A stretch of DNA of 64,000 bases from Acidobacteriota bacterium (GTDB taxonomy: Bacteria; Acidobacteriota; UBA890; WLXD01), in contig CBDBHB010000009.1 in NCBI GenBank assembly GCA_965205505.1, forward strand, positions 1,376,001 to 1,440,000, given 5' to 3'. The position numbers were made by a program, and so were the translations under genes. The notes beneath the pieces are model-generated. The model was not told the DNA's origin. It did not search any database and was given only the letters and a program-made list of their open reading frames with translations. Of this stretch, positions 1 through 64,000 are shown in pieces; within the stretch, counting starts at the first letter, position 1; every line of letters starts with the position of its first letter.

Positions 1-731
1 GCGCCGGACTTCGAGCTTCCGGACCGCCAGGGCACCCTCGTACGACTTTCGGACTTCCGTGGGAAGAAGGTGCTCTTGCTTACCTGGGCCTCGTGGTGAG
101 GTTGCTCCCGCGACCTGCCAGGTTGGCAGGAACTTTACGAGGAGCTCGGAAGTCGCAATTTCGAGATCGTCGCCGTGGCCCAGGACACCGGTGGCGAGGT
201 TGCCGCCGGCTCTTTCTATGACGCCGCGAACGCGACCTTCACGACCCTGATCGACACACGGCACACGGTCAGCGCCCTCTACGACATGCTGAACGTTCCG
301 ACGGCGGTACTGATCAACGAGCAAGGGGTCATCGTTCGGCAGGACGAGGGGGCGTACACTCGCTTGTACGAGTTTGGCGACCTGTCTTTTGGCACCGACG
401 ACTACCTCCCCGCGGTGCGGGACTGGGTGGAAAACGGTAGCGACAGCGTCTACGCGTTGGACACCGGGGAGGTCGCTGCCAGTTTCACGCCCCGAACCTC
501 CGCCCAGGCCCTTGCCGACGCCAACTTCCGCCTTGCTGCGCACCTGCACCTGGTAGGCGACGAGGATCTGGCGAACCGGTACTGGGAGAGAGCGCAGGAG
601 CTCAACCCCGATAGCTGGAACTACCATCGGCAGGATTGGTCGTTCACGCCGGAGCAGGCGGGAAGCAACTGGGTAGCGAAGTTCGAGCAGCTCGCGGACA
701 GGCCGTACTATCGGCCGATGAACTTGCCCGA

Positions 732-735
<4 letters not shown>
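1..735 (+). CDS. TlpA/redoxin-like thioredoxin-fold selenoprotein, 5'-partial, with a TPR-like C-terminus; Sec at TGA 97-99
   Basis: Frame 1 reads APDFELPDRQGTLVRLSDFRGKKVLLLTWASW-(TGA)-GCSRDLPGWQELYEEL... and continues in frame into ORF 175..735. The TGA falls at the WASWC catalytic position, and a hairpin follows at 114-130. Confidence 0.85.
114..130 (+). promoter_or_regulatory. bacterial SECIS-like hairpin
   Basis: CCTGCCA-GGT-TGGCAGG: perfect 7-bp stem with a G-containing apical loop 21 nt after the in-frame TGA. Confidence 0.7.
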
Positions 736-2366
<1,631 letters not shown>

Positions 2367-2532
2367 GGCGATCTAGCCCCAGCGTCTGACCCTGACCCTG
2401 GCCATGTCGGCGAGGAGGTGCGGGCAAAGTCGATCAGGTACCAGCGATGTCCAGGGGGGCGCGACTTGTCGACTGCCCGCAGCGGCAACAGGGCTCCAAT
2501 CTCGCTAGTGTGGTTGTTCACACCATTACTCG

Positions 2533-2784
2533 GTCGAACGACAGTCGGGCGGTAAGGTTCGTCTCGAGGTCGGCTCGCTGTATCGGGTCATCAAACGGTT
2601 GCTTACTAGCGGGCTCATCGACGCGGAAGGGATGGCGTCGGACGATGCCGATCCGCGGCGACGACGCCACTATCGGATCACCGATCTGGGCCGGGCCTGT
2701 GTGGCAGCCGAGGCGGATCGCTTGGCCGAGGTGGTCGCGGCTGCAAGGGGCCGGCCGCTGGCCGGCGGCGGGGGTCGCGCATGA
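2533..2784 (+). pseudogene. N-terminally truncated PadR-family regulator
   Basis: VERQSGGKVRLEVGSLYRVIKRLLTSGLI...RRRHYRITDLGR. No PadR N-terminus, and no permease follows the terminal ATGA. Confidence 0.7.
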
Positions 2785-2832
2785 AGGGTGAGAGTCGGTC
2801 GCTGCCGTTCCGCTGGTGCCGAGCGCGGAGCT

Positions 2833-4368
2833 CTACCAGGGCCTCGGAGCGATCCGCGGCAGCATCTCGTCGCGCATGGCGGCGTGATACACGAACGTTG
2901 CCAGGATCACCGAATTGGCCATGAGGTCTTCGGGAATGAGGCGATCGTAGACGTCCATGTTGGAGTGGTAGCGGCGGTCGTCGCGGCGATCCTGGCGGAA
3001 ATAGAAGCCCGGCAGTCCGACTTCTTGGTACGCCTCGTGTGCCATTCCGGTGGGGAACAGATGTCTCATCCCGAGGTTGTGCAGCGGCTTGATCCACTCG
3101 GTGAAGATCCCCCGGATGGTTTCGCTTCCGAGCACTGAGACGCCCTTGATTCGGGCAGCGCCGTTGTCGACGTTGAAGTATGCCGACAGCTTGTCGTAGT
3201 CGGGCTTGTACTCGCGATTCTCCAGATCGGCGAAGTTCTGTCGCACGTGAGACCGGTTGCCGAACAGGCCCATCTCGTGGCCGCCCCACAGTCCGATACG
3301 GATCGTCCGGCGAGGCTTGATCCCGAGCGCCTGAAAGATGCGCACCACCTCCATCGAGATGACCACGCCAGCGGCGTCGTCGGTGGCGCCGGTACCGATC
3401 GGCTCTGATTGCAGGTGGCCGCCCACCAGCACGAGCTCATCGGCCAAGTCGGTTCCCGGAATCTCGGCGACGACGTTGTAGTCGATCGGGTCATCGCCAG
3501 GAAAGTCCACCCTGACCTCGGCCTCCATCTCGACGGCAACGCCCATGTCGAGGATGCGCACCATGCGGTTGTAGTGTTCGGCGGCGAGAATCCACTCGGT
3601 AATCGGTGGTGGCGCGTTCATCTCCCACATGCGCCGCGTCATGGCGTAGCCATTCACCGCGCCGTCGACCGTGCCGTAGGCGTGGCTTCCGTCGGTGCGC
3701 GCCACTGCCGTAGCACCCGCCTCGAAGACCAGGTCGATACGTTGCTCCAGCGATAGCCCGTCGCCGCGTCGACGACGTTGGCGCGATTCGGCCGGGCCGA
3801 TCGGGATCCTGGCCATGTCGTCGAGCTCTGCTTGGCTGTAAGGAGTGATCGACGGCCCGTACTGGTCGCTGAGCTCGCGCAAGGGCTCAATCAGAACTAC
3901 CTTCCCCGCGATCTCTTGTCGGTACGGCTCCAGGTCGGCCGCCGACTCGATCTCGTCGAGGTTCACGTGGATGGCTTGCAGTCGGACCTTGCCGTTGGTG
4001 CCCGCCGACCAGGCTGCCGGATAGCCGATGATCGGCATGTACTGCGGCTCGACCATGTGGAACGAGGAGTACTGGTTTTCCCAGCCACGGCCGAACTCGA
4101 ACGGCTCCAGCCGGGCGTTGGAGAGCCCGTAGTCCTCGAGCCGCTGCCGTGACCACTCGGCCGCCGCCCGGTAGCCGCTCGACTTGGAGTTGCGCGGCCC
4201 GAACACATCGGTCAGCCAGCCAGCGTTCTCCATGACCTGGGAATTGTTGAAGGCCTCGTCGAGTATTTCGCCGACGACGTCCCAGCGGACCGGTTCCTGC
4301 GGGGTCACGAGGGCGGCGCCGAGCAATGGCAGCGAGCAAGCGATCGCCAGGAGTCGAGCAACTTTCAT
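2833..4368 (-). CDS. secreted M28-family metallopeptidase
   Basis: Signal peptide; NVVAEIPGTD, GGHL, GTGATDDAAG, RRTIRIGLWGGHEMGL and YHSNMD motifs. Confidence 0.8.
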   Translation of the reverse strand: MKVARLLAIACSLPLLGAALVTPQEPVRWDVVGEILDEAFNNSQVMENAGWLTDVFGPRNSKSSGYRAAAEWSRQRLEDYGLSNARLEPFEFGRGWENQYSSFHMVEPQYMPIIGYPAAWSAGTNGKVRLQAIHVNLDEIESAADLEPYRQEIAGKVVLIEPLRELSDQYGPSITPYSQAELDDMARIPIGPAESRQRRRRGDGLSLEQRIDLVFEAGATAVARTDGSHAYGTVDGAVNGYAMTRRMWEMNAPPPITEWILAAEHYNRMVRILDMGVAVEMEAEVRVDFPGDDPIDYNVVAEIPGTDLADELVLVGGHLQSEPIGTGATDDAAGVVISMEVVRIFQALGIKPRRTIRIGLWGGHEMGLFGNRSHVRQNFADLENREYKPDYDKLSAYFNVDNGAARIKGVSVLGSETIRGIFTEWIKPLHNLGMRHLFPTGMAHEAYQEVGLPGFYFRQDRRDDRRYHSNMDVYDRLIPEDLMANSVILATFVYHAAMRDEMLPRIAPRPW

Positions 4369-4651
4369 CTTGAGCCTCCAGATCTGGTAGGTGCCGCCGC
4401 GCTGGCAGCGCCGATCGACCGTAGCCGATGCACCCGAGCTGCCGCTACCAGACTATGGTGGAAGCGCGATGATTACTGAGCGGAAACTGCCATGGCGCCG
4501 TCCGGAGGGTGGTCCGTGCGTGAGCAGGAATCGCTGTGCCCGGTTCCGCGCAGGCGCGGATTTGGGCACAATCACGCCGCCGGCTCCGCCCACCCGGGCA
4601 AAACGGACGACATCACTGCCCCGAGCGGGGGCAAGAGGGAGGCACCTACGT

Positions 4652-5257
4652 ATGTCGATACGAGAAACTCGTCGAAGGTTCCTGCGCAGCCAGTGTCTAG
4701 CCACCGCTGGCGGCGCGCTTCTTGCGCTGACATCGGGCGAGGCTGCCGTCGCCGAGGCATCGGAGGCGGCCGCGGTCGGGTTGTCGCAGGGTGTGAGCCC
4801 CGAGCAGAGATTGCGGGAGCTCGGCATCGAGTTGCCACCGCCGCCACGTCCGGTCGCGGTCTATGTGCCGGCGGTGCGCACCGGCAACATCTTGTTCACC
4901 GCAGGTCATACGCCACGCTATCCCGATGGATCGCCTATGCCGGGAAAGATCGGTGCCGACATGACGGTGGAGCAGGGATATGCGGCCGCGCGAGTCGCCG
5001 GGCTCAACCTGCTGAGCACCGTGCGCGACACCTTGGGCAGCCTCGATGAGGTAGTGAGGCTGGTGAAAGTGCTCGGCATGGTCAATTGCACGCCTGACTT
5101 CGGCCAGCAGCCGCAGGTAATCAACGGCTTCAGCGAGCTGCTCGTCGAAGTGTTCGGCGAGGAGAGAGGAAAGGGCGGGCGTAGCGCCGTCGGCATGGCG
5201 TCGTTGCCGGCGAACATGCCGGTTGAGCTGGAGGCCATCTTCGAGGTGCGCGGCTGA
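4652..5257 (+). CDS. RidA/YjgF-family protein with a twin-arginine signal
   Basis: GGAGG RBS before ATG 4652; TRRRFL Tat motif; YVPAVRTGN, VINGFSELLVEVFG, RSAVGMASLP...VELE. Confidence 0.82.
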   Translation: MSIRETRRRFLRSQCLATAGGALLALTSGEAAVAEASEAAAVGLSQGVSPEQRLRELGIELPPPPRPVAVYVPAVRTGNILFTAGHTPRYPDGSPMPGKIGADMTVEQGYAAARVAGLNLLSTVRDTLGSLDEVVRLVKVLGMVNCTPDFGQQPQVINGFSELLVEVFGEERGKGGRSAVGMASLPANMPVELEAIFEVRG

Positions 5258-5466
5258 CGGCGATCGACTCGCAGGCAGTTGGGCAGACGGTGAAGGCGCT
5301 TCGCAAGGACGTGGACCGGATTGGCAACCCGAAGCGCCGGCTGGCAGACTGCGTCGACAAACAGCGAGCCGATCAAACAGCTGATTTCCTCTTCGCCGAG
5401 CCATACAGAAAATGCTGAGAAGTGTGTTCGGGCTCGTTGGGCGCCGGGGTTTCGGGAGAGGCAGTG

Positions 5467-8262
5467 ATGAAGTCGTTCAAGCGGATCGCTCTGAGTTTTG
5501 TGCTGCTGGCCACCATGGTCGCTTCCGGCGCTCGAGGGCAGTCAGGCTCAGGCAATGTTCTCGACTGGGTGCACTACCGAGAAATCGGCCCGACGCGGCC
5601 GGGCGGTCGAGTGGTTGCGTTCGCCGTATCGCAGCAGAATTCGTACGTGTTCTACGTTGGCGCCGGCCCCGGAGGACTGTGGAAGACGGTTAACAACGGG
5701 ACGACGTTCGATTCGATATTCGACGATGAGCAGACATCGTCGATCGGCGACGTTGTCGTTGCCCCGTCCGACGACAACATCGTTTACGTCGGCACCGGGG
5801 AGGGAAACCTCAGAAACAGCGCGTACCACGGGGACGGCGTCTATCGGTCGGACGACGGGGGTGCGACATGGCTGAACGTCGGCCTGCAGGAGTCGGGACA
5901 GATCGGCAGGCTGGCCGTTCATCCCACCAATCCCGACATCGTCTATGTGGCGGCACAGGGACGCTACTACGCGGATAGTCCACAGCGCGGCGTGTACATG
6001 AGTACGAACGGCGGCCAGACATGGACCAAGTCTCTTGGAGTGGCCGTCGACGGTGTGGCGATCGGTGCAACGGACATCGTCATGGACCCCCGCGACCCCG
6101 ACGTTCTGTATGCGGCCACGTACCAGCGGATTCGCAGGCCGTGGGGGTTCTCGGGCTCCGGCCCCGGCAGCGGCATTCACAAGACAACCGATGGCGGCGC
6201 CACATGGACGAAGCTATCGAATGGTCTTCCCAGCGGATTGATCGGCAAGATCGGTCTCTCGATGTATGCGCGGAATCCGGCGATTCTCTATGCGGTCATC
6301 GAGAACGACAATTCCGCCGGCGTTTCCTACGAAGATCGTTGGCGTGAGGTTCAGGCTGGCCAGCCGGCGGCCGTGGAGCCGGTGGGTAATGTCGTCTACC
6401 GAACCGATGACGGCGGCGATTCGTGGCGCCAGACCACCGAAGATGCGGTCGGCGAGCGCAACAATTACTACGGTCAGATTGTTGTCGATCCCAACGACGA
6501 GAACACCGTCTACGTGATGGCGTCGATGGTCCACAAATCGACCGACGGCGGCCGAAGCTGGTCGCGTGCCTTCGAGTACGGCGGCGACAATCACGTTCTT
6601 TGGATCGATGCGGAAAACAGCCAGCATATGTTGTTGGGATACGACTATGGCTTCGCGACGAGCTTCGATTCGGGGGCGAACTGGCTGCATATCGACAACG
6701 TGTCGATGGCGCAGATCTACGCCATCGGAGTCGATATGGAGTATCCATACAACGTCTACGCTGGCCTGCAGGATTTCGGCTCCTGGAAGGGCCCGAGCGC
6801 CAAGAAGGGCAGGTTTCCGATCCGCTTCGAGGATTGGGAACACGTGCAAGGCGGCGACGGTTTCTACAACCAGGTCGACCCGACGAACGGTCGCTGGCTC
6901 TATACCGAATCACAGTTCGGTGGCCTCTCGCGCAACGACCAGAAGACTGGCGTGCGACGCAGGATCCGTTACCGCGACAACCGGGACCTCCGCTTTAACT
7001 GGAATGCGCCGCTGCTGATCTCGCCGCACGACCCGGACGTGATCTACCACGGGGCCAACATCCTTCTGAAGTCGCCGTTTCGCGGTGAGCGGTGGGAGGA
7101 GGTCAGCCCCGACCTCACCAAGCACGATGCGTCGAAGTTCGGCGGTCGTGAGGTCAGCCAGTACGGCACGTTGACAACGATCGACGAATCACCGGTCGAA
7201 CAGGGTCTGCTGTGGGCCGGATCGGATGACGGCAACGTGCAGGTAAGCCGTGACGGCGGCGAGAACTGGACGCTCCTCAACGACAGTATTCCCGACAACC
7301 CCGAATACTGGGTGTCGAGAGTCATCGCGTCGCACCACGCCCCGGGCACCGCCTACGTGACGTTCACGGGCCGCCACATGGTCGACTACGCACCGTTTGT
7401 CTACAAGACGACCGACTACGGGGACACCTGGACATCCATAGCGAGCAACTTGCCTGACGAGAGCATCAACGTGATCCGCGAAGATCACAAGAACCCCAAC
7501 CTGCTCTTCGTGGGAACCGACCGAACCGTGCACGTGACGCTCGACGGCGGGCGGCACTGGAATGAGCTCAAGAACAACCTCCCGGCAATTCCGGTGCACG
7601 ATCTGGTCATCCATCCGCGCGAGAACGATCTCGTGGTCGGGACGTTCGGCCGCGGCCTCTATATCGCCGACATCTCACCGCTCCAGGAGCTGACCCAAGA
7701 GGTCATCGACAGCGATGTCCATTTGTTCCAGATCGAGACGAAGGTCCAGTGGGTCATGCCACGGCAGACCGCGGTCGCCGATCAGAACTTCGAAGGCGAG
7801 AACGAGCCGCAAGGGGTGATGCTCAATTACTATCTCAAGAGCGCCATTCCGAAGGGCGTGACGCTGTCGGTCTACAACGGGGCGATTCTGATCAACGAGC
7901 TCGAGGGTCCGGGGAACGCGGGACTCAACAGCGTCATGTGGGGAATGACGCGGCGGGGCGACAAGAAATCGCCGGAGGCGGTGGCCCGCTGGGATGAAGA
8001 GATGAGAACCGGCGAGGCGGAGCCTTTCTACGACTACTACGACACCAACGAGTTCTTCGGAGCCCCCGACGAGGAGGTCGGCCGAACCGGACTCTCGCTG
8101 AGGACGAGAGTGCAGGGGCGGCCGGGAATGCGTGGACGAGATTACGTGCTACACCGGGTTCAGCCCGGACAATACCGGATACAGCTGCAGGCGGGTGGAG
8201 CGGTCCTCACGCAGACGTCGCGCATCCTTCAGGACTTCTGGTACGACAAGACGTTCCAATAG
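5467..8262 (+). CDS. secreted BNR/Asp-box (VPS10-like) beta-propeller glycosyl hydrolase-like protein
   Basis: Signal peptide, REIGP..PGGRV start, repeated SxDGGxTW Asp-boxes, HDLVIHPRENDLVVGTFGRG. Confidence 0.85.
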   Translation: MKSFKRIALSFVLLATMVASGARGQSGSGNVLDWVHYREIGPTRPGGRVVAFAVSQQNSYVFYVGAGPGGLWKTVNNGTTFDSIFDDEQTSSIGDVVVAPSDDNIVYVGTGEGNLRNSAYHGDGVYRSDDGGATWLNVGLQESGQIGRLAVHPTNPDIVYVAAQGRYYADSPQRGVYMSTNGGQTWTKSLGVAVDGVAIGATDIVMDPRDPDVLYAATYQRIRRPWGFSGSGPGSGIHKTTDGGATWTKLSNGLPSGLIGKIGLSMYARNPAILYAVIENDNSAGVSYEDRWREVQAGQPAAVEPVGNVVYRTDDGGDSWRQTTEDAVGERNNYYGQIVVDPNDENTVYVMASMVHKSTDGGRSWSRAFEYGGDNHVLWIDAENSQHMLLGYDYGFATSFDSGANWLHIDNVSMAQIYAIGVDMEYPYNVYAGLQDFGSWKGPSAKKGRFPIRFEDWEHVQGGDGFYNQVDPTNGRWLYTESQFGGLSRNDQKTGVRRRIRYRDNRDLRFNWNAPLLISPHDPDVIYHGANILLKSPFRGERWEEVSPDLTKHDASKFGGREVSQYGTLTTIDESPVEQGLLWAGSDDGNVQVSRDGGENWTLLNDSIPDNPEYWVSRVIASHHAPGTAYVTFTGRHMVDYAPFVYKTTDYGDTWTSIASNLPDESINVIREDHKNPNLLFVGTDRTVHVTLDGGRHWNELKNNLPAIPVHDLVIHPRENDLVVGTFGRGLYIADISPLQELTQEVIDSDVHLFQIETKVQWVMPRQTAVADQNFEGENEPQGVMLNYYLKSAIPKGVTLSVYNGAILINELEGPGNAGLNSVMWGMTRRGDKKSPEAVARWDEEMRTGEAEPFYDYYDTNEFFGAPDEEVGRTGLSLRTRVQGRPGMRGRDYVLHRVQPGQYRIQLQAGGAVLTQTSRILQDFWYDKTFQ

Positions 8263-8267
8263 GCCGG

Positions 8268-10163
8268 CTAGTCCTCCCGACTCGGAATTACCGGGAGGAC
8301 GAGGTGAGACGGGTATTGCTGGGAATGATGGATCGTATTCTCGGCGACGACCCATTCCGTCTCATCGTAGTTGTTGCCGCCGGTGTTCAGATTGCGCTCG
8401 TAGGCCGGGAAGTCACTGCTCGACACCTGTAGTCGAATCCTGTGCCCGGGTGCGAAGTAGTTGCTCGTGGCATCCAGGTCGACCTGAATCTGGTACACGC
8501 CGCCTTCTTCCATCCAGACCTTCTTGGTGAATCCCTCGCGGTAGCGGGCGCGCAGAATTCCACCTTGAATGTTGTAGGCCGTGCCATCGGGGTACACGTC
8601 CACGAGCTTGGCGGTGAAGTCCGTATCCTTCGCCGAAGACGACACGTAGAACACGGCGGTAATCGGGCCGGTTACCTCGATACCGTGTTCCAGCGGTGGT
8701 GTGGTGTAGACGAGGACGTCGTTGCGAATTTCGACGCTCCCTTGATCGATCGCACCGGAGGACGTCCCCCAGGAGGTCCCGCGTGGACCACCCGTGGACG
8801 GTACCGGATGGGCGGGGTCATAGACGAAGGTGTCGGCTGGCTCGTCGCCGGGGGCTACGGCGGAAAGCCGCCCTTGCCCGTAGCGGCTGTTCGCATCGCC
8901 ACCGCTATGCAGGAAGTACTTGGTGTACTCGGTCTCGCTCAGCGGCCATCGGTCGGCCGAACGCCACTCGTTGCTTCCCATCGTGTAGTACTGGACCTTC
9001 GGCATGTCCGTGACGCCGGTTTGTTCCCCCTTGAGCCAGTAGTCGAACCACTTGATATAGATCGAGTAGTAGTCGAGCCGCGCGTCGCCGATATCCCGAT
9101 CGCCGACCACGGTGTGTTCGGTCGCGCGGTCGTAGCTGCAATGGGTCGTTGGGGCGATGATCAGGAACTGATTGTCGGCGGCGGTCTCCGTAACGGCTCG
9201 CTCGCGGAAATAGTTGAACTCGTAGATCGTCTCGTCGACGCTGATGTCGTACCAGGAGCTCACGTGTAGAGCCGGGACAGCGATGGTCTCGGTGCCGTCG
9301 TAGTAGCCCATCGTGTCGTGCCACCAGGGGTCGCCGAAATCCCGCGTCGCCAGGTCGAGAAAGTCGTTCGGGGGTGCCCCCGCCTTGTTCATGATGTCGA
9401 CCAGGGGCAACGTCCAGACGAGCTCCTCCCAATCCGGCTCCGGTGCCGCGCTTGCCTCGGGATGGTAGAACTCGCGGATCCTGGCAATCTCCTCGTCCGA
9501 GAGCCCCGGGGGTGGCTTGAAGGAATACTTGTTACCGCTGCTGAAGTACCACGGTAGGGTGGCGGCGAAGTCGAGAACTCCGCCCTTGAAGCCCGACCAG
9601 TATCGATACCGGCCGTTCGCGGCGCCGATGAACGGCCCGTTTCGGGGGATCATCGTGGTCAGGTTAGGGTGCTTCAGCGGCGCCGTGGCTGCCTGCACCT
9701 CGGCCGGATACGAACAGCCGTGCATCCCGACTTTGCCATTGGACCAAGGTTGTTTGGCAATCCAGTCAACGGCGTCGTAGCCATCCTCGGCCTCGCTCCC
9801 CGCCGGCGGCGAGTAGATTCCCTCGGATTCGAACTTCCCGCGGCTGTCCTGCACAGCCACCACGAAGCCTCTTGACGCGAACATGTAGGCATCGCCGTCT
9901 TTGTCGTCTCTGAATTCGTTCTTGTTGTAGGGAGTCCGGATGAGAACGACGGGCAGCGTCTCGTCGGGAACCTTCGGAAAGTACAGGTCGGTGGCGAGTC
10001 GCACCCCGTCCCGCATCGGAACCATGCGGCCTTTTTCCAATCGCACCTCGTTTTGTGGTGCCGGCCTGCTGATGGGTCCCGACGAATCTTGCGACCGCGC
10101 TTCGTACTCGGCGGCAACGATGAGGAACGGAAACAGTGCTAGCAGCAGCCACGTCCTACGCAC
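8268..10163 (-). CDS. CocE/NonD family hydrolase
   Basis: VPMRDGVRLATDLY, RTPY, QDSRG, GCSY nucleophile region, C-terminal GHRIRLQVSSSDFP. Confidence 0.9.
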   Translation of the reverse strand: MRRTWLLLALFPFLIVAAEYEARSQDSSGPISRPAPQNEVRLEKGRMVPMRDGVRLATDLYFPKVPDETLPVVLIRTPYNKNEFRDDKDGDAYMFASRGFVVAVQDSRGKFESEGIYSPPAGSEAEDGYDAVDWIAKQPWSNGKVGMHGCSYPAEVQAATAPLKHPNLTTMIPRNGPFIGAANGRYRYWSGFKGGVLDFAATLPWYFSSGNKYSFKPPPGLSDEEIARIREFYHPEASAAPEPDWEELVWTLPLVDIMNKAGAPPNDFLDLATRDFGDPWWHDTMGYYDGTETIAVPALHVSSWYDISVDETIYEFNYFRERAVTETAADNQFLIIAPTTHCSYDRATEHTVVGDRDIGDARLDYYSIYIKWFDYWLKGEQTGVTDMPKVQYYTMGSNEWRSADRWPLSETEYTKYFLHSGGDANSRYGQGRLSAVAPGDEPADTFVYDPAHPVPSTGGPRGTSWGTSSGAIDQGSVEIRNDVLVYTTPPLEHGIEVTGPITAVFYVSSSAKDTDFTAKLVDVYPDGTAYNIQGGILRARYREGFTKKVWMEEGGVYQIQVDLDATSNYFAPGHRIRLQVSSSDFPAYERNLNTGGNNYDETEWVVAENTIHHSQQYPSHLVLPVIPSRED

Positions 10164-10324
10164 GATGTGCCTCCCTTGGCGGTCAACTTCGCACCGCGAC
10201 TCGCGGAGAGGTTGGAATCTATCTCTGGTCCGGGTGGAGTGACAACGGGGGTTCCGGAGATTGTTCGAAAGATCACCTAGAATCCGTGCCGACTACGATC
10301 CAGCCTGTGACCCAGGAGTTGAAC

Positions 10325-11209
10325 ATGCGACGTACATATCGGATCGGAGCATTGGCCCTTGCCCTTGCCGTGATCTCGGCGCTCCTCACCATGGCCGCGG
10401 CAGTGCCGGCGCTCCAGGGTGATTGGGAGACCACCGAGGTGGCCGACGGTGTTTATCAGTTCCGTTACGGAGGGCACTACAATCTCTTCGTCGTCACGCA
10501 AGATGGCGTGATTGCGTTCGATCCGCTGTCGGTCGAGGCTGCCGAGATCTACGCTCGGGAGATTCAGCGGGTGGCGCCCGGAGCGAAGCTGTTGGCGATC
10601 GTCTACAGCCACAGCCACGATGATCACGCAACCGGCGCGATGGTCTTGCAATCTGCTTTCGGCGAGGTGCCGATCATCGCGCACGCCAACGCCGTCGAGC
10701 CGATCCGGGCGGCGGCAGACCCTGCTCTGCCGCTCCCGACGATCACGTTTACCGATCGCATGACGCTTCACCACGGTGGGCGGACTCTCGACCTCTACTA
10801 CTTGGGTAAGAGCCACACAGACAACATGCTCGTGGCGCTCCTTAGGGAGGATAGGATTGCCTTTGCTGTCGACATCGTAACCAACGGCACCACGCCCTAC
10901 CGGGACCTGTACGCGCACGAGTTTCCCGACTTCTTCGATACCCTGCAGCGTGTGCAGGAGCTGAGCTACGAAACGATGCTGTTCGGACACGATCTGCCGG
11001 GCGACCGCCAGTCGATCGATGGCCAGATCGTTTACTATGACGCGCTACGCGACGTGGTGCGGCAAGCGATCGAGGCCGGAAAGTCGGAGGACGAAGCCGC
11101 AGCGACCGTGCGGCTACTCCAATACGAGAGTTGGGGCCGTTACGAGGAATACTTTCCATTGAACGTGCGCGGCATGTATCGGTGGCTCGCTTCGCAACCG
11201 CCGCGCTGA
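10325..11209 (+). CDS. secreted MBL-fold metallo-hydrolase
   Basis: YSHSHDDHATG metal motif; signal peptide; AGGAG RBS. Confidence 0.82.
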   Translation: MRRTYRIGALALALAVISALLTMAAAVPALQGDWETTEVADGVYQFRYGGHYNLFVVTQDGVIAFDPLSVEAAEIYAREIQRVAPGAKLLAIVYSHSHDDHATGAMVLQSAFGEVPIIAHANAVEPIRAAADPALPLPTITFTDRMTLHHGGRTLDLYYLGKSHTDNMLVALLREDRIAFAVDIVTNGTTPYRDLYAHEFPDFFDTLQRVQELSYETMLFGHDLPGDRQSIDGQIVYYDALRDVVRQAIEAGKSEDEAAATVRLLQYESWGRYEEYFPLNVRGMYRWLASQPPR

Positions 11210-11232
11210 GCCTCACTGGTGGAAGCGGGCCG

Positions 11233-11508
11233 CTAGCAGGCCGTGGTGAAAGTGTGGTGGGTCTGACAGGGTCTTGCGAATTGGAGGCAAGGAGAGAGGA
11301 GGAGGCGATGGTTACCCCATCGTTGACGAGGAACGACGCAGCAAACGCGCGCAACCCCCTGTCGCCCGAAGGGGTATGGCGATTTGGGGCCATTTGCGGC
11401 GTTGGCCTTCCTCGACGATGGCTAGGGCATCGCCAGTGTCAGGCCGCCTTGCATCTGGCCCCAACTCGCCGTAACCAGACCCACCACACTTTCACCACGG
11501 CGTGCTAG
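11233..11508. mobile_element. 276-bp MITE-like element with 33-bp terminal inverted repeats (terminal CTAG included)
   Basis: CTAGCAGGCCGTGGTGAAAGTGTGGTGGGTCTG (11233-11265) matches the reverse complement of 11476-11508 with one mismatch. No transposase inside. Confidence 0.75.
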
Positions 11509-11524
11509 CTGAAGGAGAAGCCTC

Positions 11525-12952
11525 ATGACATGCACAGTGCCCGTGCGGGCAGCCGTGCTCTCGATTTCTGCGTTGCTCACCGTACCGCTCGCGTACGCGC
11601 AGTCGGACGTGATCACGGCGAAGGCGAGCGCGGAAATCCTCCATCTGATGCGCACGGAGAAGCTCGACCTGATCCTTCCCGGGGCCATGCGCGACAACAA
11701 CGTCGACATGTGGATCCATGTCACCCGCCTGGGTGATCCCGATCCGATGGTCCAGCAGTTCGGCAACGCGTGGGGCTACATCGTGTTCACCGACCGGGGA
11801 GGCGACCGGATCGAGCGAGCGCTGTTCGGCGGCGGAGGGAATCGGGATTTCTTCGATATCTTCGGTTCGCGGGAGATCCGCATGGCGATCGCCGGCTATG
11901 ACTACGGCGATCAAGATTTCTCGGTTTACGACGAGCTGCGTGATTTCGTTGCCGAGCGGGACCCGTCGACGATCGCGGTCAACACATCCGATTGGTTAGC
12001 GATCGCCGACGGCATATCTCACTCGCAATACGTCAAGCTCGAAAAAATCTTGGGGCCGGAGTACTCGGCGAGAATCATCTCTGCAGAAAACGTGATCACC
12101 GACTTCCGAGTGCGCCGGACGCAGCGGGAGATCGTTGCCTACGCCAACGCCCTGGAGATACACCGGCAAATCCTCGAGCGGGCGCTGTCCAACGAGGTCA
12201 TAACGCCGGGTGAAACTACCCTGGGCGAGGTGGGTGCGTGGGTACGAGAGCAGTTTCACCAGCGGGGCCTGTTGCGAGGCCCCGATGGCGGCGCGGGTTC
12301 GCCCGGTGTTCTGTATTCGGCGACCGCGTCGACGCCCAGGCGGTCCGGTGGCCGCGACTATGTCATCCAGCGCGGTGATTTCCTGAGCTACGACACCGGC
12401 GTCAGGTATCTCGACTACTTCTCCACCGACTACAAGCGCAACGCCTACGTCCTTCGAGAAGGAGAGACGGCCGCGCCAGCGAGCATTCAGCACGCTTTCG
12501 ACCGAGCTGTCGGGGCCCGCGAGATCATCCGCGGTCAGATCAGGGTCGGTAGAACGGCCGGCGCGACGTTGGCCGCCATCGTCGAAGCCCTGGAGGCCGC
12601 CGACTACATCTACACACCCTTTATCGACATCGGCGAAGAGGACTACAAACTCGTGCAGGAGGCGCTGATCAACACCGACAGGTCCGGATTTTCCATCGAC
12701 CTCCACAGTCAGGGCAACAACAGTGGCAGCCTGGTGACGGTGGGGCCTTCGGTGGCGCCATTCCGATCAGACCGAGATCACTTGGTGATTCAGGAGAACC
12801 ACATGTTTTCTTTCGAGTACATGGTTCACACGAATCTTCCCGAGCGGCCCAGCTATCCCGTTTCGATCAACATCGAGGGCAATCACATCGTGACCAGCCG
12901 GGGGGTCGAGTATCTCTATCCCCCCAACGAACGAATCCTGCTAATTCACTGA
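11525..12952 (+). CDS. secreted M24 (Xaa-Pro aminopeptidase-like) protein
   Basis: ILPGAMRDNNVDMWI N-terminus; IQRGDFLSYDTGV...TDYKRNAYVLREGE pita-bread fold motifs. Confidence 0.75.
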   Translation: MTCTVPVRAAVLSISALLTVPLAYAQSDVITAKASAEILHLMRTEKLDLILPGAMRDNNVDMWIHVTRLGDPDPMVQQFGNAWGYIVFTDRGGDRIERALFGGGGNRDFFDIFGSREIRMAIAGYDYGDQDFSVYDELRDFVAERDPSTIAVNTSDWLAIADGISHSQYVKLEKILGPEYSARIISAENVITDFRVRRTQREIVAYANALEIHRQILERALSNEVITPGETTLGEVGAWVREQFHQRGLLRGPDGGAGSPGVLYSATASTPRRSGGRDYVIQRGDFLSYDTGVRYLDYFSTDYKRNAYVLREGETAAPASIQHAFDRAVGAREIIRGQIRVGRTAGATLAAIVEALEAADYIYTPFIDIGEEDYKLVQEALINTDRSGFSIDLHSQGNNSGSLVTVGPSVAPFRSDRDHLVIQENHMFSFEYMVHTNLPERPSYPVSINIEGNHIVTSRGVEYLYPPNERILLIH

Positions 12953-12956
12953 GACC

Positions 12957-14606
12957 ATGTCGGGCGCCGGTTCCGGAATCGCGGTTTCGCCGAGCCTCGA
13001 GCCATCCGTCGCGCAGGATAGCCTTGGTGCCATGCACGGTCGCGCGCGAGCCAACTCCAGTTCCGCCCTGGCGATCTTTCTGCTCGTCGCATCGCTGGGG
13101 TGCGTCGCCGAGCGGGGCCCGTCCCGCTCCCGCTTCGTGGCCCTGATCGAGGGGGTTCCCCCGGGTCTCGATCCGATCGGGGCTGAGGATAGCCGCATCA
13201 ACAACCCGGCGCTCAACCTCTATAACTCGCTCATTCAGTATCGGCCGGGCACCATGGAGCTGGAAATGGAGCTGGCCGAGAGCGCGGTGCTGTCGCCCGA
13301 CGGGCTTCGCCACACGTTCCGTCTTCGCGAGGGGGTGCGCTTCCACGACGGTTCCACGGTCGGCGCCGCCGACGTTGCCTACACGATCGAGCGGACGGTG
13401 GCTCTGGGGATCGGTGTGTACGCGTACATGTCGCTGATAGCCGGCGCGGAGATCATCGACGAGCGCACCGTTGCGATCCTGCTGTCGGCTCCGTACCCGG
13501 GTCTCCTGCCGGCGCTCAGCCACCTCTACATTCTCAACGCGAAGCTCGTGCGTGCTCACGAGCAGGACGGCGACTGGGGACAGAGGTGGCTTCAGAACCA
13601 CGAGGCCGGCAGCGGACCGTACCGATTGGCGTCGTTCGAGGCGCAGCAGAGCTACACGATCGAGCGCTTTTCCGACTATTTCAAGGGCTGGGCAGGCAAG
13701 CACATCGACAGCGCCGTGTTCCGCATGATCCAGGCGGAGGGGACACGACGCATGGCACTCGAGAACGGTGATGCCGATTGGATCTACCTTTCGAGCGCTG
13801 ACAGCTTCGAGGCTCTGCGGGGCGTCGACGGCCTCGTGCTGAATCGAGAGCCGACCCTCAACCAGCTCTATTTCGCCTTCAACACGCAGACCGAGCAGCT
13901 GCGCGACCCGCGGGTACGCCGGGCGTTGGCGCTCGCCTACGACTACAGCGGCCACGTTGCGCACCTCAGGCATGGCAACGCGGTGATCGCCCGGGGACCG
14001 CTTCCCGATGGCGCCGGTTGCTACGACCCCACCACGCCGCCGGCCCGAACTGACCTCGACGAGGCGCGAGAGCTGATGAGCGCGGCGGGTTATCCCGAGG
14101 GCGGCTTCGAGCTCAGCATGGCGTTCGAGGGTACCACCGGAGAGACTGACTTCTTCTTGCTGCTGCAGGCGGGTGCGGCCGATCTCGGCATCACGCTGAC
14201 GGCGCTCGACATCGAGTTCGATGCCAAGGTTGCCAACTACGCGTCGCTCGAGACCGCCACCGATGTGGGCACGATTTGGATCTACGTGTCTTCACCCGAT
14301 CCACATCAGTACCTGTTTCGGTTGGCGCACTCGAGCCAGGCCGGCAACGGCGGGCGAAACTTCGCCTTCTACTCCAGCGCGCGGGTGGACCGGCTGCTTG
14401 ACGACGCGGTCAGCGAGATGGACTCCGCGCTGCGGTGCGACATGTATCGGGAGGCGATGGAGATCCTACGCAACGACATGCCGTTCACCCCGGTGGTGAC
14501 GATGGTGGCCCTGTCAGCCCAGCGCGACTACGTGCGAGGCTACAACCCGACGAAGGGACACCCGCTGACGCAGAACGTCTATCCGATGTGGCTGGAGGGA
14601 GGCTGA
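12957..14606 (+). CDS. ABC transporter substrate-binding lipoprotein, family 5 (OppA/DppA-like); start may be 13032
   Basis: LVASLGC lipobox; LAES...TFRLREGVRFHDGS; GSGPY; DPRVRRALALA. Confidence 0.88.
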   Translation: MSGAGSGIAVSPSLEPSVAQDSLGAMHGRARANSSSALAIFLLVASLGCVAERGPSRSRFVALIEGVPPGLDPIGAEDSRINNPALNLYNSLIQYRPGTMELEMELAESAVLSPDGLRHTFRLREGVRFHDGSTVGAADVAYTIERTVALGIGVYAYMSLIAGAEIIDERTVAILLSAPYPGLLPALSHLYILNAKLVRAHEQDGDWGQRWLQNHEAGSGPYRLASFEAQQSYTIERFSDYFKGWAGKHIDSAVFRMIQAEGTRRMALENGDADWIYLSSADSFEALRGVDGLVLNREPTLNQLYFAFNTQTEQLRDPRVRRALALAYDYSGHVAHLRHGNAVIARGPLPDGAGCYDPTTPPARTDLDEARELMSAAGYPEGGFELSMAFEGTTGETDFFLLLQAGAADLGITLTALDIEFDAKVANYASLETATDVGTIWIYVSSPDPHQYLFRLAHSSQAGNGGRNFAFYSSARVDRLLDDAVSEMDSALRCDMYREAMEILRNDMPFTPVVTMVALSAQRDYVRGYNPTKGHPLTQNVYPMWLEGG

Positions 14607-15352
14607 TGAATCGTCAGATCCGTATTTGCGCCATCATTCCGGTGCGCGACGGGCTGCAATCGTGGGGCGACATCCATCGCGAGCTGCTGGAGCCGCTGGC
14701 CAGTCCCGACGTCAAGATCACGCTGGTCGATCTGCCCGAGGCACCAGTCGACGCGATCAGCGACTCCTACACCTCGGAGCTGGTCGCTCTGCAGCACGTT
14801 CAAGCGGCGATCGACGCCGAGCGGGCGGGCTACGACGCCGTCGCCATGGGCTGTCTCGGGGAGCCTGGTGTAGTTGCTGCCAAGGAGGCGCTCGATATTC
14901 CGGTGATTGGCGAGGCGCAGGCGGCGATGCATTACGCTTCGATGGTGGGGCGCCGATTCTCGTTCTTGATGCCGGGATCGAGCAGCGGCCGCCAGACTGG
15001 CAGTCGGGCGCGCCGCTACGAGGAGGTTGCCGCCCGCTATGGATTACAGCGCAAGTTGGCGTCGGTCCGCAGTGTGCTCGCCGGATCATTGGACTTCGCA
15101 GCAGGGGGGGCGACCCTCGCCGCCGAGATGCTCGAGCAAGGCCGCCTTGCGGTGACGGAGGACGGCGCCGATTCGGTAATCGGCTATGGTGGGCTGGAGG
15201 TCATCGAGCGGCTGCGCGAAGGGCTCGACGTGCCGGTAATCGAGCCGATCCAGGCTTCCGCCATGATGGCCGAAAGCCTCGCACGCCTGCGCCTGTCGCA
15301 GAGCAAGCATGCGTTCAGCAAGCCCAAGTTCTTGCAAGCCGAGCCAATCTGA
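14606..15352 (+). CDS. Asp/Glu/hydantoin racemase family (allantoin/hydantoin racemase-like)
   Basis: GYDAVAMGCLGEPGVVAAKEALDIPVIG; VPVIEP; TGATG coupling with the SBP gene. Confidence 0.8.
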   Translation: MNRQIRICAIIPVRDGLQSWGDIHRELLEPLASPDVKITLVDLPEAPVDAISDSYTSELVALQHVQAAIDAERAGYDAVAMGCLGEPGVVAAKEALDIPVIGEAQAAMHYASMVGRRFSFLMPGSSSGRQTGSRARRYEEVAARYGLQRKLASVRSVLAGSLDFAAGGATLAAEMLEQGRLAVTEDGADSVIGYGGLEVIERLREGLDVPVIEPIQASAMMAESLARLRLSQSKHAFSKPKFLQAEPI

Positions 15353-15394
15353 TCGATCCGTCCGGTTCACCTGCTACTGACACGAGGGAGCGAG

Positions 15395-16405
15395 ATGGTC
15401 CCCACCCTGCATTCGGAAGAATTCGGCGACATCGTTATCAAGAGCCTCGTCCGGCCGGAGCCCGGCGATGCGCTGCTCGTTCTGGCCGACGCCAGCGCCG
15501 ATCAGGTGCTGGCGAAAGTGCTGCTCGACGCCGGCATCCGCGCCGGCGCTGATGCCCAGCTCATCGTCAAGCCGGTGTCGGCAACGCAGGACGTTGCCAC
15601 CAAGCCGGGACCGATCCTCTCGGACGCGATTCGCGCCAGCCGGCTCATCCTGTCGATCTGCGACGATGGCATCGACGCTTCCAAGCCGATGCTGGAGGCG
15701 CGGGCGAACGGCACGCGGGCGCTGTTCTGTGCCATCGCCGGCGTCGAGGACTATGTCATGCGAGGGCTCCTGAACGTCGACGTCGACGCCATGTTGCGCA
15801 ACGTCGATCGCGTCGTCGATCTCTGGCATGCTGCCGACCACTGCCGCGTTACCTCACCCGAGGGAACCGATGTGGAGTTCCGTCTCGGCGATCGCAAGTG
15901 CAAGGTTGGCGACGGCGCCCTGACCGAAGACGGCGAGATCGATTTCTTCCCCGGCGCCCAGGTCAGCATCGCGGCGCTCGAAGATACGATCAACGGCACT
16001 GTCGTCATCGATGCCAGCGACAGCGTCCAGGGCATCGTCCACGAGCCTTACAGCTTCACGCTCGAGAGCGGTGTCGTGACCTCGGTGGACGGTGGCAAGG
16101 AGGCCAACACGATGCGCCAGTGGTTGGAGAGCTGCGGCCAGCCGGCGATCTACGAGCTCTGCCACTTCAGCATCGGCCTCAACCCCGAGGCGGGCATCTC
16201 CGGCCACATGATCGAGGACGAGCGCAAGCTGGCGGCCGTCGACTTCGGCTTCGGCTACCAGAACCCGACCTTCGGCGGCACCGTCGGGCCCTGCGACTTC
16301 CACATGGACATCATGCTCTCGACGCCCACCGTCTACCTCGACGGCAAGGAGATGAGCGGCGGTGGACGCCTCAACCCGGAGCTCAGCTTCGAACAGAAAC
16401 CCTAG
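15395..16405 (+). CDS. M29/aminopeptidase T-like metalloprotein (NicX-like fold)
   Basis: VTSPEGTDVEF, INGTVVID, HFSIGLNP, HMDI motifs. Confidence 0.7.
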   Translation: MVPTLHSEEFGDIVIKSLVRPEPGDALLVLADASADQVLAKVLLDAGIRAGADAQLIVKPVSATQDVATKPGPILSDAIRASRLILSICDDGIDASKPMLEARANGTRALFCAIAGVEDYVMRGLLNVDVDAMLRNVDRVVDLWHAADHCRVTSPEGTDVEFRLGDRKCKVGDGALTEDGEIDFFPGAQVSIAALEDTINGTVVIDASDSVQGIVHEPYSFTLESGVVTSVDGGKEANTMRQWLESCGQPAIYELCHFSIGLNPEAGISGHMIEDERKLAAVDFGFGYQNPTFGGTVGPCDFHMDIMLSTPTVYLDGKEMSGGGRLNPELSFEQKP

Positions 16406-16444
16406 CAGGCCAGGCCCGCCACACTTCCACCACGGCCTGCTAAG
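16402..16444. repeat. internally deleted copy of the CTAG-MITE (both ends fused)
   Basis: CTAGCAGGCC...CCGCCACACTTCCACCACGGCCTGCTAAG; begins at the TAG stop of the upstream gene. Confidence 0.65.
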
Positions 16445-16447
16445 GAA

Positions 16448-18070
16448 TTACCGCGCGTCGCCGATGCCGGCGTAGCGAACTCCGGCGAGGGAGGCCATAT
16501 CGCGGCTCCACGTCGTGAGGTCGTCGGCATCGAGCTGGTTCAGATGCGCGTGGCCGCAGGCGCGGGCCATGACTCCCATCAGCTCCACCGTGGCGGTGAA
16601 GTAGGTGCTCAACCGGCGCGCCGACTCGTCGATCACGAGGCGGGCACGGAGATGGTCCTGCTGCGTCGCGATTCCCACCGGGCAGTTGTTGGTGTGGCAA
16701 GCGCGCATGCCGAGACAGCCGATCGCCTGAATCGCCGAGTTGGCGAGCGCGATGCCGTCGGCCCCGAGGGCGAGGGCCTTCACGAAGTCGGCCTCGGTGC
16801 GGAGCCTCCCGGTGATGATCAGCGTCACGTCGCGCGACTTCCCGAGGTGGCGGCGCGCCCGCGCCAGCGCCGGAATCGTCGGCACCGAGATGTTCTTTTT
16901 GAATAGCTCCGGAGCCGCGCCCGTGCCGCCGCCGCGGATGATGTAGTCGGCGCCGGCCTCGAGGGCGAAGTCGATATCGGCCTCGATGTGCTGCGCCGAG
17001 ATCTTGAAGCCGATGGGGATGCCGCCGCTCGCCTCGCGAACCTGGTCGGAGACCTCGCGGAAATCCTCTGAGGTGGTCAGGTCGGGGAACGTTGCCGGGC
17101 TTATCGCCGCCTGCCCCGGCTTGAGGCCGCGCACCTCGGCAATCTGCCCCGACACCTTGTGTCCGGGCAAATGGCCGCCGGTCCCTGTCTTGGCGCCCTG
17201 CCCGCCCTTGAAGTGAAATGCCTGGCACCGGGCGGCCTTGTCGAGATCCCAGCCGAAGCGGGCCGAGGCGAGCTCGTAGAAGTACCGCGAGTTGGCCTCC
17301 TGCTCCTCGGGTAACATGCCACCCTCACCGGAGCAGATCCCGGTGCCGGCCAGCTCCGCACCGGTCGCCAGGGCAACCTTGGCCTCGGCGCTGATGGCGC
17401 CGAAGCTCATGTCGCTCACGAACAGCGGGATGTCGAGCCGCAGGGGCTTGGCCGCGTTCGGCCCGACGACCAGCTCGGTGCCGACCTCGGCTTCGTCGAG
17501 CAGCGGCTTGCGGGCGAGCTGCGCGGTGACGATCTGCAGGTCGTCCCACCGCGGCAGCTCGGTGAGCGCCACGCCCATCGCCGAGACCGGACCGTGGTGG
17601 CCGACCTTCTCGAGACCGTGCTCGGCGAGGTTCTGAATGTGCCGGTTGTAGGGCTCGAGCGAGGTCCCCGTCGGATCGGCGTAGAGGCCCAGATACGCGT
17701 CGCGATTGTACGGTTGCGGGTGCTCTTTCTGCCATGCCTCGACCTCGGCCGCGTCGACCATTACCGCGTCCGCTTCCTCGTCTACCCATGCTGCAAAACG
17801 CGGCAGCACCTTGCCGCGCGGCGTCACGCCGGTCTGGCGGTCGTAGCTCCAGCCGTGCACGCCGCACACCAGCCGATCGCCATCGACACGGCCATCGGCA
17901 AGCAGCACGCCCCGATGCAGGCAGCGGCCGTAGAAGACCGATACGTCGGTGCCGGCTCGCAAGACGACGAGATCGACGCCCGCCACCAGCGCGTAGGCGG
18001 GCTTGCCGTCGTCGAGCTCGGTCCACGCCGCGACGCGGGCTTTTCTCTGCACCGTTGCGCTCAACTGCAC
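16448..18070 (-). CDS. Rieske (2Fe-2S) domain fused to an FMN-binding glutamate synthase domain
   Basis: CLHRG...CGVHGW Rieske motif; VSDMSFGA, GEGGML, GQGAKTGTGGHLPG, and the CLGMRACHTNNCPVG 3Fe-4S motif. Confidence 0.88.
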   Translation of the reverse strand: MQLSATVQRKARVAAWTELDDGKPAYALVAGVDLVVLRAGTDVSVFYGRCLHRGVLLADGRVDGDRLVCGVHGWSYDRQTGVTPRGKVLPRFAAWVDEEADAVMVDAAEVEAWQKEHPQPYNRDAYLGLYADPTGTSLEPYNRHIQNLAEHGLEKVGHHGPVSAMGVALTELPRWDDLQIVTAQLARKPLLDEAEVGTELVVGPNAAKPLRLDIPLFVSDMSFGAISAEAKVALATGAELAGTGICSGEGGMLPEEQEANSRYFYELASARFGWDLDKAARCQAFHFKGGQGAKTGTGGHLPGHKVSGQIAEVRGLKPGQAAISPATFPDLTTSEDFREVSDQVREASGGIPIGFKISAQHIEADIDFALEAGADYIIRGGGTGAAPELFKKNISVPTIPALARARRHLGKSRDVTLIITGRLRTEADFVKALALGADGIALANSAIQAIGCLGMRACHTNNCPVGIATQQDHLRARLVIDESARRLSTYFTATVELMGVMARACGHAHLNQLDADDLTTWSRDMASLAGVRYAGIGDAR

Positions 18071-18146
18071 CTCAGCGGGCGAAGGTTTACAAAACTTTAC
18101 GGGCGTGGACTATACCTCGCTGGCTCGACTGCGTTATGAGTGAGAC

Positions 18147-19610
18147 ATGGAGATCCGACTGACAAGGCAAGCTCTCTCGAGCCTGCTCGTTGCGGTGATC
18201 GTTTTGAGCATTGGCCCGCCGGCGATCGCACAGGGCGGCGTCCGCGAGCGGCTCCAGGGAGTCGAACGTGGCCAGGGCTTTTCCGGCCGCGACATGATGA
18301 ACCGGAAGTTCGACGCGGTGGTGCCAGGCATCGGCGAGTCGATGCCCGACATCACCGTCTACGACGATGCCGGCACACCGGTCTCCTTGGAGCAGCTGCT
18401 GCAGGGTCACTACTCGGTGGTGATTCTCGGCTGCCTCACGTGACCGCCCTTCCTGAGCAAGGTCTCCCGGGTGGAGACCCTACTGCGGGACTACGGTCCT
18501 GAAGGCGTCGAGTTCTTCTACGTCTACAAGTCGCTCGCCCACCCCGGGCTCAACGGCTACGTGCAGCCGATAACGCTGGCGGAGCGTCTGATGCACATCG
18601 CCGAGGCCAAGCGAGCCCTCGGCACCGAGGTCACTTGGATTGCCGACAACATGGACAACGAGCTCAAGCGAGCCCTGGGGGACGTGCCCAACGCCGAACT
18701 GGTGATCGATCCTGAGGGCAAGGTCGTGGCGCGCCGGGCGTGGAGCGATCCCTCGGCGCTGAGTGTTGACCTCGAAAATCTCATCGGACCCGTAGACGAT
18801 CCGACCTCTGTGGCCGACCTCGACATGCCCGCCCCCGACTACTACGAGCCCACGGTGGCGACCGGTGTCGTGCCGCGGCTCCAGCTCCCGGGGCGCATGC
18901 AGCCGCTGGAGATCGAACTGACCGATTCGGTGAACGATCTTCCGGCCTACGCCAAGCTCCGCGTCGAGGCCGGTCCGGGCGTTCTGGAGGAGGGCAGGGG
19001 ACAGCTCTACCTCGGCTTTGTTCTCGATCCGATCTACCGGGTGCACTGGAACAACCTGGCGCCGCAGCCGGAGTACTCGATCGCGTCGCCCGAGGGCGTG
19101 GAGCTCAATCCGGCGGCGGCGACCTTCCCCGAGGTCGAGCAAGAGGCCGATGCCGACCCGCGCGAGTTTCTCGTCGAGATCAATGCCGATCGCCCACCGG
19201 GTGAGGGCGAAGAGCCTCTCGAGCTCACCGTTACCTACTATGCCTGCGACAACGACAACACTTGGTGCATCCCGGTAACGCAGAGCTACGAGATCTCGCT
19301 GGTGGCCGATCCCGACGGCGGCCGTGCCTTCGGCCGCGGCGCTGGAGGCCGGTTCGGCGGGGGCCGCGGAATGCCGGGCGGACCTGGTGGAATGCCGGGC
19401 GGCGGGCAGGGCAGACCTGACCGCAACATGATGCGCGAGCGGATTCGGAGCTGGGATACCAACGCCGATGGCCTGATTGTCCGCGACGAGGTGCCTGAGC
19501 CGATGCGCGAGCGCTTCTTCGACCGCGCCGACACGAACGGCGACGGTGTGATCGACGCCGAGGAGCTCGATTCGATGCTCGAGCGCATGCCGCGCGGGCG
19601 GCAGCGCTAG
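18147..19610 (+). CDS. secreted deiodinase-like selenoprotein (C-L-T-U-P-P-F) with DsbD-N-like domain, Gly-rich linker and EF-hands; Sec at TGA 18441-18443
   Basis: ORFs 18147..18443 and 18471..19610 are in frame across ILGCLT-(TGA)-PPFLSKV...FFYVYKSLAHP, comparable to deiodinase FGSCTUPPF and YIxEAHP. SECIS-like hairpin at 18461-18479. Confidence 0.85.
18461..18479 (+). promoter_or_regulatory. bacterial SECIS-like hairpin
   Basis: GGTCTCC-CGGGT-GGAGACC: perfect 7-bp stem with a G-rich loop 24 nt after the TGA. Confidence 0.7.
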
Positions 19611-19638
19611 CAGGCCGCCACACTTCGACCACGGCTGC
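19607..19638. repeat. degenerate fused ends of the CTAG-MITE
   Basis: CTAGCAGGCCGCCACACTTCGACCACGGCTGC at the stop codon of the selenoprotein gene. Confidence 0.55.
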
Positions 19639-19711
19639 GCTTTCGTTCTCACCACCGCCTTGGGATATGGTGCGCCTACCGCTTCGGCAACTTGGAGTCG
19701 TGAAAGGCGTC

Positions 19712-21280
19712 ATGCACCGTCGAGTAGCAGTACTGGCCATCGCGGCAGTGCTTTGCGGGGTCGCACCCAACGCTGCCCGGGTGCAAGACGGCGGGGACGG
19801 TGCAACCGGAGTCCCGTCGCAGCAGCGGCTGCGCTACGTCAACCCGCTCGTCATGGAGAACGCCGGACGGTTGGCCGATCCCACAGTCATCAGGTTTCGA
19901 GCGAAGTACTACTTGTATCTGACCGGCGGAGTCTCGCCCGGCGGAAGCCTCGGGGCGGCCGTTTGGTCGTCCGAAGACCTGGTGAGCTGGAAGCACCACC
20001 TGGTATCCATTCCGGAAGGCCGCGGTATCTCGGCGCCCACGGCCTTCGCCTACGAGGGCTACGTATACCTGACCGGCAACGACTCCGGGCTGTTTCGCAG
20101 CCGTGATCCGTTGGGCCCCTTCGAGTTCTTCGGCGACTTCGTCGACGAGCACGGCCATCGGCTCGAGGGCGACCTGCACGCCGCTTGCGGCGGCTGCGAG
20201 GACGGGGGCGTATTCGACCCGGCGGTCTTTGTCGACGACGACGACCGCGTCTACCTCTACTACGCCGGCGGTGGCACCGACGGCGTGTACGGCGTCGAGC
20301 TCGACCGCACCGACCTGCGCAGGTTCGCGGGTCCCTACGAGCACTTCTTCCGCTTCGAGCCCGCGCATGTGTGGGAGCGTTACGGCAGCCGCAACGAGAT
20401 GAGCGCCGAGAGCTGGATCGAAGGGCCGTGGATGACCAAGCACAACGGAACCTACTACCTGCAGTACGCCGCCCCGGGAACCGACTGGATTACCTACGGC
20501 GTGGGCGTATACACGAGCGACAAGCCGCTGGGTCCGTACAGCTACTACGAGGGCAGCCCGATCCTCGTTCATCACGGCGGACTGATCAACGGCTCCGGTC
20601 ACCACAGCGTCGTCGAGGGCCCCGACGGAAGCCTGTGGGCGATCTATACGCTGCTGTACCGAAACTGGAACCGTATGTTCGAGCGCCGTATCGGCATGGA
20701 TCCCGTCGGCTTCGACGAGCAGGGCAACATGTTCATCAACGGCCCATCCGAGGTCCCACAGTGGGCGCCGGGAGTCAGGGACAAGCCCTGGGAGGGCAAC
20801 GATAGCGGCGCGCTGCCCTTGTCGCAGGACAAGAACTACGTTGTCAGCAGCGAGGCCCCGGGCCGCAACGCCCCCTACGCTTTCGACAACAACGCCAGAA
20901 CCTGGTGGGCGCCTGCCAAAGACGACACCGAACCCTGGATGGAGCTCGACCTGGCGGCAGGCTGGTCACAGGACTACGTCGTCGACTCCGCGCGGATCCT
21001 GTTCGCGCTGCCCGAAGGCGATGTGGAGGATGAGTCCAGCCCCAACAACCGCGGCGACGGCTCCAGGATCCGCCACTACAAGATCGAGGTGTCGCTGGAC
21101 GGCGACACGTACACCATCGTTGTTGACAAGACCGTCAACGACCGCGACAACGCCGTCGAGTTCGACGAGATCACCCCGGTGGAGTGCCGCTACGTCAGGC
21201 TGACGATCACCGGCTGGCCAGCAGATCTTCGACCTGGGGTGCTCGAATTCACCGTGTTCGGCAGGTCGTTGCCGCACTAG
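19712..21280 (+). CDS. GH43-family glycoside hydrolase with a C-terminal F5/8 type C (discoidin) domain
   Basis: LADPTVI, FDPAVFVDDD, WIEGPWMTKHNGTYYLQY, GHHSVV; C-terminal CRYVRLTITG. Confidence 0.85.
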   Translation: MHRRVAVLAIAAVLCGVAPNAARVQDGGDGATGVPSQQRLRYVNPLVMENAGRLADPTVIRFRAKYYLYLTGGVSPGGSLGAAVWSSEDLVSWKHHLVSIPEGRGISAPTAFAYEGYVYLTGNDSGLFRSRDPLGPFEFFGDFVDEHGHRLEGDLHAACGGCEDGGVFDPAVFVDDDDRVYLYYAGGGTDGVYGVELDRTDLRRFAGPYEHFFRFEPAHVWERYGSRNEMSAESWIEGPWMTKHNGTYYLQYAAPGTDWITYGVGVYTSDKPLGPYSYYEGSPILVHHGGLINGSGHHSVVEGPDGSLWAIYTLLYRNWNRMFERRIGMDPVGFDEQGNMFINGPSEVPQWAPGVRDKPWEGNDSGALPLSQDKNYVVSSEAPGRNAPYAFDNNARTWWAPAKDDTEPWMELDLAAGWSQDYVVDSARILFALPEGDVEDESSPNNRGDGSRIRHYKIEVSLDGDTYTIVVDKTVNDRDNAVEFDEITPVECRYVRLTITGWPADLRPGVLEFTVFGRSLPH

Positions 21281-21294
21281 CAGGCCGTGGCTAG
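21277..21294. repeat. short CTAG-MITE end
   Basis: CTAGCAGGCCGTGG-CTAG at the GH43 stop codon. Confidence 0.5.
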
Positions 21295-21390
21295 CGACAA
21301 GTCCAGATCCCTATATCCCCGCCAATGAAAACGACGGCCCCATCCCGAAGGGTGAGGCCGTCGAGCCCTACAGCCGCTGTGGCTGGGCGA

Positions 21391-22596
21391 TCAGTTGCTG
21401 CGACGCCTGTCGGTCGGCCACGCGGCGCCGATATCACCGCCAGGATTCGCGCCCATGCCCATATACGTGAACTTCTGGATCCGCGTGCCCTCGTATGTCT
21501 CGGTCGTGTAGATGTTGCCAGACGAGTCCGTGGCGATCGAGTGCACCGCGAAGAAGAGGCCGGGCTGGCGGCCACCGTCGCCGAAGCTGTAGAGAACTTC
21601 GAGCGACTCACGGTCGATGACATAGACCTTCATGTTCTGGCCGTCGGCCAGGTACATGAACTGCTGCTCGGGGTCGGGAGAGAAGGCGACGTCCCACGTC
21701 GAGCCCTGCGACAGCGTCGCGGGAGCGATGATCGTCTCTTTGACGAACTTGCCTTCGGTCGTGAACACGGAGATCCGGTTCGACGGACGATCGCAGACGT
21801 AAACCATCCCGTCGTTGGTTCTGTCGGCGCAGTGCACCGGGGTGCGGAAGTTCTGCGGCGGGGTCTCGCCGGGCTGATAAGGCGGCGGACGCTCGTCGGT
21901 CGGCCGGTTTCCGTAGGCGCCCCAGTAGCGCTTCATGGCACCGCTGGTGGCGTCCAAGACCGCGACGCGGTGGTTGCCGTAACCGTCCGCCACGAAGATC
22001 TCGTTGTTCTCCTGGTCGAACGAGACCTTCGCGACCATTCCGAAGTTCGTGTCGCTGTTGCTGTCGAGCGGCACACCCGACTCACCGAACTGGGCCAGGA
22101 ACTGCCCGTCGGTCGTGAACTTCACGATGTGCCGATCGTCGCCACCGTTGCCGCCGATCCAGACGTTGCCCATGTCGTCCACAGCGATGCCGTGGTTCGA
22201 CGCCGGCCAGGTGTAGTCGCCTGTCTCGGTACCGGGTCCGCCCCATGCGTGGAGCAGATTACCGTCCTGGTCGAAGTGCAGGACGGGGGGAGCGGGTTGG
22301 CAGCACGCGGAGACCGGCGGGTCCTGCGCAAGGCCGATCTCGGTGTTGGCAGCGAACTGGTCCGGCGTATTCCGATGGACGAGCCAGATGCCGTCGTCGT
22401 TGTCGACGGCCACGCCGATGGTGGCACCCATCAGCCAGTGGTTCGGCAGCGGCTTCGGCCAGAACGGGTCGACCTGGAACAGCGGTACGTCCCCGGGTGC
22501 CGCAGCGGCCATGTCGTCCATGGCATCTGCGGCGAGGGCGACGACAGTGATGAGTCCGACCAGAGCCAGACCGTATGTCAGGTTGCGCTTCTGCAT
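21391..22596 (-). CDS. secreted NHL-repeat protein (PAL-like beta-propeller)
   Basis: FQVDPFWPKPLP, HGIAVD, VADGYGNHRV, YVCDR, HSIATDS. Confidence 0.85.
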   Translation of the reverse strand: MQKRNLTYGLALVGLITVVALAADAMDDMAAAAPGDVPLFQVDPFWPKPLPNHWLMGATIGVAVDNDDGIWLVHRNTPDQFAANTEIGLAQDPPVSACCQPAPPVLHFDQDGNLLHAWGGPGTETGDYTWPASNHGIAVDDMGNVWIGGNGGDDRHIVKFTTDGQFLAQFGESGVPLDSNSDTNFGMVAKVSFDQENNEIFVADGYGNHRVAVLDATSGAMKRYWGAYGNRPTDERPPPYQPGETPPQNFRTPVHCADRTNDGMVYVCDRPSNRISVFTTEGKFVKETIIAPATLSQGSTWDVAFSPDPEQQFMYLADGQNMKVYVIDRESLEVLYSFGDGGRQPGLFFAVHSIATDSSGNIYTTETYEGTRIQKFTYMGMGANPGGDIGAAWPTDRRRSN

Positions 22597-22732
22597 CGAA
22601 ATTCATCTCCCTGGCAGAGAAGGGCAGGCTCAATCTGCCCGAAATCTACACTGTGAGGGCCGATCCGACAATCGTCGAACGGTCACCCGGTGAGGTAGCC
22701 CTCTCCGCCCGGGCTGCGGTAGCTTTCCGGCC

Positions 22733-24139
22733 ATGTCCGACCAAGCACGTATCCGCCGCTCGGCCGTGCTCGTCGTCGCGCTGGTTCTGCTTCTCCCGAC
22801 CTGGTCGGGTGAGGCGCACGAGATCCCCGCCGACGTGACGCTCCAGGCGTTCGTTGCTCCCGAGGGGGGCACGATCCGAGCCCTGGTTCGAGTTCCGCTA
22901 CTGTCGATGAGGGACTACAACTTCCCCGTCCGGGATCCCGGATACCTGGAGCTACCCGAGGCGGCCGAGCTGAGCCGTGAAGCCGCGGTCCAGTGGATCG
23001 GCAACTACGTCGAGATGTTCGAGGAGGGCACCTCGCTGGGTCTGCCGGAGGTGACCGACGTTCGTATTGCCATTCCAGGGGATCGGGCCTTCCAGAGCTA
23101 CGAGACGGCGATCGCGAACGTGCGGTCGTCCGCTCTTCCCGTCGGTACGGATCTTCCGTTCCAGCAGGCGATGCTCGACGTGCTCATGGAGTGGCCCATC
23201 TCCTCGGAGGATTCCGAATTCACCATCGACGCCCGTTGGGCGCACCTGGGGCTGAGGACGCTGACGGTCCTGCGGTTCCTGCCGGCCGGCGGCCCGGAGC
23301 GCGCCTTCCAGTACACGGGTAACCTGGGGCTCTTCAGGCTCGACCCGCGGTGGCACCAGGCCGCCTGGCGCTTCATCGTTCTGGGATTCGAGCACATTCT
23401 CGACGGCATCGATCACCTGCTGTTTCTGTTCTGCTTGGTCGTGCCGTTCCGCAGATTCTGGGCGCTCGTTCCGATCGCGACCTCCTTCACGATCGCCCAC
23501 TCGATCACGCTGATCGCGTCGGCGCTCGGTCTCGCTCCCAACGCGCTCTGGTTTCCCCCGCTCATCGAGACGCTGATCGCGCTGTCGATCGTATTCATGG
23601 CCTTCGAGAACATCATCGGGGCGAAGCTACAGCGCAGATGGATGCTCGCGTTCGGGTTCGGGCTCATCCACGGTTTCGGATTCTCGTTCGCCCTCTCGGA
23701 GTCCCTGCAGTTCGCCGGCGCTCACCTCATCACGTCCCTGCTGTCCTTCCACGTCGGCGTGGAGCTCGGTCAGCTCGTCGTTCTCGCGCTGACCGTGCCG
23801 GTGCTCGACTTCCTGTTCCGACGTTGGCTTCCCGAGGTGCTGGGCACGATCGTGCTGTCGGCCTTCCTGGCGCACACGGGCTGGCACTGGATGACTGAGC
23901 GGGGAGCGGAGCTCATCCAGTACGACTTCCGCGTCCCCGTGATGGACATTGCGTTCGCCGCAATTCTCCTCCGATGGATCATGTTGGGTCTGATCATCGT
24001 CGGTACGGTTTGGATTCTCAGAGGCGCCTTCGGCGTGCTGCCGAACGCGTACGCCGACGACGTGGATGGGTCGAACGACGATCGGGCCAAGGCCGATCCC
24101 GACCCCGTCTCACCGGTGTGCGGATGGCGGCGGATCTGA
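22733..24139 (+). CDS. HupE/UreJ-family membrane protein
   Basis: AHEIP, LGFEHILDGIDHLLF, FTIAHSITL, FGLIHGFGF, GVELGQL. Confidence 0.88.
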   Translation: MSDQARIRRSAVLVVALVLLLPTWSGEAHEIPADVTLQAFVAPEGGTIRALVRVPLLSMRDYNFPVRDPGYLELPEAAELSREAAVQWIGNYVEMFEEGTSLGLPEVTDVRIAIPGDRAFQSYETAIANVRSSALPVGTDLPFQQAMLDVLMEWPISSEDSEFTIDARWAHLGLRTLTVLRFLPAGGPERAFQYTGNLGLFRLDPRWHQAAWRFIVLGFEHILDGIDHLLFLFCLVVPFRRFWALVPIATSFTIAHSITLIASALGLAPNALWFPPLIETLIALSIVFMAFENIIGAKLQRRWMLAFGFGLIHGFGFSFALSESLQFAGAHLITSLLSFHVGVELGQLVVLALTVPVLDFLFRRWLPEVLGTIVLSAFLAHTGWHWMTERGAELIQYDFRVPVMDIAFAAILLRWIMLGLIIVGTVWILRGAFGVLPNAYADDVDGSNDDRAKADPDPVSPVCGWRRI

Positions 24140-24287
24140 AGCACATCCAGCCGATGCCGAAAGGGAGCTGATTCTCCCGGAACGAGAGGTAGCTCGTTCC
24201 CGCAGGGCTCAGTGTGCCTGTTGCGTATCGGACACCATACGCGCCATGCTGTTGCGCGGGTTTCATTCAACACGAAAGGAGCAGGCG

Positions 24288-24776
24288 ATGTACGGCAACA
24301 AGAGCAGGTTGGCGCGAGGGCTCGGATTGGTGGCCTGGAGCGTGGCGATGGTGACGGTCGGTGCGATCATCGGCCAGGTGGGCCCGGTGGCCCCCTACGC
24401 CGAGGCCGCGGGGCGAGCGATGGCGGTGGTCGAGCTGGACGACGGCAAGCTCGCGGGCGAGGGCCTCGGCGAGTTCGGCCCCTACTCGAAGCTCAGCGAC
24501 TTCGACGCTCGCGGTCACACCTTCTACCAGAGCGCCGACGGCAACCTCTCCATCGGCGTCTGGGAGGCAACCCCCGGCGTGCTCAACGTGCCGGATCCCT
24601 ATGTAGTCGACGAGCTGATGTACGTGCTCGAAGGCGAGATCGTCCTCACCGATGTCGACGGCAACGTGAGCACTCATGGTCCCGGCGATGGCGTCGTACT
24701 GCCGAAGGGCTGGACGGGCACGTTCGCGGTGCCCGACGGCGTGCGCAAGATCTACGTAACCTACGCGGCCGAATAG
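24288..24776 (+). CDS. exported cupin (DUF861/EutQ-like)
   Basis: IGVWEATPG, DELMYVLEGEI, PGDGVVLPKGW, VRKIY; AAAGGAG RBS. Confidence 0.8.
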   Translation: MYGNKSRLARGLGLVAWSVAMVTVGAIIGQVGPVAPYAEAAGRAMAVVELDDGKLAGEGLGEFGPYSKLSDFDARGHTFYQSADGNLSIGVWEATPGVLNVPDPYVVDELMYVLEGEIVLTDVDGNVSTHGPGDGVVLPKGWTGTFAVPDGVRKIYVTYAAE

Positions 24777-24875
24777 AGGAAGCGCCGCCACTGTCATCGG
24801 TTGCACACGCCCTTTCTTGTGATGCGTGTAGCGATCGACTGCCGATCGCGGTCTTCCTCCGCACACACCCGGAGA

Positions 24876-24926
<51 letters not shown>

Positions 24927-24943
24927 TCGCATAAAGGACTATG

Positions 24944-24980
24944 AAAAAAGGGGATTCGGCCAGCGCGGCCGGGTCCCTTT
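24944..24980. terminator. intrinsic terminator-like hairpin, possibly bidirectional
   Basis: AAAAAAGGGGATTCGGCC-AGCGC-GGCCGGGTCCCTTT. Confidence 0.55.
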
Positions 24981-25236
24981 CGTCGTCTTTTCGGCCGAAA
25001 TCCCACGTGTATGCCGCGGTTCGGCTCCTCTCGGAAAAGGAGTCTCCGATGCTGCCATGAGCACGCGCAGACGTTTCCGGAAGACTGCACCCGGTGCGCC
25101 CCATGTCTTGATCGGGTGGATCGCGAGCAGCGCCAGGACTTCCTCGTAAGCGTCAGGCTTGCCGGGATTAGGCATAGTGTCACCTCGGCTGATTGTGACA
25201 CGAGTGACATCGCTTGATCTACGTAGAGATCGCGCG

Positions 25237-26628
25237 CTAGCGTTGCCCGATCTCCAGCGCCTTGATCGTTTGCCGGTCTCGCAAGTAGAGGACCGTGCCG
25301 ACGAGGGTCGGCGCCGTCCATGATGTACCGGTCAGCACTTCAGCCTTCGAGATGACCGTCAGGCCCTCCGGTGAAACCTCCGTGAGCGCCAGGTTGCCGT
25401 CCTCGTCGAGGATGATCGCCTTGCCGTCGGCGTATAGAAAGTTCGACCGGGAGAAGCCGCGCTCCTGCCACGCCGCGGTGCCCGTCCGGAGGTTGAGTGC
25501 CGTAATAAACGCCGGGCCGAAGCCGCCGCTGCTTCCGTAGATGAAGTTACCCACCCGAATCGTGCTACCGAACATGATCTGCATGTCGCGAGTAAACCAA
25601 AGCTCGTCGACCTTGGTGCCGCCACCCGCCTTGGACAAACGCATGCCGCGGCTGCCCCCGTCGTATGCCGATGAGACGAACAACACGCTGTCCTGTCCCC
25701 AAACCGCCGTCGTGTTGTTCATGTCGCCATAGGTGTCGTGCGGGGTGCTCCAGAGGATCTCACCGCTGTCCGGGTTCAGTCCGTTGATTGTCTGGCCTCC
25801 CACGACGACCAGCTGAGTCTCGCCATCAAGCTCGATCAGGATCGGCGAAGATGGCGCGATCAGGAAATCGCCGCTCTTCCAGACCAGCGAGCCGTCGCGC
25901 TGATTGAAGGCCATCACCGACTGGCCGTCGCCCCCGGCGGTCACGATTACCATGTTGTCGTACGCGAGAGGGCTGCAGGCGTAGCCGGCCGTCACGCCGA
26001 CGACCGCCCGGATCAACGTCGGCGGCGCACCGTACTCAGCGACGAGATCGTGCGACCAAAGAACCTCGCCGGTCCGCTTGTCGAGGGCGTGGATCTGCTT
26101 GTTCGTGCCGGCAGTGAACAGCCGCTCACCGACGATGAGCGGCGTCGCGTGCGGCCCCGCCCCGCGACTGAAATCCAAGGGCTGAGAGCCGTAGGCGTAC
26201 TCCCAGATCGTTCCTCCGGTGGCAGCGTCCAGCGCGATGACGAGCTCTTCGCCTGCCCATTGGTTGGGCGGTGCCCCATCGAGGTGCGGCCGGTACATCG
26301 TGTAGAGGTGGGCGTCGTCGACGACAATCGTGGAATGGCCCAGGCCAAGCGGTCGGCTCCAGATTTCCCTGGGCCCTGCTTCGGGCCACGAGTCGGCGAG
26401 GCTCGTAGCGTCGGAGATGAAGTTCCGGTGCGGTCCGCCCCACTGCCGCCAGGTAGCTTGCTCGGTCGGTGATTGGGCCGCTAGGTTGGCGACTGCTCCG
26501 AGAGCGAGAGAAACTGCCGACAGCAGCAAGAATGCGCGGCGCGTTCCTTGCGAACGCGCCCGATGTCGGAGTGCTACCAGCGTTGGTCGTTTCATTAAGA
26601 TCCGTCGAGATCCGCGTCTGGTTGTCAC
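25237..26628 (-). CDS. PQQ-binding-like beta-propeller (BamB-like) protein
   Basis: WRQWGGPHRN, ALDAATGGTIW, ALDKRTGEVLW, WTAPTLVG.LYLRD. Confidence 0.85.
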   Translation of the reverse strand: MTTRRGSRRILMKRPTLVALRHRARSQGTRRAFLLLSAVSLALGAVANLAAQSPTEQATWRQWGGPHRNFISDATSLADSWPEAGPREIWSRPLGLGHSTIVVDDAHLYTMYRPHLDGAPPNQWAGEELVIALDAATGGTIWEYAYGSQPLDFSRGAGPHATPLIVGERLFTAGTNKQIHALDKRTGEVLWSHDLVAEYGAPPTLIRAVVGVTAGYACSPLAYDNMVIVTAGGDGQSVMAFNQRDGSLVWKSGDFLIAPSSPILIELDGETQLVVVGGQTINGLNPDSGEILWSTPHDTYGDMNNTTAVWGQDSVLFVSSAYDGGSRGMRLSKAGGGTKVDELWFTRDMQIMFGSTIRVGNFIYGSSGGFGPAFITALNLRTGTAAWQERGFSRSNFLYADGKAIILDEDGNLALTEVSPEGLTVISKAEVLTGTSWTAPTLVGTVLYLRDRQTIKALEIGQR

Positions 26629-26703
26629 CGTCTCGCTGTCCGAGCCGCAGGGTCAGGTCACAGCCATGTCCTGGGCAGCTAGTGACGAATCACTCGGCCT
26701 CAG

Positions 26704-27114
26704 TTACTTCCACTCCCAGCATTTGTTGACAGCACTCCCGTCCGGAGCCACGTTGTACTCGCCGGCCAGGCCGATGCTATTCAAGTCGGCATACTTTGGC
26801 GACGTGCTGTGAGCGTGGAGCATTGTCAGGAAGTTGGTCGTGCCTCCAGGCGGCGGGGCTTGCCCGGAGCCATGTCCGATGAGGTGTATGACATCTCCAT
26901 CCTGAGTGGTCATGACTCCATGGCCCGACCCGTACATCGACCCGTCGGGTCTCGTCAGCGTGGTGTAGGTCCAGATAGTGGTCTCGGCCACCCCTCGGAT
27001 TGTTCCTGTGAGCTGAAGGCATGTTTCGGTATTGGTGCCGGACGCATCTGCAGAAAGGACACGAATGCCAGTCACTTGGCCCGTCTCCTCCAAGATGAGG
27101 TCACCTAACGCCAT
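26704..27114 (-). CDS. hypothetical protein
   Basis: Strong AGAGGAGAAG RBS, coherent 136-aa ORF ending CWEWK. Confidence 0.65.
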   Translation of the reverse strand: MALGDLILEETGQVTGIRVLSADASGTNTETCLQLTGTIRGVAETTIWTYTTLTRPDGSMYGSGHGVMTTQDGDVIHLIGHGSGQAPPPGGTTNFLTMLHAHSTSPKYADLNSIGLAGEYNVAPDGSAVNKCWEWK

Positions 27115-27284
27115 TGTCTCTTCTCCTCTTTCTTGTTCCCCAGCGTAGAATGCGGTGAGGCGAATCCCGCCTTATACACCAATCCCCCTCTCGCTGCCCG
27201 TACTGCGCGCGCCCTCATACCTGATCCCGTCGAGCTGCCGCTGCTGCTGACCGAGCACGGAGGTGAGCGACTGGCTCCCTACGT

Positions 27285-27313
27285 TGGACCCTCGTGTGCC
27301 CCAACGATAGGCT
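27285..27313 (+). promoter_or_regulatory. repeated sigma70-like promoter TGGACC-N17-TAGGCT (copy 1; others at 28879, 34217, 41555, 43175, and 43731 with N16)
   Basis: Six copies keep both hexamers and their spacing while the spacer varies. Confidence 0.7.
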
Positions 27314-27347
27314 TCACGCGGTCACCCACCTCCCCCTCGGGAGCGCC

Positions 27348-27565
27348 ATGGAACCCGGCACCAAACTAGGTCCATACGAAATCACCGAGCAGCTCGGTGC
27401 TGGCGGTATGGGGCAGGTGTACCGAGCACGCGACACGACGCTGGATCGTGATGTCGCCATCAAGGTGCTGCCGGAGGACTTCGCCACCTGCGGAACTACA
27501 GCGGGTGGTTCCCGCGGGGCGGTGATCCGGTGGGCGGTCCTCGATTTCGGATTGGCAACCGGCTA
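27348..27565 (+). pseudogene. Ser/Thr kinase N-terminal remnant
   Basis: [47 protein letters not shown]...VLDFGLA; most of the domain is deleted. Confidence 0.85.
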
Positions 27566-27601
27566 TTCTCATGGCCGCTCGTAAAGGACGGAAGTCCCTG
27601 A

Positions 27602-28656
27602 ATGTATCTGTCCCCCCGCGATACCGACGGCCTGCCTATTTTTCTTGGCTTGGCCGTGCTCTTGTTCGGGGTTGCCTGCGCCCCTCAGGACGCGGCCCAA
27701 ACGCGAGCTTCGGACGCTATGGAGCCAGTCGCGGACCAAGCCGCTCCTCAGGGAGAGCATGCCGTCGTGACCATTCTGACTACGAACGGCGCCGACTTTC
27801 TAGGCTCGATGAACCCGCTGCAAGGGGAGTGGAGCTTCGCAGCGTGGGTCGAGATCGGCGGCAGGTCGTTTCTTTTCGATACGGGGTGGTCGCCGGACAA
27901 CGTTCTCTCCAACGCTGAGGTTCTGGGCATCGATCTATCGGCGGCGGAAGATCTCATCCTGAGCCACAACCACATGACCACACCGGCGGGATCGAGACCC
28001 TGAGAACGGTGCTATCGAAGCGAAACCCGAGCGCGCTTTCGCGTATCCACGTAGCGGAAGGCATCTTCGCCTCTCGACCCGGCCCGGACGGGGGCGAGAA
28101 CAACCCGATGATCGCGTCGCGCCAACGCCTCGAAGCAATGGGTTCGACCTTCATAATCTATGACGGGCCGGCCGAGATCTCGCCCGGCGTCTGGGTCACC
28201 GGCCCGGTCCCCAGAGTCCACGAAGAGAAAAACTACGACACGGGCCCCGACGCGGTCGTGGTTCTGGATGGCAAGCTCGTACCCGACGTCTTTCCCGAGA
28301 GCCAGTCTCTCGTCGTACTTGCTGCTGGCGGACCGATTTTCATAACGGGGTGCGGACACGCCGGCTTGATCAACACGCTCGATTACGGCCGGGCACAGAT
28401 CTCCGACCTGCCACCGCAGGCGGCGATCGGCGGCTTCCACGTCTACAACGCGTCCGAAGAGACTTTGCGTTGGACCTCGGAAAAGCTCGCCGAGGCGCGC
28501 CTCGGCAACTTCGTCGGTTCGCATTGCACCGGCTTCGAAGCTGTCTTGCGGATTCGGGAGCTGGCCGGGATGGAACGCGAGCACGCCGTCATTGGCGCAA
28601 TCGGCACCCGGTTCGAGACCAGCTCTGGGATTGTCCCTGGCAACATCAATCGCTGA
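27602..28656 (+). pseudogene. MBL-fold metallo-hydrolase lipoprotein (7,8-dihydropterin-6-methyl-aminobenzene synthase-like), frameshifted at ~27974
   Basis: GEWSFAAWVE, LFDTG, and SHNH-x-DHTGG broken by a 1-nt loss; then ESQSLVV, TGCGHAG, IGGFH, SHCTG. Confidence 0.8.
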
Positions 28657-28791
28657 GTGCTTGCCCTCCTCGACCCGCGACGCAGTGCCGGTCTCTCAAC
28701 TGTTCCATCGACGACTTTATGGCGCCCGATTCTGGGAGCCGTTTGTGTCGCCAGCGACGCCCCTATTACGACAGCTGTTTGTCTGCACCTT

Positions 28792-28842
28792 GTCACCAAC
28801 TGGTTCGACGAGCTGAAGCGGCTCGTACCGACGGACCCGTAG
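28792..28842 (+). repeat. kinase-propeller C-terminal 51-nt repeat ([16 protein letters not shown])
   Basis: Near-identical to 48491-48541, 58173-58223, 63707-63757 and 42673-42714. Confidence 0.9.
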
Positions 28843-28940
28843 CGTCGCTAGCTCAGTCTCACGAAACGGCATCGTCCGTGGACCCTAGCCTGCCCCAGCG
28901 ATAGGCTTCAGGCGCTCACCCGCCCCTCTGTGGTAGCGCC

Positions 28941-29087
28941 ATGGAACCCGGCACCCGACTAGGTCAGCACGAGATCACCGAGCAGCTCGGCGCTGGCGGC
29001 ATGGGAGAGGTGTACCTGGCGCAGGACACGCCAAGGTGGCCATCAAGGTGCTGCGCGCCGAGTTTGCCCCCGATCCCGAGCGCCTCG
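28941..29087 (+). pseudogene. Ser/Thr kinase N-terminal remnant
   Basis: [48 protein letters not shown], with a small deletion relative to the kinase at 58343. Confidence 0.85.
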
Positions 29088-31799
29088 TTACTCGTGAGTC
29101 AGTGCCGACACCGGATCCATCGCGCTCGCTCGGCGCGCCGGCACGTAGCACGCCGCAGCGGTAACAAGCACAAGGGTGACGGCGAGGCCGGCGATGAGGT
29201 TCGGATCGAGCGCACTCATTCCATAGAGCAGGGCCTCGAGCACGCGAACGGAGGCCAGGGTGCCCGCGATGCCGAGGACGACTCCGAGGCCGACGGGCGC
29301 CAAACCGCCGCGCACGACCAGGGCCCGGATGTTCCCTCTCCTGGCACCCAGCGCAATCCGGATGCCGATCTCGTGCGTGCGTTGGGTGACGGTGTACGCA
29401 ACCACTCCGTACAGCCCGACCAGAGCGAGCAGGAGCGCGACGGCAGCGAAGATCCCACCGATCAACATGTGGAAGCGAGGACGTGCGAGAGAATCGAGAA
29501 TCCGACCGTCCAACGTCGACACGTCGAGGGTGTACAGGTCGTCGATCGACAGAATGGCCTCGCGGATTGCGGGCACGAACCCGAGGGGATCGGTCGTCGT
29601 CCGCACAATGAGGGATCCCTGGCGCCATGGGATGTACACCCGATATCCCTCGTTCTCCGCGATCCACCGGCCGTCGTCGAGCCTTCGATAGGACACATCC
29701 GGCACGACTCCGGCGACGGTCCAGCAGCAGCCGTAGAGCCCTAGTTTCTTGCCGATCGGGTCCTGGCCTGGCCACACGCCCGCGGCAAAGCTCTCGCTCA
29801 CAACGACCTTCCCGTACGCGTCCACCTCAGTGCAGACCCTGCAGCCCGTCATCGAGCTATAGCGACGCCAGTCGTTGACCCCATCCCATTCGGGGACATC
29901 TCCACCTCGAATGATCGGGATGCCCAATGTCTCGAAGTAACCGGGCGAGATGTACACGATCTTGCTCATCGTCATCTCCTCCACCGGCCAGTCCAGCCAG
30001 GTGCCCTTTTCATACTCCTGGAACTGGATCGGGCCAGCCCTGTACCCGTCCCCGTGCGAGAGTGGCGGGGTGCCGCGGGCAACCGAGATCACCCCCGGTA
30101 TGGATCGCACTGCCGCCAGGAGGTCATAGGCCTCGCGCCATTCCCGCTGCCGCACCTCCGCGCCTGCTGTACCCGCGGTTGGCGTGAACTGTTCCCTGCT
30201 GCCGTCCCTGACCTCCACGACCAAGATGTTCTCCGAGCGGAACCCGCGGTCGGCCACAAGGAGCTGGAAGAAGCTCTTGCCCAGAACCGTCCCTCCGACC
30301 ATGAGCATCAAAGTAAGGGCCACCTGAATCACGATCAGCGGCGTCGAGGAGCTTCGACGTCGGCCGCTGGTATTCGCAGACCTCGTTGCCTTGAGTGCTT
30401 CGACGAGATCGATGTCGGAGGCCCGGAGCGCTGGCAGCAGACCGAACAGGAGGCTCTCGGTCAGGAGCAGCTGGACTTGTCGGCGCCAGCTTGCCCCGAT
30501 GGCGAGGCGTACGGCCAGTTCGGCCTTGCGGCGCGAGCCCATCGCCAACAGTAAGTGGGCGAGATTCACGCACGCGATGAGCAGGACGAACCCGACGAGG
30601 CCCATGAGCGTGTAGAGGTCGGAGCCGAAATCACGTTCCACCAGCTCGTGGACCGGGGTGACGCCAATACTCCAGCCCTCCAGCGCCTCCGGATAGGCCT
30701 CCGCCAGATTCGACGTGATGCGTTGAAGGTCTCTTCGTACCTCTCCGACAGATCGGTCTGGGGCGACTCTCCCCAACACCATGAAGTTCTTGTTGTGGCG
30801 CGGTTGCTCAAAGGCCTGGTACCAAAGCGGCATATAGATGTCGATGTCAGATTGCAGCAGATTGCCCCGAAACGACACCGCCGGTAACGTGAATTGCTCC
30901 GGAAGCACTCCCACGACGGTAACTGGCGCCGAATTCAGTGAGATCTCGCTGCCGATGATGTCGGGATCCGCACCGTAGCGCCGAGCCCAGATGTCGTGGG
31001 TCAGGATGGCGATGGGTGGCGAGCGCCAACGTCGTAACCCCGTTTTTCCTCCGGAGTACCCCCAACTCGTCCCGGGCGGAGCAACGTCGTCCGGTAAGAA
31101 CCCGCGCCCCATCATCGGCGCAATCCCCACGACCGTGAAGAAGGACGCCGATACGGACGTTGCACGGACCCACTCCGCGGCCCCGGCGCCCCCCCCCCCA
31201 ACAGCCATGTACCCGTCGTCCCATTCCCACTCGGAGATATACGCCATGCCACTCAACGTGCGGTTCTGCTCCGCGTAGACGTTGTAGTTGAGGGCGTTGA
31301 TCGGGACATCGCCGTGGGCTTGGTTACCCGCCGCGACGTACTCGGGATTGGTTTCCCAGATCTGTACGAGTCGTTCCGGCTCGGGAAACGGCAGCGGTCG
31401 CAGGATGACGGCGTCAAGAACACTGAAAATGGCCGTGTTCGCCCCGATCCCGATCGCGATGGTCACGATGGCGACCGCAGCGTAGCCTGGTTCCTTGCGG
31501 AATCGACGAAGCGCGTAGGTGGCGTCTTCGATGATGTTGCCAAGCGCGGATCCTCGGGCGGCAGGCACGCCGGACTTCAGATCGACTCGGGAAATCCGAC
31601 CCGACGCCACGGCCCACAGGATTCGACGAGTCTGACGCCGGTACCACGCACGTGCCTGGCGCTCAGATGACCGTTTGGCTAGCGCTCGGAATTCCTCGAG
31701 CAAGTCGCCCCGGATCATCTCGCCCTTGAGACCACGCGGCAGGAGACCCTCCAGCATGGTCCGCAGGAAACCCTTGGGCAGCTCGGCCGGCGCGCTCAT
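29088..31799 (-). CDS. ADOP-family duplicated ABC permease (MacB_PCD/FtsX) with an internal ~54-aa in-frame deletion
   Basis: IGIGANTAIFSVLDAVILRPLPFPEPERLV, VLLIACVNLA, RTHEIGIRIALGA, PARRASAMDP; ATGA overlap with padR. Confidence 0.88.
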   Translation of the reverse strand: MSAPAELPKGFLRTMLEGLLPRGLKGEMIRGDLLEEFRALAKRSSERQARAWYRRQTRRILWAVASGRISRVDLKSGVPAARGSALGNIIEDATYALRRFRKEPGYAAVAIVTIAIGIGANTAIFSVLDAVILRPLPFPEPERLVQIWETNPEYVAAGNQAHGDVPINALNYNVYAEQNRTLSGMAYISEWEWDDGYMAVGGGGAGAAEWVRATSVSASFFTVVGIAPMMGRGFLPDDVAPPGTSWGYSGGKTGLRRWRSPPIAILTHDIWARRYGADPDIIGSEISLNSAPVTVVGVLPEQFTLPAVSFRGNLLQSDIDIYMPLWYQAFEQPRHNKNFMVLGRVAPDRSVGEVRRDLQRITSNLAEAYPEALEGWSIGVTPVHELVERDFGSDLYTLMGLVGFVLLIACVNLAHLLLAMGSRRKAELAVRLAIGASWRRQVQLLLTESLLFGLLPALRASDIDLVEALKATRSANTSGRRRSSSTPLIVIQVALTLMLMVGGTVLGKSFFQLLVADRGFRSENILVVEVRDGSREQFTPTAGTAGAEVRQREWREAYDLLAAVRSIPGVISVARGTPPLSHGDGYRAGPIQFQEYEKGTWLDWPVEEMTMSKIVYISPGYFETLGIPIIRGGDVPEWDGVNDWRRYSSMTGCRVCTEVDAYGKVVVSESFAAGVWPGQDPIGKKLGLYGCCWTVAGVVPDVSYRRLDDGRWIAENEGYRVYIPWRQGSLIVRTTTDPLGFVPAIREAILSIDDLYTLDVSTLDGRILDSLARPRFHMLIGGIFAAVALLLALVGLYGVVAYTVTQRTHEIGIRIALGARRGNIRALVVRGGLAPVGLGVVLGIAGTLASVRVLEALLYGMSALDPNLIAGLAVTLVLVTAAACYVPARRASAMDPVSALTHE

Positions 31800-32134
31800 G
31801 AGCGCTTGCCGGGGAGCAGGTCCTCGATCCCACTCCACATTCCGAGCAGAACGTCGCGCTGGGCCGCCACCGCCGTCAACCCGACTTCGGTCAGCAGGAA
31901 TCTACGTCGCCGGCTGCCGCCGCGTTCGTCCGTGCTCGCCGCTGTTTGCCACTCGAGAAGCCCACGCTTCTCCAGTCGCTCGAGCGCTGCGTACAGTGTT
32001 CCTCGGCTCATCTCGCGGCTGGCGTGTTCCTCGAGAACTCTCGCGATCTGGGGAGCGTAAGCCTGATCTCGCAGACGCAGTGCCGCCAGCAGCACCAAAT
32101 GCTCGAACTCGCCGAGGGCAGCTTTTCTTGCCAC
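31796..32134 (-). CDS. padR: PadR-family transcriptional regulator (acidobacterial type)
   Basis: LGEFEHLVLLAALRL, GTLYAALERLEKRG, RGGSRRRRFLLT. Confidence 0.9.
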   Translation of the reverse strand: MARKAALGEFEHLVLLAALRLRDQAYAPQIARVLEEHASREMSRGTLYAALERLEKRGLLEWQTAASTDERGGSRRRRFLLTEVGLTAVAAQRDVLLGMWSGIEDLLPGKRS

Positions 32135-32152
32135 GGGTGTCCTCCGCCACAG

Positions 32153-32169
32153 CGTCGCTTTAAGCGACG
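32153..32169. promoter_or_regulatory. palindrome upstream of padR, candidate operator
   Basis: CGTCGCTT-T-AAGCGACG perfect inverted repeat ~20 nt upstream of the start. Confidence 0.45.
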
Positions 32170-32352
32170 ATAGGAGACCACGCCGTTTCTGTCAAGGGTG
32201 CCCATTGTGGGCCAAGGCATCAATACGGCCGTGTTCTATGTGGTTGCGCTTGGTGGTGTGCTCTGCTCGGGCATCTGACGGCGGGGCACCTCGCGTGTGA
32301 TCTAGACGTGCTTCCCGTTGTTACCTTGCGCCGTCGTGCATAGAGTCGGGCA

Positions 32353-32603
32353 ATGGAACCCGGCACCAAACTAGGTCCCTACGAGATCGCCGAGCAGCTC
32401 GGTGCTGGCGGCATGGGCGAGGTGTACCTGGCGCAGGACACGCGCCTGGCAAGGTGCTGCCCGCCGAGTTCGCCTCTGATCCCGAGCGCCTGGCCCGCTT
32501 CGAGCAGGAAGCCCGCGCTGCCGCTGCCCTGAACCACCCGCACATCGCCATCGTTCACGATATCGGCACCGAAGACGACACCCACTTCATGGTGCAGGAG
32601 TAC
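32353..32603 (+). pseudogene. Ser/Thr kinase N-terminal remnant with a candidate leaderless promoter (TTGTTA-N17-TAGAGT, 32318-32346)
   Basis: [64 protein letters not shown]...FMVQEY; nearly identical to 58343-58608. Confidence 0.88.
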
Positions 32604-32868
32604 GGATGACCTTGCCGAACTAGTAAGCGCAGTGAAGGATGATCCTCATCCAACGAAGGCCGACGCCTTCGGCCCCCGCGTGGCCGCCTGGATAGCGAGG
32701 ATGGTCCAGAAGGCAGCGACAGGAGCCTGGAAGGTGGGGACTTCGGCAGCGTCAAAACTGATAAGCGAAGCGCTGCTCCGCTACTACGATCTGCAGTAGT
32801 GAAGGCTGTCCAACCCGCGGCGGGCGTCGCCCCGGCCCACATCTATTGAATATTCCCGCGAGAGAAAG

Positions 32869-34080
32869 ATGAAGATACGGATTCGAACCAAGGCGGCCGG
32901 CGTTTTTCTGCTCTCGGGTTCCATGATGCTGTTGCCGGCTTGCACGCAAGTGTCCCCCGACGAACGTCGGGATTCCGGGACCCCGATTCCAGTCTCAGCG
33001 TCGCAGTCCGATGACGCCGAACTGGTATTTTCGAGTTTGGACATCGATCAGACGAATCGTGGCACCGTCAACATCAACGGCTACGACCGTCATTTCTCCG
33101 TCACGTTTCCCACCTCATATGACAATCAGGTAGCGTATCCGGTCGTTCTATTTTTTCATGGTTGTCGGTGTCGTCCGACAGTCGACGACGAAGCCGTTTT
33201 GAGCTATTTGGACTGGTCACCGAGGTTGGAACCGTATAAAGACGATTTCATCGTCGTCAGAATGTCTGCCTTTTCCGAGATGAAACCGGAGGTTCCCCGA
33301 GCGCCTGAGGATGGTGGAGCGCGCGGTATGTGGTTCTGGCATGAAGGCTTCGAGGCAAAACGGGACGATTTCGCGTTCCTTCATACGGTGCTCACAGCGT
33401 TACAGTCGTCCTCTGATATCAACATCGATCCGGAAAACATCTTTGGGGTCGGTCATTCATCCGGGGCGATCTTCTTGCTCTCGTACGTATTGGGTGGCCC
33501 AGTCGATCTGACCGATGCCGGCTTGAATGACACCTATGCGTTCAAAGCCATTTCCACGACGGGAGGCCCAGGGTTTCGACAGGGGATTGTCGATTTCAAG
33601 GAAAACACGCCCAGCACATTGCCCTCTGTCTTCCACATCCAGGGAGAGCGGGATGGAGGGGTATGGTTCAACGGGCAAGAGACGGGGAAACGAGGCATCA
33701 ATTTCTTAGAATTCGCCAATCCTTCCCCACCAACGGTCGTAGACGGATTCCGAGAGACGGTACATGGGCGTACGTACTCTGCCTGGGACGAGAACACCCC
33801 CTCGAATCCAAGCACCCTGCAACGATGGGCCGAGCATCTCGATCTCGAGTATTCGGGGTACGAGGATTATTCCCAATATTACCTCTATAATTTCCAGCCG
33901 GTATCGACTTCGGAGAACGTGCTCCTCGGGATGAGGATCAAGGATTGCCCGCATGTAGTAGCCGCGGATCAATATCAGGCTGATTTCTTCCGCGTCTTCT
34001 CACAGCAAGATGGTGACTTGCAAGCCTTCGACCGCAAGATCTCGCGAGACACCGCTATGAGGTTTTGTGGCCGTCCTTAA
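32869..34080 (+). CDS. alpha/beta-hydrolase lipoprotein (PHB-depolymerase/LpqC-like esterase)
   Basis: LLPAC lipobox, YPVVLFFHG, IDPENIFGVGHSSGA nucleophile elbow, HIQGERD; visibly more AT-rich than its flanks. Confidence 0.7.
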   Translation: MKIRIRTKAAGVFLLSGSMMLLPACTQVSPDERRDSGTPIPVSASQSDDAELVFSSLDIDQTNRGTVNINGYDRHFSVTFPTSYDNQVAYPVVLFFHGCRCRPTVDDEAVLSYLDWSPRLEPYKDDFIVVRMSAFSEMKPEVPRAPEDGGARGMWFWHEGFEAKRDDFAFLHTVLTALQSSSDINIDPENIFGVGHSSGAIFLLSYVLGGPVDLTDAGLNDTYAFKAISTTGGPGFRQGIVDFKENTPSTLPSVFHIQGERDGGVWFNGQETGKRGINFLEFANPSPPTVVDGFRETVHGRTYSAWDENTPSNPSTLQRWAEHLDLEYSGYEDYSQYYLYNFQPVSTSENVLLGMRIKDCPHVVAADQYQADFFRVFSQQDGDLQAFDRKISRDTAMRFCGRP

Positions 34081-34278
34081 ACAAACGGGACAGATCTGAC
34101 TTCCAACACGGGATCTGGGCAAGGCGCGGCAACAAGTTCGCCGACCTTTAACGCGCCGTTAGCCGGACTCGGCGGCCAACTCCTCGACCTCGCGCCAGAC
34201 TCGTAGCAGATCGCCGTGGACCCTCGACTGCCCCAGCGATAGGCTTCAGGCGCTCACCCACCCCTCTGTGGTAGCGCC

Positions 34279-34362
34279 ATGGAACCCGGCACGCGACTAG
34301 GCCCCTACGAGATCATCGAGCAGCTCGGCGCTGGCGGCATGGCCGAGGTATACCGAGCACGC
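34279..34362 (+). pseudogene. Ser/Thr kinase first 28 codons, fused in frame to the sulfatase signal peptide
   Basis: [28 protein letters not shown]|SHRPLRCAALLLAVLLAPSCAGRD... Confidence 0.8.
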
Positions 34363-34448
34363 AGCCACCGCCCTCTCCGGTGCGCAGCTTTGCTGCTCGC
34401 CGTCCTGCTGGCCCCGAGCTGTGCGGGCCGTGACTCCGCCCGTCGCCG

Positions 34449-36818
34449 TTGACCGCAGAGGTTCCCCTACACCTTGAGGAACACCTCGACGTGGCCACCG
34501 TCGTGGGCTCTGAGGTGCCCGCAGATGCTCCGGCCGTTATGGAATGGCCCTTCGACGAGCCCCAGGAGGATTGGAAGCCGGTAGTCCCATTCAACCCGAC
34601 GATCGATCCGGTCGAGGTCACGCAGTTCGACGACGCGCTGCGAGTCACGTATACGGACGGTACGAGGAATCCGAACGGCTTGCCGAACGGTGGCCTCGTT
34701 CTCGAGGCGCCCGATTGGAACTACGAGGATCTGGGGAACCTCGTGGTGCGTGCTCGCACCTCCGATGATGTCAGGAACTTCTGGCTCTTCTTCAATCGAC
34801 GCGAGGGGACCGATACAGATACAGACCTCCCCAATCCATTCGAGCATGAAGGCGAGACGGTCCCCGTTGTAAGCGACGGTACGGTCCAGACCTACCGGGC
34901 ACGGCTCGATTTCTTTCGGAGGGGTCCGCCACCGGAGGGACGGATTCGGCAGATCGCCCTGTGGTTCGCGCCCGACGATCTGGCCAGCATCGACATCCTT
35001 TCCATCACGCTGATTCCGAAGGTAGCCACCTATGCGGAGGCGGGCGCGGCCTCGCGCACGGAAATCCGCAACCGGATTCATCGACAGGCTCTGTATACGC
35101 ACACGCCGGGGCGCGTGGAGTATCGGGTGAAGATCCCGGAGGCCGGCCGGCTCGACTTCGCCATGGGTGTCCTGCGCGAAGACGTGCCCGTGACCTTTCG
35201 GGTTACGGCGATCCGTGATGGTGCCGAGGGTGGTGAACCGACCGCGGTGTTCGAGGAGCACTATGCGGACAAGGAGGCCTGGAGCCAACGTTCGGTGGAT
35301 CTGGCCGACTTTGCGGGCCAGACCGTGACGCTTGGCCTCGAGGCCGAATCCGAGGACGGTGGCCGGGTCGCTTTGTGGGGAGCGCCGACCGTAACGGGCG
35401 GCGACCAGTCGGTTCTTCGCAACGTCGTCTTCTACGTCTTCGACGGCGGTGCGGCGGACTACATGAGTGTTTACGGCTACAACCGTCGCACGACCCCGAC
35501 CCTGGAGCGGCTGGCCGAGGAGGGCGTCGTGTTCGAGCGAGCCTACAGCAATTCTTCCTGGACCGTGCCCTCGACGGCCTCCTTCATGACTTCCCTACAT
35601 ACCAGTGTGACGGGCGGCTCGCACCGTGCCGGCAACGTCAACCCTCTGCCTGCCGAGGCCGTGACGATGGCCGAGCACATGCACCGGGCCGGCTACCAGA
35701 CCGCGGTGTTCACGGGGAACCCCGGCGCCGGGACTTTGAGCGATCTCCAGCGGGGCGTCGATCTGTTTCGGGAAGACTGGGAGGACTTCTCCTACGGTGG
35801 GAATAATCACAAGGAGTCCTCGAAGTACCTCCATGAGGGATTCTGGAGCTGGCGGGAAGACTATCCCAGGCAGCCGTTCTGGGCGCACTTCCAGACTACT
35901 GACACGCACGAGGACTTTCCGGCTCCGCCACCCTTTGGCGGGCTCTTTGTCACTGCGGATGAGCGGGAGAGCATGAATGAGTCGTTTGATCGCCTAGGTC
36001 GTGGCGGGCACCGTCCCTATTCTCCCGCCTGGGATTCTACGGGGATCAGCCAGACGGCGCTCTACTCTGTGGGGAAGGGCCTGTACGACGAAGCGATGGC
36101 CCACAACGACTATCGGCTCGGGCAGCTCATCGACCGGCTGAAGGTTGAAGGGGAGTGGGACAATACGCTGTTGATCATCGGGGGCGATCACAGTATCCGG
36201 GCGGCTTACGCTGACATGGGACTCGTGCTCAGCGACCCGCTGCCTCCGCCATGGAGCCAGCCGATACTCCGGCCTAAGATCTCCAGGGTGCCCCTCATGT
36301 TCGTATGGCCGAGCCACATCGAGGGGGGACAGCGGATAGCCCCTCCCGTATCGATGATCGACGTGCTCCCCACCCTGCTCGACCTGGTGGGGCTGCCCCC
36401 TGCCGAGATCGCACAAGGGCAGTCGCTGGCTCCTCTGATGTTGGGTCGAGAGGGATGGGAGCCGCGACCGGTGATCCTCGACGAGTTCTACGCCGATTCC
36501 ACGACCGGCGAGCTGGAGGGCGTCATCGAGGTGGTGGACGGTCGCTGGGGCGCTTCGTTGGAGATCAACGACCCGGATGCGCGGCCGCGGTTCGGCCCCC
36601 GTCCCGTCCCACTGCTGCTCTACGACCTCTGGAACGATCCGATGGCTCTGTGGAGCCTGCACGAGGAACGGCCGGACCTCGTCCAAAAGTACACAGCCTT
36701 CTTGGAGGAGCAGTTCGAGGCCCACGTGGCCCTGTCGCAGTACTTCACGCCAGGCGAGGATTCGCCACTGACCCCGGAGCAGCTACGGTCTCTTCGGGCA
36801 CTTGGCTACATACGGTGA
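34449..36818 (+). CDS. sulfatase-like (alkaline phosphatase superfamily) protein; lipoprotein signal upstream in another frame
   Basis: YGYNRRTTPTLERLA, SSWTVPSTASFMTS, GDH, VSMIDVLPTLLDL, LYDLWNDP, LRSLRALGY. Confidence 0.85.
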   Translation: MTAEVPLHLEEHLDVATVVGSEVPADAPAVMEWPFDEPQEDWKPVVPFNPTIDPVEVTQFDDALRVTYTDGTRNPNGLPNGGLVLEAPDWNYEDLGNLVVRARTSDDVRNFWLFFNRREGTDTDTDLPNPFEHEGETVPVVSDGTVQTYRARLDFFRRGPPPEGRIRQIALWFAPDDLASIDILSITLIPKVATYAEAGAASRTEIRNRIHRQALYTHTPGRVEYRVKIPEAGRLDFAMGVLREDVPVTFRVTAIRDGAEGGEPTAVFEEHYADKEAWSQRSVDLADFAGQTVTLGLEAESEDGGRVALWGAPTVTGGDQSVLRNVVFYVFDGGAADYMSVYGYNRRTTPTLERLAEEGVVFERAYSNSSWTVPSTASFMTSLHTSVTGGSHRAGNVNPLPAEAVTMAEHMHRAGYQTAVFTGNPGAGTLSDLQRGVDLFREDWEDFSYGGNNHKESSKYLHEGFWSWREDYPRQPFWAHFQTTDTHEDFPAPPPFGGLFVTADERESMNESFDRLGRGGHRPYSPAWDSTGISQTALYSVGKGLYDEAMAHNDYRLGQLIDRLKVEGEWDNTLLIIGGDHSIRAAYADMGLVLSDPLPPPWSQPILRPKISRVPLMFVWPSHIEGGQRIAPPVSMIDVLPTLLDLVGLPPAEIAQGQSLAPLMLGREGWEPRPVILDEFYADSTTGELEGVIEVVDGRWGASLEINDPDARPRFGPRPVPLLLYDLWNDPMALWSLHEERPDLVQKYTAFLEEQFEAHVALSQYFTPGEDSPLTPEQLRSLRALGYIR

Positions 36819-36828
36819 GTTGAGGAGA

Positions 36829-36914
36829 ATGATCGGTACCTCCCGCGGTCCCTACGAGATCACCGAGCAGCTCGGCGCGGCAGCATGGGCGAGGTTTACC
36901 GAGCACGCGACACC
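36829..36914 (+). pseudogene. Ser/Thr kinase N-terminal remnant
   Basis: GAGGAG RBS; [27 protein letters not shown]. Confidence 0.8.
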
Positions 36915-37063
36915 GTCGGCGGATTCCTGTCCGACGTGCCGTGGCGCGCAGACCAGCTGGGCATTAGGCTCTGGACCGGTAGAGCTTGGACAGGAGAGAA
37001 ACCGGTCGGGACTCGAGAACCGACGTTTCGTGTAGCTACGGCGTCAGAGAGTCGGGAGGAGCT

Positions 37064-38989
37064 ATGTCCAGCAGCGATGATCGTGATCTCGGGATGCACC
37101 GGGAGATTACTCGTCGCGACTTCGTCTCCGGTGTCAGCGTTGCGCTGAGCGGCAGCCTCACGTTCCCATGGGCGCAGACGAACGCCTTGGCGAGCCCTGC
37201 GGGTCCGGGAGGAGTCTCACAGGCCCTCGCCGACACGTATCCACCCATCCGCACCGGTATGCGCGGCAGCCACGACGGCTCCTACGAGGTTGCCCATCAG
37301 CTTGTCGAAGGCGTGCGCTGGGACAACGCGGAGGAGACGGGTGAGCTCTACGATCTGGTCGTGGTTGGCGGTGGCCTCAGTGGCCTCGCGGCGGCGTGGT
37401 TCTACCAAGAGGCTGTTTCCGGCGCCCGCATCCTGATTCTCGACAACCACGACGACTTCGGCGGTCATGCCAAGCGCAACGAGTTCCGGCTCGACGGTCG
37501 GATGTTCCTGTCAAATGGCGGCACGGTCTTTATCTCCAACCTGAACGAGTACGGTGAAGGAGCCCAGCGCCTGATCCGCGGGATTGGCATCGACGTAAGC
37601 CGTTACTCCGAATTCGTCGATAGCGACCTGTACAGCTCGCTCGGCCTGCGCAGGTCGGTTTTCTTCGACCGCGAGACGTTCGGCACCGATCGGCTGCTGG
37701 TAGGCGAAGGCAGGCCCTCTTGGCGCGAGTTCCTGGCGCGCGCGCCCCTGTCCGAAACGGCACGTGATGACCTTGTAAGACTCCACGAGCCGAACATCGA
37801 TTACCTGGCGCACCTCAGCTTGGAGGAGAAGGTCGAGTTTCTTCGTAACACGAGCTACGAAGACTTTCTCTTGAAGGTGTCCCAGGTAGGTCGCGAGGCA
37901 ATCTCCTTCCTCGAGACCTCCGGCGGTTGGACCATCGGCCTCGATGGCGTCCCCGCCTGGCTCGGCGCCGGCCGCTGGCCTGGGACCACCGGGCTGGGGC
38001 TCGGCGACGACGATGATGATGCCGATGATACCGGCGAGGAGCGTGCTTTCTTCCAGTTTCCGGATGGCAACGCGTCGATCGCGCGTCTGATCGTCCGGTC
38101 GCTGATCCCAGAGGTCGCTCCCGGCAGCACGATGGAGGACATCGTCGACGCTCAGTTCGACTATGGCAAGCTCGATCGGGAGGGCTCGGCTGTCCGCGTG
38201 CGGCTGGAGAGCACAGCGGTGCGGGTAGCTCACCGTGGCGATCGGCGAACCGCCAAGGAGGTCGAGGTCACCTACGTCCGCGACGGCCACGCCCGGCGCG
38301 TGCGCGCCGGTCGTTGCGTGCTCGCCTGTTACAACGCCGTGATCCCTTTGATTTGCGAGGAACTGCCGGATATTCAAAAACAGGCGCTATCGAACGCACT
38401 CAAGTCGCCACTTGTCTACACCAACGTCCTGATCCGCAACTGGACCGCCTTCGCCAGGCTCGGTGTGAGCAGGGTGCGCTGCCCGGGGAGTTATTTCGAG
38501 AACGTGAATGTGCCGCCACCCATCAGCATCGGCAACTACCGACACGCTGGTACGCCCGAGGAGCCCATCGTCGTGCGCATGTGGCGCGTTCCCCTCGTAC
38601 CGGAGGCCCGCGGGCGGTCCGTGGCTGAGCAGTGGAAGGCAGCCCGCCATGGTCTGTTGGCGACGACGTTCGCGACCTTCGAGCGCAAGATCAGGGACCA
38701 GCTCGGCCGGATACTGTCGCCCGGAGGCTTCGACCCGGCGCGCGACATCGCGGCGATAACCGTGAATCGCTGGCCGCACGGCTATGCCAAAGGCCTCGAT
38801 CCGAAGACGGGTCAGATCGCGTGGAGGCCCGATGAGGTGCCGCCCGAGCGTGCCCCGTGGGTCACCGCCCGGCATCCTCGTGGCCGGATCGCCATCGCCA
38901 ACTCCGACACCGGCGCACGGGCCATGACCGAGATCGCCATCGATCAGGCTCACCGCGCCGTGAGTGAGCTCTTGTCGGCGAAGACCTAG
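37064..38989 (+). CDS. Tat-exported FAD oxidoreductase, spermidine dehydrogenase (SpdH)-like
   Basis: ITRRDFV Tat motif, YPPIRTGMRGSHDGS, GGGLSG, DNHDDFGGHAKRNEF, FPDGNAS, NRWPHGY, IANSD. Confidence 0.85.
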   Translation: MSSSDDRDLGMHREITRRDFVSGVSVALSGSLTFPWAQTNALASPAGPGGVSQALADTYPPIRTGMRGSHDGSYEVAHQLVEGVRWDNAEETGELYDLVVVGGGLSGLAAAWFYQEAVSGARILILDNHDDFGGHAKRNEFRLDGRMFLSNGGTVFISNLNEYGEGAQRLIRGIGIDVSRYSEFVDSDLYSSLGLRRSVFFDRETFGTDRLLVGEGRPSWREFLARAPLSETARDDLVRLHEPNIDYLAHLSLEEKVEFLRNTSYEDFLLKVSQVGREAISFLETSGGWTIGLDGVPAWLGAGRWPGTTGLGLGDDDDDADDTGEERAFFQFPDGNASIARLIVRSLIPEVAPGSTMEDIVDAQFDYGKLDREGSAVRVRLESTAVRVAHRGDRRTAKEVEVTYVRDGHARRVRAGRCVLACYNAVIPLICEELPDIQKQALSNALKSPLVYTNVLIRNWTAFARLGVSRVRCPGSYFENVNVPPPISIGNYRHAGTPEEPIVVRMWRVPLVPEARGRSVAEQWKAARHGLLATTFATFERKIRDQLGRILSPGGFDPARDIAAITVNRWPHGYAKGLDPKTGQIAWRPDEVPPERAPWVTARHPRGRIAIANSDTGARAMTEIAIDQAHRAVSELLSAKT

Positions 38990-39033
38990 CAGGCGAGTTC
39001 GGCGACTCGCGACGCACGAGGGGTTGAACATAG

Positions 39034-39183
39034 GCGTCTCCAAAACGTCTCCACGACCGGGGTTCACACCAGTAGACGCCAGTCGACTGGAGTCGACTAC
39101 TTGAGCCACCGTTAACGGTTACCTGCCAACGAGAAACGGCGAAAGCCGTGCGCCATCAACCACTTAGCAGAATCCGCTAGATC
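39034..39183 (+). repeat. 150-bp direct repeat, copy 1 (att-like)
   Basis: Matches 41176-41325 with 4 mismatches; contains GTCTCCA x2 and the palindromes CCAGTCGACTGG and ACCGTTAACGGT. Confidence 0.92.
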
Positions 39184-41080
39184 ACGGCCTCGTGGCGGAA
39201 CGCCAGGTGTCCTCGTTGAGCACCTCGTCGATGACGCTCTCCAGGTAGCTCCAGTACTCGTCGATGTAGCTGTGGCCTCTTGGTCCGGTCAGCAGCCACG
39301 GGTTCATCAGGGTATGGCGGAGAATGAAGATGTGATCGGCCTCGCGCTCGTCGTCCTCCGGCACGCGCACGAAGGAGACGGGATCGATGCCCAGCTCTTC
39401 GAGAATACGGTGGGCCTGCGCGCCCGGCAGGCTCTTCTTCTTGAGCGAGGTGTATGAGCCGATGAATGTCTTGACCTGCAGCGGTTGCTCGGTGTCCACG
39501 CGCATACGCCGGAACACCTGGCGCCCGAACCGATTCATGACGGCGAGGCATCGGTTGCCGCTGGGGTTCATGGCCAGGCACGCCAGATTGCTGTCGGGCT
39601 CGAAGGGCACCGGCAACACCTTGTGGGTGACGTATACCGATGCAGCGGCGGCGCCCGCCTTGGAGCCCTCGAGGATGTACTGTCCCAGATTGTGGAGCTG
39701 GTCGCGCCGCGATGCCTCGCCCTCGCTGCCGCCCGAGTCGAACACATAGGCGGGGGCTTCGCTGACGAAGTCGACAACCTCACGGTTGCGAGCGATGAAC
39801 GCACCCGCGGCGTAGGGAACGTAGCCCAGCTTGTGGGGATCGACGGTGATCGAGTCGGCTTGCGGGAGCACTTTGAAAGCCCGATAAATGCGCTCCGACG
39901 GGAAGTAGCGGAACGACTTCCGCAGCTCCTCGCGGTCAGCGAACGAGCCGTCGGGACGCCGGAACACGGAGGTGAGGTAGCCACCCCAGGCGGCATCGAC
40001 GTGAACGCCGAAATCCAGTCCCCGTTGCCGCCAGCTGTCGCGCGCGGCAATGACCTCGTGAATCGGATCGAAGGTGCCGAACTCCGTGCTGCCGAGGATG
40101 CCCACCACGGCCAGTACCGGCGTGTGGCTCTCGAACGCCTCGTCGAGACAGCGGCGAAGGTCGGGGGCATCCATGCGCATATGGCTCTCGACCTGGATCT
40201 TGCAGAGGTTCGAGGTTCCGAGCCCCAAGACCTTCATGGCCTTGTCCCATGAGTAGTGGCCCGACGCGGACACCATCACCTTCGGAGGACTGACGTCCGG
40301 ATGTTGCAGGAAGAAGCCGGCCGTCCCGAGTGCCTCGAGCCGTTGGCCGCGTACCGAGTGGACGAAGTCATGGAGGTCGCGCCGGTTCATGAGGGTGCGG
40401 GCCTGCCGACCAACCGTACGCCGCAACTCGATGGTGGAATCCACCGACAGATTGAGCAGCTCCCAGTCCGAGTAGGCGCTCAGGCTCTTGTGGGCCGGGC
40501 CCACTCCGTCTGGATCGAAGCCGCACACTGCCGCGCCAGCCTGCAGCGCGATGCCGTAGAACTTGACCGAGCGCAGGTTCCAGAGCGCCTCGTAGTTGGC
40601 CACGGTGCCGCCGCTCGTGAGGTGTCCCCAGGCACACGGCTCGCGGTTCTCATCGACGCGATACCCGATCATCCTCGCCAGCTGCTCGCCGACCTCCAGC
40701 TCCATGTCGAGCGTTACCGGAGCTGTTTCCTCCGCCACGTTGTTGGGGTTGTAGAGCGTCGTCACGATGCGTGCCACGAGGCCCGCGATCAGGAGGTCGG
40801 AGCTCATATGGCCGACGTAGCGGGGGTGGAAGGACGGCAACGCCTGCTTGAGCTCGGCGCTCAGCGCATACAGCTCTGTGCGGAGTCGAGCCTGGAACTC
40901 CACGTAGTCAGGCCGCGTTCGGGCAGACGAGGCGATGCGCTGACCATCCTCCGGATGGAAGTTCCGGCGCCAGTAGACGTGGTCGCGTAGGAACTCCACG
41001 ATCAGCTCTTCGAGCAGCTCGGCGTTCTCCGCCGCCGGCCCGAGAAAGAACGGGTCCAGGAAATCGAGATCTTCGTTCAT
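39182..41080 (-). CDS. PLP-dependent group II decarboxylase (tyrosine decarboxylase-like), probable internal deletion near 39610
   Basis: FLGPAAEN, HPRYVGHM, GHLTSGGTVANYEALW, HYSWDKA, HVDAAWGGY, DPHK (PLP lysine), LEGSKAGA. Confidence 0.87.
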   Translation of the reverse strand: MNEDLDFLDPFFLGPAAENAELLEELIVEFLRDHVYWRRNFHPEDGQRIASSARTRPDYVEFQARLRTELYALSAELKQALPSFHPRYVGHMSSDLLIAGLVARIVTTLYNPNNVAEETAPVTLDMELEVGEQLARMIGYRVDENREPCAWGHLTSGGTVANYEALWNLRSVKFYGIALQAGAAVCGFDPDGVGPAHKSLSAYSDWELLNLSVDSTIELRRTVGRQARTLMNRRDLHDFVHSVRGQRLEALGTAGFFLQHPDVSPPKVMVSASGHYSWDKAMKVLGLGTSNLCKIQVESHMRMDAPDLRRCLDEAFESHTPVLAVVGILGSTEFGTFDPIHEVIAARDSWRQRGLDFGVHVDAAWGGYLTSVFRRPDGSFADREELRKSFRYFPSERIYRAFKVLPQADSITVDPHKLGYVPYAAGAFIARNREVVDFVSEAPAYVFDSGGSEGEASRRDQLHNLGQYILEGSKAGAAAASVYVTHKVLPVPFEPDSNLACLAMNPSGNRCLAVMNRFGRQVFRRMRVDTEQPLQVKTFIGSYTSLKKKSLPGAQAHRILEELGIDPVSFVRVPEDDEREADHIFILRHTLMNPWLLTGPRGHSYIDEYWSYLESVIDEVLNEDTWRSATRP

Positions 41081-41175
41081 GCTCGCAGGGTTTCGCGGCG
41101 GCGGTCGGATGCCGACACGACGTGATCAGCGCCAGTCTATGCGGGCCTGGCAATGTGCGCGCCCTTGCCGTCGTC

Positions 41176-41325
41176 GCGTCTCCAAAACGTCTCCACGACT
41201 GGGGTTCACTCCAGTAGACGCCAGTCGACTGGAGTCGACTACTTGAGCCACCGTTAACGGTTACCTGCCAACGAGAAACGGCGAAAGCCGCGCGCCATCA
41301 ACCACTTAGCAGAATCCGCTGGATC
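41176..41325 (+). repeat. 150-bp direct repeat, copy 2 (att-like)
   Basis: See copy 1; immediately followed by a tRNA 3' fragment. Confidence 0.92.
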
Positions 41326-41349
41326 GGGTTCGAGTCCCTCCCTCGGTAC
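41326..41349 (+). tRNA. 3' fragment of a tRNA (Leu-like), probable att core
   Basis: GGGTTCGAGTCCCTCCCTCGGTAC: T-loop, acceptor strand CCTCGGT and discriminator A. Confidence 0.6.
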
Positions 41350-41614
41350 TTGAAAACAAAGGACTTACGCGGCGGCGCGGGTGCGAGTTGTTGTCTCATA
41401 CGGGCTGATTGTCCCTATTCTGTCCCTGTCGCGGGCCTCGGGCCTTCCACGGGGTGCGTGCATAGCGAAGCGCCCTCGCGATAGGTGGCCTCGGGATTCC
41501 CGTGGTATCGGGGCGTTCCGGCACGCGAAGCTGGGGACACGACGGCACCCTCCGTGGACCCCTGCGAGCCCCAGCGATAGGCTTCAGGCGCTCACTCCCC
41601 CCTCTGGTACCGCC

Positions 41615-42028
41615 ATGGAACCCGGCACTCGACTAGGCCAGTACGAAATCCTCGACCGCCTCGGTGCAGGTGGAATGGGCGAGGTCTACCGCGCACGCGA
41701 TACGACGCTGGATCGTGACGTCGCGATCAAGGTGCTGCCTGAGGACTTTGCTGACGACGCCAACCGGCTGGCTCGCTTCGAGCGCGAAGCCAAGCTGCTC
41801 GCCTCGTTGAACCACCCCAACATCGCCACGATCTTCGGCTTCGAGGAATCGGATGGCGTGCGCTTCATCGCTATGGAGCTGGTCGAGGGTGTGCAACCAT
41901 CCGGCGAAAGGACGCAGATCTCGACCGATTCCGGGGGTTGGCCACTGTGGTCCAGGGACGGGGCGGCGATCTACTACGTGCTAGTGCCAGCTACGAACTT
42001 CAAATCAGCAAAGAGAACCTCAGGATGA
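41615..42028 (+). pseudogene. collapsed kinase-propeller mini-ORF (kinase N-lobe joined in frame to the last propeller blade)
   Basis: [12 protein letters not shown]...FIAMELVEG|[29 protein letters not shown]; the stop overlaps the ectC start (ATGA). Confidence 0.85.
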
Positions 42029-42420
42029 TTCTTCGTACATTTGCACAATTGAAGGGGACACCGAATTTTGTCGAAGCGGATGGTTTCGTGAGCGCCCGCC
42101 TGGCGGTCGCGTCCGACAACCTGGGCTTCACCGTAACCGAGGCCGTCGGCGCGGCAGACATCGACCTCGAGGTCGAGCATAAGAATCACATCGAGGCCGT
42201 TTACATTCTCGAGGGAACCGGCACCGTCGAGATCATCGAGACCGGGGAGATTTATAGACTGGAGCCGGGAGTTTTCTATGCTTTCGACAAACATGAGCGT
42301 CACCGCTACAAGCTGGATACCGAAGTGCGCGCCATTGCCATTTTCAACCCGCCGCTGGTTGGCGACGAAGTCAACGACGAATCGGGTGGATACGCTCTCC
42401 CGGACGATGCCGAAAGCTGA
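42025..42420 (+). CDS. ectC: ectoine synthase-like cupin (solitary EctC)
   Basis: MILRT...SARL..DNLGF...[17 protein letters not shown]...[15 protein letters not shown]...[17 protein letters not shown]. Confidence 0.82.
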
Positions 42421-42672
42421 GGTTGTAGTCGCTCTACTTGGAGATTACCCGGGCAACTAACGACAAGGCGGAACACAGCAGCTTAGGTGATGCCATCCGG
42501 TGTTATCCCGATACAACTAACTGCCACGCAATTGCACCTGCGCCACGAAATCCACTACCCTCGCCCCCCTTGCTCTCCAGATTGCCTTGCGAGGATCGGC
42601 GTCGGCGGCTGGAAGGAATAGGTTTCGAGTAGGAGATTGTGCCGACCCCTGACGACAACCTCCCCGCCAGGA

Positions 42673-42714
42673 TGGTTCGACGAGCTGAAGCGGCTCGTGC
42701 CGACGGACCCGTAG
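42673..42714 (+). repeat. kinase-propeller C-terminal repeat ([13 protein letters not shown])
   Basis: TGGTTCGACGAGCTGAAGCGGCTCGTGCCGACGGACCCGTAG. Confidence 0.9.
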
Positions 42715-42742
42715 CGGCTGGCAGCCTCATCGGCAGACACCC

Positions 42743-43027
42743 ATGGATGACCCACGCCATCGCAGAGGCAGACACTCCTGGACCCTCAGCGATTGGTTGC
42801 GGGGCGCGGCTATCTCGGTGCTAGTAGCCGGAACCCTCGCCGTCGGGTTTGAGTTAGGCCGACAGGTCGGCGGTGTAGTAGCTGGCGCCTACTCGCAGGA
42901 TCGAGTTACAGGCGCAAGGGAGCGGGGTGAAGCGTTCGGCGGCTCAGTGGGTTTCATTGTCGCCGCGGGGTGCTGGCTGACCGTGGGGCTGACGGCGCTT
43001 AGACGCAGTTGGCAACCGTCTAGCTGA
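42743..43027 (+). CDS. small two-TM hypothetical membrane protein
   Basis: Two hydrophobic segments; hairpin CAACCGTC-TAGCT-GACGGTTG just before the stop. Confidence 0.45.
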   Translation: MDDPRHRRGRHSWTLSDWLRGAAISVLVAGTLAVGFELGRQVGGVVAGAYSQDRVTGARERGEAFGGSVGFIVAAGCWLTVGLTALRRSWQPSS

Positions 43028-43272
43028 CGGTTGAGACAGACTGGGCAGACACCAGTCATATGTCTGTTTAGGAGCCCGAGAAGGGCCGCCGACAGCCTCG
43101 CCGGCACTTCGGGTTGGGCTGCGTGCCCGTGGACGTTAGAGGGGCGCTGAGAGGGAGCGTCCCGGCACCTGCCTTGGACCCTCGCTCGCTCCGGCGATAG
43201 GCTTCAGCCGCATATGAGCGCAGGGCCAGTAGTGGAGCCTTGAACCATGTGAGGAGGAAGCAATGGAGGCGC

Positions 43273-43699
43273 CTTTCGGATCGGTCGACTTGGTCGAGTC
43301 GCGCGAATCGTGCGCGTTCTTCGCGGGGTGCGCGCGACTCGCGACGTCCTGGCGTTCGTCGGGGAAAGACGGGCTCAGGCATCGTTGCTGAGCGCAGTCC
43401 TGATGGCGTTCCTTGTGGTGACCATCGCAAGCATCGCCGTCGTCCACCTGGAATCGCCGACCGGCAACATCAAGACTGCCTAAGATGCGCTCTGGTGGGC
43501 GACGGCCACTACCAGCACCGTCGGCTATGGCGACCTCTACCCGGTGACAATGGAGGGGCGTCTGTTCGTCGCCAACTGGTTCACCACTCCCGACGATGCG
43601 CGGCGTGAGGAAGGCATTGAAGCAATCCAGGAGGAGCTCGCGGTGATACGGGCGGAGATCAAACAGATCCATCGCTTGCTCGACGACCGTGGACGCTAG
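43273..43699 (+). pseudogene. voltage-gated K+ channel remnant (KvAP-like)
   Basis: S4 FRIGRLGRVARIVRVLRGVR, S5, in-frame TAA at 43481, DALWWATATTSTVGYGDLYPVT filter; S1-S3 and most of S6 are missing. Confidence 0.85.
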
Positions 43700-43730
43700 C
43701 GCGCAGCCATGGCCGATCAGGCTCCAGCCG

Positions 43731-43807
43731 TGGACCCTCGCGTGCCCGACGATAGGCTTCAGGCGCTCACCCACCCCCCGCAGGGAGCGTCATGGAACCC
43801 GGCACCA
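43731..43807 (+). repeat. promoter, leader and MEPGT start of the kinase repeat
   Basis: TGGACCCTCG...GATAGGCTTCAGGCGCTCACCCACCCCCC...ATGGAACCCGGCACCA. Confidence 0.85.
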
Positions 43808-43972
43808 CGCCGTGCGGGGCGCCGAAGTGCTTGCCGAGAAACTGCAGAAGACTCGACCGCCCTCGGCGGCGCTCATCGAACAAATCATCAGTAAAGAGGG
43901 TGGTGTCCTCGGCGCGGAAATTGGACGACCCTCGAAGGAGCCGCCCGATTCCCGCAGCTCAAGCGAGTAACG

Positions 43973-45520
43973 CTAGTCCCCGGCCTTGACGACCTCTTTC
44001 ATGTACCAGTTGACGAAGCCGTTGGGGCCGCTCTCGTGGTTGGAGTAGCGACTGGGAGCGTAGGCGCCGGACTCGACGCCCACGTGGTTGTTGTCGGTGA
44101 TCCAGATGTCTTCCAGGAGCGTGATGTACCACAGCGCCTTCACGTTGTCCGGATCATAGTCGCGACCCTCGACGGCGTCGGGATGCACCAGCCAGATAGT
44201 CTCGCAATCGGTGAGCTTCTCCGTCCGCGGCGTAAACCGTGCTACCACAACGTGATCGTCGTAGGCTTGCCAGAAGCCGGTGGTCTGGCCTGACCCGGCT
44301 TGGTCAGTCTCGTTGTTCCACCCTGTGATGTTGGGAAGGAGGATTGAGACCGGCTTGCCGTCGACCGACCCGGTGACGAAGCCGGGATTGAGCATCCCCG
44401 ACGTCGCCGGCCAGGGAACGTCTTCGGTGGTACCGTCGGCGCCGCCTCCCATGCTACCTCCCATGCCGGCCTCGCCCTGCTGGTCGTAGGCGGAGCGAGG
44501 CGCGTTCGGCGCCCAGGCGCGCACGCGTGCGTCCTGCTCGGCCCACTGCTCGCGGGTGCCCTCCTCGTCCCAGTGGTGGGTGGTCACCAGATTCGTGTGC
44601 GCCGGGCCGCAGTGATAGCACTCCCTGAAGTTCTCGATAAACAGCTTCCAGTTGGCATTGATCGGGACGTACTCGCGTGCCGCGACCTTCAGATCCTCGA
44701 GGCTCCACTTCTCGCCGATGTCCCTCACCGAGCTCACAGCCGACTCGAAGTCCGGCGGCGTGTCCGACTTGGACAGGTTGATGAAGACCTGGCCTTCGGC
44801 GACCCGCGTGTGGCAGGGAAGCAAACCGTTGTCGGCCGGGTCGAAGTCGTCCTGCATGCCGTAGGCGTAGATCAGGTTGCCTTCGGTGTCGTACGTCCAG
44901 GCGTGGTATGGGCAGCGGAACACGGGTGAGCTACCGGACTGTCCGAGTTGCTTGACTGACAGGCGCGGGTCGCCAGGTTTGGCATCGGCGTCATGCCGGC
45001 ATACCCGCGAGCCGCGGTGGCGGCAGACGTTGTAGAACCCTCGGATCTCGTTGTCCTGACCACGAACGATCAGGATGGACTCGGAGCGACCGAACTCGAA
45101 CACGTAGTAGTCACCCGGGTTCGCAATACGACTCGCCTGGTCGGTGTACTGCCAGATGTTCTCCGCTAGGAAGGCCTCGTCGGCGTCGAAGTGCTTTGCG
45201 TCCAAGTAATACTCGCCGGGAAGGGTCAGGCCGTCTTTCCAGCCGTTCACACTGGCCGTCTGGGGAACCGGGCCCGGGAGGGGAGTCGCCCCACTGCCAC
45301 CGTAGCCAGCGGGCTCGTCTGGCATCTCGACACGAGCCGCACGACCATAGGTCGTCTTCGTCGCGGCGGTCTTGGTCGGGGTCGAGCCGAGCAACGTGTT
45401 AGGCAGGGCGACAGCCGCGGTACCGGCGGCGACCGAGGTCTTTGCGAAAGTCCGGCGGCTCAGCTTGGCATCCGCGCCGTTCGTCTCACCTGCATCTCGC
45501 TTGCTCATGCCGCCCTCCAT
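43973..45520 (-). CDS. Rieske non-heme iron oxygenase alpha subunit (GbcA/CntA-like) with a Tat signal
   Basis: SRRTFAK Tat motif, CRHRG...CPYHAW, NWKLFIENFRECYHC..AH, C-terminal EDIW. Confidence 0.87.
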   Translation of the reverse strand: MEGGMSKRDAGETNGADAKLSRRTFAKTSVAAGTAAVALPNTLLGSTPTKTAATKTTYGRAARVEMPDEPAGYGGSGATPLPGPVPQTASVNGWKDGLTLPGEYYLDAKHFDADEAFLAENIWQYTDQASRIANPGDYYVFEFGRSESILIVRGQDNEIRGFYNVCRHRGSRVCRHDADAKPGDPRLSVKQLGQSGSSPVFRCPYHAWTYDTEGNLIYAYGMQDDFDPADNGLLPCHTRVAEGQVFINLSKSDTPPDFESAVSSVRDIGEKWSLEDLKVAAREYVPINANWKLFIENFRECYHCGPAHTNLVTTHHWDEEGTREQWAEQDARVRAWAPNAPRSAYDQQGEAGMGGSMGGGADGTTEDVPWPATSGMLNPGFVTGSVDGKPVSILLPNITGWNNETDQAGSGQTTGFWQAYDDHVVVARFTPRTEKLTDCETIWLVHPDAVEGRDYDPDNVKALWYITLLEDIWITDNNHVGVESGAYAPSRYSNHESGPNGFVNWYMKEVVKAGD

Positions 45521-45714
45521 CCGTCGAGTCTGAAGCTGCAGATCCCTCCGCTTGCCACGACGACCGATATCACGACCCCGGTGGTATTACAACCGTAGCG
45601 CCGTCAGTCTGACGCCCGACCCGATCGAGCGTGCCCTTGTGCAGATCGAGGCGGATACGACGCTGGCGGAGGCGCGGACGGTCGGATTTGATCTGGCATT
45701 GGACCTGGAACTGA

Positions 45715-46722
45715 TCAGCGGCCGCGGGCCATGAACGCGTCGACCTCAGCTGCGCGATAAGGCAAGCCGCTGCTGAGGACCTCGTGACCGTCTTGTGTCA
45801 CGACGATCATGTCCTCTAGGTAGAAGGCATCGGGGCCCACCGTGACCATGGGCTCGTAGGCGAGCACCGTGCCGGCGCGCAGCACCGGAAGCGCCTCCTC
45901 GCCACTCTCGATCCCGACGCCGTGCAGGTGCCATGCGGCGTCCACATCCAGGAGCAGGGCGGCCTGTCGGGCCCCGTCAGAGCTCAGGGACGGCGTCAAC
46001 TCGCGCACCCGCGCCCGGCTCGCGGCCCGAACCTCAGCGACCGTTACGCCGTCGGCGATGATCTAGAGACCGGCGAGGTACCCCTCGATGAGCAGCTCCA
46101 CCTCGGCGCTCGATTTCACCCAGCGAAGCTCCCGGATCACCTGCAGTGCCGAGGCGATAGTCGCCTCCGGAAAGGCCTCCTCGAGGGCAGTGCGCCACAG
46201 CGCCATGGGCCCCGCTACCGGGCGCAAGCCCGCCGGCGAGCCGGTCGACTCGACCCGGCGGGGCTCGTCCACGTAGAGAGGCACCGAGGCTTCATCGAGA
46301 CGCTGGCGTAACCACGGCAGAAACCGATCCCAGTGTTCGACACGGGTCAGGGTGAGCTGGCGCGCCGTGTCGCTCCCCGGTGTTACCCCGACCCCTGGAA
46401 CCGGCCTGCCGAAGGAGATCGGGGCCGGCGGGGCGAACAACAACGACTCCTGTCGTGGAGCATCGAGGGCGAGAATCGCCCCCGGCTGTTCGGCCAACCC
46501 GGTGAAGTAGAAGAAAGAGGCGTCCTGCCGGAAGCTCGGCTGATCCTCGGACTTCCCTTCGGACCGCGCGTGCAGTAGCAGGATCCCGTCCGAGAGCCGC
46601 TCCATCGCCTGCTGGCGTCGCCCTGCGTATTCCTCGTTGCCGACTTGTACGGTGGCAGTGGCGGTCAGGACGAGCGAGGCGGCGAGCGAAAGGCGGACGA
46701 GCACGACGCGAGGATGTCCCAA
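45715..46722 (-). pseudogene. Xaa-Pro aminopeptidase (M24B) with an internal deletion and an in-frame TAG at 46063-46065
   Basis: FRQDASFFYFTG, LRWVKSSAEVELL|IEGYLAGL*IIADG, HGVG, LAYEP, YLEDMIVVT. Confidence 0.8.
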
Positions 46723-46753
46723 GTCACGGCGCGCAGCAACCGCTCCAACCGCC

Positions 46754-46936
46754 CTAGACCTCGAACCGTTCCCACTGCGACCGGACGTCCTCCATCAATT
46801 CCTTGAAGCGCTGCTCCTGCCGGAGGTTCTGCAACAGTGGATCGTACTGGGAGAGAAAGGGATAGCAGATGAGCCCTTGTTGCGTGGAAATCTCTAGCCA
46901 CTCGATCGCCCTGTCCCGTTCATCGATCAAGGCATA
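46754..46936 (-). pseudogene. C-terminal remnant of a TolB-like/TPR signalling protein
   Basis: YALIDERDRAIEWLEISTQQGLICYPFLSQYDPLLQNLRQEQRFKELMEDVRSQWERFEV*. Confidence 0.7.
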
Positions 46937-46970
46937 GATCGGCTGGCGCGGTTCGAGCGCGAAGCGAAGC
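46937..46970 (+). repeat. short kinase fragment ([11 protein letters not shown])
   Basis: GATCGGCTGGCGCGGTTCGAGCGCGAAGCGAAGC; resembles 41764-41795. Confidence 0.6.
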
Positions 46971-47003
46971 GGTTGGCACGGGTGCGCCGCCGCCGGTCGG
47001 ATA

Positions 47004-48218
47004 CTAGGCGAATCGTTCGGGGCGGTAAGGGGCGAGCGCTTCCGTCCCGTTGTCCGTGAGGACCTCGCGACTGATCAGCTCCCCCATGATTGGCGCCAGC
47101 GTCACGCCGCTGTGCATGACGGCGAGATAGACATGTGAGGAACCGGGGATGTATCCGACAATGGGCAAGCCGTCGGATGGCATCGGTCGGAAACCGAGCG
47201 TCAGCCGATCGAGCGCAGCGTACCGTGCGTCATGCATGACCTCGCCGATCCGCCCCAAGATGCGCTCACCGTGCTCGTAGCGTACTGCTTGGCTCGGGAA
47301 CCCACCCGCCTGCCGTAGGATTTCCTCGTGGTCCGGTGTGCTCGGTGGGACGTCGCTGTCGGCTCCCACCAAGCGCCCGTCAGGGAACTGTTTGAAGTGC
47401 ACCCCGGGCGCGTAGTGTACGGCGCTCGACACCAACTGCATCGGCCTGCTGTGAGCGAGAATTCCTGGGGCGTGATCCAGTGGCGGTCGATACCCGACGA
47501 GGGATGTCAGCCTGCCGCTGTCGACACCTGCGGCGATCACCAACCGGTCGAGATGGTAGTCGCCGACGGTTGTCGCGACGCCTATGCGGCGGCCTTCCAT
47601 CCGTAGGCCGGTCACCTCGCAGGGCATGATGAGCTCGACTCCATGTCCCCGGGCTGCCTTCAGCAGCTTGTTCGTCACCGCCACCGGGTCGATATGCCCG
47701 TCGATTCCGCAATGAAGCGCGATCTCGAAGGTGCCGGGGGATAGGTGTGGCGCAATGCTGGAGAAGTCGGATGGCGTCAGAGATCTCACCAGGTAGTCGG
47801 GCGATGAGATGGCTGCATGCAGGGCACGCAACTCAGCCGCCGCTTCCTCTGCCGCGGCCGTATCCGGCTCCCACATGAAGACCCCGCCCCAGTTGATTTG
47901 CAGCTCATGTTCCGAGTCGAGCGCGGCCCAGGCGCGCAGGCTACGACGCCGCAGCTGGTGATAGTCGACGTTGTCGGTCATCGCGTTGAGCCAGGCGAAG
48001 CTCTTGGAGGTGGCCCCCGCTGCCGGCGCTTCGCGCTCGAAGAGCGTGACCTCGGCGCCGGCCTTGGCAAGATGGAGGCAGATCGAGGTGCCGACGATCC
48101 CCCCGCCGACGACTCCTATGCGCGGCTGTGCTTGCCGGGCTATCGAAACGCGCGGCAACGCCAATGCCGTTGCGCCGGCCAGATGCTTGAGAAAAGCGCG
48201 CCGCTTCATTTCGCCCAC
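47004..48218 (-). CDS. Tat-exported FAD-dependent oxidoreductase (DAO/glycine oxidase family)
   Basis: KRRAFLK, VVGGGIVG, GATSKSFAWLN, GFRPMPSDGLPIVG, HSGVTLAP. Confidence 0.87.
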   Translation of the reverse strand: MGEMKRRAFLKHLAGATALALPRVSIARQAQPRIGVVGGGIVGTSICLHLAKAGAEVTLFEREAPAAGATSKSFAWLNAMTDNVDYHQLRRRSLRAWAALDSEHELQINWGGVFMWEPDTAAAEEAAAELRALHAAISSPDYLVRSLTPSDFSSIAPHLSPGTFEIALHCGIDGHIDPVAVTNKLLKAARGHGVELIMPCEVTGLRMEGRRIGVATTVGDYHLDRLVIAAGVDSGRLTSLVGYRPPLDHAPGILAHSRPMQLVSSAVHYAPGVHFKQFPDGRLVGADSDVPPSTPDHEEILRQAGGFPSQAVRYEHGERILGRIGEVMHDARYAALDRLTLGFRPMPSDGLPIVGYIPGSSHVYLAVMHSGVTLAPIMGELISREVLTDNGTEALAPYRPERFA

Positions 48219-48400
48219 TCCTCACTGGTCATGCTACTGCCGATGGAGCAATCGATCCAGCCCGTCCCAACCGTTCGTACCAGGCCGACCTACGGTCATC
48301 GTGAGCGTACCGTCAGTACCGTTGCCACCGCATGCGAAGTCGATACGAGCGATGCAGATCATCGGGTTCTGTGTGACTTCCGGCATGGTGCTGTAATGCC

Positions 48401-48541
48401 AACTACGACGTGACGGGCGACGGTCAGCGGTTCGTGATGTTCCCCGAGACGGGTGCAGGCGAGCAACTTCGTAGCGGTCATGTGACGATGGTCACCAACT
48501 GGTTCGACGAGCTGAAGCGGCTCGTGCCGACGGATCCGTAG
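48401..48541 (+). pseudogene. kinase-propeller C-terminal remnant
   Basis: [46 protein letters not shown]. Confidence 0.87.
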
Positions 48542-48580
48542 CGCGCTCAGTCGAATCTGTCAGCACCGCCCGCTCACCGC

Positions 48581-48599
48581 CGTCTCCAAAACGTCTCCA
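48581..48599 (+). repeat. third, partial copy of the start of the att-like repeat
   Basis: CGTCTCCAAAACGTCTCCA, identical to 39035-39053 and 41177-41195. Confidence 0.7.
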
Positions 48600-48657
48600 A
48601 CCTGAGGTGCTCCCCGGTACGGACCGCAGCTAACCTCTTGACCGGCGCCTTTTCACT

Positions 48658-51381
48658 TCACTCCGCCTGCAGCGCTTTCACGGGATCGGCACGCGCTGTG
48701 CGGCGCGCCGGCAGATAGCAGGCGACCAGGCCGACCAGCAGGAGGACGGCCACGACCGTGCCGTAGGTTGCACTATCGGTAGGGCTCACGCCGTATAGGA
48801 GACTCGACACCCAGGGAGCCAGTGCGGTTGCCGCCAGCACGCCGACTGCGATGCTTACGACTCCGGCGCCCGATGCAAGTACCGATCGCACCAGGCGTTG
48901 AGGGCTGGCTCCGAGAGCGATACGGACGCCGAACTCGTGCCGCCGCTGATCGACGGCATAGGAAACGACGCCGTACACGCCCACGGCCGCCAGCGTCAGC
49001 GCCAGGACGCCGAAGGCGCTCAGCAGTACGAGCATGAACCGCGCCTCGGCGCGAGCGTCGAGGACGTAGTCGCTCAGCGGGCGCATGTCGTTGATCGGTA
49101 GGTCCGGATCCAACGCCCAGACCTGCTCGCGCAGCATCGGGCTGAGGCTTTCCGGAGCGAGCTCGCTGCGCACCGTGATGCGCATAGTTCGCGACGCACG
49201 CTGGTCCTGCGGGAAGTACATGTGCTCACGCAGGTCCGCTGTGAGGGTGTAGATGCGCGTATGCTCGACCACCCCGACGACGGTCCGGTTGTTGCCCAGC
49301 CTCGTGGTCTGCAGTTGCTTGCCGATCGGGTCTTCACCGGGCCAGGCGCGTTCGGCGAGCATCTGCTCGACGATTACCGCCGGCTCCCCATCCGCCCGGT
49401 CCCGGCTGTCGAAGACGCGGCCGGCCAGCAACTGGATACCCATGGATTCGAAGTAGCCGGGTACCACGCTTCGCCCGTCGGCACTGAGGTTGAAGTGCGA
49501 AGCTGTCTCGTCGTCGTATGCGTAGGGCAGCAGAGGACCGCTGCCGGTTAGCGGCAGTTGTGTCGTGCCGCCGATAGTCTCCACACCACGCAGCGCGCGG
49601 ATGCGCTCGGTGAGGCTGCGGTAGAAAGCGGTGATGGCCTCGCGGTCCGGATAGTCGGCACGCGGCAGCGCCAGCCCGAAGGTCATTACATGCTCGTGGT
49701 CGAATCCCGGACGGATCTGCTGCAACGCTTCAAAGCTGCGGATCATCAACCCGGCGCCGACCAACAGAACCAACGACAGGGCGATCTCGGCTCCAACTAG
49801 CGAGGTGCGCAAACGCGACGCGGTGGCGGAGGTCCCGGCACGGGCGCCGTCCTTGAGCGTCGCGGTCAGATCGGTCCGCGAGGCCAGATAGGCCGGGGCG
49901 ATGCCGAAGATGACCGCGGTGAGCACCGTGGCGGCGGCCGTGAACGCCAGTACCGCGCCGTTGATGGCGATGTCATCGAGGCGCGGCAGGTTGGGTGGCT
50001 GTAGGCGCGTGAGCGTCGCCAGCCCGACGTAGGTGATCCCGAGGCCGCCGAGCGCGCCGAGCGTAGCGAGTCCCAGGCTCTCGAGCAATGCCTGGCGAGC
50101 GATCACACTGCGCCGGGCGCCGAGCGCGGCGCGCACCGCGAATTCTGGCTGTCTAGCGGTGCCGCGCAGCAGCAAGAGATGGGCGACGTTGGCGCAGGCG
50201 ATCAGCAGCACGAAGCCGACGGCTCCAAGGAGCGTCAGCAGCGCCGGGCGCGCCTGCTTGACGATGTCGCCGTGGAAGGGCACCAGCCGGATCTGCATGC
50301 CCGAGGCGGCGTGCTCCGGGTGAGTGGCACGCAGTGTTGCGGCAACGGCATCCATCTCGCTTTGGGCCTCCTGGAGCGAGACCCCGGGCGCCAGCTTGCC
50401 GAGCACGGTGTAGGCGGTCCAGTTGCGCGGCGGCAGGCGTTCGTAGTTGGTCTGCAACGGCACCCAGATCTCGGCGTCCTTGATCAGGAACGCCTCGTTG
50501 GGCAGTAGCAGTCGGAAGCTTCTCGGCAGCACGCCAACGACGGCGAAGGCGCGGCCGTCCAGCTGAATCGTGCTGCCCACTACCGCAGGGTCGCCGCCCC
50601 AGCGCTGTTGCCAGAGCCGGTGGCTGAGCATGGCCACCTGTGGGCCGCCGAACTGTTCCTCTTCTTCTGTGAACTGGCGGCCGAGCAGCGGCTCGACGCC
50701 AAGCATGGAGAAGAAGTTGTGCGTGACCGGCGAGACGTCGACACTACGCGGCGGGCCATCGCCGGTAAGGACGCCTTGGAGGCCCACCTGGCCGCTGCCC
50801 GAGGCGGCCGCGAACTCCTCGAGCGTCTTGCTTATCTGCTGGTAGTCGCGGAAATCTGCTGCGTGGACCGCCGGCAGAAACTGGCGCTCCTCCACAAGAT
50901 CGTTCCAGACGTTTACCAGGCGGTGCGAGTCGGCGTAGGGCAACGGCCGCAGCAAGACCCCATGGACAACGCTGAAGATGAGTGTCGTGGCGCCCATTCC
51001 GAGCCCGATGGTCACGGTGGCGGTGAGGGTGAAGCCGGGCGCCGCGGCCAACGAGCGGACGGTCACACGTACTTCCGAAGATAGGTGATCGAGGACGCCG
51101 GACAACCACCCGCGCGTGCGGTAGCGATCACGACGCGGCCCCTGGCCGCGCGTGCTGTAGCCGAAGAGTCGTCGCCAGCGGGTGAGTGTGGCGCTAGTGA
51201 CGACGTCGCGAATGGCGGAGATCCAGGCTTTCACCGTACCGAGACGTTCGGCGCGTGTATTCGGATCGTTGATGGTGGCGCTGAACATCGCCTCCATGTC
51301 GGCGCCGTTGCGCTGCCGGAAGTCTCGCGGCAGCACGTGCATCAGACTCCGATAAAGAGCCAAGGTCCGCTTGCCGCTCAT
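48658..51381 (-). CDS. ADOP-family duplicated ABC permease
   Basis: LGMGATTLIFSVVHGVLLRPLPY, VLLIACANVAHLLL, RRHEFGVRIALGA, PARRTARADP. Confidence 0.9.
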   Translation of the reverse strand: MSGKRTLALYRSLMHVLPRDFRQRNGADMEAMFSATINDPNTRAERLGTVKAWISAIRDVVTSATLTRWRRLFGYSTRGQGPRRDRYRTRGWLSGVLDHLSSEVRVTVRSLAAAPGFTLTATVTIGLGMGATTLIFSVVHGVLLRPLPYADSHRLVNVWNDLVEERQFLPAVHAADFRDYQQISKTLEEFAAASGSGQVGLQGVLTGDGPPRSVDVSPVTHNFFSMLGVEPLLGRQFTEEEEQFGGPQVAMLSHRLWQQRWGGDPAVVGSTIQLDGRAFAVVGVLPRSFRLLLPNEAFLIKDAEIWVPLQTNYERLPPRNWTAYTVLGKLAPGVSLQEAQSEMDAVAATLRATHPEHAASGMQIRLVPFHGDIVKQARPALLTLLGAVGFVLLIACANVAHLLLLRGTARQPEFAVRAALGARRSVIARQALLESLGLATLGALGGLGITYVGLATLTRLQPPNLPRLDDIAINGAVLAFTAAATVLTAVIFGIAPAYLASRTDLTATLKDGARAGTSATASRLRTSLVGAEIALSLVLLVGAGLMIRSFEALQQIRPGFDHEHVMTFGLALPRADYPDREAITAFYRSLTERIRALRGVETIGGTTQLPLTGSGPLLPYAYDDETASHFNLSADGRSVVPGYFESMGIQLLAGRVFDSRDRADGEPAVIVEQMLAERAWPGEDPIGKQLQTTRLGNNRTVVGVVEHTRIYTLTADLREHMYFPQDQRASRTMRITVRSELAPESLSPMLREQVWALDPDLPINDMRPLSDYVLDARAEARFMLVLLSAFGVLALTLAAVGVYGVVSYAVDQRRHEFGVRIALGASPQRLVRSVLASGAGVVSIAVGVLAATALAPWVSSLLYGVSPTDSATYGTVVAVLLLVGLVACYLPARRTARADPVKALQAE

Positions 51382-51735
51382 GCGGTGTGCTTCTTGGAGG
51401 CTGTCGCCTTGGCGCGTGCGAATCGCGCCAGCGCCTCAAGGCGTTCGGCGTCTTCGGCCAGCCGCTCACGCCCGGTGGTTGTAATGCGGAAGTAGCGGCG
51501 CCGACCGCTTGCCCCGGGCGGCCGCTCATCGGGACGGGTCAGCTCTTGTATGAGACCGATCTCGACGAGCTGCTCGAGCGTGCCATACAACATTGCCGGC
51601 CACAGGCGCAGACCGCCGTCGGTTTGCTGCAACACCTGATCGACAATTCCCGAGCCATGCCGCGGCTCGTCGGACAAGCGCCAGCAGGATGTGAAACCAG
51701 CGTGGCTGCAGGGTCTGGTTGCGGCGAGGAGCCAT
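51378..51735 (-). pseudogene. padR: PadR-family regulator, frameshifted near 51675
   Basis: MAPRRNQTLQPRWFHILLAL / SDEPRHGSGI...AMLYGTLEQL...RRRYFRITTTGR; ATGA overlap with ADOP. Confidence 0.82.
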
Positions 51736-51754
51736 GATGTAGACGATCTCCTGT

Positions 51755-51781
51755 TATCAATTGGTATTTTATTAATTGATA
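51755..51781. promoter_or_regulatory. AT-rich inverted repeat upstream of padR, candidate operator
   Basis: TATCAATT-N11-AATTGATA. Confidence 0.55.
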
Positions 51782-51994
51782 GTATAGAAGACGGCGAACT
51801 CGTCGCGCCGTTCGTGTGCGACGAGTTCATCGTCGTCGCGGTCGGCGGCGTCCACCACGCAGCCGAGTTCGTCGCACTCGCATTGCTGTGAGCGCCGGTG
51901 CGTCTACGCAGCCAGCCCGGCCGTGTTGGCTCAGCAGGAGCGCGACGACCAAGAGCACCGTCTCCGCCGGCATGAATCCCTGACGCGGTCGCCG

Positions 51995-52702
51995 CTACCC
52001 TCCACTACAGGGTTTGAGGGTGACCCAGATGAGCTCGATCGGCTCGTCGCCGTTGTTGCCCGAGTCGTGCTGCTCCGACAGTTCGACGGCCTCCATCCAG
52101 CCGACAGAACCGTCGGGCGAAGGCCGGGTGCCGACTCTCTCGCTGCCATCGCGACGCCCGGACCACACACCACCCTTGACATGAACGTAGACCTGCTCGC
52201 CCGGGTGGGAGTGCACCCCCTCCCACTGCCCCGGCTCGACGACGAACTTCTGCACCACGACGTGATCGTTCTCCAGCAGCAGTTCGCCCGGAATGTTCGG
52301 ATAAAACGTGCCGGTGTGATGGTTCGCCACTAACGTGCAAGGTTTGAGGGTGATCCAGACCAACTCGATTGGGGTGTCTCCGGTGTTGCCGGAATTGTGT
52401 TGCTCCGACAGATCGATGGCATCCATCCATCCGACGGAGCCGGCGGGCGAAGGCTGGGTGCCGATTCTCTCGCGGCCGCCACGACGCCCAGACCACACAC
52501 CGCCCTTGATGGTCACCCAGAGCTGGTTGCCTGGGTGTGGATGGACCCCCTCCCACTGCCCCGGCTCGACGACGAACTTCTGCACCACGACGCGATCGTT
52601 CTCCAGCAGCAGCTCGCCCGGAATATCCGGATAAAAGGTACCGATCTCCTGGCCGGCAAAGAGCAATCCGGGGAGCGCCAGGATGACGGCGGCCAGCATC
52701 AT
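51995..52702 (-). CDS. secreted tandem-cupin protein with a recent internal duplication
   Basis: Two ~110-aa repeats (LLENDxVVVQKFVVEPGQWEGVHxHPG...EQHxSGN); DNA period 330 nt. Confidence 0.8.
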   Translation of the reverse strand: MMLAAVILALPGLLFAGQEIGTFYPDIPGELLLENDRVVVQKFVVEPGQWEGVHPHPGNQLWVTIKGGVWSGRRGGRERIGTQPSPAGSVGWMDAIDLSEQHNSGNTGDTPIELVWITLKPCTLVANHHTGTFYPNIPGELLLENDHVVVQKFVVEPGQWEGVHSHPGEQVYVHVKGGVWSGRRDGSERVGTRPSPDGSVGWMEAVELSEQHDSGNNGDEPIELIWVTLKPCSGG

Positions 52703-52906
52703 ACGGATTGGGTTTCGGGTCGCTGCACTCGCGGGTGCTCGGCACGGAACGCGGCATCGGTTGCTGCTCGTGAGGTCCATGGACGGCATCAGCTGACTCC
52801 TGGTCGAAGGACACTTGGGTCGCAGATCGGGAAACGACTCTATCAACATAAGGCCGCCAGTGGTCAAGAGCACACCTCGCTAACATGCCGATCTGATCCC
52901 ACTCCT

Positions 52907-54892
52907 TCAGGTTCGCTCGGCCCAGGGATATTGGAACTCGGGCCGAATGACGTCGGTGATCAGCTCTTGGACCGCACGGTGCGCCTGGTCGAACGCCGCC
53001 TGTGTAAGACACGTCGCGGCCGCGTCGGAGTTCGCGATGCCGATCCGCCCGAACCGCTTACGGCCCAATACCCAGGGAGCCTCGTCGTATCCCCAGTCGG
53101 GGTCGAAGAGGTCATTGCCCGCTCCCGCGTACCCGTGGGGCCAGCGGTTGACGAAGATGGCCTCGATGTCCCGGGCGGGATCGAAGCCTCCCTCCCCCAG
53201 GGCACGAGCAAGCTGATCCCTGATGCCACGCTCGAAGGTCTCGAACGACATGGCCAGAAGCTCCTCCCGTGCGGCGCGCCACTGGTCCCGTACGGAGAGC
53301 CCCGGAGCGTTCGGAGATGCCCAGAGCCTTACGACGACCGGTTCGTCGGGCAACCGGCCGGTCTGGTATTCCCCGAAGCTGTTGCTCCAATCGTCAAGGC
53401 TGACATTCTCGAAGTACGCGCTCGGGCAATGGATGCGCGCCACACCGAGCCGCTCGAACGCTCGCCAGCCGCGAACCACGACGTTAGTCGCAACGAAGGG
53501 TCTGCGCACCGCCATATGCAGGTGTTCTTTCTGGTCCTCCGGCAGCTCCGGACACAGATACGGGATCACCGAGTTGTAGCAAGCCATCACGCAGGTGCCC
53601 CCGCGCACGCGATGCGCTTGGCCGTCCCGCACGTACGTGACCTCCACCGCGCTCGCCTTGGCCCGATCGCCCACGTGGTGAGCGTTTACCACCGTGCTGT
53701 TGAGACGGATGCGCACGTCGTTTTCTGCCCGGTCGAGGGTCGAATACCGGACCCGCGTCGGCACCGAGTCGTTCATCGTCTCGCCCGGTAGCGAACCCGG
53801 AATCAGCCAGCGCACGAGCAGCCGGGCGACGCCAGCCATTCCGTCGGGGAAGTGCATGTCATCGAACGGATTCTCCAGTCCAGGGAACCCGTCTCTCGGC
53901 GGCGGCTCCCCGAGCCCGAGGCCCTGCAGCCCGGGCAAGCTGCTGTACCGGAACGCGGCCCAGCCGCTCATCGTATCGATACCGGCAATGCCATTGGCAT
54001 CCGGGGCGCGGCGCTTGAAGAAGGGGATCACGTCCGGGTCGACGCCGACGACGTTCAGCAGATAGTCCTGATAGCTCATCTTGCGGAGCCGGGCGATCTT
54101 CTCCTGCACCGACAATCCGGGGAAGAAATCCTCCTGCGTCTGGTACAGCTTCGCGATGTCCTTCTGCACCCGGTCCGAGAGCGGCGTCTTCTGAAGCCAT
54201 TCCGTCCACGCCTCCGGCTCGTCCGATCCGGGCTCTCCTACGACCAGCCGATCCTCACCGAACGTCTCCTCGTCGAACAAGACCGCGCTTCCCAAGCCCC
54301 GCTCTCGCGCCCGTAAGCTGCGTCCCACGTTCGCACGCCTGTACACCTCCGCATCCAGACCGATGTCGTGCATCAACTCCAGGCCTTCGTACGTATAGGC
54401 TCCGGTGATGTACGCCGTACCGCCGTAGCTGATGACCTGGCGCCCCTCGACCATGGCCTCGTTCCGCTGCGCGTGCCCTCCGAAGTCGTCGTGGTTCTCC
54501 AGAATCAGGACCCTCGCCTCAGGCATCGCCTTGCGGAAGTAGTAGGCCGCCCCGAGACCGCTCAACCCGCCGCCCACCACGATCAGGTCGTACTCTTCTC
54601 CGGTTTCCTGCGGGTCGTCCCACACCTCGCCGTCCCGCATGCGATGAGCCACCTCGAACGACCCCGGATGGCTGCCCCGCATCCCCGTACGTGTCGGCGG
54701 ATAGTACGTCTCCTGGCTCACAGATTGATCGACGACTGGAGATGCGGCCGGAGCCAGCCGGGCATCGCGCCCCTGCGCCCCCACATCCCCGGGCGCAAGG
54801 GCCGCTCCCGTGATCGCGATGCTCGTTCCGCTCACGAAGTCGCGACGGTTGATTTCCCGGTTCATGCCCAGCTCACGATCGCTCTTCTTCAT
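52907..54892 (-). CDS. Tat-exported SpdH-like FAD oxidoreductase (second paralog)
   Basis: INRRDFV, YPPTRTGMRGSHPGS, ENHDDFGGHAQRNE, FPDG, NRWPHGY, IANSD. Confidence 0.85.
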   Translation of the reverse strand: MKKSDRELGMNREINRRDFVSGTSIAITGAALAPGDVGAQGRDARLAPAASPVVDQSVSQETYYPPTRTGMRGSHPGSFEVAHRMRDGEVWDDPQETGEEYDLIVVGGGLSGLGAAYYFRKAMPEARVLILENHDDFGGHAQRNEAMVEGRQVISYGGTAYITGAYTYEGLELMHDIGLDAEVYRRANVGRSLRARERGLGSAVLFDEETFGEDRLVVGEPGSDEPEAWTEWLQKTPLSDRVQKDIAKLYQTQEDFFPGLSVQEKIARLRKMSYQDYLLNVVGVDPDVIPFFKRRAPDANGIAGIDTMSGWAAFRYSSLPGLQGLGLGEPPPRDGFPGLENPFDDMHFPDGMAGVARLLVRWLIPGSLPGETMNDSVPTRVRYSTLDRAENDVRIRLNSTVVNAHHVGDRAKASAVEVTYVRDGQAHRVRGGTCVMACYNSVIPYLCPELPEDQKEHLHMAVRRPFVATNVVVRGWRAFERLGVARIHCPSAYFENVSLDDWSNSFGEYQTGRLPDEPVVVRLWASPNAPGLSVRDQWRAAREELLAMSFETFERGIRDQLARALGEGGFDPARDIEAIFVNRWPHGYAGAGNDLFDPDWGYDEAPWVLGRKRFGRIGIANSDAAATCLTQAAFDQAHRAVQELITDVIRPEFQYPWAERT

Positions 54893-55159
54893 TTCATGTC
54901 TCCTCGAGCGTCAAGGTGTGGGCAGTGAGACAGCGCCGCTGACGCAGTGATCGAAGAATTCCCTTGGGACAACACACAGCTATAGAAGTCTGCCGTGGCC
55001 AGGCGATCCTAGTCTACTAGTGCTCCTGATCATAAGTACGGTGACGTTTGTGGCGCGCGCGACCGAGCCGGATCCCAGGAGGCGCGACGACAGCGATGCA
55101 ATGAGCATCGTCGAGGAGCGCCGACGCCGGAGGCTGCCGGTCCCGCCGCCACCCGGAAG

Positions 55160-55261
55160 GCTGGGCCGAGATAGGGGCAATCTCGGCGTTGCGATTCGTC
55201 GACGATCGGCGAGGATCGCCATTCTCATCGCGCCTTGAGCTTGCCCCTATCTCGGCCCAGC
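55160..55261. mobile_element. 102-bp element with perfect 21-bp terminal inverted repeats (MITE-like)
   Basis: GCTGGGCCGAGATAGGGGCAA (55160-55180) and TTGCCCCTATCTCGGCCCAGC (55241-55261). Confidence 0.6.
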
Positions 55262-55290
55262 AATATGCAACGGATTCCTGACTCAGGACA

Positions 55291-55380
55291 CTAGATGCCC
55301 AGACCGGGTCGATCCGGTGCCACTACGCTCCCGCGGTCCAGCAAGTTGCCGTTCTTCATTCCAAACTCGAAGGCCCGGTC
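55291..55380 (-). pseudogene. possible C-terminal remnant of a mandelate racemase/enolase-superfamily enzyme
   Basis: ...GSVVAPDRPGLGI* resembles the family's terminal PxxPGLG motif. Confidence 0.3.
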
Positions 55381-55501
55381 GAATTGCCGCGGCCCGTGAG
55401 GTGAACAGGAAACGCTGTCCCCGACCTTGATGACCACCGTGGCCACAATCGGCTCGGCCGGGTAGTCTGTGAGCATCCCGCTCCAATCAAACCGGGTGCA
55501 C

Positions 55502-58223
55502 ATGGAGATCGGTAGCAAGCTCGGCCACTACGAGATCCTTGCCCCGCTCGGTGAAGGCGGGATGGGGCAAGTGTACCGAGCACGCGACACGACGCTGGAC
55601 CGTGATGTCGCCATCAAGGTGCTGCCGGAGGACTTCGCCACCGATGCGGGTCGGCTAGCCCAATTCGAGCGCGAAGCCAAGCTGCTCGCCTCGCTGAACC
55701 ATCCCAACATCGCCATGATCTTCGGCTTCGAGAAATCGGATGGTGTCCGCTTCATCGCCATGGAGCTGGTGGAGGGTCAGAGTCTCGCCGAACGGATCGA
55801 AGCCAGTGGTCGCATCGAAGTTGATGAAGCACTGGAGATCGCCCGCCGGATCGCGCTGGCGCTAGAAGCGGCCCACGAGGCTGGCGTCATCCATCGCGAT
55901 CTCAAACCCGCCAACGTGCAGGTGGCACCCGATGGCACCGTCAAGGTGCTCGACTTCGGGCTGGCCAAAGCCTACGAAGCGGAAGGCAGTGAGCCGTCGT
56001 CCGACCTGAGCCACTCACCCACGATAATGGCCGCCACCGGCACCGGCGTGATCATGGGCACGGCTCCCTACATGAGCCCAGAGCAGGCGAGGGGGCAGCC
56101 CGTCGATAAACGTGCCGACATATGGGCGTTCGGCTGCGTGCTGTACGAGATGCTGACGGGCGAGAGGACGTTCGATGGTAAGACCGTCAGCGACACGATG
56201 GCATCGATCCTCAGGGATGAGCCGAACTGGGATCGGTTCGCCGGCGATGTCCCCTCGAGAATCCGGGATCTGCTCCGTCGATGCTTGGTGAAGCTTCCGT
56301 GCGACCGTCTGCGTGACATCGGGGATGCTCGTATCGAGATCATCGACGCCGTCGCTCAGCCCGATGTGACCACCGCTCGATCGTCGGCTCCGGCCAAGCG
56401 ATGGCCGGTGCCCTCGTGGGGGCTCGCGGCCCTGGTGGTTGTTGGCACGCTTGCCGTCTTGTACGGGCTTCGCTCCGAAGCCCCGTCGCGCCGACCTACG
56501 CAGCGAACGCTGGTGGACCTGGGCCAGTTGGGACGAGTCAGAACCGGGATCAGCGCGCATCCTGCGCTCTCGCCCGACGGCACACGACTCGTCTACGCCG
56601 CCGAGGTTGATGGCACAACGCGCCTGTACACGCGCTCCTTGGATCGACTCGAGACCGAACCGATCGCCGGTACCGAAGGCGCCTACGCACCGTTCTTCTC
56701 GCCCGATGGTGAGTGGGTCGGGTTCTTCAGCTCCGTTGCCGACCGGAGGCTAAGGAAGGTGTCCGTTCGTGGTGGCCAGCCGCAGCCGCTGTGCGACGCC
56801 TGCGAAGCCCCCATCGGCGGGGGCGCCTCGTGGGGGGCGGACGATGTCGTGGTCTTCTCTGCCCAGGTCGCGGATCAGTGGCGCCTGTTCCGGGTGTCGC
56901 TCGCCGAGAACGGCGACCCCGAGATCCTGACCTCGGTGGACCGCGATCAGGGGGAGCGCGCCCACCTGGCTCTGCAGATCCTGCCCGGTGGTGATTCGGC
57001 ACTATTGACCATCCGGGGGTCTTTGGGCGTCTCCTGGTCACGCGTCGGTGTCGTCGATCTTGAGACGGGCAACCCGGCCCTTGAACATCCGCGGATACAG
57101 CGCACTGTACGTTCCGACGGGACACGTCGTTTTTCTTCGCGCCGGCGAGCTGTGGGCAGCGCCGTTCGACCTCGCACGGCTGCAGGCCGGCCCGGAGGCG
57201 CCTGTTCTCGAGGGGATTGAATGGGACAGCTTTTCAGTATCCACGCCGTTTGCCTTCACCGACGACGGATTGCTCGTTTACTTGCGCGGAGGTGACATGA
57301 ACGCCGGACCCGAGAGGAGCCTCGTCTGGGTGGATCGCGAGGGTCGCGAGGCGCCGCTTCCGTGGCTCAGTCCGGCTCGCTACGGCCGGCCGCAGGTCTC
57401 ACCGGACGGCTCTGCGATCGTCGTGGCCATCATCGACGGCTCGGGAAACGAGGACCTGTGGATCGTCGATCTGGAACGTGAAGCCATCGATCAATTTACA
57501 TTCGACCCGGCGCAGGATTGGATGCCGATCTGGACGCATGATGGTGAATGGATCGTGTTCAGCTCAGCCCGCGAGACCGGGGTGCTGAACTTATGGCGAA
57601 AGGCTGCCGACTTCACCGGGTCGCCGGAGCGACTGACCAGTGGTCCCGACAATCAGTATGTCCACGGGTGTGCCGCGGACGGTGAAACCGTGTTGTTCTG
57701 CGGCGGCAACAACGGCCTGCCGTTCAACCTGGGCCTACTGCCGCCGGGAGGGAGCACGGACGCCGAGTACATCACGCAAACGGAGTTTATGGAGGCGGTG
57801 CCGGTCAACTCGCCCAATGGCAGATGGCTCGCGTACCAGTCGGACGAGACCGGGCAGTTCGAGATTTACGTCGCTCGGTACCCCAATGTTCGCGATGGCA
57901 AGCAGCGGATCTCCACCGACGGCAACGGTGGCTACGCACCCGTGTGGGCACGTGATGGCACCGAGCTCTTCTATCGCAGCAGAGAATCGCTGATGAGAGT
58001 CGGCGTCGTGGCGACCGAACCCACGTTCGTGTGGGACCCTCCCGAGGCCGTGTTCGAGGACACCTACTTCGTGGGTGACTACCGCTACTTCGACGTTTCG
58101 CTCGACGGGCGGCGCTTCCTGATGATGAAGGAATCCGGGACACTACCCAGCTCCACCACGCAGCTCGTCTTCGTCAGCAACTGGTTCGAAGAGCTAAAGC
58201 GGCTCGTGCCGACGGACCCGTAG
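55502..58223 (+). CDS. Hanks-type Ser/Thr kinase + TM + TolB-like (PD40) propeller; frameshift near 57075
   Basis: GEGGMG, VAIK, HRDLKPAN, DFG, YMSPE; SPDG repeats; ends NWFEELKRLVPTDP*. Confidence 0.88.
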
Positions 58224-58342
58224 CGCGTACAGCCAATCTGGAGCGCGCTTTTTTCAGGGTGGATAGAGCCACCGAATCTCGGCGCATGAGTTCATCGCAC
58301 GGCCGTGGCAAGTGTGACTCTCAGCGCGTAGCCTCTCGTGCT

Positions 58343-61095
58343 ATGGAACCCGGCATCAAACTAGGCCCCTACGAAATCACCGAGCAGCTCGGTGCTGGCG
58401 GCATGGGCGAGGTGTACCTGGCGCAGGACACCCGCCTGGGCCGCAAGGTGGCCATCAAGGTGCTGCCTGCCGAGTTTGCCTCTGACCCCGAGCGCCTCGC
58501 CCGCTTCGAGCAGGAGGCCCGTGCTGCTGCCGCCCTGAACCACCCGCACATCGCAGCGGTCTTCGATGTCGGCACCGAAGACGGGACCCACTTCATGGTG
58601 CAGGAGTACCTGGAGGGGGACACGCTCCGGGAGCCGCTACAGAAAGGTGTGCTGCCGCTCAAGAAGGCGCTCGGCTTGGCCACCGAGATCGCCGAGGCGC
58701 TGGCTGCTGCTCACGCCGCCGGGATCATCCACCGCGATCTAAAGCCGGAGAACATCTTCGTTACCAAGGAGGGGCACGCGAAGGTGTTGGACTTCGGCCT
58801 GGCGAAGCTCACCGAGGTAGCGGCGGCAGGCTCACCGGGCGGTGCAACGCAGTCACCCACGATGATGGGCACGGTGGCCGGTCAGGTGATGGGTACTGCC
58901 GGCTACATGGCCCCGGAGCAGGTCGAGGGCTCCGACAAGATCGACCATCGAGCCGATCTGTTCGCCTTCGGTTGCGTGCTCTACGAGATGGCGAGCGGAG
59001 CACGGGCATTCGCCGGGCGCAGTATCGCCGAGACGCTGGCACACATCCAGCACGATGACCCAGCATCGATTCAGGAGTCCGACCCGTCTCTGCCCGACGA
59101 GCTACAACGCATCGTCCGAAAGTGCGTCGCGAAGGAACTGGATCGCCGATACCAGGGTGGCAATGATCTCGTGGTGGATCTGAAGGCGTTGGCGCGTGAC
59201 GTGGAGTCGGGTAGCGCCGGGATGGTTCCCCAACGTCCGCCGGTCGGGCTGAGGCCTAGCTCGAGCATGAATTCCGACAGTCGGCATTACCGGCCAGCGG
59301 GCAGGCACCAGCCGTCGTGGAAACGACACGCGGCATCCCGTGGAAGCTGGCAGCCCCGATAGCCGTGGCCAGCGTCCTTCTTGGGGCTTTCGGAGTCTGG
59401 ATCACGACCCCGTCAGCGCCAGAGTCCATCGTTCGCCGCTTCTACATCGACTATCCACCAGAAACTACTTTCCAGAGCGAGTCCACCCTGGGCGTTGCGA
59501 TCTCACCCGATGGCAAGTCGGTGGTATTCAACGCCAACCGGCAGCTTTGGCTCCGAGCGATTGACGATCCGGTTGCCACACCCATCCGTGGCACGGAGGA
59601 TGCCAGAGTGCCGTTCTTTTCACCCGATGGCCAACAGCTCGGCTTTCGGGGAGTCGATGGGCAAATGAAGAAGGTTTCGAAAACCGGCGGTGCGCCGGTG
59701 TCGCTGGGGCCAGCGCCTCAGCTACCTTACGGAGCGAGCTGGGCAGACGACGGCTACATCTACTTCGGGCAGGGTGCCGGAGGGATCTGGCGTGTCTCAG
59801 ACAACGGCGGTGAACCACAGGTAGTCGTTGAAACGGAAGAGGGCGAGCAAGCCTACGGCCCCCAACTTCTTCCCGGTGGCGAGTGGTTGCTGCTTACGCT
59901 GGCGAGCGGCCCCGGTACGTGGGACGAAGCGAGCATCGTTGCCCAGCCGGTGTCTGGCGGTGACCGCAAGGTGCTGGGCATTGTCGGCACCGATGGCCGC
60001 TACGTGCCCACCGGCCACATCGTCTATTCGCTCGCAGGCAACCTCTTCGCAGTGCCCTTCGATGCAGACAGCATCGAGGTTACCGGAGGACCGGCGTCGA
60101 TCGTCGAGGGGGTCCGGCAGGGGAGCCTCACGGGAGCAAGCCAGTACGCGTTTTCGGATCGCGGTGGGTTGGTGTACATGCCGGGTGGTAGCGCTTTCCA
60201 ACTCGTCTGGGTGGATCGTGACGGCCAAGTCGAACCGCTGCCCTTCGAGCCGCGTGCGTCTGAGGACTTGGACCTCTCGCCGGATGACCAGCGCATCGCG
60301 CTCGGAGTCCAGGGAGATGATGGGGAGTGGGACATCTGGATCTACGAGATCGAAAGAGGGGGCAGCCAGGTGCTGCTGACCATGGAGGGCAACAACCAAA
60401 TGCTCGTTTGGTCGCCGGATGGAGAGTGGTTTTTCTTCTCGTCGGATCGGGGTGGCAACTACGACATCTGGAAGCGCCGGGCTGACCGGAGTCTCGAAGC
60501 CGAGCTGCTGTTGGATACAGAGGCTAACCTGTGGCCGACATCGATCTCGGCGAACGGTGCGATGCTGCTGGTTAACAGTGGGATCTTACCGAATCTCGAC
60601 GTGAGGATACTGCCTCTCGATACAAGTGATACGGAAATGCTCGTCGATACTGCCGGCAATGAGACTTTGCCCAGTTTCTCGCCGGACAGTCGCTTCTTCG
60701 CCTTCGCTTCGAATGAGACGGGGCAATTCGAGGTGGTCGTGCGGGAGGTATCGAGCGGTCGGACATTTCCGGTCTCTACCAGTACCCGTGGTGGTTGGTT
60801 CCCTCGCTGGTCGCGGGACGGAAGGGAGATTTACTACGCATCCGTCACAAGCCCAGGCATCCTCGTCGCGGAGGTGGCGATGGAGCCGTTTTCCGCATCC
60901 GACCCTGTCGAACTCTCGGACATCGTCATGCGTGCCAATAGCAACTTCGATGTCACCGCCGATGGGCAGAAGTTCCTGGTGACGGTGCCCGCTCGTAGTG
61001 ATGAGACTGGGGCCACGGCACCCGGCACACGACTCAACATTGTCCTCAACTGGTTCGAGGAATTGAACCGGCTCGTGCCGACGGGCGGCTCCTGA
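58343..61095 (+). CDS. Ser/Thr kinase + TM + TolB-like propeller; frameshift in the linker (~59220-59320); candidate leaderless promoter TGGCAA-N17-TAGCCT
   Basis: [22 protein letters not shown]; propeller in ORF 59317..61095 ending [15 protein letters not shown]. Confidence 0.88.
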
Positions 61096-63757
61096 TGGTC
61101 GGCAAGACGCTCGGCCACTACGAGATCCTCGCCCCGCTCGGTGAAGGCGGCATGGGAGAGGTGTATCGGGCACGCGATACCACGCTGGATCGTGATGTCG
61201 CTATCAAGGTGCTGCCCGAGGACTTCGCCACCGACTCTGGCCGCCTGGCTCGATTCGAGCGCGAAGCCAAGCTGCTTGCCTCCCTGAATCACCCCAACAT
61301 CGCCACCATCTTCGGCTTCGAGGAATCCGACGGTGTGCGCTTCATCGCCATGGAACTGGTCGAGGGACAGAGTCTCGCCGAGCGGATCACCGCTTCCGGT
61401 CGCATCCCGGTCGATGACACGCTAGAGATCGCCCGCCGGATTGCGCTGGCGCTCGAAGCCGCGCACGAGGCTGGCGTCATCCATCGCGACTTGAAGCCGG
61501 CCAACGTGCAGGTAGCAACCGATGGCACCGTCAAGGTGCTCGACTTCGGGCTGGCTAAAGCCTACGAGGCGGAAGGCAGCGAGCCGTCGTCCGATCTCAG
61601 CCACTCACCCACGATGATGGCCGCCACGGGCACCGGCGTGATTATGGGCACAGCTCCCTACATGAGCCCGGAGCAGGCGCGTGGTCAGCCAGTCGACAAG
61701 CGGAGCGACATCTGGTCGTTCGGCTGTGTTCTGTACCAGATGCTTCACAGGGAAGGCGGTTTTCGGCGGCAAGACCGTGAGCGATGTCATCGCTGCCATC
61801 ATCGAGCGTGAGCCGGATTGGAGCAGTCTGCCCGACCGTCTGCATCCTAGGCTGAGGGAATTACTCGAGCGTTGCCTGGCGAAAGACCCCCGAAGCCGAT
61901 GGCACGACGTTGCCGACGTCCGGCTTGATGTCGAAGGAGTCCAGAGAGATCCACACCGCACGGAGCAAAGGGTGCCTCCCTTCGACCGGGGCAAGCAAAG
62001 AACCTCGTCGGTGTGGGCGCTGGCTAGCTTCGTGTTGGGCGCGGTTGCGACGGGTGTGGTGATGTGGAGCCTGCCAGGCGCTGTCGATACGGATACTCGT
62101 ACGGTGCGCTTCTCTTACTCGCTGCCGCTGACTCAGACGTGGACAGTTCGTCACGGCAACCTCTTGGCCGTCTCGCCCGATGGGAGCAGGATCGCATACG
62201 TTGTAGATCAGCAGCTCTATCTACGCGGGCTGGATCAGCTGGAGGGCACACCGCTTCCCGGAACCGACGGTGCCGCGAGCCCGTTCTTCTCGCCGGATGG
62301 GAACTGGGTGGGGTTTGCGACCGAAGGCAGTCTGAAGAGAGTCTCGGTCGCGGGAGGCGCTCCACTCGATATCTCGGCCGCCTGGAGGGTGACGGGCGCG
62401 ACCTGGGGAAGGGACGACACCATTATCTTCGGCGGCGGTGCCGGTTCCGGTCTACTGCAGGTTCCGGTGTCAGGAGGAATACCGCAGCCGGTGACTTTTC
62501 CAGATCCCGAAAAGGGCGAGGTCCACCATGGCCTTCCCCAGATGTTGCCCGATGGGAAGACGGTGGTGTTTACGGTTGCGACCGGGGAGGGGTCCCGTCT
62601 CGCGCTGTTGTCGTTGGAAACGGGCAGCTGGCGGGAGCTCCTGCCTGCCGGCTCGGGGGCTCAGTACTTATCTGCCGGGTACTTGCTGTTTTCTGAAGAA
62701 GGCAATCTGCGGCTTGTTCCGTTTGACCTCGACGATGGCGAGGTGACCGACTCCATCGTTCCTGTATTAGATGGCATCGAGTGGGAGAGTATCGCCGGTT
62801 TGGAATTAGCATCTTTCGCCGTGTCGCCAGCCGGTAACTTGGCGTACATCCCCGGCGATCTGCGGTTTCCCCTGACAACCCCGGTGTGGGTCGATCGCAA
62901 CGGGCGCGAAACGAGCATCGACGTCGATCCGGCTCTGTACCTCGGAGCGCATATCTCACCGGACGGACGGCGAGTCGCCTTCACCCGCGTTGCAGCAGAC
63001 GGACATGGAATCGGCGACGTGTGGGTTCTCGAGCTCGGCGCAAATCGAATGATTCCGGTCGTTCGCGAAGGGGGCTGTCTACAACGCAATCTGGACGCCG
63101 GACGGCGCTATGCTCACCTTTACGGTCAACGGCAATCTGTTTGAGACGTTGGTGGACCGTGACGGCGCACCCACGAATCTCCTGAGGCGCGAGAACTACC
63201 AGTTATCTCGGTCGTGGTCTCCGAATGGGTAGGACCTGGCGTTTGTCGATTGGTCGCCGGCTGGATTGAGCGTCTGGATCTTGTCCCGTGAGGGCGACCT
63301 ATCGCCGTTAATGGATTCGAATTCGACCTCGAATTCGACCTCGCCCCGGTTCTCTCCCCAAGGCGGTTGGCTTGCGTATCTTTCTGACGAATCTGGACAG
63401 CCAGAAGTCTACGTTCGCCGTCACCCGGGCTCCGACCGAGGCCAGAGAGTGTCGAGCGAAGGAGGGCTGCAGCCGGTTTGGTCAGTCGACGGAAAGGAAC
63501 TGTTCTACCGCAGTGGAGATCGGATGATGGCTGTGCCGATCACAACGGAGCCCGATCTCTCGGTCGGCGTGGGTCGCGAACTCTGGGAAAGACCCTACTT
63601 CGACACCGGGATGCTCGGTGGCAGTTATGACGTTGCTGCTGATGGCCGTTTTCTGATGCTCAGCGTCTCCGACTCTTCCTACTCGCTGGGCACACAGGTC
63701 AGTGTGGTCACCAACTGGTTCGACGAGCTAAAGCGGCTCGCGCCGACGGACCCGTAG
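61095..63757 (+). pseudogene. Ser/Thr kinase + TM + TolB-like propeller; frameshifts near 61745 and 63072, in-frame TAG at 63230
   Basis: Kinase domain nearly identical to the 55502 copy; TGATG coupling with the previous gene; ends [16 protein letters not shown]. Confidence 0.87.
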
Positions 63758-63794
63758 CGCCCTCAGCCGACGCTCGCCACGTACTCCGCGTGGT

Positions 63795-63938
63795 CTCGCC
63801 CGCTTCGAGCAGGAAGCCCGCGCTGCCGCTGCCCTGAACCACCCACACATCGCAGCCGTTCACGACGTGGGCACCGAAGACGGCACCCACTTCATGGTGC
63901 AGGAGTACCTGGAGGGAGACACGCTCCGGGAGCCGCTA
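63795..63938 (+). pseudogene. internal kinase fragment
   Basis: [48 protein letters not shown], near-identical to 58496-58639. Confidence 0.85.
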
Positions 63939-64000
63939 CCTATCGCACCAACCAGGTCGTCAACGCGAGCGACAGATGCGCAGATTCAAGTCCGTGGCTC

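Follow-up and report, generated by a model that had tools for sequence, protein, structure and literature searches.

In trypanosome VSG genes, with their 70-bp repeats and 3' ends, and at Neisseria pilS, conserved boundaries delimit the stretch that is copied, and variants of the same gene are exchanged for antigenic variation. Rhs displacement was reportedly treated by Jackson in 2009 and by Koskiniemi in 2014, work to which the study considered next refers. The relevant passages of Kirchberger et al. (2017; PMC5361080) describe Rhs C-terminal displacement and arrays of orphan T6SS effector–immunity genes. For the Acidobacteriota, the portions of Challacombe et al. (2011; PMC3174227) on paralogy report large Ser/Thr kinase, transporter and oxidoreductase families in an acidobacterial genome, made up of old, diverged paralogs (<50% identity); the word 'pseudogene' is absent from the main text of that article, and those of its passages on a 'fragment' that were considered here do not deal with kinase stubs.

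Here we describe a window, by which we mean the whole 64-kb stretch that was analysed (C9:1376001-1440000 of the genome that bears it, G000), in which heads and tails of Ser/Thr kinase genes lie between metabolic genes. The region is a variable chromosomal part of an uncultured Acidobacteriota genome. Like VSG and pilS it has conserved 5' and 3' boundaries, but what lies between them is a set of unrelated genes, with no evident expression site. In contrast to the old paralogs in the cited portions of Challacombe et al., the kinase copies of the window are young, in tandem and largely reduced to end stubs. These heads and tails are most likely debris from repeated recombination between the numerous copies of one kinase family, not a new gene-capture machine.

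Kinase-gene pieces and cargo in the window

Between 27276 and 63940, pieces of a Ser/Thr-kinase/PD40-propeller family alternate with about 15 unrelated genes, as delineated by self-BLASTN, alignments, TBLASTN and an nhmmer profile built from seven full kinase genes, in which the ATG is position 150 and the stop ~2850 (Table 1). There are seven short 5' stubs, three short 3' stubs, three frameshifted full-length genes and one internal piece, with nhmmer E-values between ~1e-6, for stub G and the 44-nt 3' stub, and 1e-92. The 14 pieces share the + strand. The preliminary description had placed kinase pieces of one strand amid unrelated cargo, and its view that the stubs derive from a co-oriented tandem array is supported. 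The stub ATGs (27348, 28941, 32353, 34279, ~36828, 41615 and 43792) fall at the seven sites where it had put 5' pieces, and we recover its 3' pieces at 28792, 42673 and 48401 and its internal piece at 63795. A second internal piece, given at 46937, is not significant: it yields 11 matching residues (E 1.9-8.7) or, at best, an alignment of 49 residues (E 0.074).

Table 1. Features of the window, in window coordinates.
Feature	Position	Strand	Evidence or remark
5' stub A	27276-27488	+	nhmmer profile positions 79-290; TBLASTN 81% over residues 1-47
Two ORFs, not in the same frame; possibly one MBL-fold gene with a frameshift	27602-28003 and 28009-28656	+	Pfam Lactamase_B E 0.19 only
3' stub	28787-28845	+	profile positions 2796-2854
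5' stub B	28861-29087	+	profile positions 70-306
ADOP duplicated permease	29088-31838	-	TIGR03434 8.5e-196
PadR regulator of ADOP	31796-32134	-	PadR 5.5e-10
5' stub C	32334-32603	+	profile positions 131-416; 86% to 58336-58609
403-aa ORF, lower G+C	32869-34080	+	weak hydrolase-like matches only
5' stub D	34210-34361	+	profile positions 81-232
Sulfatase	34449-36818	+	Pfam Sulfatase 3.4e-36
5' stub E	36793-36914	+	profile positions 116-239
FAD/NAD-binding oxidoreductase FAD2	36986-38989	+	Pfam; 96% matches in congeners G003 and G004
150-nt direct repeats, 97%	39034-39183 and 41176-41325		self-BLASTN, alignment; flank decarboxylase
PLP-dependent decarboxylase	39182-41080	-	Pfam
26-nt fragment identical to tRNA-Leu(CAA) 3' end	41326-41351	+	sequence match
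5' stub F	41485-41891	+	profile positions 5-426
Short internal propeller-region kinase piece, between stub F and ectC	41903-41980	+	92% to G004:C13:40249-40326; weak TBLASTN
Ectoine synthase ectC	42025-42420	+	Pfam 2.8e-37
3' stub, 44 nt	42673-42716	+	profile (nhmmer); 100% identical to many loci in congeners G002-G004
5' stub G, only 16 coding nt	43716-43808	+	profile positions 73-166, E 1.2e-6
Rieske oxygenase	43973-45520	-	profile domain evidence
Broken aminopeptidase P	45715-46008 and 46063-46722	-	two pieces
Doubtful decayed kinase 5' piece	46847-46969	+	E 0.074 at best
DAO oxidoreductase	47004-48218	-	domain match
3' stub	48382-48555	+	profile positions 2693-2865; TBLASTN
ADOP permease and PadR	48658-51830	-	modules at 94-98% in G004 kinase arrays (joint figure for cargo of 48658-54892)
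Cupin ORF with 330-nt internal tandem repeat	51995-52873	-	domain match, self-BLASTN
FAD oxidoreductase FAD1	52907-54892	-	Pfam
K1, near-complete kinase-PD40 gene, frameshifted	55502-58225	+	Pfam Pkinase and PD40
K2, near-complete kinase-PD40 gene, frameshifted	58340-61087	+	Pfam Pkinase and PD40
K3, near-complete kinase-PD40 gene, frameshifted	61095-63759	+	Pfam Pkinase and PD40
Internal kinase piece K4, joined directly to K3 3' end	63793-63940	+	profile positions 301-448; 91% to 58496-58640

Stub A retains codons 1-47 together with the upstream leader, which is conserved, and its truncated ORF stops at 27584, 17 nt 5' of the ATG of the next ORF. Stub B runs precisely up to the stop codon of ADOP, a gene convergent with it, and forms, with the 3' stub before it, a complete gene-to-gene junction (28787-29087), so that the one reported at 28792-29087 is real. 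Stub C is of K2-like type, without the conserved upstream leader, and stub E starts operon-style, immediately past the sulfatase stop. The counterpart in G004 of the short piece between stub F and ectC lies inside a kinase 3' portion. Weak protein similarity extends the first 3' stub back to 28690. The full-length genes K1-K3 stand in tandem, each with Pkinase (1e-48 to 3e-52) followed by PD40 repeats in the same gene (Pfam). Three near-complete genes had been announced at 55502-63757; they are present, but each is split by frameshifts into 2-3 frames, and K2 is interrupted by a 68-nt insertion. Intact kinase-PD40 copies of 880-903 aa occur at other G000 sites.

Cargo lies on both strands, several of its genes are themselves broken, and each ADOP permease comes with a PadR regulator of its own. 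Only 3 of ~8 cargo segments have stubs of both kinds, 5' and 3'. An MBL gene and ectC had each been said to sit between a 5' and a 3' piece: the flanking pieces and ectC stand, and the MBL identity is weak, its frame breaking after an SHNH motif near 28000. This MBL-like cargo has no DNA-level match in any of the four congeners.

Could these arrangements be chimeric joins made by the assembler? Repeats break short-read assemblies, and in each of the four runs, from four studies (one possibly the source sample), with which we compared the junctions, there are contigs that end inside stubs. A repeat-induced join, however, would continue into a kinase copy and not into cargo, the same junctions are present in the genomes of other species, and contigs of the four runs bridge each examined stub–cargo junction (A through the MBL-like ORFs to the 3' stub; B and ADOP towards C; C and the ORF towards D; F through ectC to the 3' stub; the 3' stub by way of G to the Rieske gene). 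An assembly artefact is therefore scarcely credible. The junctions are the same at 99%+ identity in many contigs across the four runs, which implies that turnover is not fast within the species. Among 15 joints listed of 65, none joins the 150-nt repeats or removes a cargo unit, which says nothing about the absence of excision, since contigs drop rare variants; at least one of those listed (28844 to 32493) is a paralogous copy elsewhere in the genome, its intervening letters matching the junction of the K3 end with K4.

End bias and module re-use across the genus

An excess of stubs over whole genes is a genome-wide and genus-wide pattern. Among 140 nhmmer matches in G000 are 10 full-length copies, 44 short 5' stubs and 24 short 3' stubs, counts that are not all independent because modules have been duplicated as units, together with 3 long 5' pieces, 2 long 3' pieces and 13 internal ones. 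The stubs are dispersed over at least eight clusters, and co-orientation is seen in other clusters too. End-biased retention, which the preliminary description had set as a check on its proposal, is strong: of the 47 5'-anchored truncations, 44 stop no more than ~300 nt from the ATG, where uniform breakpoints would give 13% (p ~1e-35). This bias is not a detection artefact, because 100-nt pieces cut from held-out kinase genes can be detected at 51-59% of positions, among them all of the first ~850 nt. Inner breakpoints are scattered over profile positions 166-448 on the 5' side and 2472-2810 on the 3' side, and the G000 flanks past them are unique except for two pairs; such unique flanks mark independent stub events. 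The best-conserved DNA of the family is the ~75-nt leader with the first ~150-300 coding nt, and the last ~45-110 nt; pairwise identities average 0.69-0.77 over profile positions 142-320 versus 0.38-0.63 in the body. Every stub has an exact BLAST match of 24-60 nt to copies elsewhere; such matches could be anchors for homology-facilitated illegitimate recombination, a recA-dependent process in which incoming DNA is joined through one homologous anchor and a microhomology joint. Homologous recombination alone does not account for the clustering of inner breakpoints in the ~300 nt next to the ATG, and internal deletions under selection on neighbouring genes could be an alternative cause of pieces that keep only their ends.

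Taken further, this alternative becomes one of passive decay, in which dead kinases are large neutral targets, safe harbours where insertions land because they are harmful elsewhere, only internal deletions are tolerated and the two ends survive longest because their neighbours are under selection, the termini having no mechanistic role. Tandem-array decay with insertions, which the preliminary description itself offered as its alternative, describes most of what is seen. Pseudogenes are many, for K1-K3 are frameshifted and only about 4 of the 10 full-length copies in G000 are intact ORFs; internal-deletion forms exist, one at C8:328642 that joins profile position 226 to 1343 and another in stub F, which joins 426 to ~2530; and broken genes among the cargo, cargo edges placed directly on start or stop codons and moved modules without a kinase stub all fit. 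As a full account, passive decay is possible but unlikely. It predicts adjacent 5' and 3' pairs, whereas after most 5' stubs comes cargo and next a further 5' stub. It also leaves unexplained the identical stub–cargo junctions with different heads at three loci, the 150-nt repeats around a newly gained gene and the fact that non-coding 3' stubs are 100% identical between species.

Comparison with the four congeners, G002, G003 and G004 among them, bears on how modules travel. Synteny is absent between ~24.8 kb and ~64.9 kb of the window: the left flank matches G004:C6 only up to 24783, and the right flank resumes at ~64918 (G004:C3:4847), where this closest relative has two 5' stubs with other cargo. 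This comes near another check set in advance, different cargo between the same junction units in close relatives, and a third is borne out, the same cargo bounded by kinase ends at other loci: single-gene modules recur in other kinase arrays of the relatives at 87-98% identity, and their arrangement differs in each species of the genus. The left edge of the ectC module (41982) is the same in G002 and G003, and the junction of stub D with the sulfatase is common to the window, G000:C9:1136116 and G004:C15:525 kb. In the place that stub E and FAD2 take in the window, G004:C15:528 kb has a longer kinase after the sulfatase. Three loci (in the window, at G004:C13 and at G004:C15:1360 kb) have an identical kinase–FAD2 junction with differing stub heads and left contexts, the pattern that crossovers within the conserved 5' end would produce. 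We infer crossovers inside the termini from this one well-resolved case, in which identity is 85-96% and the point of exchange cannot be pinned down. A MITE end lies at the Rieske stop in G004. In G003 the FAD2 gene is without a stub and FAD1 has no kinase stub within 8 kb; the shuffling is therefore not specific to kinase ends, which are perhaps bystanders in a generally mosaic accessory genome, given that modules also shuffle without kinase pieces, the Rieske and cupin modules having breaks at start or stop codons of their own.

Recombinases, repeats and leaders

The preliminary description had likened the kinase array functionally to an integron, with homologous or homology-facilitated illegitimate recombination at its termini. 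A dedicated platform of integron type would instead have an unrecognised recombinase that acts on the conserved ends or the spacer repeats. It would fit the co-oriented units repeated between single-gene modules, the ultraconserved 3' unit, the gene held between 150-nt repeats as after integration of a circle, and the integrase fragments and tRNA-Leu att remnants that adjoin several other arrays. Against it, none of the 31 PF00589 tyrosine recombinase/integrase matches of the genome lies in the 64-kb window, in agreement with the earlier remark that no integrase was recognised there. Our searches returned no Rfam match, no fixed recombination point or common junction site and no common element, such as an IS or MITE end, behind the breakpoints; the sole recurrent hairpin is a short stem inside the kinase 3' coding end. 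With scattered breakpoints, unique flanks and cargo in both orientations besides, a dedicated integron-like platform is highly improbable. The earlier proposal thus stands in part: array remnants, end bias and cargo re-use are upheld, and the integron-like system is not.

The decarboxylase flanked by the 150-nt repeats is lineage-specific: it is single-copy in G000, has no match in any of the four congeners and was detected in 7 of the order's 25 other genomes. In the repeat region, a match to tRNA-Leu(CAA) is confined to the last 26 nt, and the spacer 3' of this fragment is the same as that upstream of an intact kinase at G000:C8:572776. Copies of 57 nt of tRNA-Leu(CAA) lie downstream of the intact tRNA on C8 (567479 and 572617) and at C9:483079, with integrase matches near the intact tRNA-Leu (C8:549409) and near C9:483079 (C9:483226). 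We considered the 150-nt repeat as a tRNA or tmRNA and rejected this: ARAGORN predicts no such gene anywhere in the window, 25000-64000 is without Rfam matches at E<=0.1, and the tmRNA lies elsewhere in the genome. Conceivably, termini and spacer repeats together form an integrase-independent cassette platform, its arms kept uniform by gene conversion, from which general recombination swaps DNA between arrays and species. Linear or circular DNA with one arm would then integrate, leave or be swapped, the decarboxylase would be an example caught in the act, and stubs would be kept by selection because the accessory gene pool stays exchangeable. We hold this to be rather improbable.

Do the stubs serve the genes beside them? 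Under selected regulatory re-use, the 5' unit would be a portable promoter or leader, the 3' unit would work as a terminator or an RNA element, and stubs would persist because they drive or insulate cargo expression. A co-oriented gene follows 5 of the 7 window stubs, and B and G face convergent genes. Stops and starts lie close together from A to the MBL-like ORF (17 nt), from D to the sulfatase, where they overlap, and from F to ectC, where the truncated ORF (ATG 41615) overlaps the ectC start (42025) as ATGA; D–sulfatase and E–FAD2 have, moreover, propagated as units. Genome-wide, a long same-strand ORF starts within -10 to +40 nt of the truncated-ORF stop at 7 of 36 stubs, compared with 6.4% in 20,000 random controls (p 0.007). 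A kinase head appears to have become the 5' region of at least two cargo families, the sulfatase and the FAD oxidoreductase. The other 29 of the 36 stubs (~80%) are without such coupling, however. A promoter had been read into the gene-to-gene junction, but a sigma-70 scan of 27200-29200 gives 0 sites at the consensus threshold; the candidate TGGACC-17-TAGGCT scores 7/12 and is a guess. No T-run terminator follows the 3' unit. A 5'-UTR hairpin of 7 pairs (-5.2 kcal/mol) was rejected as a conserved RNA, with essentially no covariation (in 9 sequences, only 1 of the pairs shows a double change). We judge regulatory re-use as the general cause of the stubs to be decidedly improbable.

A model of array decay and recombination

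Based on these observations, we propose that the window probably holds a decaying tandem array of a hyper-expanded Ser/Thr-kinase/PD40 paralog family, scrambled by recombination, whose termini act as portable homology with no dedicated recombinase or site. Kinase copies would be born by tandem duplication and frequently lost, and illegitimate joins would make the stub–cargo junctions. The near-identical termini and the repeats of the inter-kinase spacers may then offer homology for RecA-type ectopic recombination and gene conversion, by which modules of a stub and its adjacent gene would be moved between arrays and new genes could find a place in them. Some 5' stubs, a minority, may be kept because they supply a leader for the gene downstream.

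What are the implications of such an array? If the model is correct, metabolic genes are reshuffled and acquired without obvious mobile-element machinery at the site, and a sensor-kinase family provides dozens of short, near-identical homology patches over the chromosome. This would help to account for the large, paralog-rich and poorly syntenic genomes of Acidobacteriota. Gene callers will give many tiny kinase ORFs and chimeric leaders in such regions.

With integrons and chromosomal super-integrons the window has in common the co-oriented repeats between single-gene modules and cargo that differs between relatives. It differs from them in that the window has no IntI/PF00589 gene, no attC-like site and no fixed recombination point, and in that its cargo lies on both strands in its own orientation, often with its own regulator, as in the PadR–ADOP pairs. 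The likeness to the Rhs/T6SS arrays, as set out in the passages of Kirchberger et al. (2017), goes further. There each variable module is preceded by a stub of the conserved gene, as here seven 5' stubs each precede a different module, and the model for those arrays combines a homologous anchor with an illegitimate joint, followed by homologous exchange of whole modules, with no integrase. In those passages the anchor is the end of the toxin core and the modules are toxin tips with immunity genes, whereas here the anchors are the promoter-proximal head and the tail of a kinase, the cargo includes permease, sulfatase, oxidoreductase, decarboxylase, ectC and Rieske genes, and the stubs are spread over those at least eight clusters of the genome. 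If our model holds, the logic of anchor plus displacement, known from toxin loci, extends to ordinary metabolic genes.

Kinase pieces and cargo

In the source genome (G000; 5.98 Mb, nine contigs, 64% G+C), the window spans C9:1376001-1440000; pieces of the Ser/Thr kinase-PD40 propeller family were placed in it by self-BLASTN, alignments, TBLASTN and nhmmer, the last with a profile built from the DNA of seven full-length genes of the family. BLASTN, TBLASTN and nhmmer recovered the seven 5' stubs, three 3' stubs and three near-complete co-oriented genes of the preliminary description, and every piece located in the window is on the + strand; a piece previously placed at 46937 was not significant (best E 0.074). 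The 'promoter' unit proposed alongside them proved to be a conserved leader of ~75 nt, but a sigma-70 scan gave the promoter label no support. The reading frames of the full-length genes K1-K3 are broken, with two or three frames per gene. A homopolymer slip was ruled out as the cause of the frameshift in K2, which is due to a 68-nt insertion at 59214-59281 relative to two homologues.

Kinase-family pieces located in the window
Feature	Position	Strand	Evidence (stub searches taken together)
5' stub A	27276-27488	+	BLASTN/TBLASTN/nhmmer
3' stub	28787-28845	+	BLASTN/TBLASTN/nhmmer
5' stub B	28861-29087	+	BLASTN/TBLASTN/nhmmer
5' stub C	32334-32603	+	BLASTN/TBLASTN/nhmmer
5' stub D	34210-34361	+	BLASTN/TBLASTN/nhmmer
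5' stub E	36793-36914	+	BLASTN/TBLASTN/nhmmer
5' stub F	41485-41891	+	BLASTN/TBLASTN/nhmmer
Short internal piece from the propeller region, lying between F and ectC	41903-41980	+	
3' stub	42673-42716	+	BLASTN/TBLASTN/nhmmer
5' stub G	43716-43808	+	BLASTN/TBLASTN/nhmmer
3' stub	48382-48555	+	BLASTN/TBLASTN/nhmmer
K1, K2, K3, tandem full-length genes	55502-63759	+	Pkinase + PD40 repeats
Internal piece, joined to K3 end	63793-63940	+	

The cargo lies on both strands, is broken in part, and comprises two ADOP permeases with PadR, a sulfatase, two FAD oxidoreductases, a PLP decarboxylase, ectC, a Rieske oxygenase, a DAO oxidoreductase, a cupin ORF, a broken aminopeptidase P and further ORFs without a family. 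The ADOP permeases and PadR regulators are in keeping with an acidobacterial genome. What had been called an MBL gene is at most the frameshifted remnant of an MBL-fold gene: Pfam gives E 0.19, and the frame breaks after an SHNH motif. Of the cargo segments, only three are bounded by a 5' stub as well as a 3' stub. The cupin-domain ORF (51995..52873, minus strand) contains an internal 330-nt tandem duplication (52008-52643, 83% identity), and the aminopeptidase P (45715-46722) is split, with its N-terminal part in one ORF (AMP_N) and a weak remnant of its C-terminal part. The FAD oxidoreductase genes (37079-38787 and 54880-53127) are inverted paralogues with 64-83% identity, from a family that has many copies in all congeners (67-96%) and an identity mosaic inside its genes; the Rieske gene is also mosaic (96%, then 89%).

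The stub/cargo pattern is not an assembly artefact. Chimeric joins had been named as the finding that would undo it, but public-run contigs from four runs of four studies, one possibly the source sample, span A/MBL-like/3' stub (27459-28821), B/ADOP to C (29000-32419), C/ORF to D (32574-34257), F/ectC/3' stub (41827-42702) and 3' stub through G to Rieske (42689-44027), and several stub/cargo junctions recur in the genomes of other species.

End bias and conserved termini

Are the ends of the family retained preferentially? Across the source genome the profile (ATG at position 150, stop near 2850) gave 140 nhmmer matches: 10 full-length copies, about four of them intact ORFs; 44 short 5' stubs, which break off at profile positions 166-448; 24 short 3' stubs, which begin at 2472-2810; three long 5' and two long 3' truncations; 13 fragments from within the gene; 14 matches confined to the kinase domain, which may be other kinase genes; and 30 generic PD40 matches. 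Short stubs thus make up 44 of the 47 5'-anchored truncations, where uniform breakpoints predict 13% (p ~1e-35), and still 44 of 61 when all 14 ambiguous matches are scored as long truncations. When three family genes absent from the profile were cut into pieces, 51-59% of positions were detectable with 100-nt pieces, including the whole first ~850 nt, and 66-88% with 150-nt pieces, so the scarcity of internal fragments is not a detection artefact and the end-biased retention expected earlier is borne out. The DNA past the inner breakpoints is unique, two pairs excepted, which indicates that most stubs are separate events. Co-oriented stub clusters occur in at least eight places in the genome, and in G004, the closest relative, seven stretches likewise mix whole kinase genes with short end stubs. 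The idea that the 3' stubs are ends of other long genes was rejected: among 12 exact-type copies, a long frame exists in the intact gene only.

Mean pairwise identity among the seven full genes is 0.69-0.77 at profile positions 142-320, 0.38-0.63 in the gene body and 0.65 just before the stop codon (profile position 2784). The last 44 nt (e.g. 42673-42716) are 100% identical at many loci of the congeners G002, G003 and G004, across paralogs and species and at synonymous sites, whereas single-copy flanking DNA of these congeners is only 80-93% identical to the source genome. Non-coding stubs are conserved to the same degree as whole-gene ends. This conservation suggests either gene conversion or a role at the nucleotide level. 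The 44-nt unit also contains a short stem, CGAGCTGAAGCGGCTCG.

Each window stub shares exact matches of 24-60 nt with copies elsewhere, a length range usable by RecA-type recombination. In many copies the glycine-loop codons read GCTGGCGG (27400-27420, 28990-29010, 32400-32420, 58390-58410), one letter away from Chi of E. coli; Chi of this phylum may differ. Half of the 5' breakpoints fall at profile positions 198-254, just behind GCTGGCGG; that these Chi-like codons are linked to the breakpoints is only an idea.

Probable exchange of modules among relatives

No synteny across the region was found in the comparison with congeners. On the left, a match to G004:C6 (92-93%) stops at window 24783; on the right, matching resumes near 64918, at G004:C3:4847, 4.8 kb from the contig end. 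Those 4.8 kb hold two 5' stubs and modules whose best matches in the source genome are on C8 and elsewhere on C9. The same chromosomal site thus carries a stub array with different cargo in the two genomes, as the preliminary description anticipated. It also anticipated the same cargo between kinase ends elsewhere: single cargo genes have 87-98% matches scattered over congeners, often within other kinase arrays, and in G004:C14 FAD1 (52909-55020; 94%) is neatly bounded by a whole kinase gene on either side, while in G004:C15 the cupin module (51824-52874; 98%) has a stub on one side and a kinase start on the other. In G003, FAD1 has no kinase stub within 8 kb, and the edges of several modules coincide with the modules' own start or stop codons, so kinase ends are not always involved. 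A 279-bp MITE has a copy at window 11232-11509; in G004:C15 the end of a copy (7457-7539 of the stretch compared) coincides with the CTAG that the stop codon of a Rieske homologue (of 43973..45520) forms.

The junction of stub E with FAD2 (GCACGCGACAC / TCGGCGGATT) is common to the window, G004:C13 and G004:C15:1360 kb, and the stub to its left differs at all three: operon-type and directly behind the sulfatase stop in the window, a 35-nt remnant at G004:C13, and, at G004:C15:1360 kb, a head of another subtype that is complete and includes the leader. In G003, FAD2 (96%) stands without any stub, and at G004:C15:528 kb the same sulfatase is followed by a longer kinase (profile 111-1334) in place of E/FAD2. 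On the simplest reading of these alignments, whose 85-96% identity does not let the exchange point be placed, one illegitimate joint would have been followed by crossovers within ~90 nt of kinase homology that gave the different heads. The D/sulfatase module recurs in G004 and at G000:C9:1136116, there with a whole kinase behind it.

The lineage-specific PLP decarboxylase, single-copy in the source genome, not found in any of the four congeners but found in 7 of the 25 other genomes of the order (64-69% identity), is flanked by direct repeats of 150 nt with 97% identity to each other (39034-39183 and 41176-41325). Elsewhere this repeat occurs as a spacer, with a kinase 3' end before it and, after it, a fragment of tRNA-Leu(CAA) and the head of a kinase gene. 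It looks as if the decarboxylase integrated by recombination at a resident repeat; no excised form of the unit was seen. The repeats include a perfect palindrome, CCAGTCGACTGG, and at C8:611 kb and window 48555-48600 kinase 3' ends are followed by partial copies of the repeat. Fragments of the tRNA-Leu(CAA) 3' end adjoin kinase copies, with 26 nt at window 41326-41351 and ~57 nt at C8:567479, C8:572617 and C9:483079. The intact gene is at G000:C8:552064-552148 with two fragment sites in series downstream, which suggests tandem integrative islands at tRNA-Leu(CAA) carrying kinase arrays.

Of 36 stubs, 7 have a long ORF on the same strand that starts -10 to +40 nt from the point where the truncated kinase ORF stops, against 6.4% for random stop codons (p 0.007). 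The gap from A to the MBL-like remnant is 17 nt, the truncated ORF of D overlaps the sulfatase, and F overlaps ectC as ATGA. This coupling, together with the propagation of the sulfatase and FAD2 modules as units with their stubs, suggests that some stubs probably act as the leader of the next gene; most do not.

A kinase family probably in turnover and its nearest analogues

The proposal of an integron-like system was not supported. None of the 31 tyrosine recombinase matches of the genome lies in the window, where no tRNA gene was found and an Rfam search of 25000-64000 gave no match; the junctions share no common motif that we could find, breakpoints are scattered along the profile, and cargo occupies both strands. 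The region is best explained as a tandem array in birth-and-death turnover, formed by a kinase family that is young and very large. Stubs would arise through illegitimate joints, the conserved kinase ends would act as dispersed homology through which ordinary recombination reshuffles adjacent genes and recruits them, and a minority among the stubs would be co-opted as leaders. A limited full-text search found no published description of end stubs punctuating cargo. Large kinase paralog families are already known in Acidobacteria (PMC3174227). The array is not an integron; in mechanism, its nearest counterparts are the displacement arrays of Rhs and T6SS genes (PMC5361080).
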